From assembly GCA_040768165.1 (NCBI GenBank), contig JAXGNH010000005.1, positions 30,057-94,056 on the forward strand: a DNA stretch of 64,000 nucleotides, written 5' to 3'. Under the pieces are notes generated by a model. It did not search any database, was not told the origin of the DNA, and saw nothing but the letters and a program-made list of their open reading frames with translations. The DNA is from Anaerolineae bacterium (lineage in GTDB: Bacteria; Chloroflexota; Anaerolineae; UBA1429). Shown one piece after another: positions 1-64,000 of the stretch (positions are counted from its first letter, which is position 1; the number at the start of each line of letters is the position of its first letter). The translations under genes were made by a program, and so were the position numbers.

Positions 1-55
1 CCTGCTGGCGGGCAAGTCGCTGCGCGAGGTGTACGACACGTACGGGGTATTGTAG
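1..55 (+). CDS. 3' end of a gene entering the window (LLAGKSLREVYDTYGVL*), possibly RraA/HMG-aldolase family
   Basis: Open frame from base 2 to TAG at 53-55 with coding-like GC3. Only 17 codons are visible, so the family guess is weak. Confidence 0.35.
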   Translation, partial: LLAGKSLREVYDTYGVL

Positions 56-100
56 CGTCGCAGGCGTGGACCGCCATGGCCCCGCCCTTGGGCGCTCCAC

Positions 101-1831
101 TCAAGGCCCCAAGACAATCACCGCCTCGGGCGGCAGGTCCACACGCGTTTCGTGCACGGCAAGAGGCGCGTCCGAGGCGAGGAGTACGCGGCGCGGCCGG
201 TGGGTTGGCAGGGGAACGCTGACCCGCCGCGCCGCCAGGTTGCAGGCCACCGTGATGCTTCCCCGCGTGAACGCCAGCCACCGCTCCGCCTGGTCGTACC
301 AGGCGCGCACGGCGTCGCGGCGACCGGTGGCCAGGTCGGGGTGCGTCCGCCGCAGGCCGATCAAGCGGCGATACCAGTCCAGGATGGAGGCGTGGGGCCC
401 GCGCTCGATCTCGTCCCAGTCCAGTGTGGAGCGCCGGAACGTCTCCGGGGCCTGGGGATCGGGGATCTCCTCGGGGTCCCAGCCAAAGGCGGCGAACTCG
501 CCTCGCCTACCCGCGCGCACGGTATCGGCCAATGCGGGGTCCTGATAGTCGGTAAAGAACTGGAACGGCGCCCCGGCCCCCCACTCCTCCCCCTGGAAGA
601 GCAGCGGCGTCGTGGGCGCCGTCAGCGCCAGGGCGGCGCTCACCCGCAGCAAGCGCTCGCTCACCAGGTGACCGATACGCTCCCCCCGTGCCCGGTTCCC
701 GATCTGGTCGTGGTTCTGCAGGCAGGTGACAAAGCGGTCGGCGGGCAGGTCTCCCACCGGCCGTCCGTGGCGGCGCTGCCGGAAGGGCGAATAGCGGCCG
801 TCGTAGACGAACACGTCCGTCAACGCCTTGGCCAGATGCTCCAGGCGACCGAAATCGCGATAGTAGCCGTCACGCTCCCCCGTCAGCACGGTGTGGATGG
901 CGTGGTGGAGGTCGTCGCTCCACTGCGCATCCAGGCCGTACCCCCCGCGCTCCCATGAGGTCACCACCCGCGGGTCGTTGCGGTTGCTCTCGGCGATGAG
1001 AAACAGGTGTCGGCCCAGCCTCGCCGCGAGATCCCGGGTGGCTGCCGCCAGCTCCTCGAGGATGTGCACCGCCGAGGTGTCGACGATGGCGTGGACGGCG
1101 TCCAGCCGCAGGCCGTCGATGTGATACTCGCGCAGCCACATGAGGGCGTTGTCGACGATAAAGGCGCGCACGCCGTCGCTGTGGGGGCCGTCGAGGTTCA
1201 GCGCCGGACCCCAGGCGGTAGCATATCCCTCGGAAAAGTAGGGGCCAAAGCGTCCCAGGTAGGCGCCCTCCGGCCCCAGGTGGTTATAGACCACGTCGAG
1301 GATGACGGCCAGTCCCTCGCGGTGGCAGGCATCCACCAGCCGCTTTAGGCCGTCGGGACCACCGTAAGCCTCGTGGGGCGCGTACAGGTCGACGCCGTCA
1401 TAGCCCCAGCCGCGGGCGCCCGCGAAGGCGTTCACGGGCATCAGCTCGACGTGCGACACGCCCAGGTCGCGCAGGTGGCCGAGTTTGCCGATGACGGCAT
1501 CGAAGGTGCCCTCGGGCGTGAACGTCCCCACGTGCAACTCATAGATCAACGCCGAGGAGAGGGGCGGCGCCTGCCAACGCGCATCGGTCCACGAGAAAGC
1601 TCCGTGGTCGACGCACCGCGACGGTCCGTGCACGCCGTGGGGCTGCCACGGCGAGCGGGGATCGGGCAGGGGATCGCCGCCGTCGACGCGAAAGGCATAG
1701 TCGCTCCCCGAGCCGGCCTCCGCCTCCACGGACCACCATCCATCCTCGTCTCTCGCCATGGCCAGCCTGCGATCCCCAAGTTGCAGCTCCACCCGCTCCG
1801 CCAGCGGCGCCCAGACGGTGAACACGTTCAT
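101..1831 (-). CDS. treZ: Malto-oligosyltrehalose trehalohydrolase (GH13)
   Basis: Motifs DPRSPWQPHGVHGPS, YELHVGTFT, WGYDGV, DVVYNHLGP, GLRLDAVHAI, QNHDQIGNR, FQGEEW; 4-bp overlap with treY. Confidence 0.96.
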   Translation of the reverse strand: MNVFTVWAPLAERVELQLGDRRLAMARDEDGWWSVEAEAGSGSDYAFRVDGGDPLPDPRSPWQPHGVHGPSRCVDHGAFSWTDARWQAPPLSSALIYELHVGTFTPEGTFDAVIGKLGHLRDLGVSHVELMPVNAFAGARGWGYDGVDLYAPHEAYGGPDGLKRLVDACHREGLAVILDVVYNHLGPEGAYLGRFGPYFSEGYATAWGPALNLDGPHSDGVRAFIVDNALMWLREYHIDGLRLDAVHAIVDTSAVHILEELAAATRDLAARLGRHLFLIAESNRNDPRVVTSWERGGYGLDAQWSDDLHHAIHTVLTGERDGYYRDFGRLEHLAKALTDVFVYDGRYSPFRQRRHGRPVGDLPADRFVTCLQNHDQIGNRARGERIGHLVSERLLRVSAALALTAPTTPLLFQGEEWGAGAPFQFFTDYQDPALADTVRAGRRGEFAAFGWDPEEIPDPQAPETFRRSTLDWDEIERGPHASILDWYRRLIGLRRTHPDLATGRRDAVRAWYDQAERWLAFTRGSITVACNLAARRVSVPLPTHRPRRVLLASDAPLAVHETRVDLPPEAVIVLGP

Positions 1832-4528
1832 ACCGCCTCCTCCCCTCCGGCTGCGGCGGCGTCATCCAGGCGCGTGAGCAACGCCACCGGAAACCGACGC
1901 AGGACCTCCTCGAGGCGTACCGCACCCGACGCCTCCTCGCCGGTGAAGGCATTCGCCCAGCGACCGGGGGGTAGCTCCAGCGCCGTATCGCCCCAGCGCC
2001 CCGCCAGACCGATGACCAGGCGCGGCACGATGGCCACCACGCCATCGCCGCGGGCAAAGGCAACGACGTGCGCCGCGCGCTCGCCGTCCGCCGCCAGCTT
2101 GCGGTAGGCCCCCTCGGCCCCAAAGCACTCGGGGTGGAGGCGCCGGACCTGCAGCGCCCGGCGAATGACCAGCATCTTGGGAAAGCCCTCGTCGCTACGG
2201 GCGAGCGCATCTTCCAGCGACATGCGCTCCAGCTCTTCCAGCATGGCGCGCCGCCGATCATAGTCCACCGGCCGCCGGTTGTCGGGGTCCACCAGGCTCA
2301 GGTCCCATAACTCCGTCCCCTGATAGAGGTCCGGAACCCCCGGGGCAACATGTTTGATGAGGGTCTGCGCTAGCCCGTTCATCCGGGCGGGCTCGATGAG
2401 GGGGGCCAGGAACGCCTCGAGGTCCGCCACAAAGGCGCCGTTCTGCAGCACACGGTTGATCCAGGCCGCCAGCGCCTCCTCATAGGCGGGGTTCGGGCGC
2501 GTCCAGGCGGTGTGCTGCTTGGCCTCGCGAGCCGCCTTGAGCGCATACGCCTGCAGCCGCTCCTCGTCGATTGGCCAGGCGCCCACCAGCGTCTGGTACA
2601 ACAGGTACTCGGTGTTGCGATCGGGCATCCCGTCGCGGCGGAAGGGATCGTTCATCTCGAACCACCGCCACACCGCCTCGCGCCACCGCCCGGGGATCTC
2701 GGACAGGAGGTTGATGCGCGCGCGCACGTCCTCGCCGCGCTTGGTGTCATGGGTGGAGGTGGTTAGCAACGTCTCCGGCCACCGCTCCTGAAGGCGCCGG
2801 CAGAAGCCGTGAAACGCCTCCGGCGACACACCAAAGCGCTCGGGGTCGCCGCCCACCTCGTTGAGCGACACGAGTCGGTGGAAGACATAGTAGGCGGTGT
2901 CCTCCACCCCCTTGGCCATGGCGGCCGAGGTCAACTGCTGAAACCGCATGGTGAACTCGGTCTCGTTGGCGTCGTCGCCCTCCAGCAGCACCTGTCTCAG
3001 GAACTCCCAGAGGCGCTCGTCCAGGTTGGGTCGGCGGCGCCGCGCCTCAGCCAGTGCCCCCTCGATGACGGCCGTGTCCGCCTCGTTCGCTCCCGTGACG
3101 GCGGCCGCCACGCCGCGGGCTCCCGTCTCCCCCCGCACGTAGGTGCGGTACACCGGCAGTGCGGCGATCAGCTCGATGAGCGCCGCGCGGGCCTCTTGCC
3201 GGCTCACGTCGCGATAGCGGCGCCGGCGCCGCGACGCGGCCATCAGGCGGGCGACCAGCTGATCGAGTTCGCCGCCAAAGCTGCCGACAATCACGTCTAC
3301 CTTGCAGCGATGCACGATCTCGCGATAGGGCACCTTCTCGCCGGTGAACTCGCGGTAGAGGGCGGTGAGCGGGCGCTCACCGTTGGGATCGACGAACAGG
3401 CCCGCCACCTCGTTCAGGAAATCATAGCCCGTCGTCCCCTGCACCGGCCACGCCTCGGGCAGCTCCTCGCCCTCCTCGAGGATCTTTTCCACCACGATCC
3501 AGGCGTCGCCCGCGCCGTGGCGCAGGCGCTGGAGATAAGTCAGGGGATCGCGCAGGCCGTCCACGTGGTCCACGCGCAGCGCGTCGATGTCGCCATGTCT
3601 GAGCCAACGCAACACGAGGCGGTGCGTGTGGTCGAACACCGCCCGCTCCTCGACGCGGATGCCCACCAGCGTCTCGATGGTGAAAAAGCGCCGGTAGTTG
3701 ATCTCGCGATCGGCCAGCCGCCAGTAGGCCAGGCGATAGTGCTGGCGCTGGAGGAGCGCATCCATCCACTCGGCGTTTCGCTCCACCTCGGCCAGGATGT
3801 CGTCCACCGCCGCCGCCAGGTCAGCGTCCTCTTCCAGCAGCCGGCCGAGCTGCGTCTCCAGCACGCCCACATCGCGTTGGCGCGCGGCGACGCGGTCGCC
3901 GTCGGGCTCGGAGGGGAGTTCATCAAACGCGCGCGCGAAAAAGGCGAGGGTACCGGATCGGGCGCGGGTCGCCGCCTCGTCGAGCAGCGGCGCCAGAGAC
4001 TCGGGCGCAACAGGAAAGGCGTGGTCCTCATAGTGCAGCGTCACGGCCGCCCCCTCACGCCGCAGCGAGAACCCGCCACCCTCCAGGATGTCGCCATAGT
4101 GGCCACCCAGGACGGGCACGAGCACCTTGTGCCACAGCTTGGGCTCCGGGGGCTCCCAATCGATGTCAAAGAAGCTGCCCGAGCGGCTGACGCGACCGTT
4201 CTTGAGCACGTCGGCCCACAGCACGTTGCGCTGCGGGTCGGCGGCCATGTGATTGGGCACGATGTCGAGCACTTGCGCCAGCCCTTGAGCACGCAAGGCG
4301 CGGTTCATGCGCCGCCGCGCCGCGTCGCCGCCCCGATCCACGCTCACCTGCGAGTGCGCCGTGATGTCATACCCGTGGGTGCTCCCCTCGGTGGCCAGCA
4401 GATAAGGGGAGGCATAGAGGTGGCTGACCCCCAGCGCCGCGACATAGTCCGCGATGGCGGCCGCCCGGTCAAAGCCGAAATCCGCCGATAGCTGGACGCG
4501 ATAGGTGGCCAGCGGCGCGCGGGATGCA

Positions 4529-4539
<11 letters not shown>
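1828..4539 (-). CDS. treY: Malto-oligosyltrehalose synthase
   Basis: ATYRVQL, GSTHGYD, DIVPNHM, INYRRFF, LRVDHVDGL, VEKIL, STHDTKRGED, SLVDPDNRRPVDY. Confidence 0.96.
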
Positions 4540-6649
<2,110 letters not shown>

Positions 6650-6912
6650 GGCGCTATCGATCCTTCCCGTCGCGGTCGCGCCGCTCACGGCGGGGCGGCG
6701 ACGCGCTAACAACCCTCGATCCGGCGTAGGAAGGGCGGAAGAGCCACGAACGAGATGACGACGGAAAGCCATAGATGCCATGACAGGCGACCAGGGCGGG
6801 TGGGTGGCGTGCGAGGCGGAGGCTTGGGGGCTGTGGCCCGGAGCGAGGCGACGATTGGTAATCGGATGCCGCTGGCACGAAGCAACGTGCGGGCATCACT
6901 CAACCTATTATG

Positions 6913-6941
6913 ATGGTACCGTGCGGCTCGCGCGACGTCAA
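6913..6941 (-). promoter_or_regulatory. Putative sigma70 promoter for the glgX-treY-treZ operon
   Basis: TTGACG-17 bp-TACCAT on the minus strand. Confidence 0.55.
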
Positions 6942-6968
6942 TAGACTCGCGCGGCGCGGCCGCGGTCC

Positions 6969-7097
6969 CCCACCCGCGGCCCAGGCCGGCGGCTGGGCGG
7001 ACGAGCGCGCCGAGGCGCGCTGAGGGGGACGCGCCAGCAGGGCAAGCCCGCCGAGGCGGGCTTCTGCGGGTCCAGACGGGCCGTTTACGGCTCGGCG
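6969..7097. repeat. ~130-bp multi-hairpin dispersed element (REPIN-like); inverted copy at 18676-18797
   Basis: Shares CCCACCCGCGGCC-AGGCCGGCGGCTGGG...AGCGCGCCGAGGCGCGCT...AGCCCGCCnnGGCGGGCTT...CAGACGGGCCGTTTACGGCTCGGCG with the reverse complement of 18676-18797. Confidence 0.85.
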
Positions 7098-7270
7098 ACG
7101 CGGCGCGCCAAGATGTCGGAACGCATACACCTCTGCCTGTGGGCGTGCGGTGTAGCGCCCTAGTTGCTAGGCGCAATCGGCTGTGGTAAAAGTCCCCAAT
7201 CTACATACGCCTCGCTGACCGCTGCCGCAACGTACACGCGCCGCACTCACACCATGGAGTCAATACCCCT

Positions 7271-8893
7271 ATGCGAACCCGCACCGCCTTGGCAGCTTCT
7301 ATCCTTCTCGTGGTGCTCGTCGCGTCGACGCCCGCAGCCGCCGGGGAGAACGTCTGGACCTTTACCGGCTTTCTGGGCGGAGACGTCATGGCGGTCGCCG
7401 TGCATCCTGATGACCCGGATTACCTCCTCGCGGGAGTCTCGTCGCATGGCATCTACTACAGCTTGGATGGGGGCACTACCTGGACCGAGGGTGGACTCGA
7501 TCGCTCCATCGGCGGCTATGTCAGCGACATCGAGATGTCCTCGTCGGCTGCGGGTACCGCCTATGCCACGGACTGTGCGACGGTGCGGCGCACCGACGAC
7601 AAGGGAGTCGGGTGGCGCACCATCCTCGACAACACCATCGAGGGCAGCCCCTGCTTCTGGGACGTGGCGATCAATCCGGTGGATCCCCAGCACGTGCTCG
7701 TGACGGGCTGGAACGCGCAGGGCGCGTGGCAGTCGCGCGATGGTGGAGGCTCCTGGGAGCATATCGATGTCCCCGAGGCCATGTCGTCGGTCGCGTTTGC
7801 CCCCAGTGCGCCACACATCGCCTACATGGCCGGCCAAGCGATCTATCGCAGCCAGGATGGGGGGCAGACCTGGACCTACGCGCAGGGCGGCTTCTTTGGG
7901 AGTCCCGGCGGCATCTGGAGCCTGGCGGTGGACGCCTATGCGGCGAACACGGTGTTTGCCGCGAACAGGGGCGCGCTGTACAAGACGGAGGACGGAGGGG
8001 GATCCTGGCGGCCCATCAGCGCCGGCCTCGGAAGCACCCACATGTACGAGGTGCTGATCGACCCCACCGACCAGCATCGCATTTGGGTCCCCTCGTACGA
8101 CCCGCCGGGCGTATACCGGAGCATCGATGCCAGCGGTGAGGCGTTCGAGCTAATCAATGCCGGCATGGAGGGCCGCAAGGTCCTCGACCTGGCGCTCGCC
8201 AACACCAGCCCGCTGCGCGTACATGCCGGCACCCAGGGCAGTGGGGTATGGGCGTTCACGGACATGGGCGCTGCGCGCGTCGGAGTGACCATCAACGAGG
8301 GCGCACTGTTCACGAACCAGCCCCAGGTCACGCTCTCGTTCAGCGCACCGTATGGCGCTACCGCGATGATGGTGTCCAACGACGGAGGCTTTGCCGATGC
8401 GGCCTGGGAGCCGGTGGCGGCCACGAAGGACTGGCAGCTCTCCACGTATGGCGCCGCAGTCATCCCTCGCACCGTCTATGTGCGCTACCGCGTGTCCGGA
8501 GGTGAGTCGCCCAACTATATGGACGACATCATCCTGGACACCGCGGCGCCCACCGGCTCTGTGAGCATCGTTGCGCCCGAGGCCATGGCGGCAGCCCAAG
8601 GCCTCGGGCCGAAACAGGTCGCCGAGGGCGCGTTCTCTCTGGCGATGCCGCTCAGCCTCCGGCTCCACCGCCTCGGGTATCAGCGGGTAACGCTGGAACT
8701 CGAAGCATCCGATGATGTCAGTGGGGTTGCGCAGATGCGCGTGGGCGATGACGCCACGTTCGCCGATGCGTCGTGGGTGCCATACGGCGCATCGCACGCC
8801 ACCTGGGCTCGCTCCACGGGAGGTGTGACGGTGTACGCTCAGTTCCGGGATCGAGCCGGCAACGCGTCGGAGGTGTACAGCGCGACGAACTGA
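7271..8893 (+). CDS. Secreted BNR/Asp-box beta-propeller protein with C-terminal Ig-like domains
   Basis: Signal peptide ending AAA-G; repeated Asp-boxes SLDGGTTW, SRDGGGSW, SQDGGQTW, TEDGGGSW; C-terminal INEGALFTN...V.L and D.AGN-type modules. Confidence 0.8.
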   Translation: MRTRTALAASILLVVLVASTPAAAGENVWTFTGFLGGDVMAVAVHPDDPDYLLAGVSSHGIYYSLDGGTTWTEGGLDRSIGGYVSDIEMSSSAAGTAYATDCATVRRTDDKGVGWRTILDNTIEGSPCFWDVAINPVDPQHVLVTGWNAQGAWQSRDGGGSWEHIDVPEAMSSVAFAPSAPHIAYMAGQAIYRSQDGGQTWTYAQGGFFGSPGGIWSLAVDAYAANTVFAANRGALYKTEDGGGSWRPISAGLGSTHMYEVLIDPTDQHRIWVPSYDPPGVYRSIDASGEAFELINAGMEGRKVLDLALANTSPLRVHAGTQGSGVWAFTDMGAARVGVTINEGALFTNQPQVTLSFSAPYGATAMMVSNDGGFADAAWEPVAATKDWQLSTYGAAVIPRTVYVRYRVSGGESPNYMDDIILDTAAPTGSVSIVAPEAMAAAQGLGPKQVAEGAFSLAMPLSLRLHRLGYQRVTLELEASDDVSGVAQMRVGDDATFADASWVPYGASHATWARSTGGVTVYAQFRDRAGNASEVYSATN

Positions 8894-8980
8894 ACACCTT
8901 GCCAATGCACGCTCGCGGTCCTAGCGCACGGCCACACTAGACGGGCGCGTGCGCGATGCGCTTCGGCCTTTCTGATTACT

Positions 8981-8993
8981 CAACCAGTGTTCG
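8981..8993 (+). promoter_or_regulatory. Possible LexA/SOS box (one mismatch to GAAC-N4-GTTC)
   Basis: CAAC-CAGT-GTTCG about 25 bp upstream of a DNA-repair gene. Confidence 0.3.
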
Positions 8994-9017
8994 AGTAGCA
9001 CGTAGGAGGGATGAGTG

Positions 9018-9839
9018 ATGATCGAGCTACCAGAGGCCACGGTAATCGCGGGACAGATCGCGGCGACCCTCGCGGGCAGGCGCATCGCCAGCGCCGTCGC
9101 GAACCAGTCGCCGCACAAGTTCGCCTGGTACACCGGCGACCCGGCCGAGTACGACGACCGCCTCGCCGGCAAGGTGATCGGCGCAGCGGCAGGCAGCGGG
9201 GGCAGCATCGACATCGAGGCGGGAGACATGATGATCTCCATCAGCGCCCCCATCCGCTACCACGCCCAGGGGGAAAAGCGCCCCAAAAAGCACCAGTTGC
9301 TCATCGAGTTCGACGATGGGACGGCCATCAGTTCCAGCGCCCAGATGTGGGGCGGCTTCCTCTGCTTCCCCATCGGCGACAAGGCCGGCTTTCCCGACTG
9401 GGATATCTCCCGAGAGCGCCCCTCGCCCCTCAGCGGCGCCTTTGACCGCGCCTACTTTCAGACGCTGTTCAACGACGACACGCCCAAGCTGTCGGCCAAG
9501 GCCTTCCTGGCCACGGAGCAGCGCATCCCCGGCCTGGGCAACGGCGTGCTGCAGGACATCCTCTGGACGGCGCGCATCCACCCCAAGCAAAAGATGGCCG
9601 ACCTCGACGAGGCGGCGGTGGGCGCCATGTTCGCCGCGGTAAAGGGCGTGCTGGCCGACATGACCGCCAGGGGCGGCCGCGACACCGAGCGCGACCTGTT
9701 CGGCAACCCGGGCGGCTACACCACCATCCTGAGCCGGAACACGGTGGACACCGCCTGCCCCGCTTGCGGCGAGATCATCCGCAAGGAGCCGTACCTCGGC
9801 GGCGCCATCTACTACTGCCCGGGGTGCCAACAGGTGTAG
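9018..9839 (+). CDS. Fpg/Nei (endonuclease VIII-like) DNA glycosylase family protein
   Basis: MIELPEA N-terminus, H2TH motif IPGLGNGVLQDIL, C-terminal zinc finger CPAC...YYCPGCQ; AGGAGG RBS. Confidence 0.85.
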   Translation: MIELPEATVIAGQIAATLAGRRIASAVANQSPHKFAWYTGDPAEYDDRLAGKVIGAAAGSGGSIDIEAGDMMISISAPIRYHAQGEKRPKKHQLLIEFDDGTAISSSAQMWGGFLCFPIGDKAGFPDWDISRERPSPLSGAFDRAYFQTLFNDDTPKLSAKAFLATEQRIPGLGNGVLQDILWTARIHPKQKMADLDEAAVGAMFAAVKGVLADMTARGGRDTERDLFGNPGGYTTILSRNTVDTACPACGEIIRKEPYLGGAIYYCPGCQQV

Positions 9840-9872
9840 CGCTCGCGGATGCGCGATGCCGGGCGGTGTAGA

Positions 9873-10104
9873 GTAGTGGCGCGTTCAGTCGGCCTTGCTT
9901 CTTTCGAGGGGAGGAACGAATGAATTCGTCACTACATAGTGATCATCGTCGAGAAGCGTCGCGCAAGCTCCATTGGTTCCTGTATCTGCTGGATCGATGA
10001 GCGACCGAATCATTACTATGGCTTGTGGCGAGTAGAACTATGTAGTGACGAATTCATTCGTTTCTGCTCCTATCGCAGGGACGAACGGATGGATTCGTCA
10101 CTAC
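9873..10104. repeat. Cluster of GTAG-REP family 1 palindromes (GTAGTGACGAATTCATTCGTT) between convergent genes
   Basis: Copies at 9915-9935 (-), 10042-10062 (+), 10084-10104 (-, variant) and a degenerate one at 9873-9893. Confidence 0.85.
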
Positions 10105-10124
10105 CTTTCCAGTCGGCTCTCGCG

Positions 10125-11186
10125 CTAGGGGGTGATCAACGTCTTGAGCGAGGCCTGCGTGTCCAGCGCCTCCGCCTCTTTGGCAAACACATCGCCGAGT
10201 TGGTCCAGCGTGTAGCGGTCCGAGTTGCGCAGGATGATGTCCAGGTCGAACACGCCGCGTTGCACCGCCCGGTAGGCCTCGCGGGCGTGCTCCACCGAGC
10301 GCAGCTTGGTGTAGTGCATGGCATTGAGGTTGCGCACCGTAAGGCCGTCCTCGTGGAAGCGGTGGAAGGTAAAGTCGTTCACCGGCGCATAGTTGTCGCC
10401 ATAGATCGAGATGGTGCCGTTGTGGGCCACCATCCCCAGGGCCTGCTTGATGCCGATCCCCGTGCCGCCGATGGCGTCCACCGCCACATCCACCCCCTCG
10501 CCGCGCGTCAGGTCGTCCACCGCGGCGACGGGATCACCCTCGAGAGCGTTGATGACCACGTCGGCGCCCAGCTCCTTGGCGATGGCCAGCTTGGCATCGA
10601 CCACGTCCACGGCGATGACCAGGCTGGCGCCCGACTTGATCGCGGCCTGGAGCAGGATGTTGCCCGCAAAGCCAGCGCCGTTGATGGCCACCGTGTCACC
10701 GAGCTGCACGCCCATGTGGCGCCCGGCCCAGGCGGCGCACGAGAGCGCCTCGTACAGGCAGCCGACCTCGAACGGCACCCCCTCGGGGATCGGCTGTACG
10801 TCGGCCACGTCGCACACCCAGTAGTCGGTGTAGGTGGGATAGACGAGGCTCCCCACCCGGTCGCCGACGGAGACCTTGCCGCCGCCCAGGTATTCCTTCA
10901 CCGCCGAGCCCACCTCCAGGATGGTGCCGCCCCCCTCGTGGCCCAGCGGCCCCATGGGATAGGCGTGGTCGGGGCCGTGCCCCTCCTCGTGGTGGGTGTG
11001 GCTCAGGCTGTGGGCGCGCGCCTCGTCCTGTGGGCGCACGGTGATCCCCCGGTAAAAGTAGCGCTCCGAGCCGCACACCGAGGCCTGGTGCGTCTTGACC
11101 AGCACGTCGTTGGGCCCCAGGGGCGGGAGCGTGACGGTCTCGGTGATGATGCGGCCGATATCGAGGTAGGTGACCCTCGTCTCCAT
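10125..11186 (-). CDS. Zinc-binding (MDR) dehydrogenase with His-rich insert
   Basis: VCGSE, LGHE, VGDRV, Rossmann motif GAGFAG; no structural-Zn cysteines. Confidence 0.85.
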   Translation of the reverse strand: METRVTYLDIGRIITETVTLPPLGPNDVLVKTHQASVCGSERYFYRGITVRPQDEARAHSLSHTHHEEGHGPDHAYPMGPLGHEGGGTILEVGSAVKEYLGGGKVSVGDRVGSLVYPTYTDYWVCDVADVQPIPEGVPFEVGCLYEALSCAAWAGRHMGVQLGDTVAINGAGFAGNILLQAAIKSGASLVIAVDVVDAKLAIAKELGADVVINALEGDPVAAVDDLTRGEGVDVAVDAIGGTGIGIKQALGMVAHNGTISIYGDNYAPVNDFTFHRFHEDGLTVRNLNAMHYTKLRSVEHAREAYRAVQRGVFDLDIILRNSDRYTLDQLGDVFAKEAEALDTQASLKTLITP

Positions 11187-11259
11187 GCTGTTCTCCTTTA
11201 GCGGTTGGTTGGGCAGTCAGCGCCGCCCACGGCCTCCATACCCCGGCCGATCCGGTCGA

Positions 11260-12237
11260 TCAGGCTTCGACCTCGCCCTCCAGGATGGCGCGCACCGCGC
11301 CGACCTCCTCGGCGCTCAGCGCCCACGACGCGGCGCGAGCGTTGGCCGCCATCTGCTCCGGGCTGCTGGCGCCCGCCAGCACCGTGGAGACGACCGGCTC
11401 CGCCAGTACCCAGGCGATGGCCAGGTCGGCCAGCGTGTGGCCGCGCTCCTGGGCCCAGGCCGTGAGGCGCGCGATGCGGCGATAGTTGGCGGGCGTGGCA
11501 TAGATGTCCAGGTAGCGCCGGGTGCGCTCGAACGCCGCGGCGCGGCTGTCGGGCGGCGGGGGGCTGTCGGGCCGATAGCGCCCCGCCAGCAGCCCGTTGG
11601 CGAGGACGAAATAGGCCAGCACGCCCACTCCCATGGCGCGACAGAAGGGGAGCAGCTCCACCTCCGGCTGGCGCTCGAGGAGGTTATAGTGCGCCTGGGT
11701 GGTGGCGAACGGCGCCCAGCCATAGCGTTCGGCGAGGTCGTTGCAGCGACAGATACGCCAGGCCGGGTACTGCGACGCCCCCACGTAGCGCACCTTGCCG
11801 GAGCGCACCATGTCGTCCAGGGCGCGCATCGTCTCCTCGTTGGGCGTGGTGGCGTCGGGCAGGTGGATCTGGTACAGGTCGACGTGGTCGGTGCGCAGCC
11901 GGCGCAGGCTCGCCTCCAGGGCGTTCATCAGGTTGTAGCGCGAGGCGCCCCAGGCGTTGGGCCCCTCGCCCAGCCGCTGGCTCCCTTTGGTGCCGAGCAC
12001 GATCCCCTCGCGCACACCCACCAGCGCCTCCCCCAGGAGTTCCTCCGCCAGCGGGCGGCCGTCGTACCAGGTACCATAGATATTGGCGGTGTCGAAATAG
12101 TTCACGCCGCCGTCCAGCGCCGCGGCCACGATGCGCTTGGCCGCCTCCCGGTCGACGCGCCCGCCCCACTGGCCGCCGGTGCCCAGGCTGACGGCCGAAA
12201 TCCGCACGCCGGTGCTGCCCAGTTGGCGATACTCCAT
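11260..12237 (-). CDS. Aldo/keto reductase
   Basis: Start MEYRQLGSTG (ATG 12237); FDTANIYG, SLRRLRTDHVDLYQIH, GKVRYVGAS. Confidence 0.92.
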   Translation of the reverse strand: MEYRQLGSTGVRISAVSLGTGGQWGGRVDREAAKRIVAAALDGGVNYFDTANIYGTWYDGRPLAEELLGEALVGVREGIVLGTKGSQRLGEGPNAWGASRYNLMNALEASLRRLRTDHVDLYQIHLPDATTPNEETMRALDDMVRSGKVRYVGASQYPAWRICRCNDLAERYGWAPFATTQAHYNLLERQPEVELLPFCRAMGVGVLAYFVLANGLLAGRYRPDSPPPPDSRAAAFERTRRYLDIYATPANYRRIARLTAWAQERGHTLADLAIAWVLAEPVVSTVLAGASSPEQMAANARAASWALSAEEVGAVRAILEGEVEA

Positions 12238-12399
12238 GATCCTCCCCTTCCCGCGGGCCGGCGCCGACCCACGCCCAGTCGCGTGTGATGATCGTGTTCG
12301 GAGGCCCTGATACGCACAACGCCGCAGGCAATGCCGCGGCGCTGTGCCGGAACGTCCTGGCATCGAGCGGCCGCGCGCGCCGCCCGAGCGGAACGAGCG

Positions 12400-13188
12400 C
12401 TAGGCCTTTTCGACGCGCTCCCGCAGGGCCTTGCCCTGGGTCTGGAAGTAGTTGCGCAGCACGGCCATGTCGTGGCCGATGCGGAAATGCCGGATGCCCA
12501 TCTCGAGATAGTAGTCCAGGTTGTCGAGGTTCTGCAGCTCCACGCGCGGCGGGACACCCTTGGCCAAGCACATCTCGAGCACCTTGCGCTCCACCTTCTT
12601 GACCTCTACCTGGGCGTTGCGCTGGGTGTACAGCCCGCTGCTCATGGTATAGTCGGTCGGGCCCCACTGGATCATGTCCACGCCGGGCACCGCCAGCACG
12701 TCCTCGAGCTGGTCCACCAGCACCTGCTTCTCCGCCATGATGGCCACCACCACGTCGCGCAGCGCCTGGGACATCTCGCCGATGGCGCCGCCGGTGTAGG
12801 CGAAACGGCGTCCGGCGGCCCCAAAGATGCCGCCGTCGGTGGGCGTGTCGGGCCGGCAGATGCGCACGCACTCTTGTACCTCGTCGACGGTGCGGCAGTC
12901 GACGAACAGCACGCTCTGGAACCCCGAGCCGATGGCGCGCTGCGCCATAAACACGCGCGGGTCCTGGTCGAGCTTGATCATCGTCCCCAGGCCGTACAGC
13001 TCGGCCGCCCGGCAATAGTTGTCCAGGTCGGGCAGGGTAAAGGTGCCGTACTCGGCGGCATACTCCACATAGTCATAGATGCCCAGGCTGCCGATGAGTT
13101 CGACGATGTCGGGCCAGACGACGGCGGTGCGGGCGCAGATGGTCGGCTTGCCCTCGCGCAGCAGCTTGCGGATGGTGTTCTCGCGCAT
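12400..13188 (-). CDS. HpcH/HpaI aldolase family protein
   Basis: Start MRENTIRKLLREGK (ATG 13188, GGGAG RBS); VPGVDMIQWGPTDY, IMAE. The longer ORF-track N-terminus is translated repeat DNA. Confidence 0.85.
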   Translation of the reverse strand: MRENTIRKLLREGKPTICARTAVVWPDIVELIGSLGIYDYVEYAAEYGTFTLPDLDNYCRAAELYGLGTMIKLDQDPRVFMAQRAIGSGFQSVLFVDCRTVDEVQECVRICRPDTPTDGGIFGAAGRRFAYTGGAIGEMSQALRDVVVAIMAEKQVLVDQLEDVLAVPGVDMIQWGPTDYTMSSGLYTQRNAQVEVKKVERKVLEMCLAKGVPPRVELQNLDNLDYYLEMGIRHFRIGHDMAVLRNYFQTQGKALRERVEKA

Positions 13189-13303
13189 GACATACTCCCT
13201 TCCGATGGTTGATGATAACGCTGTATGATCGGCGTACCGCTCGGCGAGCGACATTATCCACGAACTCGGCGCGGTTTGCCAGGCGTCCCGCGGCGGACAC
13301 GCT

Positions 13304-13718
13304 GTAGGGGGCGACCGGTCGCCCAGGCACGGATAGATCGCCGGCCCGGCGCCGCCCTCACCACCGTAGGGGCGACCGGTCGCCCCTACAGCCGTCGCGC
13401 GGTATCCGCCGCACAATGCCCCGCCGCCTCTCAACCCCCAATGCGCCCGGATGTCCGCCGGCCCGGCGCCCGGATCCGCCGCCCTCGCCACTCGCCACCG
13501 GTTGGGCGACCGGCCGGTCGCCCCTACAGCCGTCGCGCGGTATCCGCCACACAATGCCCCGCCGCCTCTCAACCCCCGGTGCGCCGAGATAGACCGCCGG
13601 CCTGGCGCCCCGCCCTCGCCACCGTTGGGCGACCGGCCGGTCGCCCCTACAGCCGTCGCGCGGTATCCGCCGCAATGCCCCGCCGCCTCACAACCCCCAA
13701 TGCGCCCGGATGTCCGCC
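13304..13718. repeat. Tandem array of ~123-138-bp units, each a GTAG-REP family 2 palindrome (GTAGGGGCGACCGG(CCGG)TCGCCCCTAC) plus flanking DNA
   Basis: REPs at 13304, 13366-13389, 13501-13527 and 13624-13650; the last three are followed by AGCCGTCGCGCGGTATCCGCC... Confidence 0.9.
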
Positions 13719-14941
13719 TCGTACTCCCAGGTCTGCTCCGTCTCGATCTCGTCCACCGTCACGGGACGATGGAGCAGCGCCGACTCGAGCGCGGCGTGGC
13801 AGACGGCCAGGTTCTTGCGGCTGGTGAAGGCATCCACCTCGGGCCGGCGCCCCGTCGCGATGCACTCGCCCAACTCATGGTACTCGACCGCCACGAGCTT
13901 GCGGTCCGCCTCGGCAAAGGAAAAGGGGTACGACGCCAGCCGGTCGGCGCCAAAGACGGCCACCGTGATGGCATCCAGGTGGAAATCGGGCACCAGGTCG
14001 AGGATGCGGTCGGTGGGGACCTCGCCCTCGTCGTCCAGGTTGAGCACCAGGGGCCGGCCGTTGCGGGCGCCGGCGGTGCGCAGCGACCCCCTGCCGCCAT
14101 AGACCACCGTGTGGTGGAACGCCTCGCCGTGAGCCGCCTGGAACGATGTCCACTGCCCCATGACGCCGCTCTCGAAACTCAGCTGCGCCACGACGGTATC
14201 CTCGGCGGTGGCCTCTACCTGGTCGGGCATGGCCGCGTACCAGTGGTCATAGAACTCGGACGTGGCGGTGCGCTGCGGCGACTTTATCCGTACCGGCTCC
14301 ATCACCCGCGCCTGGGCATAGACCTCGCGCACCGGGCCCAGGTAGTACTGCATGAGGTCGGTGGTGTGCACGCCGGCGTCCACAAAGATTCCGCCAACGC
14401 GCTTGTCGTGGCGCCAGGGAAAGATGAGGATGCGGTCGCCGCCGCTGGCGCCGACATCGATGTACATGCGGGGCTCGCCGATGGTGCCGGCCTCGATGAG
14501 CGCCCGCATGAGACGGCAGATGGGGTCGCGCCGGAACTGCTCCGCCACGCTCAAGACGCGGTCGCTCCCCTGGTGCTGTGCCATGATGAGGTTGCAGCCG
14601 CGGATGGTCGAGGCGAGGGGCTTTTCGCACAGCACGTGCAGCCCCAGGTCCAGCGCGGCGCTTACCACGATGTGGTGCGACCCCGAATCAGTGGTGACGT
14701 CCACCGCCTGGAGGTCGGGGAGGGCGCTCGCCATCGCCTCGATGTCGGTGTAGACCCGCGGGCGGTCGCCCAGCAGCGTCTCGGCGGTATCGGCCAGGTG
14801 CTCGGCGTTCTCGCGCTTCAGGTCACAGGCGGCCACGAGTTCGACGTTGGCCATGCCTGAATCGTACAACTCCTTCATGCCCCGCAGGTGCCGGCCGCCC
14901 ATGCCGCCGCAGCCGACGATGGCGATGGGAATGCGCTCCAT
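13688..14941 (-). CDS. Gfo/Idh/MocA family oxidoreductase
   Basis: GCGGMG, HVLCEKPL, DAGVH. Confidence 0.92.
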   Translation of the reverse strand: MERIPIAIVGCGGMGGRHLRGMKELYDSGMANVELVAACDLKRENAEHLADTAETLLGDRPRVYTDIEAMASALPDLQAVDVTTDSGSHHIVVSAALDLGLHVLCEKPLASTIRGCNLIMAQHQGSDRVLSVAEQFRRDPICRLMRALIEAGTIGEPRMYIDVGASGGDRILIFPWRHDKRVGGIFVDAGVHTTDLMQYYLGPVREVYAQARVMEPVRIKSPQRTATSEFYDHWYAAMPDQVEATAEDTVVAQLSFESGVMGQWTSFQAAHGEAFHHTVVYGGRGSLRTAGARNGRPLVLNLDDEGEVPTDRILDLVPDFHLDAITVAVFGADRLASYPFSFAEADRKLVAVEYHELGECIATGRRPEVDAFTSRKNLAVCHAALESALLHRPVTVDEIETEQTWEYEADIRAHWGL

Positions 14942-15121
14942 GTGTGGCTCCTTTGTCTACGGATGGAGATGCGTGGCGGGAGATTAGCACGTGCGGCGGT
15001 GGGGGGCAACCGGGCAACGCTCACAACTGTGCCATAGTCCACCTATGCCATGGGCGTCTGGAACCCACAACACACAGCCGCGAGCTCTGCCCGTGGCGGC
15101 ACGCCTGGCGTTCTGCCCCGG

Positions 15122-15151
15122 TTGACACCACCCCCCCACCTCGCCTATCCT
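15122..15151 (+). promoter_or_regulatory. Putative sigma70 promoter
   Basis: TTGACA-18 bp-TATCCT upstream of the AGGAG RBS of the dehydrogenase at 15185. Confidence 0.45.
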
Positions 15152-15184
15152 CCCCCCCGCAAGCACACCCCCAGGAGAACGCCC

Positions 15185-16213
15185 ATGGCCAAGAGACTCG
15201 TCTGCGTCGCCAAGGAGACGCTAGAGTGGCGCTCCTTCAGCCCCGAGCCGCCCGGGCCGCGGCAGGTGCGCATCCGCGCCGAGTTCGCCGCCGCCAAACA
15301 CGGCACCGAGATGGCTTTCTACAAGGGCTATGCCATGCCCCGCGGCGCCTTTGACGCCGAGTACCAGCTCTTTCGCCCCGTCGCGCCCGACACTGCGCGC
15401 TACCCCGTGGGCGTGGGCAACATGGTGGTGGGCGTCGTGGAGGAGGCGGGCGCCGAGGTAACCTCGCTGGCCGCCGGTGACCGCGTCTGCGCCCACAGTA
15501 GTTTCGCCGACGTGGTGGTGACCGCCGCCGAGCGCTGCTGGAAGATGCCCGCCGGCATGGACTGGCGCACCGCCGTCTGCCTCGATCCCGCCGAGTTCGC
15601 CTTCAACGCCGTGCGCGACGGCCACGTGCGCATCGGCGATGCCGTGGCCGTGTTCGGGCTGGGCGCCATCGGGCTGATGGCGGTGCAGCTGGCGCGGCTG
15701 GCCGGGGCGTCGCCGGTGGTGGCGATCGACCCGCTGGCCGAGCGCCGCGAGGTCGCCGCCGCCCTGGGCGCCGACCTGACCCTGGACCCCACCGCCGTCG
15801 ACGCCGGCCTGGAGATCAAGCGCGCCACCGCCAAGCGGGGTGCCGACGTGGCCATCGAGTACAGCGGGTCGATGCACGCCATGCAGGCCGCGCTGCGCGG
15901 CGTAGCCTATGGCGGCACGGTGGTGGCGGGCGCCTTCCCCCCACCCTACGGCGCCGGCCTCGACCTAGGCGCCGAGGCGCACCTCAACCTGCCCAAGATC
16001 GTCTTTACCCGCGCCTGCAGCCAGCCCGACCGCGACCATCCCCGCTGGGACGAGCCGCGCATCTTTCAGACGTGCTGGCGCTGGCTCTACGAGGGGCGCC
16101 TGACGGGCGAGCCGATCGTCGCGCCGGTAGTGGCGTTCGACGACCTGGCGGACGAGTACCCCAAGATCGCCCAGCACCCGGAGGGGTACATCAAGCTCGG
16201 GGCCAGGGTGTAA
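15185..16213 (+). CDS. Zinc-binding alcohol dehydrogenase-like protein (YcjQ-like sugar dehydrogenase)
   Basis: Start MAKRLVC with AGGAG RBS; KHGTE, GNMVVG, GLGAIG, DHPRW, IKLG. Confidence 0.85.
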   Translation: MAKRLVCVAKETLEWRSFSPEPPGPRQVRIRAEFAAAKHGTEMAFYKGYAMPRGAFDAEYQLFRPVAPDTARYPVGVGNMVVGVVEEAGAEVTSLAAGDRVCAHSSFADVVVTAAERCWKMPAGMDWRTAVCLDPAEFAFNAVRDGHVRIGDAVAVFGLGAIGLMAVQLARLAGASPVVAIDPLAERREVAAALGADLTLDPTAVDAGLEIKRATAKRGADVAIEYSGSMHAMQAALRGVAYGGTVVAGAFPPPYGAGLDLGAEAHLNLPKIVFTRACSQPDRDHPRWDEPRIFQTCWRWLYEGRLTGEPIVAPVVAFDDLADEYPKIAQHPEGYIKLGARV

Positions 16214-16242
16214 GGGGCGCCCCTCACAAAGGGCGTGGCGGA

Positions 16243-16419
16243 GTTACAGGTATCAAGTTACAGGGGGGAGGGGTTGCGAGTTTCGGGTTACGGGTTCCGG
16301 GCGGTTCAGCCCGCCCGGCGTTGAACCGCCGGGCTATCCCAGACGTGCCCCCTTCCGGGGCGCCATCAGCCCCGCAGGGGCTTCCATCTCTCGTAGCCGC
16401 AGGGCTTTAGCCCGCGGCG
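16243..16419. repeat. Heptamer repeats (GGTTNCG/GTTACAG) followed by a REPIN-like multi-hairpin element (16311-16419)
   Basis: Terminal bulged hairpins CCCGGCGTTGAACCGCCGGGCTAT and GTAGCCGCAGGGCTTTAGCCCGCGGC; internal hairpins GCCCCTTCCGGGGC and AGCCCCGCAGGGGCT. Confidence 0.7.
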
Positions 16420-16485
16420 CGCCGCGGCGCCGCGTCCACGCCGGGCCGCGCCCGCCGCCCGGCCCACCATCATGCGGAGGTTGCC

Positions 16486-17265
16486 ATGCCCATCAAGCAG
16501 TGTGTCATCATGCCCATCTTTTACCGGCCCGAATCCACCACCTTGGACGCCTTTTGCCGCGAGGTGGCCGCTATCGGCTTCAAGGCGGTCGAGTTCTTTG
16601 ACCCGGGCGATCAGCTGCCCGCTATCGCCGAGGCGGCCGGCAAACACGGCCTGGCGCTGGCCAGCATGTCGGGCCACGCCAGCCTCACCGACGGCCTGAA
16701 CAAGGTCGCCAACCACGACCGCATCGTCGCCGAGCTGCGCGCGCGCATCGACCTGGCGGCCCAGTACGGCGTTGGCGGGCTGATCTGCTTCAGCGGCAAC
16801 CGCAACCCCGGCCAGAGCGACCTGGAGGGGATGATCGCTTGCGCCCAGGGGCTGCGCCGCATCGTGCCCTATGCCGAGGATAAGGGGGTGAACCTCAACA
16901 TGGAGCTACTCAACTCCAAGGTCAACCACCCCGGCTACCAGTGCGACCGCTCCGACTGGGGCGCGGCGCTGTGCGAGATGGTCAACAGCCCCCGCTTCAA
17001 GCTGCTGTTCGACATCTATCACATGCAGATCATGGAGGGGGACGTCATCCGCAACATCAAGAAGTACCTGCCCTACATCGGCCATTTCCACACCGCCGGC
17101 AATCCCGGCCGCCAGGACATGGACGACACGCAGGAGTTGAACTATCGCGGCATCTGTCGCGCCATCGCGGAATCGGGGTACGACCTGTACATGGGGCACG
17201 AGTTCACGCCCAAGGGGGACCGCATGGCGGCGCTGCGGGCGGCATACGAGACGTGTAACGTCTAG
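16486..17265 (+). CDS. Hydroxypyruvate isomerase family / xylose-isomerase-like TIM barrel protein
   Basis: ELLNSKVNHPGYQCD, LLFDIYHMQIMEGD, HFHTAGNPGR, ELNY, GHEF; GGAGG RBS. Confidence 0.9.
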   Translation: MPIKQCVIMPIFYRPESTTLDAFCREVAAIGFKAVEFFDPGDQLPAIAEAAGKHGLALASMSGHASLTDGLNKVANHDRIVAELRARIDLAAQYGVGGLICFSGNRNPGQSDLEGMIACAQGLRRIVPYAEDKGVNLNMELLNSKVNHPGYQCDRSDWGAALCEMVNSPRFKLLFDIYHMQIMEGDVIRNIKKYLPYIGHFHTAGNPGRQDMDDTQELNYRGICRAIAESGYDLYMGHEFTPKGDRMAALRAAYETCNV

Positions 17266-17326
17266 GCGGTGGGACCGTGCCGCGAGGAAAAGGCGGCCAA
17301 GGTCTCGAGGTCACGTGCGCGAACAC

Positions 17327-17366
17327 AGGGCGGGTGCGACCGGACCAACCCGGTGGCACCCGCCCT
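17327..17366. terminator. GC-rich hairpin between convergent genes
   Basis: AGGGCGGGTGC...GCACCCGCCCT stem; weak U-tract. Confidence 0.45.
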
Positions 17367-17445
17367 TGCTGTCAGCGCTCGTTGAGAGACGAGGAGGCGC
17401 CCTTACCTGGCGCCCAGCCTGCAGGTATGACGGGAGGGAGAGGCT

Positions 17446-17940
17446 CTACCACTCCCCCGCATACTTGGTCGAGTAGGGGGTCGCAACGTGCTCGTGCCAG
17501 GCATGCAGCAGCTCGACCATCTGGCGCAGGTGCAGGTTGTCGTGCTCGACCCACGAGACGAGCATATCGCCCGCGCTGAAGGTGAACCTCTCGTTCGGGC
17601 CGAACTGCAGCTCGATGGTCACGCCCCAGTCAGGCGACTCCAGCGCCCGCAGCCACGCCATGGACGCTGCCCGTTCGAGGAGAAAGCCATCGAGCGCCTC
17701 ACGGGCGCTCTTCAGCTCGATATGCTGACGCGACTCGGGCGACTCTCCGAACATCGTCTTGAGGTGGCGCCGAAAGTCGAACCGCTCCTCGTTGTACAGG
17801 TGCTCCGCGACATCCTTCATGGACCAGATATCCGCGGCAGGACTCCAGTTCGCCGCCTCTTCGGGGAGGGCTCCTGCCAGGACACGGATGGCCTCGGCGT
17901 TACGGCTCAGCTGTCGGACGGCCTGTGTCACGTCGATCAT
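17446..17940 (-). CDS. DinB family protein
   Basis: WSMKDVAEHL and HDNLHLRQ metal-binding His motifs; GAGGGGG RBS before ATG 17940. Confidence 0.85.
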   Translation of the reverse strand: MIDVTQAVRQLSRNAEAIRVLAGALPEEAANWSPAADIWSMKDVAEHLYNEERFDFRRHLKTMFGESPESRQHIELKSAREALDGFLLERAASMAWLRALESPDWGVTIELQFGPNERFTFSAGDMLVSWVEHDNLHLRQMVELLHAWHEHVATPYSTKYAGEW

Positions 17941-17979
17941 GGCTGCCCCCTCGTTGCGCATGATGCGGATCGGTCCTTC

Positions 17980-18258
17980 TTAGCGCCGCCAACGGTTGCG
18001 GTTGCCGTAGGCGCCGCCGCCGTACGCGCCCAGGTCCACCAGGAACGCGACGATGAGCAGCGCCCATTCCAGCCCGCCGATCCCGCCCGGCGCGGCGACG
18101 ATGTACATGAGGGTGGTCCACGGCAGCAGCAGGAACCCCAGCACCGGCACGAGGAGATTGTCAAAGACCCGGGCAAAGAGCCCCGGACTCAGCAGATACC
18201 AGATGACCAGCGCGAGTCGCGGCCCAAAGAGGAGCACGGCAGAGATCACACAGCACAT
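17980..18258 (-). CDS. Small membrane protein (92 aa, about 3 TM), hypothetical
   Basis: GAGG RBS; hydrophobic segments with PR and FLLLPWTTL motifs; basic Gly-rich tail. Confidence 0.75.
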   Translation of the reverse strand: MCCVISAVLLFGPRLALVIWYLLSPGLFARVFDNLLVPVLGFLLLPWTTLMYIVAAPGGIGGLEWALLIVAFLVDLGAYGGGAYGNRNRWRR

Positions 18259-18345
18259 GGTTTCCTACCTCACTCTATGTCTGGCAAGGCTCCCCGGGCG
18301 AGCCGGCGGCCGGCGCGGGCTCTCGGAACTCCAGGGGCAGGAACC

Positions 18346-18374
18346 ATTCTGCACGAAATGGGTAGAGAACTCAA
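18346..18374 (-). promoter_or_regulatory. Possible sigma70 promoter
   Basis: TTGAGT-17 bp-CAGAAT on the minus strand. Confidence 0.35.
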
Positions 18375-18390
18375 GGGTTTGCGCGCGAGG

Positions 18391-18604
18391 GGGTCTGCCC
18401 AGAATTCTAGGCGTTCAGCCGGGCGAGCACGCTGCTGACCGAGGTCAGGCGCTAACATCGCCAGGCCCGCCTTCGCGGGCTGAACAGAAGTCCACGCAGG
18501 TGGGCTTGGCGCCCAAGGCTTCGCCTTGGGACGGTTAGCGCCGGGCTTCAACCCGCGGCGGACGCTCGGTGGCGCGCCGTTCTCCCAGAATTCTGGACAC
18601 ACCC
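18391..18604. mobile_element. MITE, 214 bp, with 21-bp imperfect TIRs and 9-bp target-site duplication
   Basis: Left TIR GGGTCTGCCCAGAATTCTAGG vs reverse complement of the right end GGGTGTGTCCAGAATTCTGGG (18/21); CGCGCGAGG at both 18382-18390 and 18605-18613. Confidence 0.8.
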
Positions 18605-18650
18605 CGCGCGAGGGGGGGGGGCGGTCCCGATCCCTTGAGCCGGCGAACGT

Positions 18651-18797
18651 CGAGCCGTGAGCGCCGAGCCGTGAGCGCCGAGCCGTAAACGGCCCGTCTG
18701 AGCCCTCCAAGCCCGCCGAGGCGGGCTGACCTCCTTGTGCAGGAGCGCGCCTCGGCGCGCTTGCCTGACCCAGCCGCCGGCCTTGGCCGCGGGTGGG
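18651..18797. repeat. Inverted copy of the 6969-7097 element preceded by a 14-bp tandem repeat
   Basis: Direct alignment with 6969-7097; CGAGCCGTGAGCGC repeated. Confidence 0.8.
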
Positions 18798-18808
18798 CTC
18801 AGCGGGCG

Positions 18809-20155
18809 CTAGGTCCGCGGGGCGCCCTTGGTGCGGCCCATCCAGGAGAGGTCCTCGAGGTCGCCAAAGTGACCGCGAAAGATGCGGTAGTACATGAGTT
18901 CCTCTTTGGTGTTCAGCTCCCAGCCGCAGGGGAGCCCGCGCTCCGCGGCGAACGCCTCGTCCGTGATAGTGGATTCGGCGTGCTGGGCGAGGAGGTCGCC
19001 GACGCCGGCGCCCTCCCAGAACTTGCTCTTTTCGCGGTGCAGCACGCCCTCCGGCATCTGGCCCGCCATCGCCTCGCGCAGGATCCACTTTTCCACGCCG
19101 TCACGCAGCTTGAGCGTGATGGGGATGCGCAGCGCATAGTCGAGCACGTCGGCATTGAGGAAGGCGGTATGCGCTACGAGCCCATGGGCGGCTGCGCTGC
19201 GGTCCACCCGCTGCAGCGCCGTATTGTGCAGCCGACGGGTGATGTCCAGCAGCTCGCCGGGCAGCTGCTTCTGAGGCATGTCGCGCAGGTAGGCATAGCC
19301 GGCGAACAGCTCATCGCCGCCCTCGCCCGAAAAGACGCTCCCCACGTGCTCCGCCGCCAGCCCCGCCACGAGATAGTTCGTCACACTGGAGCGCACTAGC
19401 AACGCGTCGAACGACTCCAGGTGATAGATCACCTCGGGCAACACCCTCAGCAGGTCGTCGATAGTCACCAGCAGTTCGTGGTGCCGCGCGCCGGCATAGG
19501 CGGCCATCTCGCGCGCGTAGGCGAGGTCAGGGGAGCCGTCCAGGCCGACCGCAAAGGTGTGCAGTTCGCGAGCATGGCGGCTGGCCAGGGCGACCAGGGC
19601 GCTCGAGTCCAGTCCGCCCGAGAGCCACGAGCCGGCCACGCCATCGGCGGGAATGCACGCGGACACACCGGCATCCAGACGTCGGTGCAGTTCGGCGGCG
19701 ATCTCGGCCGCGCCCGCCTCTAGAGCGGGCTGCGCATCGAGCTGAAAGTAGGGTTCCAGGCGCTCACCGTCGTAGCGGTGCCCGGGAGAGAGTTCTTGTA
19801 CCATCTCGACGACGCCCAGGAGCGCCTTGACCTCGGAGGAGAAGCACAGCGTGCCGTCCTCCATGTGGCCGTAGTAGAGGGGCGCGATCCCCACGGGATC
19901 GCGCGTCAACATGACGCGGCCGTCCTCGAGGGTGGCCTGCGCCAGGTGGCCGTCGGCGCCGGCGTCCTGCACCGTCATGTCGTGCGCGTTCACAGGGGTG
20001 TCATCGGCCTGCGCGTCGGTCCACACCGCGCCCAACGTGCCGCCGATGCCCTCGATGATCTCTTGTCCGGCCGGCCCACGGTGCGCCAGCCGACCCAACA
20101 TGCCGCGGACCAGTGCGCGATCCGTCTTGCCAGCGATTCCTGCAATGCCTGCCAT
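18809..20155 (-). CDS. Asparagine synthetase-related ATP-dependent amide ligase with degenerate glutaminase domain
   Basis: LSGGLDSS, SGEGGDELFAGY, RDPVGIAPLYY, KWILR; N-terminus MAGIAG (no Cys2); GGAAGGAGG RBS. Confidence 0.88.
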   Translation of the reverse strand: MAGIAGIAGKTDRALVRGMLGRLAHRGPAGQEIIEGIGGTLGAVWTDAQADDTPVNAHDMTVQDAGADGHLAQATLEDGRVMLTRDPVGIAPLYYGHMEDGTLCFSSEVKALLGVVEMVQELSPGHRYDGERLEPYFQLDAQPALEAGAAEIAAELHRRLDAGVSACIPADGVAGSWLSGGLDSSALVALASRHARELHTFAVGLDGSPDLAYAREMAAYAGARHHELLVTIDDLLRVLPEVIYHLESFDALLVRSSVTNYLVAGLAAEHVGSVFSGEGGDELFAGYAYLRDMPQKQLPGELLDITRRLHNTALQRVDRSAAAHGLVAHTAFLNADVLDYALRIPITLKLRDGVEKWILREAMAGQMPEGVLHREKSKFWEGAGVGDLLAQHAESTITDEAFAAERGLPCGWELNTKEELMYYRIFRGHFGDLEDLSWMGRTKGAPRT

Positions 20156-20175
20156 GGGGTGTATGGCCTCCTTCC

Positions 20176-20657
20176 GGTGTAGCGCGCGAGCGCGGGTGCC
20201 GAGTCATGCCGCTCGCGCGCATGCCTGTGCCTGCGCGGGCCGAGGCGACGCCGTCGCGCGACACGACGTGATGCGCCCAGGCGGACACACCAGACGGACG
20301 TCACACCGCTGGTTCACACGGAGCGCATTTGCTCACACCATGGGATGCCGCCCCCCGGCGGCTTTGCCGGGTGGGCCGTTGCGGGAACCGATGCCGAGGA
20401 TCGAAACCCTTCGACGGGCGGGGTGGACCGACGCGCCCCTCGCACCCTCTGGGGATGGGTGGCGGCTTGCGCCGGCCACTCTGGGGTGCGCGCGTTCGGG
20501 GACTGCGCCGGTCGAGACGCGACAACTGGATCGACTCTATCTTGGCCTGCGCCGATAAAGCGCCATCCGACGAGGCCCCAACCTGTGGAGTCTCATCCGA
20601 TTGCGGGTCGTTTGATTGCGGCAGCAGCGCCGACTTTTTGTTGCGATTCGACTACCA
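20176..20657 (-). ncRNA. Candidate structured 5' leader / cis-regulatory RNA (unassigned)
   Basis: About 500 nt between promoter and RBS; several stems with G-U pairs and a GCAA tetraloop on the minus strand; no convincing ORF. Confidence 0.4.
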
Positions 20658-20663
20658 GATACT

Positions 20664-20692
20664 ATCATACAGTAGATCGCCATGGAGGGCAA
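20664..20692 (-). promoter_or_regulatory. Putative sigma70 promoter driving the leader and AsnB-like gene
   Basis: TTGCCC-17 bp-TATGAT. Confidence 0.55.
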
Positions 20693-20742
20693 GCGCCCCG
20701 TCGGGGTCCGGGGTACCGCGCCGGCAGCTCTCGGCGCATTTC

Positions 20743-20771
20743 TTGACATGCGGCCCCGTTCCCTTTATGGT
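20743..20771 (+). promoter_or_regulatory. Putative sigma70 promoter of the histidine kinase
   Basis: TTGACA-17 bp-TATGGT. Confidence 0.6.
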
Positions 20772-20858
20772 GAACTACTTCCGCCAGCACCGCCCGTCCG
20801 ACTGTGCATCACGCTGGCGCCGTCTACCGTAATTGATCATGCTCGACAGGAGACCTCA

Positions 20859-23102
20859 ATGTGGCGCACATGGCGCGCCTCGGCTCAGAACGACCCTGAA
20901 CTGGCACAGACCACCGCCGAGTTGGCGCAGCTCACGCAGCGCCGCGTCATCTTGGCCACCATCGGCGCCTACATGCTGTGGCACTTTGTGGCCACCATCA
21001 CCTGGTCGCAGACCATGGGTCCCACGGTCTGGCTCACGACCATCATCGTCCTGATCTGCGGCGGTATCGCGCTGCGCCACCTCGGGCACCGCCTGCCCAT
21101 CGCGCAGGTCGCCTGGCAGCTCGGCATGTTCGCCGCCATCACCATATCGCTGCTGGCCTTCCGCGAGCCGGCGGTCATCTTTCTCTACGCGCTGTTGCCG
21201 CTCATGGCCGTCATCACGTCGGGCCTGCTCGCCGGCCTGGTGGCCGAGGGGGGCGTCGTGGCGATGCTCGCCTGGCTCAGCTACGGCCCGCTCGCGGGCA
21301 TGCTCCCGAGCGGGTACGCCATCGGCGCCATCGCCGTGGGAGGGCTGGCCGGGCTCCTCGGGTGGGCATCGTCCCACGCGCTGTTCACCGTGACACACTG
21401 GTCGATCTACAGCCTCAACCAGGCGCGGGAGAACATGGAGGCGGCCCGCGAGCATCGCGCGCAGCTGGCCAAGGTCGTCAAGGACCTGGACCAGGCGTAT
21501 TCGCGGCTGGGGCGCACTAACGCCTCACTGGTGGCCGCGTGGCGCGCCGCCGAGGAGGCGGAGCGCTTCAAGGCCGAGTTCGTCACCAACGTCAGCCACG
21601 AGCTGCGCACGCCGCTCAACCTCATCGTGGGCTTTTCCGAGATGATGCTCACCGCACCCGAGAGCTATGACGGCGTGCAGGTCCCCGGCCCGTACCGCAG
21701 TGATCTCAACGTCATCCACCACAACGCCCAGCACCTCCTCGCCCTGGTGGACGACGTCCTGGACCTGGCGCGCATCGAGGCGGGGCGCCTGGGGCTGGTG
21801 AAGGAGGAGGCCGACATCGCCGCGTTGGTGGCCGTGGCCACCGGCATGGTGCGCGACTATATCGCCGCCAAGGGGCTGGAACTCCACCTGCGCCTGGCCC
21901 CCAACCTGCCGCGCATCTGGATCGACCGCCTGCGCATCCGTCAGGTGCTGCTGAACCTCCTGGTGAACGCCGCGCGCTTTACTGAGCGTGGCTCCATCAC
22001 CCTGGAGGTGCGCCAGGAGGAGGACGAGATCCTCGTCAGCGTGTCCGATACGGGGCGCGGCATTCCGGAACAGGACCTGCCCAAGATATTCCAAGAGTTC
22101 CGCTCCACCGACCAACCCGTCTCCACGTGGCACAGCGGCACGGGCCTGGGGCTGCCCATCAGCAAGCGCTTCGTGGAGCTGCATCACGGGCGCATGGGCG
22201 TCGAGAGCGTCTATCTGCAGGGCACCACCTTCTGGTTCGCCCTGCCCTGCGCCGCGAGCAGCAGCAGAGACGAGGGGAGCGGGACGCTGCTTCGGCGGCG
22301 CTTGCCGGGCACGGGCGCCACCGAGCGCATCGTGGTGCTGGTGCACGACGACCCGCGCATCGGCCCACTGCTACAGCACTACCTCGAGGGGTACCGCGTC
22401 GTCAGCCACCCCGACGTGCAGGAGGGCGCGGCATTGGCCCGCGACCTCACCGCCCTGGCGCTGGTCTTGGACGAGTCGGTGGAGGCCGGGCCCCTGCCGG
22501 CGGGCATCCCCATCATCCGCGCGCACCTGCCCAGCAGCCGCCGCGTGGCGGCCGCCATGGGCGCGGACGATCTCCTGGTCAAGCCCGTCACGCGCGACGA
22601 ACTCCTGGGTGCCATCGACCGCCTGGGGAGGCCGGTTCAGCGCGTGCTCATCGCCGACGACGACCCCGACGTGGTGCGCCTGTTCCACCGCATGTTGCGC
22701 ACGCGCATCGCGCGGCAGGATCGCTTGGAGGCCTATAACGGGGAGGAGGCGTTGCGCGTGATCGTGAGGGAGCGGCCCGACCTGGTCATTCTCGACCTCG
22801 TGATGCCCGAGAAGGACGGGCTGGGGGTGCTGGAGCATATGGCGGGGGATCCCGAATGCGCGCAGACCGCCGTGATCATGGTGACGGCCCGGGGGCAGGA
22901 CTATTCCAGCCTGCAGGTGCGAGGCCCCATTGCCATCACCAGGGACGATCCGTTCCAGTTCGTCGAGTTCACCCGGGTGCTAGAGGGCGTCCTGGGCAGC
23001 CTCAGCCCGACGTGGCCGCTTCCCGCTCGTATAGCGCCAGAACCCGCAGCAGATCCTGCTTCTGAACCGGCTTCCGCAGGTAACCCGCCGCCCCCAGCGT
23101 AG
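20859..23102 (+). CDS. Membrane hybrid sensor histidine kinase (TM region-HisKA-HATPase-pseudo-REC-REC)
   Basis: AGGAG RBS before ATG 20859; VSHELRTPL, QVLLNLLVNA, DTGRGI, GTGLGL, ADDD...DLVILDLVMP. Confidence 0.92.
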   Translation: MWRTWRASAQNDPELAQTTAELAQLTQRRVILATIGAYMLWHFVATITWSQTMGPTVWLTTIIVLICGGIALRHLGHRLPIAQVAWQLGMFAAITISLLAFREPAVIFLYALLPLMAVITSGLLAGLVAEGGVVAMLAWLSYGPLAGMLPSGYAIGAIAVGGLAGLLGWASSHALFTVTHWSIYSLNQARENMEAAREHRAQLAKVVKDLDQAYSRLGRTNASLVAAWRAAEEAERFKAEFVTNVSHELRTPLNLIVGFSEMMLTAPESYDGVQVPGPYRSDLNVIHHNAQHLLALVDDVLDLARIEAGRLGLVKEEADIAALVAVATGMVRDYIAAKGLELHLRLAPNLPRIWIDRLRIRQVLLNLLVNAARFTERGSITLEVRQEEDEILVSVSDTGRGIPEQDLPKIFQEFRSTDQPVSTWHSGTGLGLPISKRFVELHHGRMGVESVYLQGTTFWFALPCAASSSRDEGSGTLLRRRLPGTGATERIVVLVHDDPRIGPLLQHYLEGYRVVSHPDVQEGAALARDLTALALVLDESVEAGPLPAGIPIIRAHLPSSRRVAAAMGADDLLVKPVTRDELLGAIDRLGRPVQRVLIADDDPDVVRLFHRMLRTRIARQDRLEAYNGEEALRVIVRERPDLVILDLVMPEKDGLGVLEHMAGDPECAQTAVIMVTARGQDYSSLQVRGPIAITRDDPFQFVEFTRVLEGVLGSLSPTWPLPARIAPEPAADPASEPASAGNPPPPA

Positions 23103-24234
23103 TGGCCAGGGTAGGTTGGTCCAGCACACTGCAGATGACGACGGGGATGTCGCGCGTGTCGGGGTTCTGCTTGAGCGCCACGAGCAACTCCCACCCGTCC
23201 TCGCCGGGCATCAGCACATCGAGCAGGATGAGGGTCGGGCGCGCCTGGGCGATGGCCTGCTGTGCCTCCGCGCCACTGGTGACGCCCACGATCTGCCAGT
23301 TGTGGCCCGTGGCGTAGCGGCGGTACAACCCCAAAAAGTCGGCGTTGTCGTCGATGACCAGCAGCACCCGCTTGCCGGTCGGCCAGGCAAGCCTCGCCTC
23401 CCACGCGCCTCCGCTGTTGTCCGTGATCCGCACCACGCCCCCCATGGCGGCCACCAACTCGCGCCAGGGCTCGCCGCCGTCCCCCGATGCGACGGGGCTC
23501 GCGGCGCGCGGGCCGGGCCGCACGCGCAAGCGGATGGTACGCTCCCCCTCGACGGAGAAGCAATCGATCTGGGCCTTTCCGCCGCGCGCCCCTCGCAGCC
23601 CGTGCGAGGCGAGGCTCAGCACCGCCTGGCGGAGGAGCACCCGGTCGACGCGCAGGTCGAATCCGCCGCAGGACGAGTCCATGGTCAGCGATACGCCCTC
23701 GGCCCGGGCCAGCGGCTCGATCACCGGGCGCAACTCCTCGAGGAGTTGGCCTCCCTGAATCACCTCGGACGACGAGCGCTCCGCCACGCGCTCCACGGCG
23801 GTACGGAGCAGATCCTCGTGCGCCTCCCCGTCGTCGCCCTCACCCCGCGCCTGCTGCCAGCGCGACCAGAGCAGATCGGTGACCGCCTCCAACACCCGCG
23901 CCTGCTCGCGAAAGTACTGGCTGCGCCCGATGTTCAGTTCGGCCATGATCTCGCGAGGCGCCGCCCCCTCGATGTAACGCAGCTCCAGGATGCGGTAGCC
24001 GCGCCAGTCGGGCGAATGGGCGGGCACGCCCGCCACCGGGCGCACCTCGCGGATGGTGTCCAGCAACAGCCGGCGCAGCGCCTGGCTGCGCTCCAGCGGG
24101 TTGCCACCCTCGGGCGCCAGCATGTCGGCCAGGGGATGCGTGCGGAGGTGGGCCAGGTCATAGAGGCGACTGAGGGCGTCGTGGACGCTCTCGTCGAACT
24201 CGGCTCGGCTGGGGCCCTCTTCTGGTTCGGTCAT
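23002..24234 (-). CDS. Response regulator with N-terminal HTH-like region, central degenerate HATPase-like region and C-terminal REC
   Basis: ILELRYIEG...EIMAELNIGRSQYFRE; VDRVLLRQAVL; IDDN...LLDVLMP...YLRKP. Confidence 0.82.
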   Translation of the reverse strand: MTEPEEGPSRAEFDESVHDALSRLYDLAHLRTHPLADMLAPEGGNPLERSQALRRLLLDTIREVRPVAGVPAHSPDWRGYRILELRYIEGAAPREIMAELNIGRSQYFREQARVLEAVTDLLWSRWQQARGEGDDGEAHEDLLRTAVERVAERSSSEVIQGGQLLEELRPVIEPLARAEGVSLTMDSSCGGFDLRVDRVLLRQAVLSLASHGLRGARGGKAQIDCFSVEGERTIRLRVRPGPRAASPVASGDGGEPWRELVAAMGGVVRITDNSGGAWEARLAWPTGKRVLLVIDDNADFLGLYRRYATGHNWQIVGVTSGAEAQQAIAQARPTLILLDVLMPGEDGWELLVALKQNPDTRDIPVVICSVLDQPTLATTLGAAGYLRKPVQKQDLLRVLALYEREAATSG

Positions 24235-24244
24235 GGCTCTCGTT

Positions 24245-24272
24245 GGGACTCGGATCGGACTCTCAAGGGACT
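24245..24272. promoter_or_regulatory. Three (G/C)GGACT direct repeats at 11-bp spacing, putative operator
   Basis: GGGACT 24245, CGGACT 24256, GGGACT 24267. Confidence 0.5.
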
Positions 24273-24602
24273 TAACCCCTTCCACGGGGCGCGGCCATCG
24301 GGTAAGCTGGGGCAGGTAGTGTGCCGTACCCCTTACTGATACCCCACGTGGGACGTTCTGTCAAGACCGGCAGCCGAGCCGGCCAACGGGTGCGCCCTGG
24401 GGCAGAGGCTCCTGCAGCCTCGCGTTTGGCGTTCCCGGCAATGTTATGTATTCTCTGGTAGCGGCCTTTCCGGCCGGGCAGCCTCCCACGTGGCACCATG
24501 AGGACGGGCGGCACCATAGTATCGGGGTCCGGGCCGGCGCGCCGGGAGCGCGCTGTGGACGCCCCCACCGGTTCGGCAGTCTGGTCGGTCGTGGTCGTAC
24601 GG

Positions 24603-24612
24603 GTAACGTTAC
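24603..24612. promoter_or_regulatory. Palindrome GTAACGTTAC, LacI-type operator-like
   Basis: Perfect 10-bp palindrome with central CG, just upstream of the RBS of the solute-binding protein. Confidence 0.4.
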
Positions 24613-24628
24613 AGTCAAGGAGAAGAGG

Positions 24629-26212
24629 ATGGAGCAGAGAATCACCCGTCGTCGCTGGCTAAAGTGGGCCCTTACGGGCACGGCAGGCGCCGTGCTGGCC
24701 GCTTGCGCACCTCAAGTGGTCAAGGAAACGGTCGTCGTCGAAAAAGAGGTGGAAAAGGTCGTCAAGGAGACGGTGGTCGTCGAGGGGACGCCCCAGGTCA
24801 TCGAGAAGGTCGTGACGACGGCGCCGGCGCCGGCCGAGAAGCAGGTCATGCGCTATTGGCTGCAGGCCACCACCGAGCAGTTGTACCGCGAGCAGATGAT
24901 CAACGAGTTCATGCAAATGAACACGGACATCGAGATCCGGATGGACGGCACCGACCCCGCCAACTATAACGAGGCGACCCAGTTGCTGTTCGCCGGCGGT
25001 ACCCCCCCGGACGTCTTCTGGAAGTTCAACCTGACGATGCAGCAGATGCTGGACCAAGAGTACGTCATGCCCTACCCGGACGAGGTCCAGACGTACCTCA
25101 CCAACGCCTATCCGGCGTACATGTTCCTCAACGGCGTCAACATGCTTGACGGGCACCTGTACGGCTTTTACCCGGTGGGCAAGACGTCCGCTACCCACGT
25201 CCTGTACATGAACGACGAGCTGTTCGACAAGGCCGGTATCACCGAGGCCCCCAAGACGTGGTCCGATTTTCGCAACGTGGCCAAGCAGCTCACCGAGGCG
25301 GGCGGCGGTCAGTCGTACGGCCTGATCCTCGGCGGCACCTCCCCGTGGGACTATACCGGTCTCGTCGGGTCTCTGGCCTATACCGCCGGCCCCATGGCCA
25401 GCGGCAACGCAGAGACCGAGTGCTTTGACTGGACCAAGGGCGAGCTGACCATCGCGTCGGACTATATGGTGTCGGCGCTGCAGCTTTGCATGGACATCGC
25501 CGAGGACGGGAGCCTGTTCCCCGGCTACTCCACCATCAGCCACACCGAGTCGCGTGCCGGGCTGCCTAGTGGCTGGGCCGGCATGTTCCTGGGCGGCTGG
25601 TGGGACGCGGGCGCCTACAACACCCAGTTCCCCGAGTTCTCTTACTCGGTCGCCCCGCCCCCCGAGTTCGACGGCGGCCGCTTGGGCTACAACCTGGGCA
25701 ACGCCCAGATCGAGCGCGTCTACGTCGCCAAGGGTACCCAGGTGCCCGACGCCGTGACCCGGTTCCTGCTCTTCAAGTTCGGCCCGGCCTACCAGAAGGG
25801 GTGGGCGCGCAACGGCTGGTTCACTACGCTGCCCGAAGCCAACGAAGAGAGCAACGTCAAGGACCCCATCATCCAGACGATCTTCAAGATCGCCGAGGAC
25901 ATCCGCACCTCGCCGAACCCCACCGCCCGGAACGTGGAGCAGTCCAAGGTGAGCGTCGAGCGCAAGGCCCTGCACCCCAACTGGGGCGAGCTGCTCGGCG
26001 GCGTGTTCTCCGGCCAGCTCAGCATGGCGGACTATGAAGTCCAAGCTCAGCAGTACACCCAGGACAACCGCGCCGAGCTGGAGCGAGCCATCAACTACCT
26101 GAAGGGCGAGGGAGTCCCCGTAAGCATTGACGACTGGATCTTCCCGAACTGGGATCCGAGCAAGGACTATACCGACGATATGTACGCCGAACTCCCGCCG
26201 GTCACGTACTAG
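24629..26212 (+). CDS. Carbohydrate ABC transporter solute-binding lipoprotein (Tat-type signal)
   Basis: MEQRITRRRWLK...LAAC lipobox; PPDVF, LYMNDELFDKAG, PKTWSDF; AAGGAG RBS. Confidence 0.92.
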   Translation: MEQRITRRRWLKWALTGTAGAVLAACAPQVVKETVVVEKEVEKVVKETVVVEGTPQVIEKVVTTAPAPAEKQVMRYWLQATTEQLYREQMINEFMQMNTDIEIRMDGTDPANYNEATQLLFAGGTPPDVFWKFNLTMQQMLDQEYVMPYPDEVQTYLTNAYPAYMFLNGVNMLDGHLYGFYPVGKTSATHVLYMNDELFDKAGITEAPKTWSDFRNVAKQLTEAGGGQSYGLILGGTSPWDYTGLVGSLAYTAGPMASGNAETECFDWTKGELTIASDYMVSALQLCMDIAEDGSLFPGYSTISHTESRAGLPSGWAGMFLGGWWDAGAYNTQFPEFSYSVAPPPEFDGGRLGYNLGNAQIERVYVAKGTQVPDAVTRFLLFKFGPAYQKGWARNGWFTTLPEANEESNVKDPIIQTIFKIAEDIRTSPNPTARNVEQSKVSVERKALHPNWGELLGGVFSGQLSMADYEVQAQQYTQDNRAELERAINYLKGEGVPVSIDDWIFPNWDPSKDYTDDMYAELPPVTY

Positions 26213-26233
26213 TTCGACACGCCATTGATAACG

Positions 26234-26274
26234 GTGATCGACGGCCGCGGTCGCTGATCGCGGCCGTCGATCAC
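26234..26274 (+). terminator. Intercistronic stem-loop after the solute-binding protein gene (mRNA stabiliser/attenuator)
   Basis: 16-bp perfect stem GTGATCGACGGCCGCG/CGCGGCCGTCGATCAC; no U-tract. Confidence 0.65.
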
Positions 26275-26324
26275 AATGCGCCCGCGGGCTTTTGGGTTGC
26301 ATAGTCTCACGACAGGAGACCACG

Positions 26325-27311
26325 ATGTTGCAGAGGGCCCTGAGAAGACCAGGACCTGCCCGCTCACTCTCAGTTTTGGGGGAGAGGCACAAGTCGCTCG
26401 GTCGGCGGATACGGGAGCACGCCTGGTGCTATGTGTTCATCGCGCCGGCGGTCGTCCTCTACCTGATGTTCACGGTGTGGCCCGTCTTGGCCAGCTGGTA
26501 CTTTGCATTCTTTGACTGGTCCGGCCTCGGCGCTCCGACGCGGTTCGTCGGCCTGGCCAACTTTCAAGAGGTCGTAACCAACTCGTACTTTTGGAATGCC
26601 TTCAAGCACAGTTTTCAGTTCATGGCCGGCCTGGTGGTCCTACAGCTTCCGACCACGCTGATCATGGCCATCATCCTGAACAACTCCCGCCTCAAAGCGG
26701 CCAGCGTCTACCGCGTGATCTTTTTCTTGCCGGTGGTGACCACCACCGCCATCGTCGGCATCGTCATGACGTACATCTTTTCGCCGTTCAACGGTGTGGT
26801 CAACACCATCCTCGTACGTTCTGGCCTGCTCGACAAGCCGGTGCACTTTCTCGGCCAGGCAAGCACCGCACTACTCACCATCATCGTGGTCTCGGCCTGG
26901 AAAGGCTTTGGCACCAACATGATGTACTGGCTCGCCGGGCTACAGGCGATCCCCAACGAGGTGTATGAGGCCGCCAAGGTGGACGGGGCGAGCACGGTGC
27001 AGACGTTCTTCCGCATCACCGTGCCTCTCATCAGGCCGGTCGGTCTCGTCATCATCCTGTTCACCGTGGTGGGCGCGCTGCGCGTGTTCGACCTCGTGAA
27101 GGTGATGACCGACGGCGGCCCCTTCTTTCTCACTGAGACGATCTCGATCTTTATCTACCGCTATGCCTTTGGCAGCGCCGGCATGCCGCGCATCGGGTTC
27201 GCGTCGGCCGCAGGCATTTTCTTCGGCCTCGCTGCCATGATCCTCTCGACCATCCAGGGTTTGGCGATTCGCAAGGGCGGCAGCATCGGCGCCAGGGGGG
27301 GGACGCAGTGA
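26325..27311 (+). CDS. Carbohydrate ABC transporter permease (MalF/UgpA type)
   Basis: FVGLANF, EAA motif YEAAKVDGA, MTDGGP; AGGAG RBS. Confidence 0.93.
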   Translation: MLQRALRRPGPARSLSVLGERHKSLGRRIREHAWCYVFIAPAVVLYLMFTVWPVLASWYFAFFDWSGLGAPTRFVGLANFQEVVTNSYFWNAFKHSFQFMAGLVVLQLPTTLIMAIILNNSRLKAASVYRVIFFLPVVTTTAIVGIVMTYIFSPFNGVVNTILVRSGLLDKPVHFLGQASTALLTIIVVSAWKGFGTNMMYWLAGLQAIPNEVYEAAKVDGASTVQTFFRITVPLIRPVGLVIILFTVVGALRVFDLVKVMTDGGPFFLTETISIFIYRYAFGSAGMPRIGFASAAGIFFGLAAMILSTIQGLAIRKGGSIGARGGTQ

Positions 27312-28168
27312 CAACTCGAAAAGCCCCCATGGGCGCAGTGCTCGCGCGGCGCCTGCACATGCCGCTTACCCACATCATCCTGATCGGGCTGGGCATCATC
27401 TGGATGTACCCCTTCCTGTGGATGGTGTCCGCCGCCTTCAAGACGACGGCCGAGATGTTCAGCGGCGGCCTGAACCTCATCCCCAAAGAGATCATCTTTG
27501 ACAACTTTGTCCGGGCATGGGAGGTCGCCAAGTTCCGGGTTTACTTTTTCAACACCGTGACCGTCACCGTCTCGGTCGTGGCGATGGTGTTGGCGTGGAC
27601 CTCGATGACGGGCTATGCCTGCGGGCGCTACAGTTTTCCCGGTCGCAAGATCTTTATGGGCGCCATCGTGGCCACCCTGTTCCTGCCCACAGGCTATACG
27701 ATCATCCCGGTGTTCGAGATGATGAAGCGGCTCAAGCTGCTCGACACGCTATGGGCCGTCATCCTCGGTGAAGCCGGCGGCGGCCACGTGCTCTTTATCC
27801 TGCTGTTCAGCGGCTTTTTCCAGGCGCTACCCAACGATCTTGAGGACGCGGCGCGTATCGACGGCGCCGGGTTCGTGCGCACCTTCTGGAGCGTAATGCT
27901 GCCGCTGGCCAAGCCGATCCTCGCTACAGCGACGATCATGCAGTTCATGTGGACCTGGAACTCGTTCTTTATGCCCCTCGTGTTCACCCTCTCCAAGCCG
28001 GAACTGCGCACGTTGGGAGTGGGCATGTACGCCTTTGTCACCGAGCACACCACCGACTGGACGGGCATGGCGGCAGCGGCTACTATCTCGCTGGCGCCGA
28101 TCATCACCGTCTTTTTGCTCTTGCAGCGCTACTTTGTTGAAGGTGTTGCCGGAGCCATCAAGGGCTGA
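27308..28168 (+). CDS. Carbohydrate ABC transporter permease (MalG/UgpE type)
   Basis: LEDAARIDGA, WNSFFMP, QRYFVEGVAGAIKG; GTGA overlap. Confidence 0.93.
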   Translation: MTTRKAPMGAVLARRLHMPLTHIILIGLGIIWMYPFLWMVSAAFKTTAEMFSGGLNLIPKEIIFDNFVRAWEVAKFRVYFFNTVTVTVSVVAMVLAWTSMTGYACGRYSFPGRKIFMGAIVATLFLPTGYTIIPVFEMMKRLKLLDTLWAVILGEAGGGHVLFILLFSGFFQALPNDLEDAARIDGAGFVRTFWSVMLPLAKPILATATIMQFMWTWNSFFMPLVFTLSKPELRTLGVGMYAFVTEHTTDWTGMAAAATISLAPIITVFLLLQRYFVEGVAGAIKG

Positions 28169-28180
28169 GGGGTATCCGCT

Positions 28181-29305
28181 ATGGCATTGATCATCGAGAG
28201 GCTCGAGACCCAGGTCGTCCACGTCAACCGACGGGGCGACTGGGTCTTTTGCCTCATTCACACCAATGAGGGAATCACGGGCCTGGGCGAGGCGAGCCAC
28301 GGGCTGAACGACGCCCTGGTCGTCGCCACTCTGGCGCAATACGGCAAGCGCCTCGTGGGGCAGGACCCAACGCGCATCGAGGCGATCTGGGCCTCGCTGG
28401 ACAACAAGCACGCCGGCCGCGTGGAGCACACTGCCCTGAGCGCCATCGAGCAGGCGTTGTGGGACATCCTCGGGCAGCGCCTGGGGGTGCCGATCCGCGC
28501 GCTCCTGGGCGGCGAGGTACGCGATCGCGTGCGCCTTTATGCCAACATCAACCGGCATGTGGCCGACCGGTCGCCCGCCGGCTTTGCCGCCGCCGCACGC
28601 CAGGCGGCGGAGCAGGGCTTCACGGCCGTCAAACTGGCGCCGTTCGACGAGGTACGCGGCCCCGCCCACGTGCGCACCGGTCCGCGGGCGGCGTGGCTGC
28701 CGGGGGTCGAGCGCGTGCGGGCCGTGCGCGAGGCGATCGGCGACGCGGTCGAGCTGGCCATCGACTGCCACGGGCGCTTTGACGTCGCCGAGGCCCTCGC
28801 CGTGGCGCGCGTCCTGGAAGAGTGCAACCTCTTCTGGTTCGAGGAGCCTCTGCCGCACACGCGCACCGACGATCTGGCGCGCATCACATCGGCGGTTCCC
28901 ATGGCCACGGCGTCGGCGGAGAGCGTCTACGCCGTGGAGGGGTTCGCGCCGTTCCTCACGCGGCGGGTGGTGGACGTCATCATGCCCGACGTCAAACACG
29001 ACGGGGGAGTGCTGGAGACCAAGCGCATCGCCGGCGCCGCCCGCGCCACCGGCATCCTCGTGGCGCCCCACAACCCCGCCGGGCCCGTCTCCACGGCCGC
29101 CACCGCGCAGGTGGTCAGCACGCTGAGCAACTTTCTCATCCTCGAGTACGCCTGGGGTGAGGTCGACTGGCGCGCCGACCTGCTAGAGCCCGCCGAGCGC
29201 ATCGAGGACGGCTATCTCGTCCTCCCCGAGGGCCCCGGCCTGGGACACCGCCTCAACCCAGACATGGTCGCCGCACACCGCGCAAAGGTCGGCGACAGAG
29301 GCTAG
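28181..29305 (+). CDS. Mandelate racemase/muconate lactonizing enzyme family acid-sugar dehydratase (DgoD-like)
   Basis: GLGEA, ALWDILG, metal ligands in IDCH / FEEP / AES, HNPAGP, PGLG. Confidence 0.88.
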   Translation: MALIIERLETQVVHVNRRGDWVFCLIHTNEGITGLGEASHGLNDALVVATLAQYGKRLVGQDPTRIEAIWASLDNKHAGRVEHTALSAIEQALWDILGQRLGVPIRALLGGEVRDRVRLYANINRHVADRSPAGFAAAARQAAEQGFTAVKLAPFDEVRGPAHVRTGPRAAWLPGVERVRAVREAIGDAVELAIDCHGRFDVAEALAVARVLEECNLFWFEEPLPHTRTDDLARITSAVPMATASAESVYAVEGFAPFLTRRVVDVIMPDVKHDGGVLETKRIAGAARATGILVAPHNPAGPVSTAATAQVVSTLSNFLILEYAWGEVDWRADLLEPAERIEDGYLVLPEGPGLGHRLNPDMVAAHRAKVGDRG

Positions 29306-29325
29306 CTCTGAGCCGACAAGGCCTG

Positions 29326-29484
29326 ATGGCACGCAGATTGCGCTGATCGGTCGCTGATGCACGCAGATGAGGCAGGGAAAGATCCATGGCCCCTGCGCGA
29401 TGCGCTGCCGCTCACCTCTTGCGGCGCAACGCCCCCCTGAATCCGCGCAGATCAGCCGTCGACCTGCGGAATCTGCGTACCATT
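29326..29484. repeat. 9-mer CGC(A/T/G)GAT inverted-repeat element
   Basis: ATGGCACGCAGATT...AATCTGCGTACCAT arms built of CGCnGAT units. Confidence 0.65.
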
Positions 29485-29530
29485 CCTTTCGCGGCAGCGA
29501 TCACCTAACATGATACGTCAGGAGACCCCC

Positions 29531-31009
29531 ATGCCCTCCACCGACCGGCCCAACATCCTGCTCATTCTCACCGATCAGCACCGCTGGGACACCCTGGGGT
29601 GCTACGGCGCCGCCTCCTGCCGCACGCCGCACCTCGACGCCCTGGCCGCCCGCGGCGTGCGTTTCGACGCCGCCTATTGCCCCACCAGTCCCTGCTCCCC
29701 GGCGCGCGCCGCCCTCTTCTGCGGGCTCTACCCCCACAAGAACGGCGTGCCCTCCAACGGCGGCATCCTGGAGCCCGGTATCCCGAACCTCGCCGAGAGC
29801 CTGGCGGGTGCGAACTATAACCTGGGCTACGCCGGCAAGTGGCACGTGGACAACGCCCGCGTGCCCTCCGAGTACGGCTTCCGGGGCAAGGATTTCCCCG
29901 GCTACGGCCAGCCCACCGTGGCCGGCATCCCCGAGGGGCTGCGCTACGGCCGCCGCAGCAACCGGCCCACGCCCCACTATGGTGACTATTTGCGCGAGCA
30001 CGGCTATGAGAATCCGCGCGTGCTCGAGGCGCACTATGGCGACAACCCCGGCAAGCAGGATCAGGAGATGTACGCCCTGCAGTCGGGCGGCCTCGATGAG
30101 ACCTTTGAGGCCATGGTCGCCTCGGAGGCCGTCGACCACCTGCGTTGCTTTGGCGCCGAGCGCCGCGAGAGCGGCAAGCCCTTTTTCGTGTGGGCCAACT
30201 TTTGGGGGCCGCACACCCCCTGCCTGGTGCCCGAGCCCTACTATTCCATGTACGACCCGGCCGACATCCCGCCGGAGCCCAGCTACGCCGAGACCTGGGC
30301 CGACAAGCCCCGCGTCCACGCCCTCTACGAGCGCTTCTGGAGCCTGTCGGGCAACGGCTGGGCGGGGTGGCGCGAGATCGTGGCGCGTTACTGGGGTTAT
30401 GTCACCATGCTGGACGACCTCGTGGGCCGCATCCTGGCAGAGTTGCGCGCCCAGGGGCTCGAGGAGAACACGCTGGTGGTGTTCGGCACCGACCACGGCG
30501 ACCAGATGGGCGCCCACCGCATGATCGAGAAGGGCCCCTTTGCCTACGAGGAGTCCTGGCGCCTGCCCCTCATCGCCGCCCACCCGGCGTGCGAGAACCC
30601 GGGAAGCGTCTGCGACGAGTTCGTGCTGCTCAACGACCTCTTTCCCACCTTCCTCGAGACCGCCGGCGTCACGCCGCCCGAGGTGCCCGACAACCGCAGC
30701 ATCCTGCCCCAGGTGTTGGGGCGCGCCGAGCCCACAGGGCGAGACAGCGTCTACGGCGCGTTTCACGCCCACCTCTTCCCGGCGCCGCTGCGCTTTGTGC
30801 GTACAAAGCGCCACAAGCTGGTGTTCAACCAGGTGGACATGGGCGAGCTGTACGACGTGATCGACGACCCCTGGGAGCTGCACAACCGCTTCAATGACCC
30901 CGCCATGGCGGAGGTCAAGGCGCAACTCATGGCGCGCCTGCGGGAGCACATGGAGACGCTGCAGGACCCCATCCTCCCGTCGTTCGACCGCATCAAGGAC
31001 GTGTACTGA
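29531..31009 (+). CDS. Cys-type formylglycine sulfatase family hydrolase
   Basis: RPNILLILTDQHR, CSPARA (CxPxR), GKWH, PHTP, TDHGD, KGP. Confidence 0.92.
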   Translation: MPSTDRPNILLILTDQHRWDTLGCYGAASCRTPHLDALAARGVRFDAAYCPTSPCSPARAALFCGLYPHKNGVPSNGGILEPGIPNLAESLAGANYNLGYAGKWHVDNARVPSEYGFRGKDFPGYGQPTVAGIPEGLRYGRRSNRPTPHYGDYLREHGYENPRVLEAHYGDNPGKQDQEMYALQSGGLDETFEAMVASEAVDHLRCFGAERRESGKPFFVWANFWGPHTPCLVPEPYYSMYDPADIPPEPSYAETWADKPRVHALYERFWSLSGNGWAGWREIVARYWGYVTMLDDLVGRILAELRAQGLEENTLVVFGTDHGDQMGAHRMIEKGPFAYEESWRLPLIAAHPACENPGSVCDEFVLLNDLFPTFLETAGVTPPEVPDNRSILPQVLGRAEPTGRDSVYGAFHAHLFPAPLRFVRTKRHKLVFNQVDMGELYDVIDDPWELHNRFNDPAMAEVKAQLMARLREHMETLQDPILPSFDRIKDVY

Positions 31010-31069
31010 TGCCCTGCGAGGGGGGCGTCCTGACGCCTCCTCGCGGCTAGCCTCTCCATACCCAAAGAG

Positions 31070-31205
31070 AACGAATGAATTCGTCACTACGTAGCTCTGG
31101 CACCATGTAGTGACGAATTCATTCGTTTATCCTGCTATAGCACGCAAAAGATCATAGGACGTGCCCAAGCGCTGGCGAAGCTATGTAGTGACGAATTCAT
31201 TCGTT
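31070..31205. repeat. Three GTAG-REP family 1 copies
   Basis: 31070-31090 (-), 31107-31127 (+), 31185-31205 (+); all identical GTAGTGACGAATTCATTCGTT. Confidence 0.9.
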
Positions 31206-31287
31206 TGTTTACTCTACCACGCAAAGAACGACTTCCTGACGACATAGCCGGTCAACCGCCGCCCCCCGTGCCCCCACGCTGCCGCCC

Positions 31288-31316
31288 TTGCAGATCGGCC
31301 CCAACGCGGGTACAGT
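31288..31316 (+). promoter_or_regulatory. Putative internal promoter for the enolase-like sub-operon
   Basis: TTGCAG-17 bp-TACAGT. Confidence 0.45.
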
Positions 31317-31353
31317 TCCCCCGCACAACAAAGCCCATGGAAAGGATAGTCAT

Positions 31354-32646
31354 ATGACATCACCTCACGCCATCGTCTCGGTCAAGGCCCGCCAGGTCTA
31401 CACGGGGCGCGGTCACCCCGGCATCGAGGCCACCGTGCGCACGGCCAGCGGCGGCGTCGGCGTCGCCATCTGCACGGCGGGGGTATCGGTTGGCCAGTTC
31501 GAGGTCGCCTTTGCTTACGACGGCGGCGCCAAGTGGCGCGGCAAGGGCGTGCAGCGCGCCGTGGACAGTGTGAACGAGGTCATCGCCCCCGCCCTTCTGG
31601 GCGTCGAGGCGCACCGACAAATCGACGTCGACCACTGCCTCCTGAACATCGGCGGGCCCGACGCCAAAGCGCGGCTGGGCGGCAACGCCACGGCGGCGGT
31701 GTCGGCGGCGGCCCTCAAGGCGGGCGCGGCCAGCCTGGGAATCCCCCTGTACCAGCACATCGGCGGCGCCAACGCCTGCATGCTGCCCGCGGCGGCCTCG
31801 GGCGCCTTTGCCGGCAGCGACCGCTACGGCGGCGGCCAGCGCTCGGGCGGCAAGCCGAGTCATGAGTTCCTCTGCTATGGGTTCGACACCTTTACCGAGG
31901 CCTCGTACGCCGCCTGGGACATCGCCACCGAGTTCCAGGACGTGCTCAAGAAAAAGCTGGGCATCCCCCACCGCGGCGACGCTTCCTCGTGGATCCCCGC
32001 CGGTTACGTCAAGGACGACCGCGAGCTGTGGGACCTGCAGGCCGAGACGATCGCCCGCCTGGGGTACGAGGGGCGCGTCGGGCTGCAAGTGGACGTGGCC
32101 GCCGGCACCTACTATGACAAGGACTCGGACCGCTTCATCGGGCTGTTCAACGACCAGCCCAAGACGCGCGACGACCTCATCGCCTGGTATCGCGACATGG
32201 TGGCCAACTATCCCTTCGTCATCCTGGAGGATCCCCTGGATGAGGTCGACTATGAGGGGCATGCCATCCTGACGCGGGAGCTGGACATCCAGATCGTGGG
32301 CGACGACCTGTTCACCACCAATCCTGCCCGAGTGGCGGAGGGGGTGGCGGTGGGCGCCGCCAACGCCGTCCTGCTCAAGGTGAACCAAATCGGCACCATC
32401 AGTGAGGCGTTCGACATGGTGCGGCTGGCCTACCGCCACGGCTACGGCGTGATGCCCTGCTCCAGCCGCGGCGAGGGGGTAGACATCGCCGACTATGCCG
32501 TCGGCCTCATGTGCGGCACCATCCGCGGCTCGGCCACCGGGCCAACGGGCAACCGCTTCCTGGAGATCGAGGCCGAGTTGGGGCCGCGCGCCCACTTTTT
32601 GGGGCGGGCGGGCCTGAAGGGGAGACGCTTCCAGGCCGGGACATAG
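31354..32646 (+). CDS. Divergent enolase-family protein
   Basis: GKGVQRAV, LGGNA, DVAA, LEDP, QIVGDDLFTTN, LLKVNQIGT; several catalytic motifs altered; AAGGA RBS. Confidence 0.88.
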   Translation: MTSPHAIVSVKARQVYTGRGHPGIEATVRTASGGVGVAICTAGVSVGQFEVAFAYDGGAKWRGKGVQRAVDSVNEVIAPALLGVEAHRQIDVDHCLLNIGGPDAKARLGGNATAAVSAAALKAGAASLGIPLYQHIGGANACMLPAAASGAFAGSDRYGGGQRSGGKPSHEFLCYGFDTFTEASYAAWDIATEFQDVLKKKLGIPHRGDASSWIPAGYVKDDRELWDLQAETIARLGYEGRVGLQVDVAAGTYYDKDSDRFIGLFNDQPKTRDDLIAWYRDMVANYPFVILEDPLDEVDYEGHAILTRELDIQIVGDDLFTTNPARVAEGVAVGAANAVLLKVNQIGTISEAFDMVRLAYRHGYGVMPCSSRGEGVDIADYAVGLMCGTIRGSATGPTGNRFLEIEAELGPRAHFLGRAGLKGRRFQAGT

Positions 32647-32720
32647 CCCCGAGCGCCAGTCGGCGCCAACAGCCGCCGGCCCCGCGCTGGACGCGGGGCC
32701 GGCCACCTCAGGAGGGTATC

Positions 32721-33386
32721 ATGCCACCACCACGCGCCATCCTGCTCGCCGGCGACCACTATCACAATCCCGAGTACGCCTTCGAGGGCGTCGGTTCCGT
32801 CATCCTGGCGGAGGGCCTGGAGGTCGAGTGCACCACCGACTATGCCGCGCTGGGGGCTGACGCCCTGGCCGGCGCCCGCATGCTCGTCATCCTGCGGGAC
32901 GGCATCGAGTGCGCCGACGGTGAGGACATGCCTCGCGTCGTGTGGATGCGGCCCGAGCAGGAGGACGCCATCGAGCAGTTCGTGCTGGGCGGCGGCGCCT
33001 TCCTGGCGCTCCACAACGCCGGCTGGGCCTACCCCTCGCAGGGCGCCTACCGCCGCACCCTGGGCGGCTACTATATCGGGCACCCGCCGCTGACCCGCTT
33101 TTCCGTCGAGGTCGTCAACACCGAGCACCCGGTGACGGCCGGCGTCGGCTCCTACGAGATCGAGGACGAGCAGCACTGGCTCCACTGGGACTATGACCGG
33201 GTGACGCCGCTGCTCATCAGCCGCGGCCCGGACGGTCGGCAGTCGGTCTCGGGCTGGGCGTACGAATACGGCCAGGGGCGCGTGGTCTATCTGCCGCACG
33301 GCCATACCCTCGAGGCGATCCACCACCCCATGTTCCAGACCCTGCTGCGCAACGCTATTCGCTGGTCACTGCGTCGCATCCAGTAG
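32721..33386 (+). CDS. ThuA-like (class I glutamine amidotransferase-like fold) protein
   Basis: GGAFLALH, GHPP, HPVTAG, DEQH, YGQGRVVY.PHGH; AGGAGG RBS. Confidence 0.85.
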   Translation: MPPPRAILLAGDHYHNPEYAFEGVGSVILAEGLEVECTTDYAALGADALAGARMLVILRDGIECADGEDMPRVVWMRPEQEDAIEQFVLGGGAFLALHNAGWAYPSQGAYRRTLGGYYIGHPPLTRFSVEVVNTEHPVTAGVGSYEIEDEQHWLHWDYDRVTPLLISRGPDGRQSVSGWAYEYGQGRVVYLPHGHTLEAIHHPMFQTLLRNAIRWSLRRIQ

Positions 33387-33404
33387 AGACACGAGGAGGC
33401 TACC

Positions 33405-34136
33405 ATGGAGCAGACGATTACCTGGCTCGGGCACGGCTCGTGGCGCATGGTCACGCCCCAGGGCACGATCGTCTATGTCGATCCCTGGATCGTGGGCAAC
33501 CCCACCTGCCCCATCGCCCTGGACGACATCGAGGAGGCCGATCTCGTCTGCGTCACCCACGGCCACAGCGACCACCTGGGCAACGCCATCGAGATCGTCC
33601 ACAAGACGGACGCCACCCTCGTCACCCTGCCGGAGGTGGCGGCGTACTGCAGCAACTATGGCATCCCCTACGACCATCGCGGCGCCACGCTGCACACCGG
33701 CGGCAGCGTCAAGCAAAAGGACGTGCGCATCCACGCCGTGTTTGCCCTGCACAGCTCGGACATCATGGGCAAGGAGTACCAGGAGCACAACGAACTCAAG
33801 CCGGGCTCCGGCACCTGCGGCATGGTGCTGACCCCCGACGGCGGTGAGCCAGTCTACTTTGCCGGCGACACGGGGGTATTCGGCGACATGGCGCTCATCG
33901 GCAAGCTGTACGCACCCAAGGTGGCGGTGCTGCCGGTGGGGGGCAAGTACACCATGGGGGTGATGGAGGCGGCCTACGCCATGGAGCTGTTGGGCAGCCC
34001 GGTGCTCATCCCCGGCCACTATAACACCTTCCCGGGCAACCACGCGGACATCGACGCGTTGACCCGGCTGGTGGCCGCTCGAGCCCCCCACGCCCAGGTC
34101 TGCGCCCTAAAGCCCGGCGGCACGTACGTCGTCTGA
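33405..34136 (+). CDS. Metal-dependent hydrolase, metallo-beta-lactamase fold (UPF0173-like)
   Basis: WLGHG, DPW, THGHSDH, ALHSS, AGDT, IPGHYNTFP. Confidence 0.9.
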   Translation: MEQTITWLGHGSWRMVTPQGTIVYVDPWIVGNPTCPIALDDIEEADLVCVTHGHSDHLGNAIEIVHKTDATLVTLPEVAAYCSNYGIPYDHRGATLHTGGSVKQKDVRIHAVFALHSSDIMGKEYQEHNELKPGSGTCGMVLTPDGGEPVYFAGDTGVFGDMALIGKLYAPKVAVLPVGGKYTMGVMEAAYAMELLGSPVLIPGHYNTFPGNHADIDALTRLVAARAPHAQVCALKPGGTYVV

Positions 34137-34163
34137 GCGAGCTGAGCGCCAGAGCCATATCGA

Positions 34164-34258
34164 TAGTACGCAGATTTCGCAGATGGTGCGCAGATCTACG
34201 CTGCCGTATCAAGAACCTGCGGAGATCAGCGCCTGATCAGCGGAATCAGCGTTCCATC
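34164..34258. repeat. CGCAGAT 9-mer inverted-repeat element
   Basis: TACGCAGATTTCGCAGATGGTGCGCAGAT ... ATCAGCG units. Confidence 0.6.
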
Positions 34259-34277
34259 GAGCGAACAGGAGGATGCG

Positions 34278-34586
34278 ATGGAGGTCTTTGTCGAGAACGT
34301 GCCGACCAGCAAGGGCGCCGTGCAGGTTTGCCAACTCAAGTGGTCGACGTCGTGGTGCTTTGTGGTAGACGCGCCCCGGGGCAGCATCGTCTGCGGGTCG
34401 TTCGACATCGAGGCGCTCAACGGATTCGGCCTCCCCGCCGCCAAGATCGTCCCGGAGCCGGGCAAGCCCGCCTACACTGTGGCCCAGTTCGTGGAGCGCC
34501 GCATCACCCACGTCAACGACCTGGCGGCCGAGTTGGGCGTCACGCCGGGGATGTCGGTCCAGGAGGCGGCCGAGGCGCTATCATAG
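34278..34586 (+). CDS. YunC/DUF1805 family protein
   Basis: G.IVCGSFDIEAL, AAELGVTPGMSVQEA; AGGAGG RBS. Confidence 0.8.
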   Translation: MEVFVENVPTSKGAVQVCQLKWSTSWCFVVDAPRGSIVCGSFDIEALNGFGLPAAKIVPEPGKPAYTVAQFVERRITHVNDLAAELGVTPGMSVQEAAEALS

Positions 34587-34606
34587 CGGCGACAGTGCGA
34601 CCCTGA

Positions 34607-34776
34607 TGGTACGCTGATCCCGCAGGTAGAGTGCTGGTTTTCTGATGGCGGGTTGCAGGTCACAGGTGGCAGGTTACAGGGATGAGCGAGCGGTCTAGCT
34701 GCTGCCTGTAACCTGCCACCTGCTACCTGCAACCCGTCTCTTGCGATCAGCGTTCATCTGCGCCAATCTGCGTACC
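34607..34776. repeat. Heptamer-built 34-bp inverted repeat (34647-34680 / 34705-34738) nested in a CGCAGAT element, between convergent genes
   Basis: GGCGGGTTGCAGGTCACAGGTGGCAGGTTACAGG pairs with CCTGTAACCTGCCACCTGCTACCTGCAACCCGTC; outer TGGTACGC...GCGTACCA. Confidence 0.8.
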
Positions 34777-34787
34777 AACGGACTCGC

Positions 34788-35555
34788 TTACCAGAGCACG
34801 TACCCGCCGTCGACGATCAAGTCGAGGCCCGTGACATAGTCGGAGGCTTCGGCGGCCAGATAGACCGCGGCCCCCTGGAGGTCCGAGGGGTCGCCGAGGC
34901 GGCCCATGGGGGTGTTCGACACCCAGATGGCGCGCACGTCGTCGCCCATGTTGGCCGTCATCGGCGTCACCGTGTGGCCGGGGCTGATGCAGTTCACGCG
35001 CACGCCGCGCGAGGCCCACTCGGCGGCGCAAGAACGCGTGAGGTGCACCACGCCCGCCTTGGCGGCGTTATAGTTCGCCTGACACTGGGGGCGGTTCACG
35101 ATGGTGGCCGACATGGAGGCCGTGTTGATGATCTTGCCGTATCCCTGCGGCAGCATCACCAGCGCCTCCGCCTGGCAACACAAAAAGACCGACTTGAGGT
35201 TCACATCGAGCACGGCGTCCCAGGCCTCCTCGCTCAACTCCTCCGCCTTGCCGCCGCGGGCGATGCCGGCGTTGTTCACGCCGATGTCCAGCCGCCCCCA
35301 CTCCCCCACCATGGCAGCGACCGTTGCCTCCACCTGATCCTTCCGGGTGACGTCCGCCTGAAGCGCCATGGTGCGCACGCCCAGCGTGGCGAAATCGTCC
35401 GCCGCCTTGCGGGCGGATTCCTCGTTCAGGTCGACGCAGGCCACATCGGCCCCCGCCTCGGCGAGCGCCTGCGCCAGGGCGTAGCCGATGCCGCGGCCGG
35501 CGCCCGTCACCAGCGCTGCGCGACCTTGCAGTGAGAAGCGATCCAGCACTCCCAT
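34788..35555 (-). CDS. Short-chain dehydrogenase/reductase (polyol/ketose reductase-like)
   Basis: TGAGRGIG, NNAG, YNAAK, VNCISPG, VDGG; AGGAGG RBS. Confidence 0.93.
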   Translation of the reverse strand: MGVLDRFSLQGRAALVTGAGRGIGYALAQALAEAGADVACVDLNEESARKAADDFATLGVRTMALQADVTRKDQVEATVAAMVGEWGRLDIGVNNAGIARGGKAEELSEEAWDAVLDVNLKSVFLCCQAEALVMLPQGYGKIINTASMSATIVNRPQCQANYNAAKAGVVHLTRSCAAEWASRGVRVNCISPGHTVTPMTANMGDDVRAIWVSNTPMGRLGDPSDLQGAAVYLAAEASDYVTGLDLIVDGGYVLW

Positions 35556-35584
35556 CGTGTCCTCCTACAATGATGTGATTCACA

Positions 35585-35772
35585 GGCACCGGGCGGCGGC
35601 ACCTCGCCGCCCGGTGCCATATACGACGTATCGTTGCGCCGTGGGCTGCGGGCCGGACGGCGTCCGGCCCCTACCACGCTCATCGCCTCCCAGCCTGTGG
35701 GGCGCGCACGCCGACGATCCGGGATCTGGATCGCCGCGCCGCACCACGGCCCGGACGGCGATCGGCCCCTAC
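35585..35772. repeat. 14-bp perfect hairpin (35585-35618) plus two GTAG-REP family 3 copies (GTAGGGGCCGGACGCCGTCCGGCCC)
   Basis: Copies at 35650-35674 and 35748-35772 on the minus strand. Confidence 0.7.
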
Positions 35773-36069
35773 TTGTGGAGCAAGGGAACCGGCTGGGCCT
35801 CTGGGGGCGGCGGCAACGTCGCCTTGGCGCGCTCGGCGCCCGCCACCATCGGGTCGTACACATCGGGCAGCCCTACCTTGACGAGATGATCGCGGGTCGG
35901 CCACCCGCGCCTGGTTGAACTTGACGGTGATGCGCCGCGCCCGCGTCAGCCGCTCCCAGGCCCCGTCGAGGGGATCGGTGGCTCGACAAAGCGCCGCGTA
36001 CACAGCGTCGTCTTGGGCGCGGTGGTCGCAACGCACGGCGCGCACGCGCGGTAGGGACGTGTCCGTCAT
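35769..36069 (-). pseudogene. Chimeric remnant: N-terminus of a DUF362-like gene joined out of frame to the C-terminus of an aldehyde:ferredoxin oxidoreductase-like gene
   Basis: MTDTSLPRVRAVRCDH...ITVKFNQ (GGAGAGG RBS), then in another frame GWPTRDHLVKVGLPDVYD...LLHK*; junction near 35907. Confidence 0.55.
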
Positions 36070-36112
36070 AGCCCTCTCCTGTCATCTCTCATCGTGTGCA
36101 CTCCGCCCCTCG

Positions 36113-36474
36113 CTACTCCCAGACGAACATGACCTTGCCCGTCTTGCGGCTCACAAAGAGGTCGAACGCCTCTTGGGCCCGTTCGATGGGGAAGCGATGC
36201 GTCACCAGGTCGTGGAAATGCAGCTCCTGCCGCAGCATGAACCGTGCCAACGCATAGTAGTCGGCGCCGGTGAACATGTGGGAGCCGGTGACCCAGCGGG
36301 CGCCGAGCTGCGGCCCGAGCATGACGTTCGCCTCTCGGCCCCCGAACCCGACGTACATCAGGCGGCCTTGACCTGGACCAGAACCTGGGTGCCCACCGGC
36401 TGGGGCACGGGAAAGTCTCGCACCTCCACCTTGCCGTCCCCGAGCATGACCACGCCGCGCATCGTGTCAGCCAT
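36113..36474 (-). pseudogene. Zinc-binding dehydrogenase with large internal deletion
   Basis: MADTMRGVVMLGDGKVEVRDFPVPQPVGTQVLVQVKAA* (GAGGAGG RBS), then in another frame GRLMYVG...LVTHRFPIERAQEAFDLF..KTGKVMF; junction at GGCCGCC 36361-36367. Confidence 0.8.
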
Positions 36475-37822
36475 CGTCGCCTCCTCGCAGGTATTCCCGC
36501 GCCTCGTCGGGCGTCCGCACCAGGCCCTGCACCTGGGCCTCGCGCAGCGCCTCCAGCGCTCTGCCCACGCCGGGGCCGGGCGAAATGCCCAGTTCGTCCA
36601 TCACCTCACGGCCGGTGAGCAGCGGCGGTGGGTCGATGGCCGTGCGCTCCTCGAACCACGCCCGCAGCAGGGTGGCCACATGCGTCGCCTCGGCATTGCC
36701 GCTACCCGAGACCGCCCAGGCCAGCAGCGCACCGGCCACTCCCGCCTCGCAGGCTCGCCGAAAGTAGCGGTACGTCTCGAGGCGCGATGGGGGCCGAGTG
36801 AGGTCGCCCCCTCGTAGCCGCTGCGCCGCCTCCACCGCCCCCGCCACGAGGCGCACCTCTCGCGCGCTCAGGCGCAGCCCCTCGGCGACCGGGCCGGCCA
36901 CGTCACCGCCCGGGTAGAGGAGCGCCGCCAGCTTGAGCGCGATCCGCCGCGTACGCCCGCCCGACAGCTCCTCCTGCAGGTGGGCCCGCAGGTGCCCGCC
37001 CAGCGCGTCGGGCAGCGCCCACAACGGTTCCTCGTCAGACGCGTTACCTCTGCCCCAGGCAAGCTCAAGGCGCTCGAGGCCGGCCACCGCGGCAATGCCG
37101 GCGGGCATCTCCGCCGACAACTCCGCGCCGTTCACGGCGGGCAACGCCGGCTCCAGGAGACCCAGCGCGTGGGCGTAGGCCAGCCCGCCAGCGGCAGCAT
37201 CGAGGGACAGGATCAGCGCCAGCTCGTCGCGCACGCGCTCGGGCGACACGCGCCGCAGCGCGGGCGCCCAGGCGCGCATCAGGCGCTCCGTCCCTGGGGC
37301 GATGCTCCAGCCGAGGGCCACGCCCAGCCGCACGCCGCGCAGGAGCCGCAGCGGGTCATCCTCGAACGCCGCGGCGTGGGTGACGCGCAGCATCCGCGCC
37401 TTCAGATCTTCCCTGCCGCCGGTGGGGTCCAGGACCCCCCGCTCCGGGGCGCACAGGGGCACCGCCAGGGCGTTGGCGGTGAAATCGCGCGCCCGCAGGT
37501 CGTCCTCGATGCTGCCGGCGCGCAGTCCCGCCAGGTCGATGAGGCGCGGCTCACCGGTCCGGCGCACCACCACTCGCGCCACATCGCGCTCGGCGTCCAT
37601 CGCCACGTAGGCGCCGCCGACGGCGTCGGCGAGCCGCCGGGCGAGGCCCATGGCGTCGCCCGCCACCGCTAGGTCCATGTCATAGCTGGCGCGGCCCGCC
37701 AGCAGGTCGCGCACCGTCCCGCCGACCAGATAGACCGCGATCCCCTGCCGGCACACAAAGGCGGCCGCCTCGCGGAACACCGGCTCCGCCGCCAGCCACG
37801 CGTGGATCGCCTCAGGTCTCAT
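36467..37822 (-). CDS. Class II tRNA nucleotidyltransferase (probably CC-adding type)
   Basis: LVGGTVRD...DMD, RDFTANA, DPTGG, EDDPLRLLR, ERVRDEL, PLLTGRE...GPGVG. Confidence 0.88.
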   Translation of the reverse strand: MRPEAIHAWLAAEPVFREAAAFVCRQGIAVYLVGGTVRDLLAGRASYDMDLAVAGDAMGLARRLADAVGGAYVAMDAERDVARVVVRRTGEPRLIDLAGLRAGSIEDDLRARDFTANALAVPLCAPERGVLDPTGGREDLKARMLRVTHAAAFEDDPLRLLRGVRLGVALGWSIAPGTERLMRAWAPALRRVSPERVRDELALILSLDAAAGGLAYAHALGLLEPALPAVNGAELSAEMPAGIAAVAGLERLELAWGRGNASDEEPLWALPDALGGHLRAHLQEELSGGRTRRIALKLAALLYPGGDVAGPVAEGLRLSAREVRLVAGAVEAAQRLRGGDLTRPPSRLETYRYFRRACEAGVAGALLAWAVSGSGNAEATHVATLLRAWFEERTAIDPPPLLTGREVMDELGISPGPGVGRALEALREAQVQGLVRTPDEAREYLRGGDDG

Positions 37823-37852
37823 CTTCTCCGCCCCACATGTCGTCGCGCGCGC

Positions 37853-37882
37853 AAATGAAAAACCCGCCGCGGCCGCGGCGGG
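37853..37882 (-). terminator. Rho-independent terminator after the Nudix gene
   Basis: CCCGCCGCGGCCGCGGCGGG followed by TTTTTCATTT on the minus strand. Confidence 0.7.
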
Positions 37883-37905
37883 CGTGGCGGCGCGCCGGCG
37901 CACCG

Positions 37906-38508
37906 TCACAACTCGTCCCAGACCGCCTGCAGGTAGAACAGGGCCGCCACCGTCTTGGCGTCCACGATGCGCCCCTCGCGCGCCATCGCCAGCGCCTCGT
38001 CCAGCGCCACCACCCGCACGCGAATGTCCTCGCCCCCCTCGACCAGCCCGCCGCCGGGCGCCACGCGTTGCGCATCGGTGTAGGGCGCCAGGTAGACGTG
38101 CAGGCGCTCGCTGCTGCCGCCGGGGCTGGGGTAGAGCGTCAGGACGTGGCGCAACTCGGTCAGGTCGAGCCCCGCCTCCTCCATCGCCTCGGCGCGGGCC
38201 ACCGCCTCGGGGGTGCGCCCCGCATCCTGCATGCCGGCGATGATCTCCCAGATCCAGGGACGGTCGCCCCGCGCGTGGACGGGGTAGCGGAACTGCTGCA
38301 CGAGCACTACCTCGCGGCGGGCTCGATTATACGGTAACACGCCGGCCGCGTCGCCCCGCTCGCATACCAGCCGCGTCATGGGCGCCGTCATGCCCCCGGC
38401 AAAGCGCTCGTGGCGCAAGCGGGCGCGGTCGATGGCAAAAAAGCCGTCGTCGTGGATGCGCTCCGACGCCAGCACCTCCACGCGTTCGGGCTCGCGATCG
38501 CTCGTCAT
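37906..38508 (-). CDS. Nudix hydrolase (ADP-ribose / GDP-mannose pyrophosphatase type)
   Basis: QQFRYP, variant Nudix box AGMQDAGRTPEAVARAEAMEEAG, YPSPGGSSE, EDI, IVDAKT. Confidence 0.9.
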   Translation of the reverse strand: MTSDREPERVEVLASERIHDDGFFAIDRARLRHERFAGGMTAPMTRLVCERGDAAGVLPYNRARREVVLVQQFRYPVHARGDRPWIWEIIAGMQDAGRTPEAVARAEAMEEAGLDLTELRHVLTLYPSPGGSSERLHVYLAPYTDAQRVAPGGGLVEGGEDIRVRVVALDEALAMAREGRIVDAKTVAALFYLQAVWDEL

Positions 38509-38525
38509 GTCGTCTCCGTCAGGGC

Positions 38526-39083
38526 CTAGTTGCGGCGCTCGCGCTCGCGCAGCAACTCGTCGGCCGTCTCGAAGCCGGCGGCCAGCGCCTTCAGGTTCAG
38601 CTCCTCGGTGCCGCGCGGCGCCCGCGCCGACACCGCCGATCGCAGCGCCTCGCGCGAGACGATGCCCGTGAGTCCCACCAGCAGCCCCAGCCCCACGACG
38701 TTGGCGGTGATGCTGCGCCCCGTCGTCTCCTCGGCGATGGCCGTGATCGGCACGCTGTAGGCACGGCTCGTGGGCACCCGGCGGACGTTGACCGCATCGA
38801 CGATCAGGACGCCCTCGCGCTTCAGGTCATGGTAGTACTTGTCGCACCCCTCCTGGCTCATGGCCAGGAGGGCATCGGCGGCGATCACCTTGGGATAGTC
38901 GATCTCGTCCTCATCGATGACCACCTCTGACTTGCTGGCGCCGCCGCGCGCCTCGGGCCCGTAGGACTGGGTCTGGCAGGCGTTCTTGTGGTCGAACATC
39001 ACCGCCGCTTCGGCCAGGATCAGCCCGGCCAGGATCATCCCCTGGCCCCCCTCTCCCGCCAACCGCACCTCGTATCGCGCCAT
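38526..39083 (-). CDS. korC: 2-oxoacid:ferredoxin oxidoreductase gamma subunit
   Basis: MARYEVRLAGEGGQG, QSYGPEARGGAS, IDYP. Confidence 0.9.
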   Translation of the reverse strand: MARYEVRLAGEGGQGMILAGLILAEAAVMFDHKNACQTQSYGPEARGGASKSEVVIDEDEIDYPKVIAADALLAMSQEGCDKYYHDLKREGVLIVDAVNVRRVPTSRAYSVPITAIAEETTGRSITANVVGLGLLVGLTGIVSREALRSAVSARAPRGTEELNLKALAAGFETADELLRERERRN

Positions 39084-39142
39084 GGTTCTCCCGGGTTCAG
39101 GGGCGGACGCCGCCGCCCGCCGTGATGGTGTGTGCGTGAGCC

Positions 39143-39979
39143 TCAGGCGATGGCCGCCTGAACGCGATCGATCAGCTTCTGGTACTCGGCCGTGTACTCG
39201 GGGATGTCGCGGTCCACCAGCACGCCGCGCACGATCTTGTCGGCGCGCTCGTCGGGGCTCAGCTTGGCGGCCGCCTCTTGGGTGATCCCCTTCTCCTTGA
39301 GGGCTCGCATCATGTCCACCGCCGTGCCCACGCGGTTCAGGCGCCCCAGCGTGGTGTGACAATAGCTCACCGCCTCCACCAGCGCAAATCCCTCCTTGCA
39401 CATGGCCCGTTCGATGAGGTGATCCAGCTCGACGGCATGGTAGACGGTGCTGCGCGCCACAAAGGAGGCGCCCGCGGCGGCCGCCAGGTCGCACGGCGAA
39501 AAGGGCTGCTCGATGGTGCCGTACACGGCCGTGGAGGCGATGGTCCCGGCGGGGGTGGCGGGCGAGTATTGGCCGCCCGTCATGCCATAGATGCTGTTGT
39601 TGATCACGATGGCCGTCAGGCCGATGTTACGCCGCGCCGCATGGATGAAATGGTTGCCGCCGATGGCCAGGGCGTCGCCGTCGCCCATGACGACGAGCAC
39701 CCGCATGTCGGGCCGCGCCATCTTGAGGCCGGTGGCAAAGGCCAGCGCTCGGCCATGGGTGGTGTGCATGGTGTTGAAATCGACGTACACCGACATGCGG
39801 CCGCTGCAGCCGATGCCGGAGACCATGGCCACCTCGTCCTTACTCAGCCCCATGCGGTGCACGGCGCGAATGATGGCCGCCAGCACGATGCCGATGCCGC
39901 AGCCGGCGCACCACACGCCGGGGAACTTTTTCTTGTGGCGCAGGTACTGATAGATCTCGTGCTCCTCGCGAACGGCCAT
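39143..39979 (-). CDS. korB: 2-oxoacid:ferredoxin oxidoreductase beta subunit
   Basis: WCAGCG, SGIGCS, HTTHGRA, TPP motif GDGD...NN, YGMTGGQYSP. Confidence 0.92.
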   Translation of the reverse strand: MAVREEHEIYQYLRHKKKFPGVWCAGCGIGIVLAAIIRAVHRMGLSKDEVAMVSGIGCSGRMSVYVDFNTMHTTHGRALAFATGLKMARPDMRVLVVMGDGDALAIGGNHFIHAARRNIGLTAIVINNSIYGMTGGQYSPATPAGTIASTAVYGTIEQPFSPCDLAAAAGASFVARSTVYHAVELDHLIERAMCKEGFALVEAVSYCHTTLGRLNRVGTAVDMMRALKEKGITQEAAAKLSPDERADKIVRGVLVDRDIPEYTAEYQKLIDRVQAAIA

Positions 39980-39981
39980 GA

Positions 39982-41124
39982 TCAGCCCCCCTCGATGCCT
40001 TCCAGGATCTGACGCGGCGTCAGCAGCTCGCCGTCCACGCGGTTCACCCGGCGCACCTTGTGCCGCCCGACGATGCGCTCCACCTCCAGGGCGATCTGCC
40101 CCAGGTTGAGCTCGGGCACGATGACGCGGTTGGCATTGCCTACCAGGTTCTCCAGCAGCGATTCGTTGAACGGCCACAACGTCTTGAGCACGATCAGCCC
40201 GACCTTGTAGCGCTTGGCCCGCGCCAGCTTGACGGCGTGTGCCGCCGAGCGCGCGCTGCAGCCGTAGGCGACGACGACGGTGCGGGCTTGCTGCACGCCG
40301 TCCGCCTCGTACATGCAGATCTGGTCGATGTTGTGGTCTATCTTGGAGAATATCCGCCGCCACCAGGGCTCGATCTCGTCCTGGCGCTCGGTGGGAAAGC
40401 CGGCGCGGTCGTGCATCAGCCCGGTGATATGGTAGCGAAACCCCTCGCCAAAGCTGACCAGCGGCGGCACGTCGCTGGGCGTCGACTCGTCGTAGGGAAA
40501 GTACCACTCGGGCGGCACATCGGTGTTCAGCCGGTCGATCACCTCCACGCGGAATGAAGTGCATTCCGCCGCATCGGCAGGCGCCTCAAACGGCTCGCGC
40601 ATGTGGGCGATGACCTCGTCCATGAGCAGGATTACCGGCGTGCGGTACTTTTCGGAAAAGTTGAACGCCTCGACGGTGAGGTAGAACGCCTCCGAGACCG
40701 ACGCGGGACACAGGACGATGATGGGGTGGTCGCCGTGGGTGCCCCAGCGCGCCTGCATCACGTCCCCCTGCGACGGTGACGTCGGGAGGCCGGTGCTCGG
40801 GCCGCCGCGCTGCACGTCCACGATGACGCAGGGGATCTCGGCCATGGCGGCATAGCCCAGGTTCTCCTGCATCAGGGAAAAGCCGGGCCCACTCGTGGCC
40901 GTCATCGACTTGAGCCCGCCCACGGACGCCCCGATCACCGCCGCCAGCGAGGCGATCTCGTCCTCCATCTGCAGGTACTTGCCCCCTACCTTGGGGAGTT
41001 CGCGCGACAGCGCCTCGGCGATCTCGGAGGAGGGGGTGATGGGATACCCGGCAAAGAAGCGGCAGCCGGCGACGAGGGCGCCCTCGACGCAGGCCAGATT
41101 CCCCTGCATCAACCGTCTGCTCAC
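39982..41124 (-). CDS. korA: 2-oxoacid:ferredoxin oxidoreductase alpha subunit
   Basis: GTG start overlapping the ferredoxin stop; AGYPITPSSE, QMEDEI, TATSGPG, QRGGPSTGLPT, ELNLGQ. Confidence 0.92.
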   Translation of the reverse strand: MSRRLMQGNLACVEGALVAGCRFFAGYPITPSSEIAEALSRELPKVGGKYLQMEDEIASLAAVIGASVGGLKSMTATSGPGFSLMQENLGYAAMAEIPCVIVDVQRGGPSTGLPTSPSQGDVMQARWGTHGDHPIIVLCPASVSEAFYLTVEAFNFSEKYRTPVILLMDEVIAHMREPFEAPADAAECTSFRVEVIDRLNTDVPPEWYFPYDESTPSDVPPLVSFGEGFRYHITGLMHDRAGFPTERQDEIEPWWRRIFSKIDHNIDQICMYEADGVQQARTVVVAYGCSARSAAHAVKLARAKRYKVGLIVLKTLWPFNESLLENLVGNANRVIVPELNLGQIALEVERIVGRHKVRRVNRVDGELLTPRQILEGIEGG

Positions 41125-41408
41125 TTGCCCGCACCCCTTGTGTTCGGATCCGTGGTCTCGACGACGATGGCAAAGTCCGGACAGTGGATGGCGCACCACA
41201 TGCAGGCCACGCAGCGGTCGGGATGGGCCACCACGGGGTGGTGTTCACCATCCTCGGCGAATACCTGGCGCGGGCAAAAGGCGATGCACAGCCCGCACCC
41301 CTTGCACCAGTTCTGGAACACGCGCACGTACCCCCGAGCGCAACGCGGCTCCGGCCCCTCGACATCCTCGACGACAGCCGACTGTAACGGCTTCTCTGCC
41401 ACCCACAC
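41121..41408 (-). CDS. korD: 2x[4Fe-4S] ferredoxin, delta subunit
   Basis: CKGCGLCIAFCP and CVACMWCAIHCPDFAI; AGGAGG 7 nt before GTG 41408. Confidence 0.88.
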   Translation of the reverse strand: MWVAEKPLQSAVVEDVEGPEPRCARGYVRVFQNWCKGCGLCIAFCPRQVFAEDGEHHPVVAHPDRCVACMWCAIHCPDFAIVVETTDPNTRGAGK

Positions 41409-41567
41409 TGCGCATCCTCCTTGTTGCACAGGCCCGCGTTCCGGCACAAAAGACGAGGCCAAGCCCCCGCGGACGGACGGCTTGGCCTTGGCGACGAGCA
41501 CCATTCGGTCCCAGCTTCGTCACTGAAACCACGGGACACTTTTCATATCGTCAGGTTCTGCGCCCCC

Positions 41568-41596
41568 ATGATAGGTTGCCGCCGAGAACCTGTCAA
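41568..41596 (-). promoter_or_regulatory. Sigma70 promoter of the kor operon
   Basis: TTGACA-17 bp-TATCAT; overlapped by inverted repeat CAGGTTCT (41552-41559) / AGAACCTG (41585-41592). Confidence 0.65.
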
Positions 41597-41619
41597 CCGG
41601 CGCTTCAAAACATCGGGAG

Positions 41620-41772
41620 CCACGGAGCCACAGAGTCATAGGAATAGAACGCGGATGAACGCAAATCTAGCGGATTCGCGCGGATAATCCGGATAGGAAT
41701 CCGCGGAAATCCGCTAGATCCGCGTTCATCCGCGTCCTGGAAACCACCCTCTGTGTGCTCCGTGACTCCGTG
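41620..41772. repeat. Nested inverted-repeat element: outer CCACGGAG/CACAGAG arms, inner CGCGGAT 9-mer arms
   Basis: CCACGGAGCCACAGAG...CTCTGTGTGCTCCGTGACTCCGTGG enclosing ACGCGGATGAACGC...GCGTTCATCCGCGT. Confidence 0.8.
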
Positions 41773-41796
41773 GTTTCTCTCCTGCCCGCGGCGAGG

Positions 41797-42468
41797 CTAG
41801 GATGGACGTCGCCGCGGCAGGTAGCGCTCCAGCCCCACCACCGAGGGGAGCACCAGGTCCGGCTCCACCGCGGCAAAGTGATCGGCGGGCAGGCCGTCCG
41901 ACAGGATGCCCACCGTGCCCGTGCCCGCCCGCCGACCGGCGACGATGTCCATGGGGTGATCGCCGCACATGACGGCGTTGCCGGGGGGTGCGCCCAGATG
42001 CTCGAGCGCCGCCAGGAGGTGCTCGGGGTCCGGCTTGACGCGGTCGACGTCGTCGCGCGTGAGGAGCACATCGCGCGCCAGCGACCAGCGCGCCACCACC
42101 CGCTCCACCGCCGGGCGGCAGTTGCGCGTCACGATCCCCACGCCGAATCCCGCCCCGCACAGCCGGGCGAGGAACTCGGGGACGCCGGGATAGGGCTCTG
42201 CGCCCTCGGCGGCGGCCACCTCGATGGCGGTCACCACCTCCTGCGCCGCCAGGGCAAAGCGCGGCCCCGCGCCCACCTCACGCGCGTCGAGCGCGGCGAC
42301 GACGCGCTCGATCAGCTCGAGGACGTGCATGGCGCGATACGGCTCCGACGTGAGCCCGAACCGCTCCACTACGCCCAGCACCTCGACGCGCATACGCTCG
42401 AAATCGATGCTCTGCCGGATGAGGGTCCCGTCGAGGTCGAACAACACCGCCCGCGCCATCTCAAACAT
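41797..42468 (-). CDS. HAD-family hydrolase (phosphoglycolate phosphatase-like)
   Basis: FDLDGTL, VTRN, KPDP, GDHPMD. Confidence 0.9.
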
Positions 42469-43363
42469 GCGCCGTCCCCAGCCGCTCCGCCAGCAGTGTG
42501 GCGATCTCGTCCGGCGAATCCGCCACCAGGACGCCCGCCTCGCGCAGGGCGGCGATCTTGGTCTCGGCGTCGCCCACGCCGCCGTCCACGATGGCGCCGG
42601 CGTGGCCCATGCGCCGCCCCGGCGGCGCCGTGCGCCCGGCGACAAAGGCGGCCACTGGCTTGTGGACGTGGTCGGCGATGTACGCCGCGGCGTCCTCCTC
42701 GGCGCGCCCGCCGATCTCGCCGATCATGGCGATGGCGGCCGTATCTGCGTCCTCCTGGAAGAGGCGCAGCACGTCGACGAAACTCGTGCCGCTCACCGGG
42801 TCCCCGCCGATCCCCACGCAGGTCGATTGCCCCAGGCCCGCCTGGGTGAGCGCCCACACCACCTCGTAGGTGAGGGTGCCGCTGCGCGACACCACCCCCA
42901 CGGGCCCCGGCCGGTGGATGTGGCCCGGCATGATTCCCACCTTGGCCACCCCCGGCGTGATGACGCCCGGGCAGTTCGGCCCCACGAGGCGCGACGGCGA
43001 GCCCTCCAGGTAGCACAGCACGGGGAGCATGTCCCACACGGGGATCCCCTCGCTGATGGCGACGATCAGGGCGATGCCCGCCTCGGCCGCCTCCAAGATA
43101 GCGTCGGCGGCGAAACGCGCCGGCACATAGATGATCGACGTATTGGCGCCCGTCTCGGCCACGGCCGTGACCACGTCGTCGAACACCGGCAGCCCCTCGA
43201 CGCTCTGCCCGCCCTTGCCGGGGGTCACGCCGCCGACGATGCGGGCACCGGATTCGCCCTGCGCCCGGGCGTACGCGAGCATCTGGCGCGTGTGGAACGA
43301 CCCCTCGCGCCCCGTGATCCCCTGTACCAGCACGCGGGTGCCCGCGTCCACCAGGATACTCAT
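42461..43363 (-). CDS. sucD: Succinyl-CoA synthetase alpha subunit
   Basis: [41 protein letters not shown]. Confidence 0.96.
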
Positions 43364-44643
43364 CGGCCCCCTCCGGCGAGCGGCCGCTCCGAGGCCGCCG
43401 CCACGGCCAGCCGCGCACCCTCCGCCAGGGTAGCGGCGGTGGCGAGGCCCGCCTCCTCGAGGATGCGACGCCCCTCGTCCTCGTTGGTGCCCACCAGGCG
43501 GATGACCACCGGCACGGGCGTCGCCTCCTCGAGGAGGCGGGCCTCGCGATGCAGAGCGCTCACCACGCCCCGGGCCACCTCGTCACAGCGGGTGATGCCG
43601 CCGAAAATGTTGATCAGGATGGCCGCGACGGCGGGGTCCGACAGGATGAGGCGCAGCGCCTGGGCGACGCGCTCCTCGCGGGCGCCGCCGCCCACGTCGA
43701 GGAAATTCGCCGGCTCGCCGCCGTGCAGCTTGAGCACGTCCATGGTCGCCATGGCCAGGCCGGCGCCGTTCACCATACACCCCACGCGCCCATCGAGCTT
43801 TACGTAGCTGAGGCCCGCGAGGCGGGCCTCGCGCTCGACGTCCGACTCGCTCTGGGGGTCGCGGGCGGCGGCCAGGTCGGGGTGGCGGTATAGCGCGCTG
43901 TCGTCGATGACCATCTTGGCGTCCAGCGCCAGTAGGGGCGACCGGCCGGTCGCCCCTACCGGAGGTCCCTCCGCCGTGACGACGAGGGGGTTGATCTCGG
44001 CCAGGGTAGCGTCATTGGCCCGGGCGCAGGCATACAGCCCGCGGGCAATGGCCGCCAGCGCATCATCCGTAGGGGCGACCGGCGGGTCGCCCACCGGCCG
44101 TTCGCCCACCGGCCCTTCGCCCACCGGCGGGTCGCCCCGAGGTACGTCGCCCCTGCGAGACAGGCCGAGGTGGTTGCGCACGCGAGCGAGGTGGTAGCCG
44201 CGCAGCCCGATGGCGGGGTCCACGGGCAGTCGCAGGATGCGCTCGGGGTGGCGCCGCGCCACCTCCTCGATGTCGATGCCGCCGTCGGGACACGCCATGA
44301 GCACCATGCGGCGGGCGCGCCGGTCGAGCACCAGTCCCAGGTACAGCTCGGCGTAAATGTCGGCCGCCCGTTCCACGAGCACCCGATGGACGGGGGCGCC
44401 AGCCAACCCCTCGGCCAGCAGACGCGCGGCGTGGGCCTCGGCCTCCTCCGGCGTGTCGGCCAGCACGATGCCGCCCGCCTTGCCGCGGCCGCCCATGAGC
44501 GCCTGCGCCTTGACGGCCACCCGCCCCCCGAGCCGCCGGGCGACCGCGGCGGCCTCGGCGCCGGTCGCCACTACCTCCCCGTCGGGCACGGAGATGCCGT
44601 GCGCCGCCAGTAGTGCCTTCGATTGGTATTCATGCAGCCGCAT
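43360..44643 (-). CDS. sucC: Succinyl-CoA synthetase beta subunit carrying two in-frame REP-derived insertions
   Basis: LHEYQ, KAQ...[53 protein letters not shown]. Confidence 0.95.
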
Positions 44644-44656
44644 GGTACACGCCCCA

Positions 44657-44760
44657 GTGGGCGACCGGCCGGTCGCCCCTACGCAAACAGCCAGTCACGC
44701 ACAACCGTCCGGCCCGGAACACGGAACCCGCAACCCGGAACCCCTGTAGTCCGCCCCTAC
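44657..44760. repeat. GTAG-REP family 2 copy (44657-44682), AACCCG(G/C) heptamers, and a truncated REP overlapping a stop codon
   Basis: GGGCGACCGGCCGGTCGCCCCTAC; CGGAACACGGAACCCGCAACCCGGAACCC; GTAGTCCGCCCCTAC. Confidence 0.75.
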
Positions 44761-47700
44761 TCGGCGAACACCACCACCCGGTGGTTGTCGGAATCGGCCA
44801 CCAGCACGCGACCGATGGCGTCGACGGCGATGCCGGTCGGCAGGTTCATGGCGCCGAGGTCGGAGCCGTACTGGCCCCAGACGTCCACCACCGCGCCATC
44901 GCGGTCATACACGATGATGCGGTACCCCTCCGGGTCGGTGACGTACACCCGCCCCTCGTGGACGGCCAGGTAGGGCTTGTTGACCACCGACATGCCGTCC
45001 CAGGCCACCACCGGCCACTCGCGCTCAAAGGTGAGGTCGGGGCCAAACACCTGGATGCGCCGGTTCCAGGTGTCGGCCACGTACAGCCGCCCTTCGGCAT
45101 CCAGGGCGATCCCCACCGGCTCCTGCATCTGCCCCGGCTCGGCGCCCACGCCCCCCACGATGCCGAGGACGGTGCCCTCGGCGTCGTACTTGACCACGCG
45201 CTTGTTGCCCGTGTCGCTCACATAGAGATTGCCCTGGGCATCGTAGGCGACATCGCGCGGGCCGTAGAGGAGGGTGCCCGCGCCGCCGGCGTCCGCCTCG
45301 CCAAAGACGCCCCACGACCGCAGCCAGTTGCCCTGGGCGTCGAACACCTGGACGCGATGGTTCCAGGTATCGGCGACGGCCACCTCACCATCCGGTGAGA
45401 CGGCCACGCCCCACGGCTCGCTAAAGCGACCGACCTCGGCGCCCTGGCCCCCCCATTCACGCAGAAAGCCGCCGCTGGCGTCGAATACCTGGATGCGATG
45501 GTTCTGGCTGTCGGCCACATAGGCGTTACCGGCGGCGTCCATGGCGAGACCCTTGGGCGCGTTGAGCATCCCGGCCTGCGGGCCCTGAGCGCCCCATGAG
45601 GTGGTCGCCGTGCGCTGACGCCACTTTTCCAGGTACACGTCCTCGGGCAGCGTCTGCCCGGCGGTGAGGGCCTCCGGACCATAGTCCCACAGCTGTTGCG
45701 CCACGTCGCGGCGCACGTACAGCGCAAACTTGTGCACGTGGTACCAGTCGGTGAGCGGCTTTTCGTGCTTGCGGTAAAAGATCACGTCCCACAGCTTCTG
45801 ACGGCCCTCGGCGCTCGCGATGTCGCGCCAGAGCGACTGCGGCGTCATGCCCATGTACCAGTCCTGGTTCGGCCACCAGATGAGGCGGTAGTCGCGCCGG
45901 TAGTAGCGGTTGCCCAGGAAGGGCTTGACGGCCGACTCGTTGTCGGGGCCGACGATCACCGCCTCGGCGTCCATGGGGCCGCCGGGGGTCTTGCCGTAAA
46001 ACTGGGCATTGGTGAAATCGCGCAGGTACCACACGAACGGCCAGCTCGAGCTGTCGTCGTAGGCCACCTTCATGCTCAGGTCGCCGTACAGGCGGCGCGA
46101 CATGTCCTCCAGCTCGCGCGTGACCAGGGCCGTGTCGGGCGTCCCCTGGGCATAGACGATGAACTCGTTGGCCAGGTCGGGGTTGATAAAGGTGGCCATC
46201 CAGGCAAAGCGCACCGTGAGGGCCAGTAGCACGACGAGGCCGCCCAGGGCCACCATGCGCCAGGCGTCGGCGCGGGCGAGGCGTCGCAGGACAGCGGCGA
46301 TGGCCACCGCCACCAGCAGCCCGACGACCAGCGCCGTGACCCAGCCCATGGTCGCGTTCAGCGCCTCGATGCTCGTACCGCCCGAGGGGCGCAACCCGAC
46401 GAGCCGCGCGAGCACATAAACGAACAGCGGCGCCAGTAGGAGGAGCCACAGCCCGCCGCGCTCGCGGATCCCCCGCCAGTCGGCCTCCAGGAGGCGCCCC
46501 AGCGTCCACCCCGCCAGGAGGTGCAGCGGGATGGCGAGCTGCATCATGAGCCAGGGCATCTTTTCGCCGGCCCAGCTATAGAGCACGAACGCCGTCCACG
46601 TCCAAAAGATGAGAAAGGGGACGAACGGTACCGGCGCGTGGGCGCCGGAGGTCGGGTTCGCCGGTTGCGCCGCCGCTTCCGCTACCTCGGGCTCGGGCGC
46701 GGCCGCGCCCGAGGCCGCCTCATGGGGGACGTCGTCGCGAGCCACCGCGCGCCGGGGAAAGCCCAGGGCGTGCGCCACGGTCCCCGCCATCCCCAGGGCG
46801 AGGGGCAGGAACTCGTACATCGGCATGAGAACGAGATAGTAGTACCAGGGCTGCCCACCGCGCTGCTCACCGTGCTGCGACAACCAGTAGCCCAACGACC
46901 CGATCATGCCGGTGGCAAAGCCCTTGCCGTTGGTGAGCATGGTGGTGTAAAAGAGGATAAAGATGACATAGAACACGCCGGCGCACACGCCCCAGCGCCG
47001 CGGGTTCCACCACAAACCGATGGCAATCGAGATCCCCAGGACCGCCAGGAACACCGCCCCGGAAAAGATGATCCCCTGCTGCGAATAGTCCACCGGGTCG
47101 CCGCCCAGCAGCGCGATGGGAAAGGGCGACGCCAGCGGCAGGATGAGGGTGCCCAGGACGACGACCAGGTCGAACAGCGCCGAATCGTCCCAGGGACGCG
47201 TCCGTTCGCGCCACGACTGCGCCAGGAGCATCAGCCCCAAAAAGCCGCCAAAGATGGCGTAGGTGATAAAGGTCGTCTCTTTGGTGGTGAACCCCAGGGC
47301 GAGGGCCGCCGCGGCGATGTACAGGTCGCGCGCCCTGCGCTTGTCGAGGTAGTGCAGGATGGCGATGAACAGCACCATGTTGAACACGAGGTTGAACTGG
47401 TCGTGCCGGATGAAGCGGCTGCGGTGCATCAACACCGGCGACACCGCCATGAGCAGCGTGGTGGCGAGCAACCCCTTGGTGCCCAGCCACTTGCGCAAGC
47501 CGAGGGGGAGGATCGTCAGGGCGATGCCGAAAATCGCGGCCCCCAGCCGTCCCGTCACGTCGTTATCGCCAAACAGGGCAAAGACGACCGCCGTAAAGTG
47601 ATAGGCAAAGGGGCCGTGATACACCGGACTGTGGGTATAGCCCTGCCCCGTCACCAGCTTCCACGACTCCCAGGCATGGATGCTCTCGTCGTGCGAGTAG

Positions 47701-47846
47701 GCGCGGGAGCCTAGGTCCCACAGGCGCGTCAACAGGATGAAGGCGATGAGCGCGACATAGAGCACTCCGCCCCAGGTGATGCGTACCGTCCCAAAGAGGG
47801 GGCGGTCGAGAAAGCCGGGCCTCTCGGAGGCGATGACACGACTCAT
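44757..47846 (-). CDS. TIGR03663 (Agl23-like) GT-C membrane protein fused to a C-terminal NHL-repeat beta-propeller
   Basis: HDESIH, YHGP, SRFIRHD, TKE, AGEKMPW; NHL repeats YVADSQNHRIQVFD, VADTWNHRVQVFD, YVSDTGNKRV; ATGA coupling to the upstream gene. Confidence 0.85.
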   Translation of the reverse strand: MSRVIASERPGFLDRPLFGTVRITWGGVLYVALIAFILLTRLWDLGSRAYSHDESIHAWESWKLVTGQGYTHSPVYHGPFAYHFTAVVFALFGDNDVTGRLGAAIFGIALTILPLGLRKWLGTKGLLATTLLMAVSPVLMHRSRFIRHDQFNLVFNMVLFIAILHYLDKRRARDLYIAAAALALGFTTKETTFITYAIFGGFLGLMLLAQSWRERTRPWDDSALFDLVVVLGTLILPLASPFPIALLGGDPVDYSQQGIIFSGAVFLAVLGISIAIGLWWNPRRWGVCAGVFYVIFILFYTTMLTNGKGFATGMIGSLGYWLSQHGEQRGGQPWYYYLVLMPMYEFLPLALGMAGTVAHALGFPRRAVARDDVPHEAASGAAAPEPEVAEAAAQPANPTSGAHAPVPFVPFLIFWTWTAFVLYSWAGEKMPWLMMQLAIPLHLLAGWTLGRLLEADWRGIRERGGLWLLLLAPLFVYVLARLVGLRPSGGTSIEALNATMGWVTALVVGLLVAVAIAAVLRRLARADAWRMVALGGLVVLLALTVRFAWMATFINPDLANEFIVYAQGTPDTALVTRELEDMSRRLYGDLSMKVAYDDSSSWPFVWYLRDFTNAQFYGKTPGGPMDAEAVIVGPDNESAVKPFLGNRYYRRDYRLIWWPNQDWYMGMTPQSLWRDIASAEGRQKLWDVIFYRKHEKPLTDWYHVHKFALYVRRDVAQQLWDYGPEALTAGQTLPEDVYLEKWRQRTATTSWGAQGPQAGMLNAPKGLAMDAAGNAYVADSQNHRIQVFDASGGFLREWGGQGAEVGRFSEPWGVAVSPDGEVAVADTWNHRVQVFDAQGNWLRSWGVFGEADAGGAGTLLYGPRDVAYDAQGNLYVSDTGNKRVVKYDAEGTVLGIVGGVGAEPGQMQEPVGIALDAEGRLYVADTWNRRIQVFGPDLTFEREWPVVAWDGMSVVNKPYLAVHEGRVYVTDPEGYRIIVYDRDGAVVDVWGQYGSDLGAMNLPTGIAVDAIGRVLVADSDNHRVVVFAE

Positions 47847-49636
47847 GGCGTGGAACTCGTCCTTTGCGTTGCTTGGGCGACGCCGGGGGCCTGGACCCAC
47901 ACGTGGAGGTACGATCGCTCCACCTCACCCACCGGCACGCGATACAGGAACCAGCGCAGATACTCCCGAATGGCAAGGGGCTGCTCGGGCCACGTCTCGG
48001 CCAGGATGAAGCGCTGCCCGACATAGCCGGCCGGCCCGGTTTCATCCGCCCCATCGGCGGTGACCAGCACGGTGGCGCCCGAGGCCGCTCCGGGCGCGCC
48101 CACGCCAACACCCCGCTCCCCGCGCGCGGCGGGGTACTCGCGCAGGTACCACCCGGCCCAGGGGTCCAGGTCACGCTGGTAGGACGCGTCGAGGGCGTGC
48201 CGGTCGCCCGTCATGCGGTCGGAGAGGAGGGTCAGCAGCGCCTCCATGGCGCGCCCGTCGGGCAGGATCGCCCGCCCCACCAGGGGCTCGCGCGGGTCGC
48301 GGGCCGTCTGGTACGCCACGGCGGTGGTGGCGCGCACCGTCAGGCCAACGGCCAGCAGCGCGAGCACGATGGCGCCGACTCGCGCCGCCTGCAGCGGCTG
48401 GCCCCACAACCAGAACCCGACCCACGCCAGCACCAGGGTGCCGATCACAAAGAGCCCATAGATGAGGAAGGGTTGCTGCGTGGTGTGCAGCCAGGCGGCG
48501 ATCTCGAGCAGGGCAAAGGCGCCCAGCGCCAGCGCGACCACCAGCGCCGCGGCGTCGGCCCAGGTCACCCTCCCGCGCAGGGCGCCCCACAGGTAGGCGC
48601 CGCCGCGACCCGCCAGCACCACCAGGGGCAGGAGGACATCGAGCAGCCACTCTGGACCGCGGTGGCCCAGGAGCGTGCCCAACACGAGGGCCAGCGCCGC
48701 CCACGCCACCAGGAACCGATCCAGCGGGTCACGACGCCGCAAGCCGACGATTGCGCCCACCACGGCCAGCCCCAGGGTGAGGAACTCGTACGTCAGGAGC
48801 GCCACCGGCAGCGCGCTCCAGGCCGGCCCAGACGCCGCGGGGACCAACGCGGCGAACCAGCGCCACGCCAGGTTCGCCGCCGCACCAATGCCGCCCGGGT
48901 TGATCCAGAGGGCGCTCCCAACGCCTAGCAGGACGCCCGCTACGACGATCAGGTTACGGGGCGACGCCGCGCCGACCCCCAAGCCGCGCAGCCGCGCCGG
49001 CCCCAGGATGGGATGCTGGCGCGCCCAAAGAACGGCCAGGGCGCCGGCCGCCAGCAACGGCGTAAACACGGTCGGACCGGCCAGCAGACCGAGGCCAACA
49101 GTCACTGCGACGAGGCGGGCGTCGGAGGGCAGGCTCGTCTGGCGGTACCGGTCGACGGCCACCAGCAGGGCAGCGGACAGCGCGGCCGCCATGATGGGCC
49201 AGTGGTTGGCCCGTGAAAAGAACACCCAGCTCGGCGCGAACGCCAGCAACGCCGCCGTCACGAGGGCGGCGCCGCGCCCTACGGTGCGGCGCGCGGCAAA
49301 CGGGAGGGCCACCAGGCCGGCGCCCACCAGCGCCGGCAGGAGGCGCGCCGCGCCGTCCGTGGCGCGCGTCAGGTAAAAGAGGAGCAAGTTGGCGCCAAAG
49401 AGGAGCGGCGAGTAGGCCTCGGGGCGCCACACGTCTCCCTGCGCCGCCCGCCAGGCGGCCAACGCCGTGTCCGCCTCGGGCAAGGAGAGGGGAAAGCGCC
49501 CCAGCGCCGCGAGGCGCACGCCCAGGGCCAGCGCGACCAGCACGGCATAGAGCGCCACCTCCACGGTGAGCCAGGGGAAGGGGCAGGTATCGTAGCCGCC
49601 CTCCCGTTCGATTGCCTCGCGTTCCTCGACGATCAT
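47843..49636 (-). CDS. TIGR03663/GT39-like polytopic membrane protein, catalytically degenerate paralog
   Basis: VALY...VRLAALG..PL..EA, ARLLPAL, P.WVFFSR, LLTYEFL, WYLREY; lacks DE and HGP. Confidence 0.7.
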   Translation of the reverse strand: MIVEEREAIEREGGYDTCPFPWLTVEVALYAVLVALALGVRLAALGRFPLSLPEADTALAAWRAAQGDVWRPEAYSPLLFGANLLLFYLTRATDGAARLLPALVGAGLVALPFAARRTVGRGAALVTAALLAFAPSWVFFSRANHWPIMAAALSAALLVAVDRYRQTSLPSDARLVAVTVGLGLLAGPTVFTPLLAAGALAVLWARQHPILGPARLRGLGVGAASPRNLIVVAGVLLGVGSALWINPGGIGAAANLAWRWFAALVPAASGPAWSALPVALLTYEFLTLGLAVVGAIVGLRRRDPLDRFLVAWAALALVLGTLLGHRGPEWLLDVLLPLVVLAGRGGAYLWGALRGRVTWADAAALVVALALGAFALLEIAAWLHTTQQPFLIYGLFVIGTLVLAWVGFWLWGQPLQAARVGAIVLALLAVGLTVRATTAVAYQTARDPREPLVGRAILPDGRAMEALLTLLSDRMTGDRHALDASYQRDLDPWAGWYLREYPAARGERGVGVGAPGAASGATVLVTADGADETGPAGYVGQRFILAETWPEQPLAIREYLRWFLYRVPVGEVERSYLHVWVQAPGVAQATQRTSSTP

Positions 49637-49704
49637 GACGCCTCGCGTCGCTCCTTCGATCGCACCGTCACCACGCGCCGCCGGCTGCCGCGACGCCGGC
49701 CACG

Positions 49705-49713
49705 ATTATACCA
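49705..49713 (-). promoter_or_regulatory. Extended -10 promoter for the TIGR03663 pair
   Basis: TGGTATAAT (TGn-TATAAT) about 70 bp upstream of ATG 49636. Confidence 0.55.
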
Positions 49714-49743
49714 TAGACTCCCCCGCGCCGCCCCAATCGCGCC

Positions 49744-49859
49744 GCAGAGCGGAAGGATGGAACGCGGATAAACGCGGATTCTACGGATTTACGCGGATAC
49801 TCTGTATTTCTTCTGATCCGCGTCCATCCGCGGCATCCGCGTTCCATCCGCTCCTCTGC
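49744..49859. repeat. CGCGGAT 9-mer long-hairpin element
   Basis: GGATGGAACGCGGAT(AAACGCGGAT...) and ATCCGCGTTCCATCC arms. Confidence 0.8.
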
Positions 49860-49866
49860 ATCGGGC

Positions 49867-52302
49867 TCATCGCTCAAAGAGGATGACGTCGCCGCTCTCG
49901 TAGACGCGCGTCATCAGCCGGTCGAAAGCGTTGACCTGCCCTTCGGACAGGCGATACGTGGTGCGCTCCAGCGGCCCGACGAACACATAGTCGACGCCGT
50001 ACACGTCCAGCAGCGCCGCCCTGCGGCTCAGGTCGCTCGACTGATAGATGGCAGCGATGTCGGGCTCGCGGCGGCCGGGCTCGTCATAGTTGCCGCGCCA
50101 CTGCAGCTCGTGGCCGCCCCAGCCGAGCAGTGTCGGCACGCCGCTGTGGGCCGACACCCAGTTGTACTCCGAGTAGGAGCCGCCGGTGGCCTCGAGCATC
50201 ACGGCGCCGGGGCGGGCGTTCTGCCGCAGCCACCGGATGGCGCCATAGACGTCGGGTTGCCCCTCCGCCACGTACCGCGTGCCGTCGAGGGTCGGCCGCC
50301 CGCTGAAACCGTTCGTCTTGCTCGCCGAGGCCGCCAGCGTATAGCTGAACCCCGCCGCCACCACCAGCACCGAGGCGGCCGCCCAGGCGATGCGGGCGTA
50401 GCGCCCGGCCGGCGTCGCCCCGCGCCAGGTGGCCACCACGGCGTGGACGCCAAAGGCGGCGCCGATGGCCAGCAGCACCCAGGCCTGGTAGTAGAACTTG
50501 AACACCGTGTTCATGCGCGTGCCAAAGGTGTCCCGCAGAAAGGCGAACTCGGTAAAGGTGGTGAGGAGCACCCCTGCCGCCACCATGAACAGCGCCAGCA
50601 GCGAGCCGCCATCGAGGCGCGTGCGCCCCGCGTCCTCGCCGTCGGGGCGCGCCCCCCACAGTCCCAGCGCCGCCGCGACCGTGGCGATGGCAAGCGTCAG
50701 CGCCGCCGTCCACCAGCCCCGCACGATCGAGGCGAGCATCAGCCCACCGCACAGCGCCACAGCGACCTCGGCAGCCAGCGGCAGGCGCCGTTCGCCTCGC
50801 GACAGCCGCAGGTAGCGCGCTACCTGCACGCCCAGCCAGCCCGTCACCGGCACGAGGAGGCCGCCGAACATCAGCAAGTACTGGTGGGGGCGCGTCTTGA
50901 TCTCGCCCACCCAGCCGATGCCGCCCGCCTGGGAGCGAAAGCCGAGGTAGAACGGCAGGTACAGCCCGATGCACAAGGCGCTCAGCACCGCCCCCAAGAG
51001 GACGGTGTCCGCCAACCAGCTACGCGGCGCGGGGCGGTCGAACTGGCGACGCACGGCGTACGCCACGAGCACGAGCCCCACATAGATGGGCATGTCCCAG
51101 GTGTTCAGGAACCCCAGCGCGCCGAGGAGCAGGCCCCACAGGGCGAGGTCGCCCGCCCCGCCGGGCCAGAGGGCGCGCGCCCCGCGGCGCAGCCGGCCGA
51201 GCCACGAAGCGAGGTCGCCCGACAGGGCGTCGGTTGCGCCCCCCGCCGGCGCCGTCGCATGTCCGACGCTCAGCAGCACGTTGAGCGCCAGCGCCAGGAC
51301 GAGCATCACAAAGGGCAGCGCCAGCACGTGGGGGTGGACGTCCCCCAGCAAAAAGCTAAAGAAGGGGAACTCGCTGATGACCTCGTTGTAGCCGCCACCC
51401 GGCAGGCGATCGTGGATCACGCGCGAGGCGCGCCACCACCACCAACCGTCGGTAGGGTACCAGGTCGGGCTCGGCGGGGTGGCCCCCAGGTTGCGGACGT
51501 CGAGCCAGCGCCACAGCGCCTCGGAGCCCCAGCCCCGGGCGCGGATTAGCTCAAAGACCCCCTCCAGGTTGCCCACGGCGACCACCAGCAGCGCCGCGAG
51601 GATGCCCGTCCGGGCGGCGGCCCTTGTACCCAAGGCGGCCTCCGAGGGCGCCCCCAACGCGCCCTCCAGCGCCCCACGCCGCGCGCGGTAGGCCGCCACC
51701 ATGTCGTAGGTGAGGCTAAAGGCGGCGTTGGCGGCCAGGGCGAACAGCATCGCCACGGTGAGGTTGAACGTCACGTCGCTCGCCAGGCCCGACAGGCGCG
51801 TCAGCATGGCGACGATCACGTAGCCGAAATGGTAGTAGCTGATGGCGTACCCCGAGAGCCAGGGGTCGCGCGGGGGGAAGGTGCGGCTGCCCAGGATGCC
51901 GTTGATAAAGCCGAACTCCATCGGTTTTTCCGTGGCGGCGATCTCGGGGTTGTAGGCGCGCAGGAAGGACATGGCGACCAGCGCGACCAGAAAGAGCGCC
52001 TCGGTGGTCAGGATTAGGCGACGCTGCCGCTGCAGGAACGCCCACAGCGCGCGCCCCTCGCGGCGCCAGGCAACCAACGAGAGCGCGCCCAAGAGCGCCA
52101 GCGCCACCAGCGCCCCCGCGACGGTGTTCTGCAGGATCCCCAGGGAGACGAGCATCCAAAAGAGGTACCCGCCCACCAGCAGGCCCACGTGCCGGGCAAA
52201 GCCGAGGCCGCGGTCGGGTAGGAAGCGCAGCAGCCGCAGCGTCAGCGGCAGGGCCAGGACGCCGACGGCCTGCAGAACCACCCACCAGATCAGGACCGCC
52301 AC
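49867..52302 (-). CDS. DUF2298 / Chlor_Arch_YYY (TIGR03662) membrane protein, single module
   Basis: TEKPMEFGF, PPRDPWLSG..SYYHFG, EFPFFSFLLGDVHPH, NTWD, RMNTVFKFYYQ, PTLLGW..HE.QWR; GAGGGGG RBS. Confidence 0.88.
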   Translation of the reverse strand: MAVLIWWVVLQAVGVLALPLTLRLLRFLPDRGLGFARHVGLLVGGYLFWMLVSLGILQNTVAGALVALALLGALSLVAWRREGRALWAFLQRQRRLILTTEALFLVALVAMSFLRAYNPEIAATEKPMEFGFINGILGSRTFPPRDPWLSGYAISYYHFGYVIVAMLTRLSGLASDVTFNLTVAMLFALAANAAFSLTYDMVAAYRARRGALEGALGAPSEAALGTRAAARTGILAALLVVAVGNLEGVFELIRARGWGSEALWRWLDVRNLGATPPSPTWYPTDGWWWWRASRVIHDRLPGGGYNEVISEFPFFSFLLGDVHPHVLALPFVMLVLALALNVLLSVGHATAPAGGATDALSGDLASWLGRLRRGARALWPGGAGDLALWGLLLGALGFLNTWDMPIYVGLVLVAYAVRRQFDRPAPRSWLADTVLLGAVLSALCIGLYLPFYLGFRSQAGGIGWVGEIKTRPHQYLLMFGGLLVPVTGWLGVQVARYLRLSRGERRLPLAAEVAVALCGGLMLASIVRGWWTAALTLAIATVAAALGLWGARPDGEDAGRTRLDGGSLLALFMVAAGVLLTTFTEFAFLRDTFGTRMNTVFKFYYQAWVLLAIGAAFGVHAVVATWRGATPAGRYARIAWAAASVLVVAAGFSYTLAASASKTNGFSGRPTLDGTRYVAEGQPDVYGAIRWLRQNARPGAVMLEATGGSYSEYNWVSAHSGVPTLLGWGGHELQWRGNYDEPGRREPDIAAIYQSSDLSRRAALLDVYGVDYVFVGPLERTTYRLSEGQVNAFDRLMTRVYESGDVILFER

Positions 52303-52357
52303 GCGTCACCCCCTCGCCATCCGCCGGCGACGAGACCCACGCATCTAGTCGGTGGTC

Positions 52358-52700
52358 TCGCACTGCGGGGGAGAACGGCCAAAGTCATCTCTACGTAGTT
52401 GGGAAGTCCCTTCTTCGTAGTGACGAGTTCATTCGTGCTTTTCGCGCTGCGAGGAAGAACGACTGAAGTCGTCACTACATAGGAAGGGATACCCTGCTTT
52501 GTAGTAACGAATTCATTCGTTCCTTTCGCGCTGCGGGGCAGAAAGACTGAAGTCGTTACTACGTAGTTGGGAAGCCTTTCCTTCGTAGTGACGAATTCAT
52601 TCGTTCCTTTCGCGCTGCGGAGGAGAACGACTGAAGTCGTCACTACATAGGAAGGGATACTCTGCTTTGTAGTGGCGAATTCATTCGTTTCTTCCGCGCT
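52358..52700. repeat. BIME-like array: 4 x 84-bp units (168-bp higher-order period) of two alternating GTAG-REP variants
   Basis: TCGC(G/A)CTGCG at 52358, 52442, 52526, 52610; AACGACTGAAGTCGTCACTAC alternating with GTAGTGACGAATTCATTCGTT. Confidence 0.92.
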
Positions 52701-52728
52701 ATGCGAGAGAGCGACCCAAGCCGTTCCC

Positions 52729-55700
52729 CTAGGCGCTCGCCTCCGCGGGAACCTCATAGATGTCCACCTTGTCGTTACGATACACGCGCTCTACCCGACC
52801 TTCCCGCGCCAGCGCCTCGAGGGTGGACGCTCCCCCCTCCCCGTAGGCGATGCGCTCCAGCTGTCCCACGTATACATACCGGACGTCGTGCCGCCCCAAG
52901 AGTTCCATCAGCGCCGCGGGGTCCGTCGTCGTATAGACCGCCTCGGCGTCGCGCTCGCGCGGGTTCACCTGCTGCCACGGGCGCTGCTCTCGCTGGTGGG
53001 CGCCCACCAGCGTGGGGAGGCCCGTGTAGGACGACACCCGCAGCCCCCCCTCGCGGTAGAACCCAAGGGGCGCCTCGGCGATGACGGGCGTGCCGCGCGC
53101 GTTCTCCCACAGCCAGGCGATGGCGGCCCGGTCGTGCGCCAGCTCGATGACGTGCTCCTCGTCCGGCCACGCATAGCGAGCGTCGTGCATGTACGCCGTG
53201 CCATCCAGCGTCCAGCGCGGGGCGTCCGCCTCGGGAAAGCGCTCGTTGACGCGCACCGGCACGGCCATCACCGGGTAGACGAGGGAGCCGGCCAGCAACA
53301 GCACTAGCGCCCCACGCCAGGGCGCCGACGCCGCCCGTCCCCAATCGCCGGCGCGCCGCCACAGGGCGGGAAGCGCCGCCCCCGCCGCCAGGCTCAGCAA
53401 CACCCACGCCTGGAGCGAGAACTTGAACACCGTGTTCATGCGCCGCCACTCGGAACCGTCGAGAAAGTCGCGCAGGTAGAACACCTCGATGCCGGCCAGG
53501 ATCGCCACGCCGGCAAGGAGGAAGGTACGCCGGATGAACAGGTTCGCGTCGTCCCAACTCGCCGCCCACTGCACGCAGGCCACGAACGCCAGGGTCGCCA
53601 GGAGCGCCAGCGTCCACGTGCCAGAGTCGAGACCCGCCATGGGCGCTGCCGCGCCCCCCGCGATCCCCGCGCCGGTCAGGCCCAGGAGCGCCCCCCGCGG
53701 GACGAGCGCCGACGGCGAGGCGGCCCGCGGGGGCGCACTGGTCGGCCCCTCGCCGGGCGCGCCCTCCGTGGCCGTCACCACGCCCTCCGCCCGCCGCGGC
53801 ACGCGCCAGGTGACCAGCAGCGTGGCGACGAGAAAGGCCAAGAGCCCCCAGATCATCGCCATGTCGGGGAGGGGCGACCGCTCGCCGGGCGCCACGAGGC
53901 CCAGTCCCAGCGACTGCGCCCGGTAGTGGGCGTAAAAGGGCGCGTACAGCAGCAGCGCACCGAGGGCTACCCCCAGCGCCTGCGCGGCGCCCCCGATGGC
54001 GCCCCGCCACCCATCGGCCACCGCTCCCCGGTACACGAGGGCCACCCCCGCCACGGCCAGGTAGGCCGGCAGGTCCCAGGTGTTGATCGCTCCCAACGCG
54101 CCGAGGGTCAGCACCAGCAGCCCGGCGTGCAGCGCGCCGCTCAAGACGCCGCGCTCCCGCGCCCCCACCAGGCCCGCCGCCATGCCCGCCGCCGCCACGG
54201 TGAAGGGGAGGTTCATCATGTGGGGGTGCAGGTCGGCAAAGAGAAAGCTAAAGAAGGGGAACTCGTTGATGGTGTGCGGCACGATGCGCGTGGCATAGTA
54301 CCAGTACTCGAAAGGCGGCAGCTCCGCCCGGCCCGCCAGCACCCGGCCGAGGCCCGTGAACACCGCGCCGACGCCAGCCCCGAGCGGTGCCCCCGCCAGC
54401 GTCGCGCCCCCCACCTGCCCGAGCTGCTCCACCACCTGCACGATGCCGCTGAGGTTGCCGATCACCATGAGCAGCGCCACCGCGGCGGCGCCCGACCAGG
54501 GGCGGAGCCGCGTCTCGCGCGGCGCCAGGTGATAGCCCACGGCAAAGGCGCCCGCCGCCGTCAGCGCCGCAAAGGTCGGCACGGCCAGGTTGAACGCCAC
54601 CTCGGGCGCCACGCCCACGAGCTTGGCCAGGATCCCCGTGAGAAAGTGGCCATAGTAATAGTAGTTCAGGTACCCGCCGGCAAAATAGGGGTCGTAGGGC
54701 GGCATGTGGGCCGACTTGGTCACGGCGTTGAGGATGGCCATCTCCATCATCTTTTCGCCGCCGAACCAGGGCTGCCACAGGTCGGGGTTCAGCAGCCGCA
54801 GCGCCAAGAAGGCGGCGAACGCCAGGGAGAAGATCCCCTCCTCGACGAGCATCAGCCGCCGGCAGCGTCGCCAGGTCTCGGCGAGGGTCGATCGGCGACG
54901 TCGCCAGAGGGCCAGCGCCGCCACGCCCACCAGCAGGAGGACGCCCCACGCCACGGCGACGGTGTTGGGCAACAGGCGCAGGCTGGCGCCTAGCCAGACG
55001 GGATAGCCCACCAGCAGGAGCCCCACTCCCTTGGCCAGGCCATAGCCGCCGTCCGCCCAGTGGGGCAGCGCTGTGGCCAGGAAGGGCCAGGCGATGGCGC
55101 CCAACAGCAGCGCCACGGCCCACCAGACGAGGATCGCGCCGGCGGTGCTCCCCATGGCGAGGGGGTTCCAGCCGCGGTTGTTCACCGTGGGGAGGGACTC
55201 TACCGGGCCGTCCAGCATCAAGGGCTCCGGCGTGGGGGCCGGGTCCTCCGCGCCGGGCCTCTCGGGCACCGCCGGCTCCTGCGCATGGACGGCGCTCGGC
55301 ACCCAATGGCGCGAGATCCACGCCCCGATGGCGGTCAGCGGCGAGGGTGGCGTCTCCGCGTCCGCCGGCGAGGCGCTCGCCGGGGCGGCAGCCACCTCGC
55401 GCGCGCCCGAGCCGATGACGCGGTAGATGGTCACCGGCCCGTCCTGGTAGGCGATCTCGAGGGCCGAGCCCACCATTGCGTCGAACTTGTCCAGGCCCTC
55501 GGCGTCATAGTAGGCACGCTCCAGCTCGCCCACATAGATATAGCCCACCTGGTAGCGCCGCAGCATCTGCAGCGCGTACTCGGTATCGCGCACGTTGTAG
55601 AGGTTGCGCAGGTCCAGGAGGCGCCAATCCACCATCTCGCTGCTCAGGGCAGCGCGCTGCTGCTTCTGGTGCCAGTCCCAGCCGATGATGGTGGGCAGCC

Positions 55701-58700
55701 CGGTATAGTTGGCGATGCGGCTCCCCCAGCGATAAGGGGGCACGCTCGCCTCGGCGATCACGGGCGATCCCACCACGTTGTCCTGCAGCCAGGCGATGGC
55801 GCGCCGATCGTGCTCCAGGACGATCTCGCGGTTGTTGTCCAGGTAACGGGCGGAGGCCATGTAGGCGGCGCCGTCCAGACCGGGGCCGAGGGCGGGATCC
55901 CAGCGGTCGCGCACCTTGGCCGGGGCGGCGCACAGGGGGTAGAGGGACGAGGCGGCCAGCAGCCCGATGAGCAGGCCACGCCACAGGCGCCGCCCCGGCC
56001 TTGGCCACGCGGCGTGACGCGGCCACACCATCGCCAGCCCGGCCACGCCGGCGATGCCCCACACCACCCAGATCTGCAGGTAGAACTTGAACACGGTGTT
56101 CATGCGGCCGATGTCGCCCTTGATGACCACGTACTCGACGCCGATCAGGGCGGCGGCGCCCACGGCGGCCAGCAAGGCGGCAAAGCGCCCCTCCGAGGCT
56201 AGGCGGCGCTTGAGCGCCAGGGCGGTCGCCATGACGAGGAGGGGCAGCCCCAGGAGCAGGGCCCAAGATCCCGAGATGAGGGCCGCCAGCAGTAGCCCGA
56301 TGAGCGTCATGACGCCGAACACGCCCGCCTCGTATCCCAGGCCCTGGCATCGCACCAATAGGGCATAGAGGGCGCCGGCGCGCTCGCGCCCGCCGCGCGG
56401 CGCCACATAGACCCGCAGCGCCCGCGCCACGGCGCCGCGCGCCCCGCGCCCAAAGGTGGCCGTCCAGAGCGCCGAGGCGACAAGAAAGCCGGGGGTGGCC
56501 CAGATGATGAGCAGCGCGCCCAGGGGCGAGCGCTCCCCCTTCCACGGCTCCACGCTCGAGTAAGCGGAGCCGAAATGGGCATGGAACGGCCGATAGAGCA
56601 GCATAGTGAGGACCACCAGCACCCCCACCCGCACGGCGATGCGCTCCAAGAGCCGCTGGTCCAGACGCGGCCGCGCCGTCGTGACCGCGGTGTGATAGGC
56701 GCCCATGGCCACCGCCACCACGCCGATCCCCAGGTAGGTGGGCAGGTCCCAAGTGTTGCTGCACCACAGCGCCCCCAGCGCCAGCGCCAGCAGAGCCAGG
56801 CCGGGGAGCGGCCGGCCCACGGTTTGCCCGAGCCATCGCCGGGCGTCGGCGAGATACCCCCGCCACCCCACGGCCTCGGACGAGGGCGCGGCGTCTTCCG
56901 GCTCGCCTCCGGGCAACGCCAAGCCGAGCGCCGCCCCCAGCGCCAGGAGGGTGTAGGGCAGCGCCGTCAGGTGGGCGTGGAGGTCGGCGTAGAGAAAGGT
57001 AAAGAAGGGAAACTCGTTGATCTCGCCGTTGGTCATTACCCGCGTGGCGTTCCAATACCACCACTCGGGGCGGAAGGGGAGCCGCTGCCCCTCGAAGACA
57101 TAGCGCCACAGCCCGGCGGCGCAGCGCACGAGAAACGCCAGGCCGGGGATGCGACTCTCCATGACCACCACGCGCCCCAGCTCCTCGAAACCCCGCAACA
57201 AGAGCTGGAGTTCGCCCAAGTTCCCCAGTACGGCGACCATCAGCGCCCCGAGGATGCCGTAGCGGAGCGGGCGCGGCAGCCAACGCCCCGCTTCGTCTTC
57301 CCCTTCGGGAACCAGGTTGGTGACGACGCAGGCGGCGCCCGCCGCCGTCAGGGCGAAAAGGGTCGGCACGGCCAGGTTGTAGGCCACCGTGGGGACGATC
57401 CCCGTCAGCTTGATGAGGGTCGCCACGGTGGAGAGGCCGAAATAGTAATAGTTGATGTACCCGCCGGCGAACCATGGGTCGTACGGCGGAAGAGTCGTCG
57501 ATCGCAGGATGGCGTTCAGGTAGGCCAGGTCCATGGGCTTTTCGCCGCCCATGACGGGGTGCCACAGGTCCGGGTTCCCTCGGCGGATGAGCCAGAAGAG
57601 GAGGAACGCCGCCAGGAAGAGGGCCTCGCTCGCCAGCAGGAAGCGCCAGCGCCCGCGGAGGAAGGCGCCCATCGCCGCCCGCCGCCTCCAGGCCACGACG
57701 CCGCCGGCGGCGACCATCGCCAGGAGCAGCAGCCCAACGGTCAACCGCGTGTAGGGTGCGATCCCAACACTGGGCAGCAGCCAGGCGAGATAGCCGAGCA
57801 GCAGCACGCCGAGCGTCTTGGACAGGAGGTAGCCGCGGTCGCGCAGCCGCCGCAGCGCCACGAACCCCAGCGGGAACGCCGCGGCGCCCACCAGATAGAT
57901 GGCCAGCAGCCAGATGAGGGTCGGCGCGCGGTTCGCGACGGAGGCACGGTCGAACAGCTCGGACCAGGTGCCGCCGGCCCGCTGGATGGCCCAGGCGTCC
58001 TCCGGCAGCATGAGCATGTTGGGCGCGCCGGTCACCTGCACCGGCCGCATGCGCACCACGCGCTCCAGATCATAGCCGTCAAAGAGGGCGCGCACGCGCT
58101 CCATGCTGAAATCGGCGCTCTTTTTATAGATCGTCACCTTGGGGTGATCGTAGACCGTGAACGACTCGTCGGCGTTGTCGTCCACGAACTCGAACCCCAG
58201 GACTCTGGGGCGCGACGTGAAGCTGATGAGATGCTCGAACCCCAGTTCCCCCGAAAAGAGTGCCTCGTAGTAGCGCGTCGTCATGGGAAAGCGGTCGGGC
58301 AGGCGGGGGATCGAGCCGTACAGGCGATTGCTCGACATGATGATGTACTCGGCCTCGTCGAGCCACGCGTACAGCTTGTCCCGCTTTTCCGGGACGTCCT
58401 CCCAGTACAGCTCCATCTGGACCTGCCGGTACTCGTTGGGGGGCCAGAGCCCTCCCATGGGCAGGGGCAGAGGGTCGTCCCAGTACTCGAAGGTGATGGC
58501 CGAGCCCCTGGGGATGTGTTGATAGATCCAGCGCGACGCCGTCACGCGCGTCACCGGCCGGCTATAGATGCCGGTGAACGCCGCGGCCCAGATGGCGGTA
58601 CCGACCACCACCACCGCCACGATCGTCCCCGCCAGCGGCCGTCGCCACGCGGGCGGGATGATCGCCCGCCGCCCCGGGCGTTTCGCCCGATCCCAGAGCG

Positions 58701-60078
58701 CCACAAGGCCGTACGCCGCCACGAGCGCCATGGTGGGATAGATGGGCAGCAGGTAGCGCATCGGCTTGACGAACTGGATGCTCTGGTAGAAAAAGGTGAA
58801 CGACATCCACGCCCAGGGGAGGAGGTGCTGCCAGCGGCGGCGCCGCCACAACTCCCACGCCATGAGCCCCCAGCCGGCCCACACGGCCAGGCCCAGCGGC
58901 AGCCCCTGGCCCCACAGCACGAGGTTCTGAAGCATATAGAGCACCGGCGCGCGGTCGGTCCACTGGTGGCTGGGGGGATAGTCGCTCTCGCCGCTCATCA
59001 GCCGGGCGATGCCGGCCATGTCCTCCTTCCACTGGGGGTTCAGTCGCAGCCCCAAGAACCCCGGGCCGGTGAACGCCTGGGGTTGGACGATGCGGAACAC
59101 CAGCGCCGCCAGGACGAGCACGGCCACGATGGAGAGCGAGGTGCGCAGAAAGAGCAGGGTAAAGCGCTCGGCCGGCGACGGCGGGGGACAGGCCGCATCG
59201 GCGTCCACCGTCAGCGAGACGCGCAAGCGCCCCACGCGGCCGCTGGCGTCCACGACGCGCCCGCCGGAGGCCCCGTCATCGCCTCGGCGCCACAGCGTCA
59301 GGGTGCGCAGGGCGTACGCCAGCGCGATGACGCCGATAAAGCTCAGCACACTGATCTTGGCCGACACCGCCAGGCCAAAGGCCAGCCCCAGCAACAGAAT
59401 GCTGCCGCGCCCCTCCCCCTGCGCCACGCGCACGGCGGCATAGAGCGCCAGCGTCACAAAGAAGGTCGTGGTGGTGTCCACGGTGAAATAGTGCGACTGC
59501 TGGATACTCAGGACGCTCAGCGCCAAAAAGAGCGCGCCCAGCAGCCCCACCCGTGGGCCGTACAGCCGCCGCCCGATGGCGAACACGAGCACGATGCACA
59601 GCAGGTCCATGACGGCCGACATGGCCCGCCCCGCCAGGTACACGCCGTCATAGCCCGTGCGCCCCGTGACCTGCCCGAGGAACTTGGCCAGCACCACCGG
59701 CGACAGGCCATACACGTAGCTGCCGTGCTGATAGTTGTAGGGGTTCAGGGGGTTCTGCGCCGTGTCCCAGTACTGCCCCAGCGAGGTGGGCCACTGCAGG
59801 CTGTTCTCCACCATGGTGAGAAAGCGCTCGTCGGGGTGGAGGTGCTGCCCCTCATCCCAGTTCAGGCCGGTGAAGCGCAGCACCGCGCCCAGCACGACGA
59901 TCAGCGCCAGCCACTCTAGCACCAGCACGCGATCGGACGTGGTGGCGGACACGCGCCGCCCGAGGGTGGCCAGCCGTTGGGCCAACTGCCTCAGGGTCTG
60001 CCGCACGCCGCCCCACGCGGGCGCGCGGGCGGGCTCTGCCTCCCAGCGATGGGGTTCTGTGGGCACGCGTTCCGTCAT
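52729..60078 (-). CDS. Giant 2449-aa membrane protein: GT39/PMT-like module plus two DUF2298 modules
   Basis: LHPDERFL; twice GGEK.M, PPYDP.FAGGY.NYYY, NEFPFF.FL.ADLH.H, NTWD, RMNTVFKF, TGLPT, YVG.LER. Confidence 0.88.
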   Translation of the reverse strand: MTERVPTEPHRWEAEPARAPAWGGVRQTLRQLAQRLATLGRRVSATTSDRVLVLEWLALIVVLGAVLRFTGLNWDEGQHLHPDERFLTMVENSLQWPTSLGQYWDTAQNPLNPYNYQHGSYVYGLSPVVLAKFLGQVTGRTGYDGVYLAGRAMSAVMDLLCIVLVFAIGRRLYGPRVGLLGALFLALSVLSIQQSHYFTVDTTTTFFVTLALYAAVRVAQGEGRGSILLLGLAFGLAVSAKISVLSFIGVIALAYALRTLTLWRRGDDGASGGRVVDASGRVGRLRVSLTVDADAACPPPSPAERFTLLFLRTSLSIVAVLVLAALVFRIVQPQAFTGPGFLGLRLNPQWKEDMAGIARLMSGESDYPPSHQWTDRAPVLYMLQNLVLWGQGLPLGLAVWAGWGLMAWELWRRRRWQHLLPWAWMSFTFFYQSIQFVKPMRYLLPIYPTMALVAAYGLVALWDRAKRPGRRAIIPPAWRRPLAGTIVAVVVVGTAIWAAAFTGIYSRPVTRVTASRWIYQHIPRGSAITFEYWDDPLPLPMGGLWPPNEYRQVQMELYWEDVPEKRDKLYAWLDEAEYIIMSSNRLYGSIPRLPDRFPMTTRYYEALFSGELGFEHLISFTSRPRVLGFEFVDDNADESFTVYDHPKVTIYKKSADFSMERVRALFDGYDLERVVRMRPVQVTGAPNMLMLPEDAWAIQRAGGTWSELFDRASVANRAPTLIWLLAIYLVGAAAFPLGFVALRRLRDRGYLLSKTLGVLLLGYLAWLLPSVGIAPYTRLTVGLLLLAMVAAGGVVAWRRRAAMGAFLRGRWRFLLASEALFLAAFLLFWLIRRGNPDLWHPVMGGEKPMDLAYLNAILRSTTLPPYDPWFAGGYINYYYFGLSTVATLIKLTGIVPTVAYNLAVPTLFALTAAGAACVVTNLVPEGEDEAGRWLPRPLRYGILGALMVAVLGNLGELQLLLRGFEELGRVVVMESRIPGLAFLVRCAAGLWRYVFEGQRLPFRPEWWYWNATRVMTNGEINEFPFFTFLYADLHAHLTALPYTLLALGAALGLALPGGEPEDAAPSSEAVGWRGYLADARRWLGQTVGRPLPGLALLALALGALWCSNTWDLPTYLGIGVVAVAMGAYHTAVTTARPRLDQRLLERIAVRVGVLVVLTMLLYRPFHAHFGSAYSSVEPWKGERSPLGALLIIWATPGFLVASALWTATFGRGARGAVARALRVYVAPRGGRERAGALYALLVRCQGLGYEAGVFGVMTLIGLLLAALISGSWALLLGLPLLVMATALALKRRLASEGRFAALLAAVGAAALIGVEYVVIKGDIGRMNTVFKFYLQIWVVWGIAGVAGLAMVWPRHAAWPRPGRRLWRGLLIGLLAASSLYPLCAAPAKVRDRWDPALGPGLDGAAYMASARYLDNNREIVLEHDRRAIAWLQDNVVGSPVIAEASVPPYRWGSRIANYTGLPTIIGWDWHQKQQRAALSSEMVDWRLLDLRNLYNVRDTEYALQMLRRYQVGYIYVGELERAYYDAEGLDKFDAMVGSALEIAYQDGPVTIYRVIGSGAREVAAAPASASPADAETPPSPLTAIGAWISRHWVPSAVHAQEPAVPERPGAEDPAPTPEPLMLDGPVESLPTVNNRGWNPLAMGSTAGAILVWWAVALLLGAIAWPFLATALPHWADGGYGLAKGVGLLLVGYPVWLGASLRLLPNTVAVAWGVLLLVGVAALALWRRRRSTLAETWRRCRRLMLVEEGIFSLAFAAFLALRLLNPDLWQPWFGGEKMMEMAILNAVTKSAHMPPYDPYFAGGYLNYYYYGHFLTGILAKLVGVAPEVAFNLAVPTFAALTAAGAFAVGYHLAPRETRLRPWSGAAAVALLMVIGNLSGIVQVVEQLGQVGGATLAGAPLGAGVGAVFTGLGRVLAGRAELPPFEYWYYATRIVPHTINEFPFFSFLFADLHPHMMNLPFTVAAAGMAAGLVGARERGVLSGALHAGLLVLTLGALGAINTWDLPAYLAVAGVALVYRGAVADGWRGAIGGAAQALGVALGALLLYAPFYAHYRAQSLGLGLVAPGERSPLPDMAMIWGLLAFLVATLLVTWRVPRRAEGVVTATEGAPGEGPTSAPPRAASPSALVPRGALLGLTGAGIAGGAAAPMAGLDSGTWTLALLATLAFVACVQWAASWDDANLFIRRTFLLAGVAILAGIEVFYLRDFLDGSEWRRMNTVFKFSLQAWVLLSLAAGAALPALWRRAGDWGRAASAPWRGALVLLLAGSLVYPVMAVPVRVNERFPEADAPRWTLDGTAYMHDARYAWPDEEHVIELAHDRAAIAWLWENARGTPVIAEAPLGFYREGGLRVSSYTGLPTLVGAHQREQRPWQQVNPRERDAEAVYTTTDPAALMELLGRHDVRYVYVGQLERIAYGEGGASTLEALAREGRVERVYRNDKVDIYEVPAEASA

Positions 60079-60082
60079 GCGC

Positions 60083-62124
60083 CTATCGTTCTCCGTAGAA
60101 AGCTAGAAAGGCCGGCGTCCCATCGTACTTGGCGTGCGGCAACACGATACTGCGCGCAAAGGCGGCGCGCAACGTGTCCAGCGCCGCCGCGTCTTGCGGA
60201 TGCACGATCACCATGACCTTGCCGGGCCGCCCATCGAGGGGGGGCTCACCGGGCGCCAACTCCGTCAGTTCGATATCCCACTCTTCCGGCGTGCGGCCCA
60301 ACTGGACGCGCACGGCGTTGCCGTCGTACCAGTGGGGCGCCGTGAGGATGTAGGACCCGCCCGCATTGCCAAACGCCTCGATGGCGCGCGCCATCTCCAG
60401 CGAGATGGAATAGTTGTGGTCGGGCTGCTGCCAAACATAGTCGCGAAAATACGCGGTATACGTCGCTCGCGTCTCGCCCCCCAAGAGGAGGGCGGCGCCG
60501 ATAGCCAGCAGAGCGCCTCCCGCGCACCGCGCCACGGGACGCACCGCCGACATGGTCAGCGCCTCGGAAACGGCCGCGCCCAGCGCCCGCCGCGCCTGCA
60601 CCAGCCCCAGCGCCGCCAGCAGCATCGCCGCGGGCAGCGCCCCGATGGACCGCACCGCGCTCGGCACCTCGTGGGGAAAGGCCAGCGCCAGGATCGAGGG
60701 CAGGAGCATGACGCCCAGCCCGCTCAGGAGCGCCAGCCCGCCGTCGCGCCAGCGCCACAGGCAGCACCCGATCCCCAGCACGAAACCCACCGCCGGCACG
60801 AAACCGAGTTGCCGCAGGAAGGCGACGTTGGTCGTAAAGACGGCATCCCCCTCATAGGTGAACATCGCCAGGGCGCGCCCGGCGTTGCGCCCGAGTGTGC
60901 CGAGGAGGTCCCCCGGCAGGGGCTGCTCCAGATCGGTGAGGCGCGTCGCCACGCGATAGGTGTACTGGAACGGCTCGTCGTAGGCGTAGCGCGCCAGCGG
61001 GATCAGCACCCACGCCGCCGTCACCGCCAGCAGCGCCAGCCCCGGCCCGTGCGATGCCACCCTCCGCCATCCGCCGGACAGCGCCTCGTCCAGCAGGAGA
61101 AGCACCACCAGCAACGGCAAGACCATAGCCGCATTGTACGTATAAAAGGCCGAACCGAGAAAAAGCCCCGCCAGCGCATAGAATGTGCGGCCGCCCGTGC
61201 GCGTCGCCCGCGCCAACGACAGCCACAGGAGCGCCAACACCGGCGGCAGCACTGCGGCGCGATAGCCCATACGCGTCAGGATGACGTGCCAGTGGCTGAC
61301 GGCCAGCAGGCACGCCGCCACCAGCCCCACCTCGCGGTCGCACAGCTCCCTGCCCAACAGGTAGACGAGGGGCACCGTCAGCACGCCGATGAGCACCGCC
61401 GCCACCTTGATGGTCGTGTGGCTCAGGCCCATGACGGCGGCTAGGGGCGCCGCCAGGTAGAAAAAGAGCCCCTCCCTTCCCGGATGGGAAGGAAAAAAGA
61501 CGGGCAGCTCGCCGCTGAGGATCTGGCGGATGTTGTCATAGTTGTGGGGCAGATCGCAGCCCATCTCCAGCGGCACCTCGCCGATGCGGTAGAGCCGGAG
61601 AAAGGCCGCCAACGCCATGGCCGCCAGCAGCGCCAGGTGCCGCCAACGGACGCGAAAGCCGCCATCGTGCCAGCACCGGTGTAGCGCGTCCAGGGCGCGG
61701 CGCGCCGCGCCCCGCGGCCAAGCGGCCATCCCGAGGACGGCGAACCCCGGGAGCCACGTCACCAGCGCCAGGGCGCTGAAGCGGTTGCCGGCGAACCGGT
61801 AGAAAGCGGCCGCCCCGAGGACGGCCAGGCTGGCGAGGGCGGCGGTGTCGCGCGCCGTCCACGCCAGGCGGGGCGCCGGCGCGCCGCCTCCCGGCATACG
61901 CCCCGACAACGCCCGCCACGGGCGGCTCGCCGCCCCCATGGCCACCGCCGCCGTTACCGAGGCGCCCCCCGCGATGCCGGGGGCCAGGCGCCGGTCGAGC
62001 GCCCACTGGGCGAGCAGGGCCAGGGCGACGCCCGCGCCGGCGAGAGCACCGCGCAGGGCGGCCGGCGGGAGGAGCACTCGCCCGCGCCGCCCGCTGGTCG
62101 CTCTCGGTTCCCTCGCCCAGCCAT
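60083..62124 (-). CDS. GT39/ArnT-like (PMT_2) glycosyltransferase; start uncertain, probable frameshift near the 5' end
   Basis: LRLYRIGEVPLEMGCD, FF...PGREGLFFY, SHWHVILTRMGYR, YTY, PSAVR. ATG 62124 has a GAGGT RBS but is out of frame; an in-frame GTG lies at 62077. Confidence 0.7.
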
Positions 62125-62136
62125 GGGATGTCCACC

Positions 62137-64000
62137 TCACTCCAGCGGTTCGTAGGCCGTGAACAGGATGCCGCCCGCGGCGTCGCGAAATCTCGCGCAG
62201 CTCCCCCGCCGGATAGCGCCGCCGCACCGCCTCGATCTCGGCGGCGCGCTCGGGAAGCAGGACGAACACCGGCTCACCGTTGGCCGGCGGCAGCTGCGCG
62301 GGATCACTCAGCGGCTCCAGCACGTCCGAGCCCCGCAGGTCGCGCGCCAGGAAGGGGATGGTGGCGAACCCCAGGTAGATGCGTGGCGCCCCGAATAAGT
62401 AGCAGTAGCGCCCCGGCCCCAGGGAGCGCAGGTACAGGCCCACGCGGTGCGCCACCTCCGTGTTCGCGCCGCCATAGACGTGGGACGGCGTGTAGCGCCC
62501 CAGGTAAAAGTAGGCGCTCTGACAGGTGATGAGCGTCACCACCACCAACGATGCCGCCACCGCTTCGGCCTGAGAGCGCCCCAACGCCCAGCGCGCCAGG
62601 GAGGAGACCTCCACCGCACCCAGCGCCACCATGATCGCCACGGGAGGAATCGCCAGCACGAGTCGGGCGCTGCTCGGCGGGTTCTCCAGGAGTGCCCCCC
62701 CAAAGACGATCACCAGGGCGATCCAGGCCACGAGCAACCCGTACTCGGCCCGGCGAAAGCGGCGCGCCGCCACCACCAGCCCCACGCTAAAGAGGACGGC
62801 GGCGGCGAACCCCAGGAGCGGCACCCCGGGCCGGTAGTGAAACGTGGGATCGGGGAAAAAGTGGAACGCCAGCGCCGCCTTGAGGAACTGGGTCCCCATG
62901 ATGCTCAGCGGCGTGCGCCCCGTGCGCTCCGCCTCGGTGGCGAGGGCATCGTTGGCCAGCATGCTGGTGAGCTTCCAGCGGGCCGTGAACAGCTGCGGCG
63001 CGGTGCGAAAGTGGGCCAACAATGGGAGCGCCGCAACCAGCGCGCAGAGCGCCATCACTGCCAGCAGGGGGGCCGCCCGTCGCCAATACCCCGTGTCGCG
63101 CCGCCCTCGCAGCCAGAGCCCCACGAACAGCACCAGCGGGATGAGGCGCGCCCCCATGTAAAAGTACCACGCCATCCCCAAAAAGACGCCACCCACGGCG
63201 GCCAGCGCCGGCCGCCGCTCGTCCACCCCCCACAGGCTCAAGTAGAGGGCGCCCAGGGCAAAGAACGGGTCCCAGATGTTGTTCAGCGCCAGGCGCCCAT
63301 AGTGGATGGCATAGTGATAGCCCGCAAAGAACAGCGCCGACAGGCCCGCCACCCAACGGCCGAACCAACGGCGCGCCAGCAGATACAGGAGCACCAGCGT
63401 CGGGACCGCCACCAGCGCCGAGGGGAGGCGTAGCGCCGCCACCGTCACGCCGAACAGCCGCAGCGAGGCGGCCTGCAAGAAAAAGTAGAGGGTGGGGTGC
63501 GAGAGCCAGCCGGTGATAAAGGGGTTGGTGCGCGTGCCCTCCATGACGCCCACCGCCTCCAGTCCCATGGAGGCCTCGTCGCCCGACAGGACGTAGGGGA
63601 TCGTCTCGAGACGCACGACGCAGCAGGAGCGCCGCCAGCGCGACCCGTCACCAGCGCCGCCTCCCGATGCCGGAGCAGCGCCGCTGCCGTCCCTCGCAGG
63701 CGCGCCGGCACGGTGCGCCACGACACGAGGGCCCCCACGGAGAGCCACCGCCCCCGCCCAGATCGCCAGCAGGTCCCAGCGCGGGGCATCCACCGGCCGC
63801 GCCGAGGCCATGGCGGCCGCATAGGCGCTCGCCACCGGCGCGGCGAGCATGGCAGCCGCCCGTAGGCGGCTGCGGCCGAGCAGCCTCCAGAGCTGCGCCA
63901 CGAACCCCTCCGCTGGCGCGGGCCGGGGCGCGCCCGCCTCCCGGCGCGTCATGGCCGCCGCCAGGAGCCCACCCGCCGCTAGGTAGAGCACGATGCCGTC
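62137..64000 (-). CDS. GT39/ArnT-like (PMT_2) glycosyltransferase, 5'-truncated by the window, with apparent indels
   Basis: IPYVLSGDEASMG, NPFITGWLSHPTLYF, LRLPSA, IHYGR, YFYMGAR, PPSSAR; natural end ELRE/FRDAAGGILFTAYEPLE* at 62137 needs a 1-nt shift. Confidence 0.72.

Follow-up and report, generated by a model that had tools for sequence, protein, structure and literature searches.

The described systems closest to the array reported here include the AglB/STT3/PglB family (GT66) and the PMT_2/ArnT/PMT-type transferases (GT83, GT39), together with several multi-enzyme pathways. In mycobacteria, PIM/LM/LAM and arabinogalactan are built by the GT4 enzymes PimA and PimB, by flipping, and then by the GT-C enzymes PimE, MptA/B, Emb and Aft. 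The GtrA/GtrB/GtrC, ArnC/ArnT and CsbB/GtcA/YfhO systems combine a GT2 lipid-sugar synthase, a flippase and one GT-C protein. In Haloarcula hispanica, Agl23 is described as a putative hexose-P-dolichol flippase, which after purification moved M5GN2-PP-lipid in proteoliposomes, rescued yeast rft1, and works with the GT2 enzyme Agl22 in S-layer glycoprotein glycosylation (PMC11182771). In the literature we found no functional study of the array, and no biochemical or genetic data on the proteins of the locus or on any DUF2298 member.

The window, that is, the whole 64,000-nucleotide stretch of DNA that was analysed, comes from an uncultured member of the Chloroflexota and carries at 44757-64000 a co-oriented minus-strand array of GT-C modules. 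Eight modules, counted by family matches, lie inside the window: a TIGR03663 module with NHL repeats (A), a sub-threshold TIGR03663-like module (B), a DUF2298 module (C), a PMT_2 module fused to two DUF2298 modules (D), and two PMT_2 modules (E1 and E2). This agrees with a preceding sequence-only reading, which had proposed about eight modules in a minus-strand locus of more than 19 kb. Beyond the end of the window are a methyltransferase (F), a GT4 enzyme (G), a flippase-like protein (H) and a ninth GT-C module (I), a continuation that the earlier reading had missed, and then lepA. The cluster, in the order lepA, I, H, G, F, E1, E2, D, C, B, A, sucCD, is approximately 24.8 kb long. Gene junctions are short or overlapping (E-D, 4 nt; F-E, 10 nt), and all ORFs of the array that lie in the window encode polytopic proteins, as had been claimed, with 10-36 hydrophobic segments in a Kyte-Doolittle scan. 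The features are as follows.

44757..47900, minus strand: gene A, 1047 aa; GT-C module of the TIGR03663/Agl23 family (about aa 48-631) and C-terminal NHL beta-propeller
44760..45662, minus strand: NHL beta-propeller of A, about aa 747-1046; Pfam NHL 161 bits in 5 stretches
47843..49636, minus strand: gene B, 597 aa; GT-C-fold protein, TIGR03663-like but divergent
49867..52302, minus strand: gene C, 811 aa; stand-alone DUF2298/TIGR03662 'YYY' module
52729-60078, minus strand: gene D as a whole, 2449 aa; PMT_2/PMT at the N-terminus and two DUF2298/TIGR03662 stretches
52729..55158, minus strand: D3, third module of D, about aa 1641-2449; DUF2298
55159..57933, minus strand: D2, second module of D, about aa 716-1640; DUF2298
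57979..60078, minus strand: D1, first module of D, aa 1-700; PMT_2/PMT-type GT-C, motif H-P-D-E-R
60083-64105, minus strand: E as assembled, a single ORF of 1340 aa; ATG 105 nt past the window end
60083..62140, minus strand: gene E2, about 685 aa in the window frame; PMT_2-type GT-C, first-loop Asp
62137..64000, minus strand: gene E1; PMT_2-type GT-C, motif G-D-E-A; ATG at window-equivalent 64105
62191..62191, no strand: extra single base in the window assembly, which fuses E1 to E2

As assembled, the array has five ORFs in the window, with no stop codon between the two E modules, yet the six genes counted earlier are borne out by public data. Base 62191 is absent from all four public runs compared (X1, X2, X3 and X20; three DNA studies and one metatranscriptome contig), and because the contigs of these runs lack the base, E1 and E2 are two genes there. 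The missing base is the exact point at which the frame must shift, and for E1 the C-terminal signature that E-type modules conserve is encoded in the +1 frame, ending at the TGA at 62137-62139. The stretch 62068-62111 of the window assembly also differs from the other assemblies by a net 4 nt, and in those assemblies the start of E2 probably comes a few codons after the stop of E1. The metatranscriptome contig spans 61941-62207, a weak hint of expression.

Families were assigned from Pfam and NCBIfam (TIGR) profile scores against their cut-offs, with the E1 and E2 modules scanned separately. The scans placed DUF2298 and TIGR03662 in C and D, PMT_2 in A, D1, E1 and E2, and TIGR03663 in A and, below threshold, in B. 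Like the ArnT and PMT-type enzymes, I, E1 (53.5 bits), E2 (47 bits), D1 (47.2 bits, and 39.3 bits for PMT, both over cut-off) and A (51.6 bits) all pass the PMT_2 gathering score and carry a conserved DE or D in the first loop. D1 is 30% identical to gene I over 675 columns, and the HPDER motif of this type is present in 27 of 27 orthologous modules. The first-loop Asp of E2 (E aa 851) is found in 16 of 16 orthologues. Locus L012 has only one E-type gene, to which E2 is 48% identical. Unlike the described transferases, the PMT_2-type modules of the locus are fused to, or lie beside, DUF2298 modules, and sequence searches found no relative of solved structure for them.

Gene A belongs to TIGR03663, the family of Agl23, by its NCBIfam score (283.3 bits; cut-off 126.25) and keeps the motif H-D71-E72-S (of 36 orthologues, 33 have D71 and all 36 have E72) as well as conserved H and HGP positions. 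In contrast to Agl23, it bears an NHL propeller of 5 repeats, with matches to PDB NHL domains down to E 1e-57, which we infer to be extracytoplasmic because it is C-terminal to the last transmembrane helix of a GT-C module. B, also unlike Agl23, falls below the family cut-off (71.3 bits), and the Pfam profile scan gave no family for it. However, its AF2 model (pLDDT 90.2) points to a GT-C fold: the top 20 matches of the fold comparison are all GT-C, AglB and ArnT both reach Z 26.9 (for ArnT, 421 residues superpose with an rmsd of 3.6), the first unrelated match has a Z of 8.0, and Foldseek returned ArnT at E 7e-7. The first loop of B has a single acidic residue, E54, which is nearly invariant (at least 90% of 34 rows), and the DE pair is absent from this 34-row alignment.

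The DUF2298 modules form a third type. C scores 373 bits for DUF2298 and 521 bits for TIGR03662, and D scores 1101.6 bits for TIGR03662 in two stretches, the better of which covers aa 1648-2443. Both D2 (D aa 720-1553) and D3 (over 888 columns, with all invariant residues kept) are 31% identical to C, and both are rows of the DUF2298 alignment, in which E125, D146, D321, H323, H325, E585, R596-T599 and K602 (C numbering) are invariant in 58 of 58 rows. The AF2 model of C (pLDDT 91.9, pTM 0.94) shows a predicted GT-C fold with an AglB/PglB-like C-terminal domain. AglB (7e9s, E 5.6e-8), DPY19, STT3, ArnT, AftA and PglB entries head its Foldseek list, down to E 1e-2. In the full-length VIA comparison, the top 11 matches are all GT-C (Z 14.3-11.3), the best being AfAglB (Z 14.3) and human STT3B (Z 14.0), a value of 14.3 being within the chance range for helical models according to the fold tool's own note. 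The C-terminal domain (aa 676-811) matches the soluble domain of AglB-S2 (Z 11.1, rmsd 2.8 over 115 residues) and, in all, four separate STT3-family soluble-domain entries (Z 11.1, 9.0, 7.2 and 6.9), PglB and Pyrococcus furiosus STT3 among them. DUF2298 proteins further resemble AglB, STT3 and PglB in the conserved acid of the first external loop, and they have a conserved D-x-H-x-H just ahead of the fourth core helix, whose position may correspond to that of the DxD/DxH metal site of PglB/AglB. They differ in having three extra N-terminal helices ahead of the GT-C core and invariant motifs of their own (YYY, WWWWRA and RMNTVFKF), and the searches of PDB chains by sequence and profile found no similarity to them. 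Likewise, no sequence or profile similarity was found between DUF2298 and the B family.

By fold or by family match, all module types are of the GT-C kind, and in each of them an acidic residue of the first external loop is conserved. The fold test had been set beforehand, and DUF2298 and B, which have no Pfam GT-C assignment, both model as GT-C. The acidic DE, D or E described earlier after an early transmembrane helix of most modules is conserved among the orthologues of all types, with only E54 in B.

As the sequence-only reading stated, the window holds no GT2 gene and no identifiable acceptor; its 344-kb contig also lacks a GT2 gene, and the 79 related loci described below contain only one, which is weak. 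Candidate donor synthases are encoded elsewhere in the genome. The candidate at C12:138366-139361 matches ArnC (E 7e-67) and GtrB (E 1e-39) from end to end and ends in transmembrane helices, and three further ArnC/GtrB/AglJ-like polyprenyl-phosphate sugar synthase candidates are found on contigs C23, C19 and C8. H scores 75 bits for the flippase-like domain TIGR00374 (cut-off 43). The array and its genome share with the three-component systems an ArnC/GtrB-like GT2, a flippase-like protein and GT-C modules, but the GT2 is off-locus, H is of the LPG_synthase_TM/TIGR00374 type and not GtrA, and there are nine GT-C modules rather than one. The likeness to the mycobacterial pathway is an analogy of working only: a GT4 in the cytoplasm, a step resembling flipping, and a large number of GT-C modules that would use polyprenyl-phosphate sugars outside the membrane; AftA, AftB, AftD, EmbA/B and PimE are among the fold matches of the DUF2298 and B models, but there is no orthology with the array.

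Gene order was compared in 79 loci around C orthologues, taken from the 80 best matches to C and not as a random sample, with stop-to-stop ORFs assigned to gene classes by our own phmmer comparisons. Of the 58 loci that extend 2.5 kb or more downstream, 43 have a TIGR03663-type gene after C; of the 46 that extend 7 kb or more, 27 have an A-type gene there, which bears NHL repeats in 23. Upstream of C, 32 of the 48 loci that extend 5.5 kb or more have the PMT_2+DUF2298 fusion, and the 40 loci with at least 9.5 kb have an E-type gene (16), GT4 (11), methyltransferase (12) or flippase-like gene (8). The order D-C-B-A recurs in Anaerolineae, Caldilineae, Thermoflexales and 'Chloroflexia'-labelled MAGs, and the housekeeping flanks are conserved in some loci (lepA in 4, sucC in 7). 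In most sampled genomes PMT_2 and DUF2298 occur in one polypeptide, and this fusion argues for a shared task. Across 201 sampled Chloroflexota genomes, which are phylogenetically non-independent, both DUF2298 and TIGR03663 were found in 130, DUF2298 alone in 6, TIGR03663 alone in 2 and neither in 63, a concordance of 193 of 201. Among 14 control genomes, the two families were found only in Haloferax volcanii and Methanosarcina acetivorans. The co-occurrence of the two families and the co-conservation of the genes, in both order and presence, thus held up, as did the description 'archaea-like', with which the AglB/STT3-like fold of DUF2298, down to its C-terminal domain, is also consistent. The locus is best explained as a vertically inherited, near phylum-wide operon of Chloroflexota.

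Taken together, we favor, with a probability of roughly two in three, an extracytoplasmic glycan assembly line of nine GT-C-fold modules that depends on polyprenyl-phosphate sugars. Folds, loop acids and co-conservation support the assembly line proposed earlier, but the accompanying claim that each module adds one sugar or linkage is unsupported. Agl23 is reported as a flippase and not a transferase, and B has no DE pair. Indeed, several modules may not be transferases: A and/or B could, in the manner of Agl23, flip or scramble polyprenyl-phosphate sugars or lipid-linked oligosaccharides, or could be non-catalytic lipid-binding partners of the catalytic modules, leaving well under nine transfers. 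We hold this tentatively as a possibility, considering that A scores 283 bits as a member of TIGR03663, that B has its sub-threshold score and one acidic residue, that PIG-U, which has the GT-C fold but is no transferase, is among the fold matches of both the DUF2298 and B models, and that Agl23 is reported to translocate a lipid-linked sugar and to rescue yeast rft1 (PMC11182771). However, A has a canonical DE pair with conserved H and HGP, like catalytic PMT/ArnT-type enzymes, the cluster already has a dedicated flippase-like protein in H, and the flippase assignment of Agl23 comes from one laboratory line. It is highly improbable that the modules are neighbouring paralogues with unrelated jobs and no single pathway, a by-product of a large GT-C expansion. 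PMT_2 does match 30 times in the genome, where contigs C12 and C18 carry further dense clusters, and GT4, methyltransferase and flippase-like genes occur in just 8-12 of the 40 loci with long upstream flanks, but the recurrent D-C-B-A order, the fusions, the concordance of the two families and the tight E-D and F-E junctions are all against it.

The product could also be glycosylated protein. The PMT_2 modules would then attach O-glycans to secreted or surface proteins, like the Pmt of Actinobacteria, and the STT3-like DUF2298 modules would be oligosaccharyltransferases with a non-canonical acceptor motif, giving S-layer, sheath, pilin or archaellin-type glycans. The DE motif of the PMT/PMT_2 matches and the nearness of the DUF2298 fold to AglB/STT3, which extends to the C-terminal domain where STT3 has its peptide-binding motif, are consistent with this, as are the persistence of the DUF2298/TIGR03663 pair in three murG-less genomes (G043, G106 and G146) and the archaellin of Litorilinea aerophila, also of the Chloroflexota, which is reported to carry probable O-glycans at T66 and T145 (PMC12488501). 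Against this, WWDYG is found in 0 of 58 DUF2298 rows, the Pfam STT3 model does not match C at E <= 0.01, and no acceptor protein gene is conserved among the 79 loci. Furthermore, the known bacterial protein-glycosylation systems use far fewer than nine modules. On balance, we regard protein glycosylation as the function of the array as rather unlikely.

For the assembly line that we favor, the following scheme can be proposed. On the cytoplasmic face, G and the SAM methyltransferase F would use nucleotide sugars to make a lipid-linked primer or to modify it, while ArnC/GtrB/AglJ-like GT2 enzymes encoded elsewhere would load single sugars onto polyprenyl phosphate. H, and possibly the Agl23-like A and/or B, would carry these lipids outward. 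Outside, the PMT_2-type I, E1, E2, D1 and probably A would add sugars from polyprenyl-phosphate donors, and D2, D3 and C, with their E...D...D-x-H-x-H set and AglB-like C-terminal domain, would perform a transfer of another kind, which might hand the growing glycan over to its final acceptor or might be a polymerising step, with the NHL propeller of A perhaps holding the acceptor. The array thus probably builds or decorates a cell-surface glycan, and its product would be an envelope glycoconjugate, such as a lipoglycan, a wall-associated polysaccharide or surface-protein glycans, for which a link to peptidoglycan would not be required.

Our analyses support a conserved and co-inherited array of GT-C modules whose substrates would be lipid-linked sugars on the external side of the membrane. 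The source genome (5.1 Mb in 68 contigs, G+C ~70%, 95% complete, 8% contamination) carries the array on a 344-kb contig, C5, of which the window is positions 30057-94056, and the homologues of the window's proteins are labelled Anaerolineae/Chloroflexota. As assembled, five long ORFs lie on the minus strand from 44757 to the window end, and four same-strand genes continue the locus; for the latter the coordinates are those of gene neighbourhood L001, to which 60000 is added for the window-equivalent position:

A, 44757-47900, minus strand: 1047 aa; TIGR03663 (Agl23 family) and PMT_2 match, with a five-repeat NHL propeller
B, 47843-49636, minus strand: 597 aa; TIGR03663 relative below threshold (71 bits), no Pfam family
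C, 49867-52302, minus strand: 811 aa; DUF2298/TIGR03662
D, 52729-60078, minus strand: 2449 aa; PMT_2/PMT module first, then two DUF2298 modules
E, 60083-64105, minus strand: 1340 aa; start 105 nt past the window end, two PMT_2 modules
F, L001 4116-5090, same strand: class-I SAM methyltransferase
G, L001 4981-6147, same strand: GT4 glycosyltransferase
H, L001 6161-7279, same strand: LPG_synthase_TM/TIGR00374 flippase-like protein
I, L001 7368-9590, same strand: ninth GT-C module, PMT_2

All of A to E are polytopic according to a hydropathy scan, and family scans combined with all-against-all BLAST resolve eight modules in the five ORFs, including D1 (PMT_2), D2 and D3 (DUF2298) in D, and E1 and E2 in E. 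The sequence-only reading had described a locus of about eight GT-C modules, which agrees with the content of the window itself but falls short of the whole, since the array runs on past 64000 with F, G, H and the additional GT-C module I. The two DUF2298 modules of D are each ~31% identical to C, and I is 30% identical to D1. The gene order upstream is F, G, H, I and lepA, which adjoins I, and sucC and sucD are located downstream of A. These succinyl-CoA ligase genes (sucD, 42461-43363; sucC, 43360-44643) are on the same strand as the array, as are genes for 2-oxoacid:ferredoxin oxidoreductase subunits at 38526-41199. The junctions within the array are tight, for instance 4 nt (E-D) and 10 nt (F-E), except that B is preceded by a gap of 230 nt and C by one of 426 nt. 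In a simple promoter/terminator scan of 44400-53000, both gaps included, no promoter-like site was detected, and the number of terminator-like sites was at chance level (5 compared with 3.5 expected).

The single ORF of E appears to be a peculiarity of the window assembly. GC3 falls at amino acids 601-690 of E, and E-type proteins have a conserved hydrophobic signature at the C-terminal end, which for E1 was found in the +1 frame, ending at a TGA at 62137-62139. When the region 61600-62800 was compared with contigs from four public runs (three DNA studies and one metatranscriptome), the base at 62191 was absent from the contigs of all four, and 62068-62111 showed a net +4 nt difference between the window and all four, with five small indels within 125 nt (62068-62191) in total. 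Because the contigs of all four runs differ from it at both places, the window assembly is the outlier, and the indels suggest local misassembly or strain variation. Elsewhere, E1 has its own stop and E2 a separate start, and the fused E1-E2 ORF is the product of the indels. Therefore, the six genes of the sequence-only reading are biologically right, even though the window as assembled reads as five ORFs. DNA nearly identical to 61600-62800 was also present in 20 public runs (14 studies), whose labels name metagenomes of anaerobic digesters, bioreactors, sludge, biogas fermenters and soil, and these matches indicate that the source population is widespread in engineered ecosystems.

Family scores assign most modules clearly. 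C scored 521.2 bits with TIGR03662 (cut-off 300.25) and 373.3 bits with DUF2298 (cut-off 27.8), and D exceeded the same cut-offs in two stretches, with 1101.6 and 746.8 bits, respectively. With TIGR03663, for which the NCBIfam cut-off is 126.25, A scored 283.3 bits and B 71.3 bits. C had no match to the Pfam or NCBIfam STT3 models at E <= 0.01. Among the array genes, matches to STT3 models occurred in E2 (60083-62140) only, namely weak, below-threshold matches to TIGR04154 (archaeo_STT3) at amino acids 845-913 of E (E 4.9e-6, 25 bits, cut-off 450) and to Pfam STT3 (E 0.013). The DUF2298 family is large, with at least 4,163 homologues at E <= 1e-10.

A GT-C fold was found for I, E1, E2, D1 and A from their PMT_2 scores, all of which passed the gathering score, and for C and B from structure models. 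Searches of PDB sequences with C, E and I as single queries, or with the profile of the 58-row DUF2298 alignment (which includes D2 and D3), returned nothing relevant, and no oligosaccharyltransferase was found with that profile. However, the AlphaFold2 model of C on this alignment (pLDDT 91.9, pTM 0.94) retrieved AfAglB first in Foldseek (E 5.6e-8), followed by DPY19, STT3, ArnT, AftA and PglB. VIA, which is independent of Foldseek, ranked AglB (Z 14.3) and STT3B (14.0) at the top, then ALG12, Pmt1/2, Pmt4, ArnT and AftA, and its top 11 full-length rows (Z 14.3-11.3) were GT-C throughout, with its own caution that a Z of ~14 is reachable by chance for helical models. Furthermore, residues 676-811 of C form a soluble, mixed alpha/beta C-terminal domain like that of AglB and PglB, as found in STT3/AglB/PglB enzymes, which matched 3vu0 (Z 11.1, rmsd 2.8 over 115 residues) as well as 3aag, 5aza and 2zag (Z 9.0, 7.2 and 6.9), four distinct soluble-domain entries that derive from AglB, PglB and P. 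furiosus STT3. That GT-C proteins fill the top rows and that the four soluble-domain entries match one segment both argue that the relationship is genuine. The GT-C core of C begins at helix 94-116, after three preceding helices. For B, the model from a 34-row alignment (pLDDT 90.2) gave Z 26.9 to AglB and ArnT alike, with GT-C proteins in all of the top 20 rows and the first unrelated row at Z 8.0, and on the strength of this model B is a bona fide GT-C fold. Alignment of the DUF2298 and B families by hhalign gave no membrane-domain match (probability 8.5%), and an ESM Atlas search with a DUF2298 protein retrieved DUF2298 clusters only.

Each module type of the array retains a conserved acidic residue in the first loop after the first helix of the GT-C core, although the motifs differ. 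An H-P-D-E-R motif was present in all 27 D1/I-type modules of related loci and a single Asp in all 16 E2-type modules, whereas A-type modules have D71 (33/36) and E72 (36/36), and B-type proteins keep E54 as the sole first-loop acid in at least 90% of 34 rows. Judging from the fold, these acidic residues would face outward. In DUF2298, whose first-loop acids are E125 and D146, the residues invariant in all 58 rows are, in the numbering of C, E125, M128, D146, Y156, Y157, E311-P313, D321, H323, H325, N400, W402, D403, E585, R596-T599 and K602. WWD[YWFN]G was found in none of the 58 rows; instead of WWDYG, the last helix is followed by a conserved T-L-D-G, which, like G-W-x-x-H-E-x-Q-W-R-G in the C-terminal domain, is nearly invariant, with some positions invariant.

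The array is conserved well beyond the source genome. A scan of species-representative genomes gave 79 loci around relatives of C, which are the best matches to C and not a random sample, all of them labelled Chloroflexota (Anaerolineae, Caldilineae, Thermoflexales, Dehalococcoidia and 'Chloroflexia'), and their ORFs were classified by phmmer with the window modules as queries. Where enough downstream DNA was available, C is followed by a TIGR03663-type gene in 43 of 58 loci and by an A-type gene in 27 of 46 (23 with NHL). Upstream of C, a PMT_2-DUF2298 fusion is present in 32 of 48 loci, and the 40 loci whose upstream DNA extends for at least 9.5 kb include 16 with E-type genes, 11 with GT4, 12 with a methyltransferase and 8 with flippase-like genes. 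Four Dehalococcoidia loci (L031, L038, L041 and L048) have a reduced set, C with an A-type gene lacking NHL, and all of these except L048 have a flippase-like gene. The flanks also recur, with lepA upstream in 4 loci and sucC downstream in 7 distant ones, and therefore the chromosomal neighbourhood is stable. A fourth DUF2298 gene of the source genome (822 aa; L088:2004-4472, G000:C21:79003-81471) is located between enolase and a class-I methyltransferase gene, followed by dnaN; a methyltransferase gene adjoins C-type genes in L007 and L027 too, and the pairing of DUF2298 with a methyltransferase may recur.

Across 201 Chloroflexota genomes that are at least 90% complete, related ones not being independent, 148 had a DUF2298 match (E below 1e-30 in 136) and TIGR03663 exceeded its cut-off in 132. 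The two families occurred together in 130 genomes, whereas 6 had only DUF2298, 2 only TIGR03663 and 63 had neither of them, counts that take in the unpublished G026 and G161, which have both families, and that shift by at most 2 without them. Of 14 control genomes, Haloferax volcanii and Methanosarcina acetivorans alone gave matches to the two families.

The sequence-only reading saw no GT2 donor synthase in the window, and this extends to the whole of contig C5, on which there is no PF00535 match. All 30 GT2 matches of the source genome are on other contigs, and a GT2 near C was detected in one weak case among the 79 related loci. Thus, the arrangement of three-component lipid-phosphate-sugar systems, in which the GT2 is encoded with the GT-C gene, was not found at the locus. 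In size and in their C-terminal TM helices, four of the 30 GT2 proteins resemble polyprenyl-phosphate sugar synthases, and they are matched by models for ArnC, PgfS, AglJ or dolichyl-phosphate hexose transferase; for instance, the one at C12:138366-139361 matches solved ArnC (E 7e-67) and GtrB (1e-39) over the full length. These four are candidate polyprenyl-phosphate sugar synthases encoded away from the array. The source genome also has 30 PMT_2 matches, a large GT-C expansion beyond the array, with twelve in a 67-kb stretch of C12 (102-169 kb) that includes the ArnC/GtrB-like GT2, and four on C18 (88-110 kb).

A peptidoglycan-linked polymer was considered as the universal product of the array. 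In the late 1980s, Meissner, Jürgens and Weckesser reportedly found that Chloroflexus aurantiacus has a peptidoglycan-polysaccharide complex containing O-methyl sugars; our literature search on Chloroflexus wall polysaccharide returned nothing relevant. murG was found in 177 of the 201 genomes, a tally that takes in the unpublished G026, G158 and G161. Among the 20 murG-less genomes listed, both families occur in G043, G106, G129, G146 and the source genome, and five murG-positive families (f11, f15, f21, f26 and f29) lack the pair. Because the pair is present without murG and absent from several murG-positive families, it is not tied to peptidoglycan, and a universal peptidoglycan-linked product was rejected. 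In the source genome itself, where the murG-like match is weak (TIGR01133, E 2.7e-10) while a SEDS FtsW/RodA gene is present (C5:188586-189668), murG probably falls in an assembly gap of the 95%-complete genome.

Two features, the PMT_2-DUF2298 fusion and the close association with TIGR03663 across genomes, speak for a single pathway. Cytoplasmic GT4 and methyltransferase steps would prime the array, and the flippase-like protein would serve it. Compared with STT3/AglB/PglB (GT66), C is similar in its C-terminal domain but different in lacking WWDYG and any match to STT3 models. The distinct invariant residues, together with the AglB-like C-terminal domain, suggest that the DUF2298 reaction differs from that of the PMT_2 modules, and we favour transfer to a final acceptor or a polymerising step. 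The catalytic activities, donor sugars and acceptor are putative throughout, and A and B may be transferases, flippases or partners. In H. hispanica, Agl23 is described as a putative hexose-P-dolichol flippase that rescues yeast rft1 and moves M5GN2-PP-lipid in proteoliposomes (PMC11182771). For DUF2298, PF10060, COG5427, IPR018746, TIGR03662, TIGR03663 and Chlor_Arch_YYY, full-text literature searches found no functional study; matches to 'YYY domain' concerned the unrelated Y_Y_Y domain, and a Chloroflexi neighbourhood table lists a DUF2298 gene beside PMT_2 genes and goes no further (PMC8756737).

GT-C enzymes, multi-GT-C pathways and the lipid-phosphate-sugar logic are already established, and the array is not categorically new. 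Nevertheless, it occurs in about two thirds of the sampled Chloroflexota genomes, is flanked by housekeeping genes and has a large, so far unstudied family at its centre. It could serve as a test bed for the role of an STT3-like fold without WWDYG, and for whether Agl23-type GT-C proteins are flippases or transferases. A bolder proposal, which we regard as unlikely, is that DUF2298 is an unrecognised sister branch of the oligosaccharyltransferases in Chloroflexota and some Archaea. It would pass a lipid-linked glycan on to an acceptor other than a sequon, such as a surface protein, lipid anchor or wall polymer, and, with obligate partners (the fused PMT_2 module and two Agl23-like proteins), would build the outer layers of the Chloroflexota envelope. 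If true, the array would be a core envelope-glycan machine of the whole phylum. Probable O-glycans have been described on a Chloroflexota archaellin, in an account that gives the responsible enzymes as not known (PMC12488501), and the outer envelope layers are merely 'suggested', in another, to be polysaccharide or protein (PMC13319060). How the Chloroflexota envelope is composed and assembled is unsettled, and the array offers concrete candidate machinery for it.
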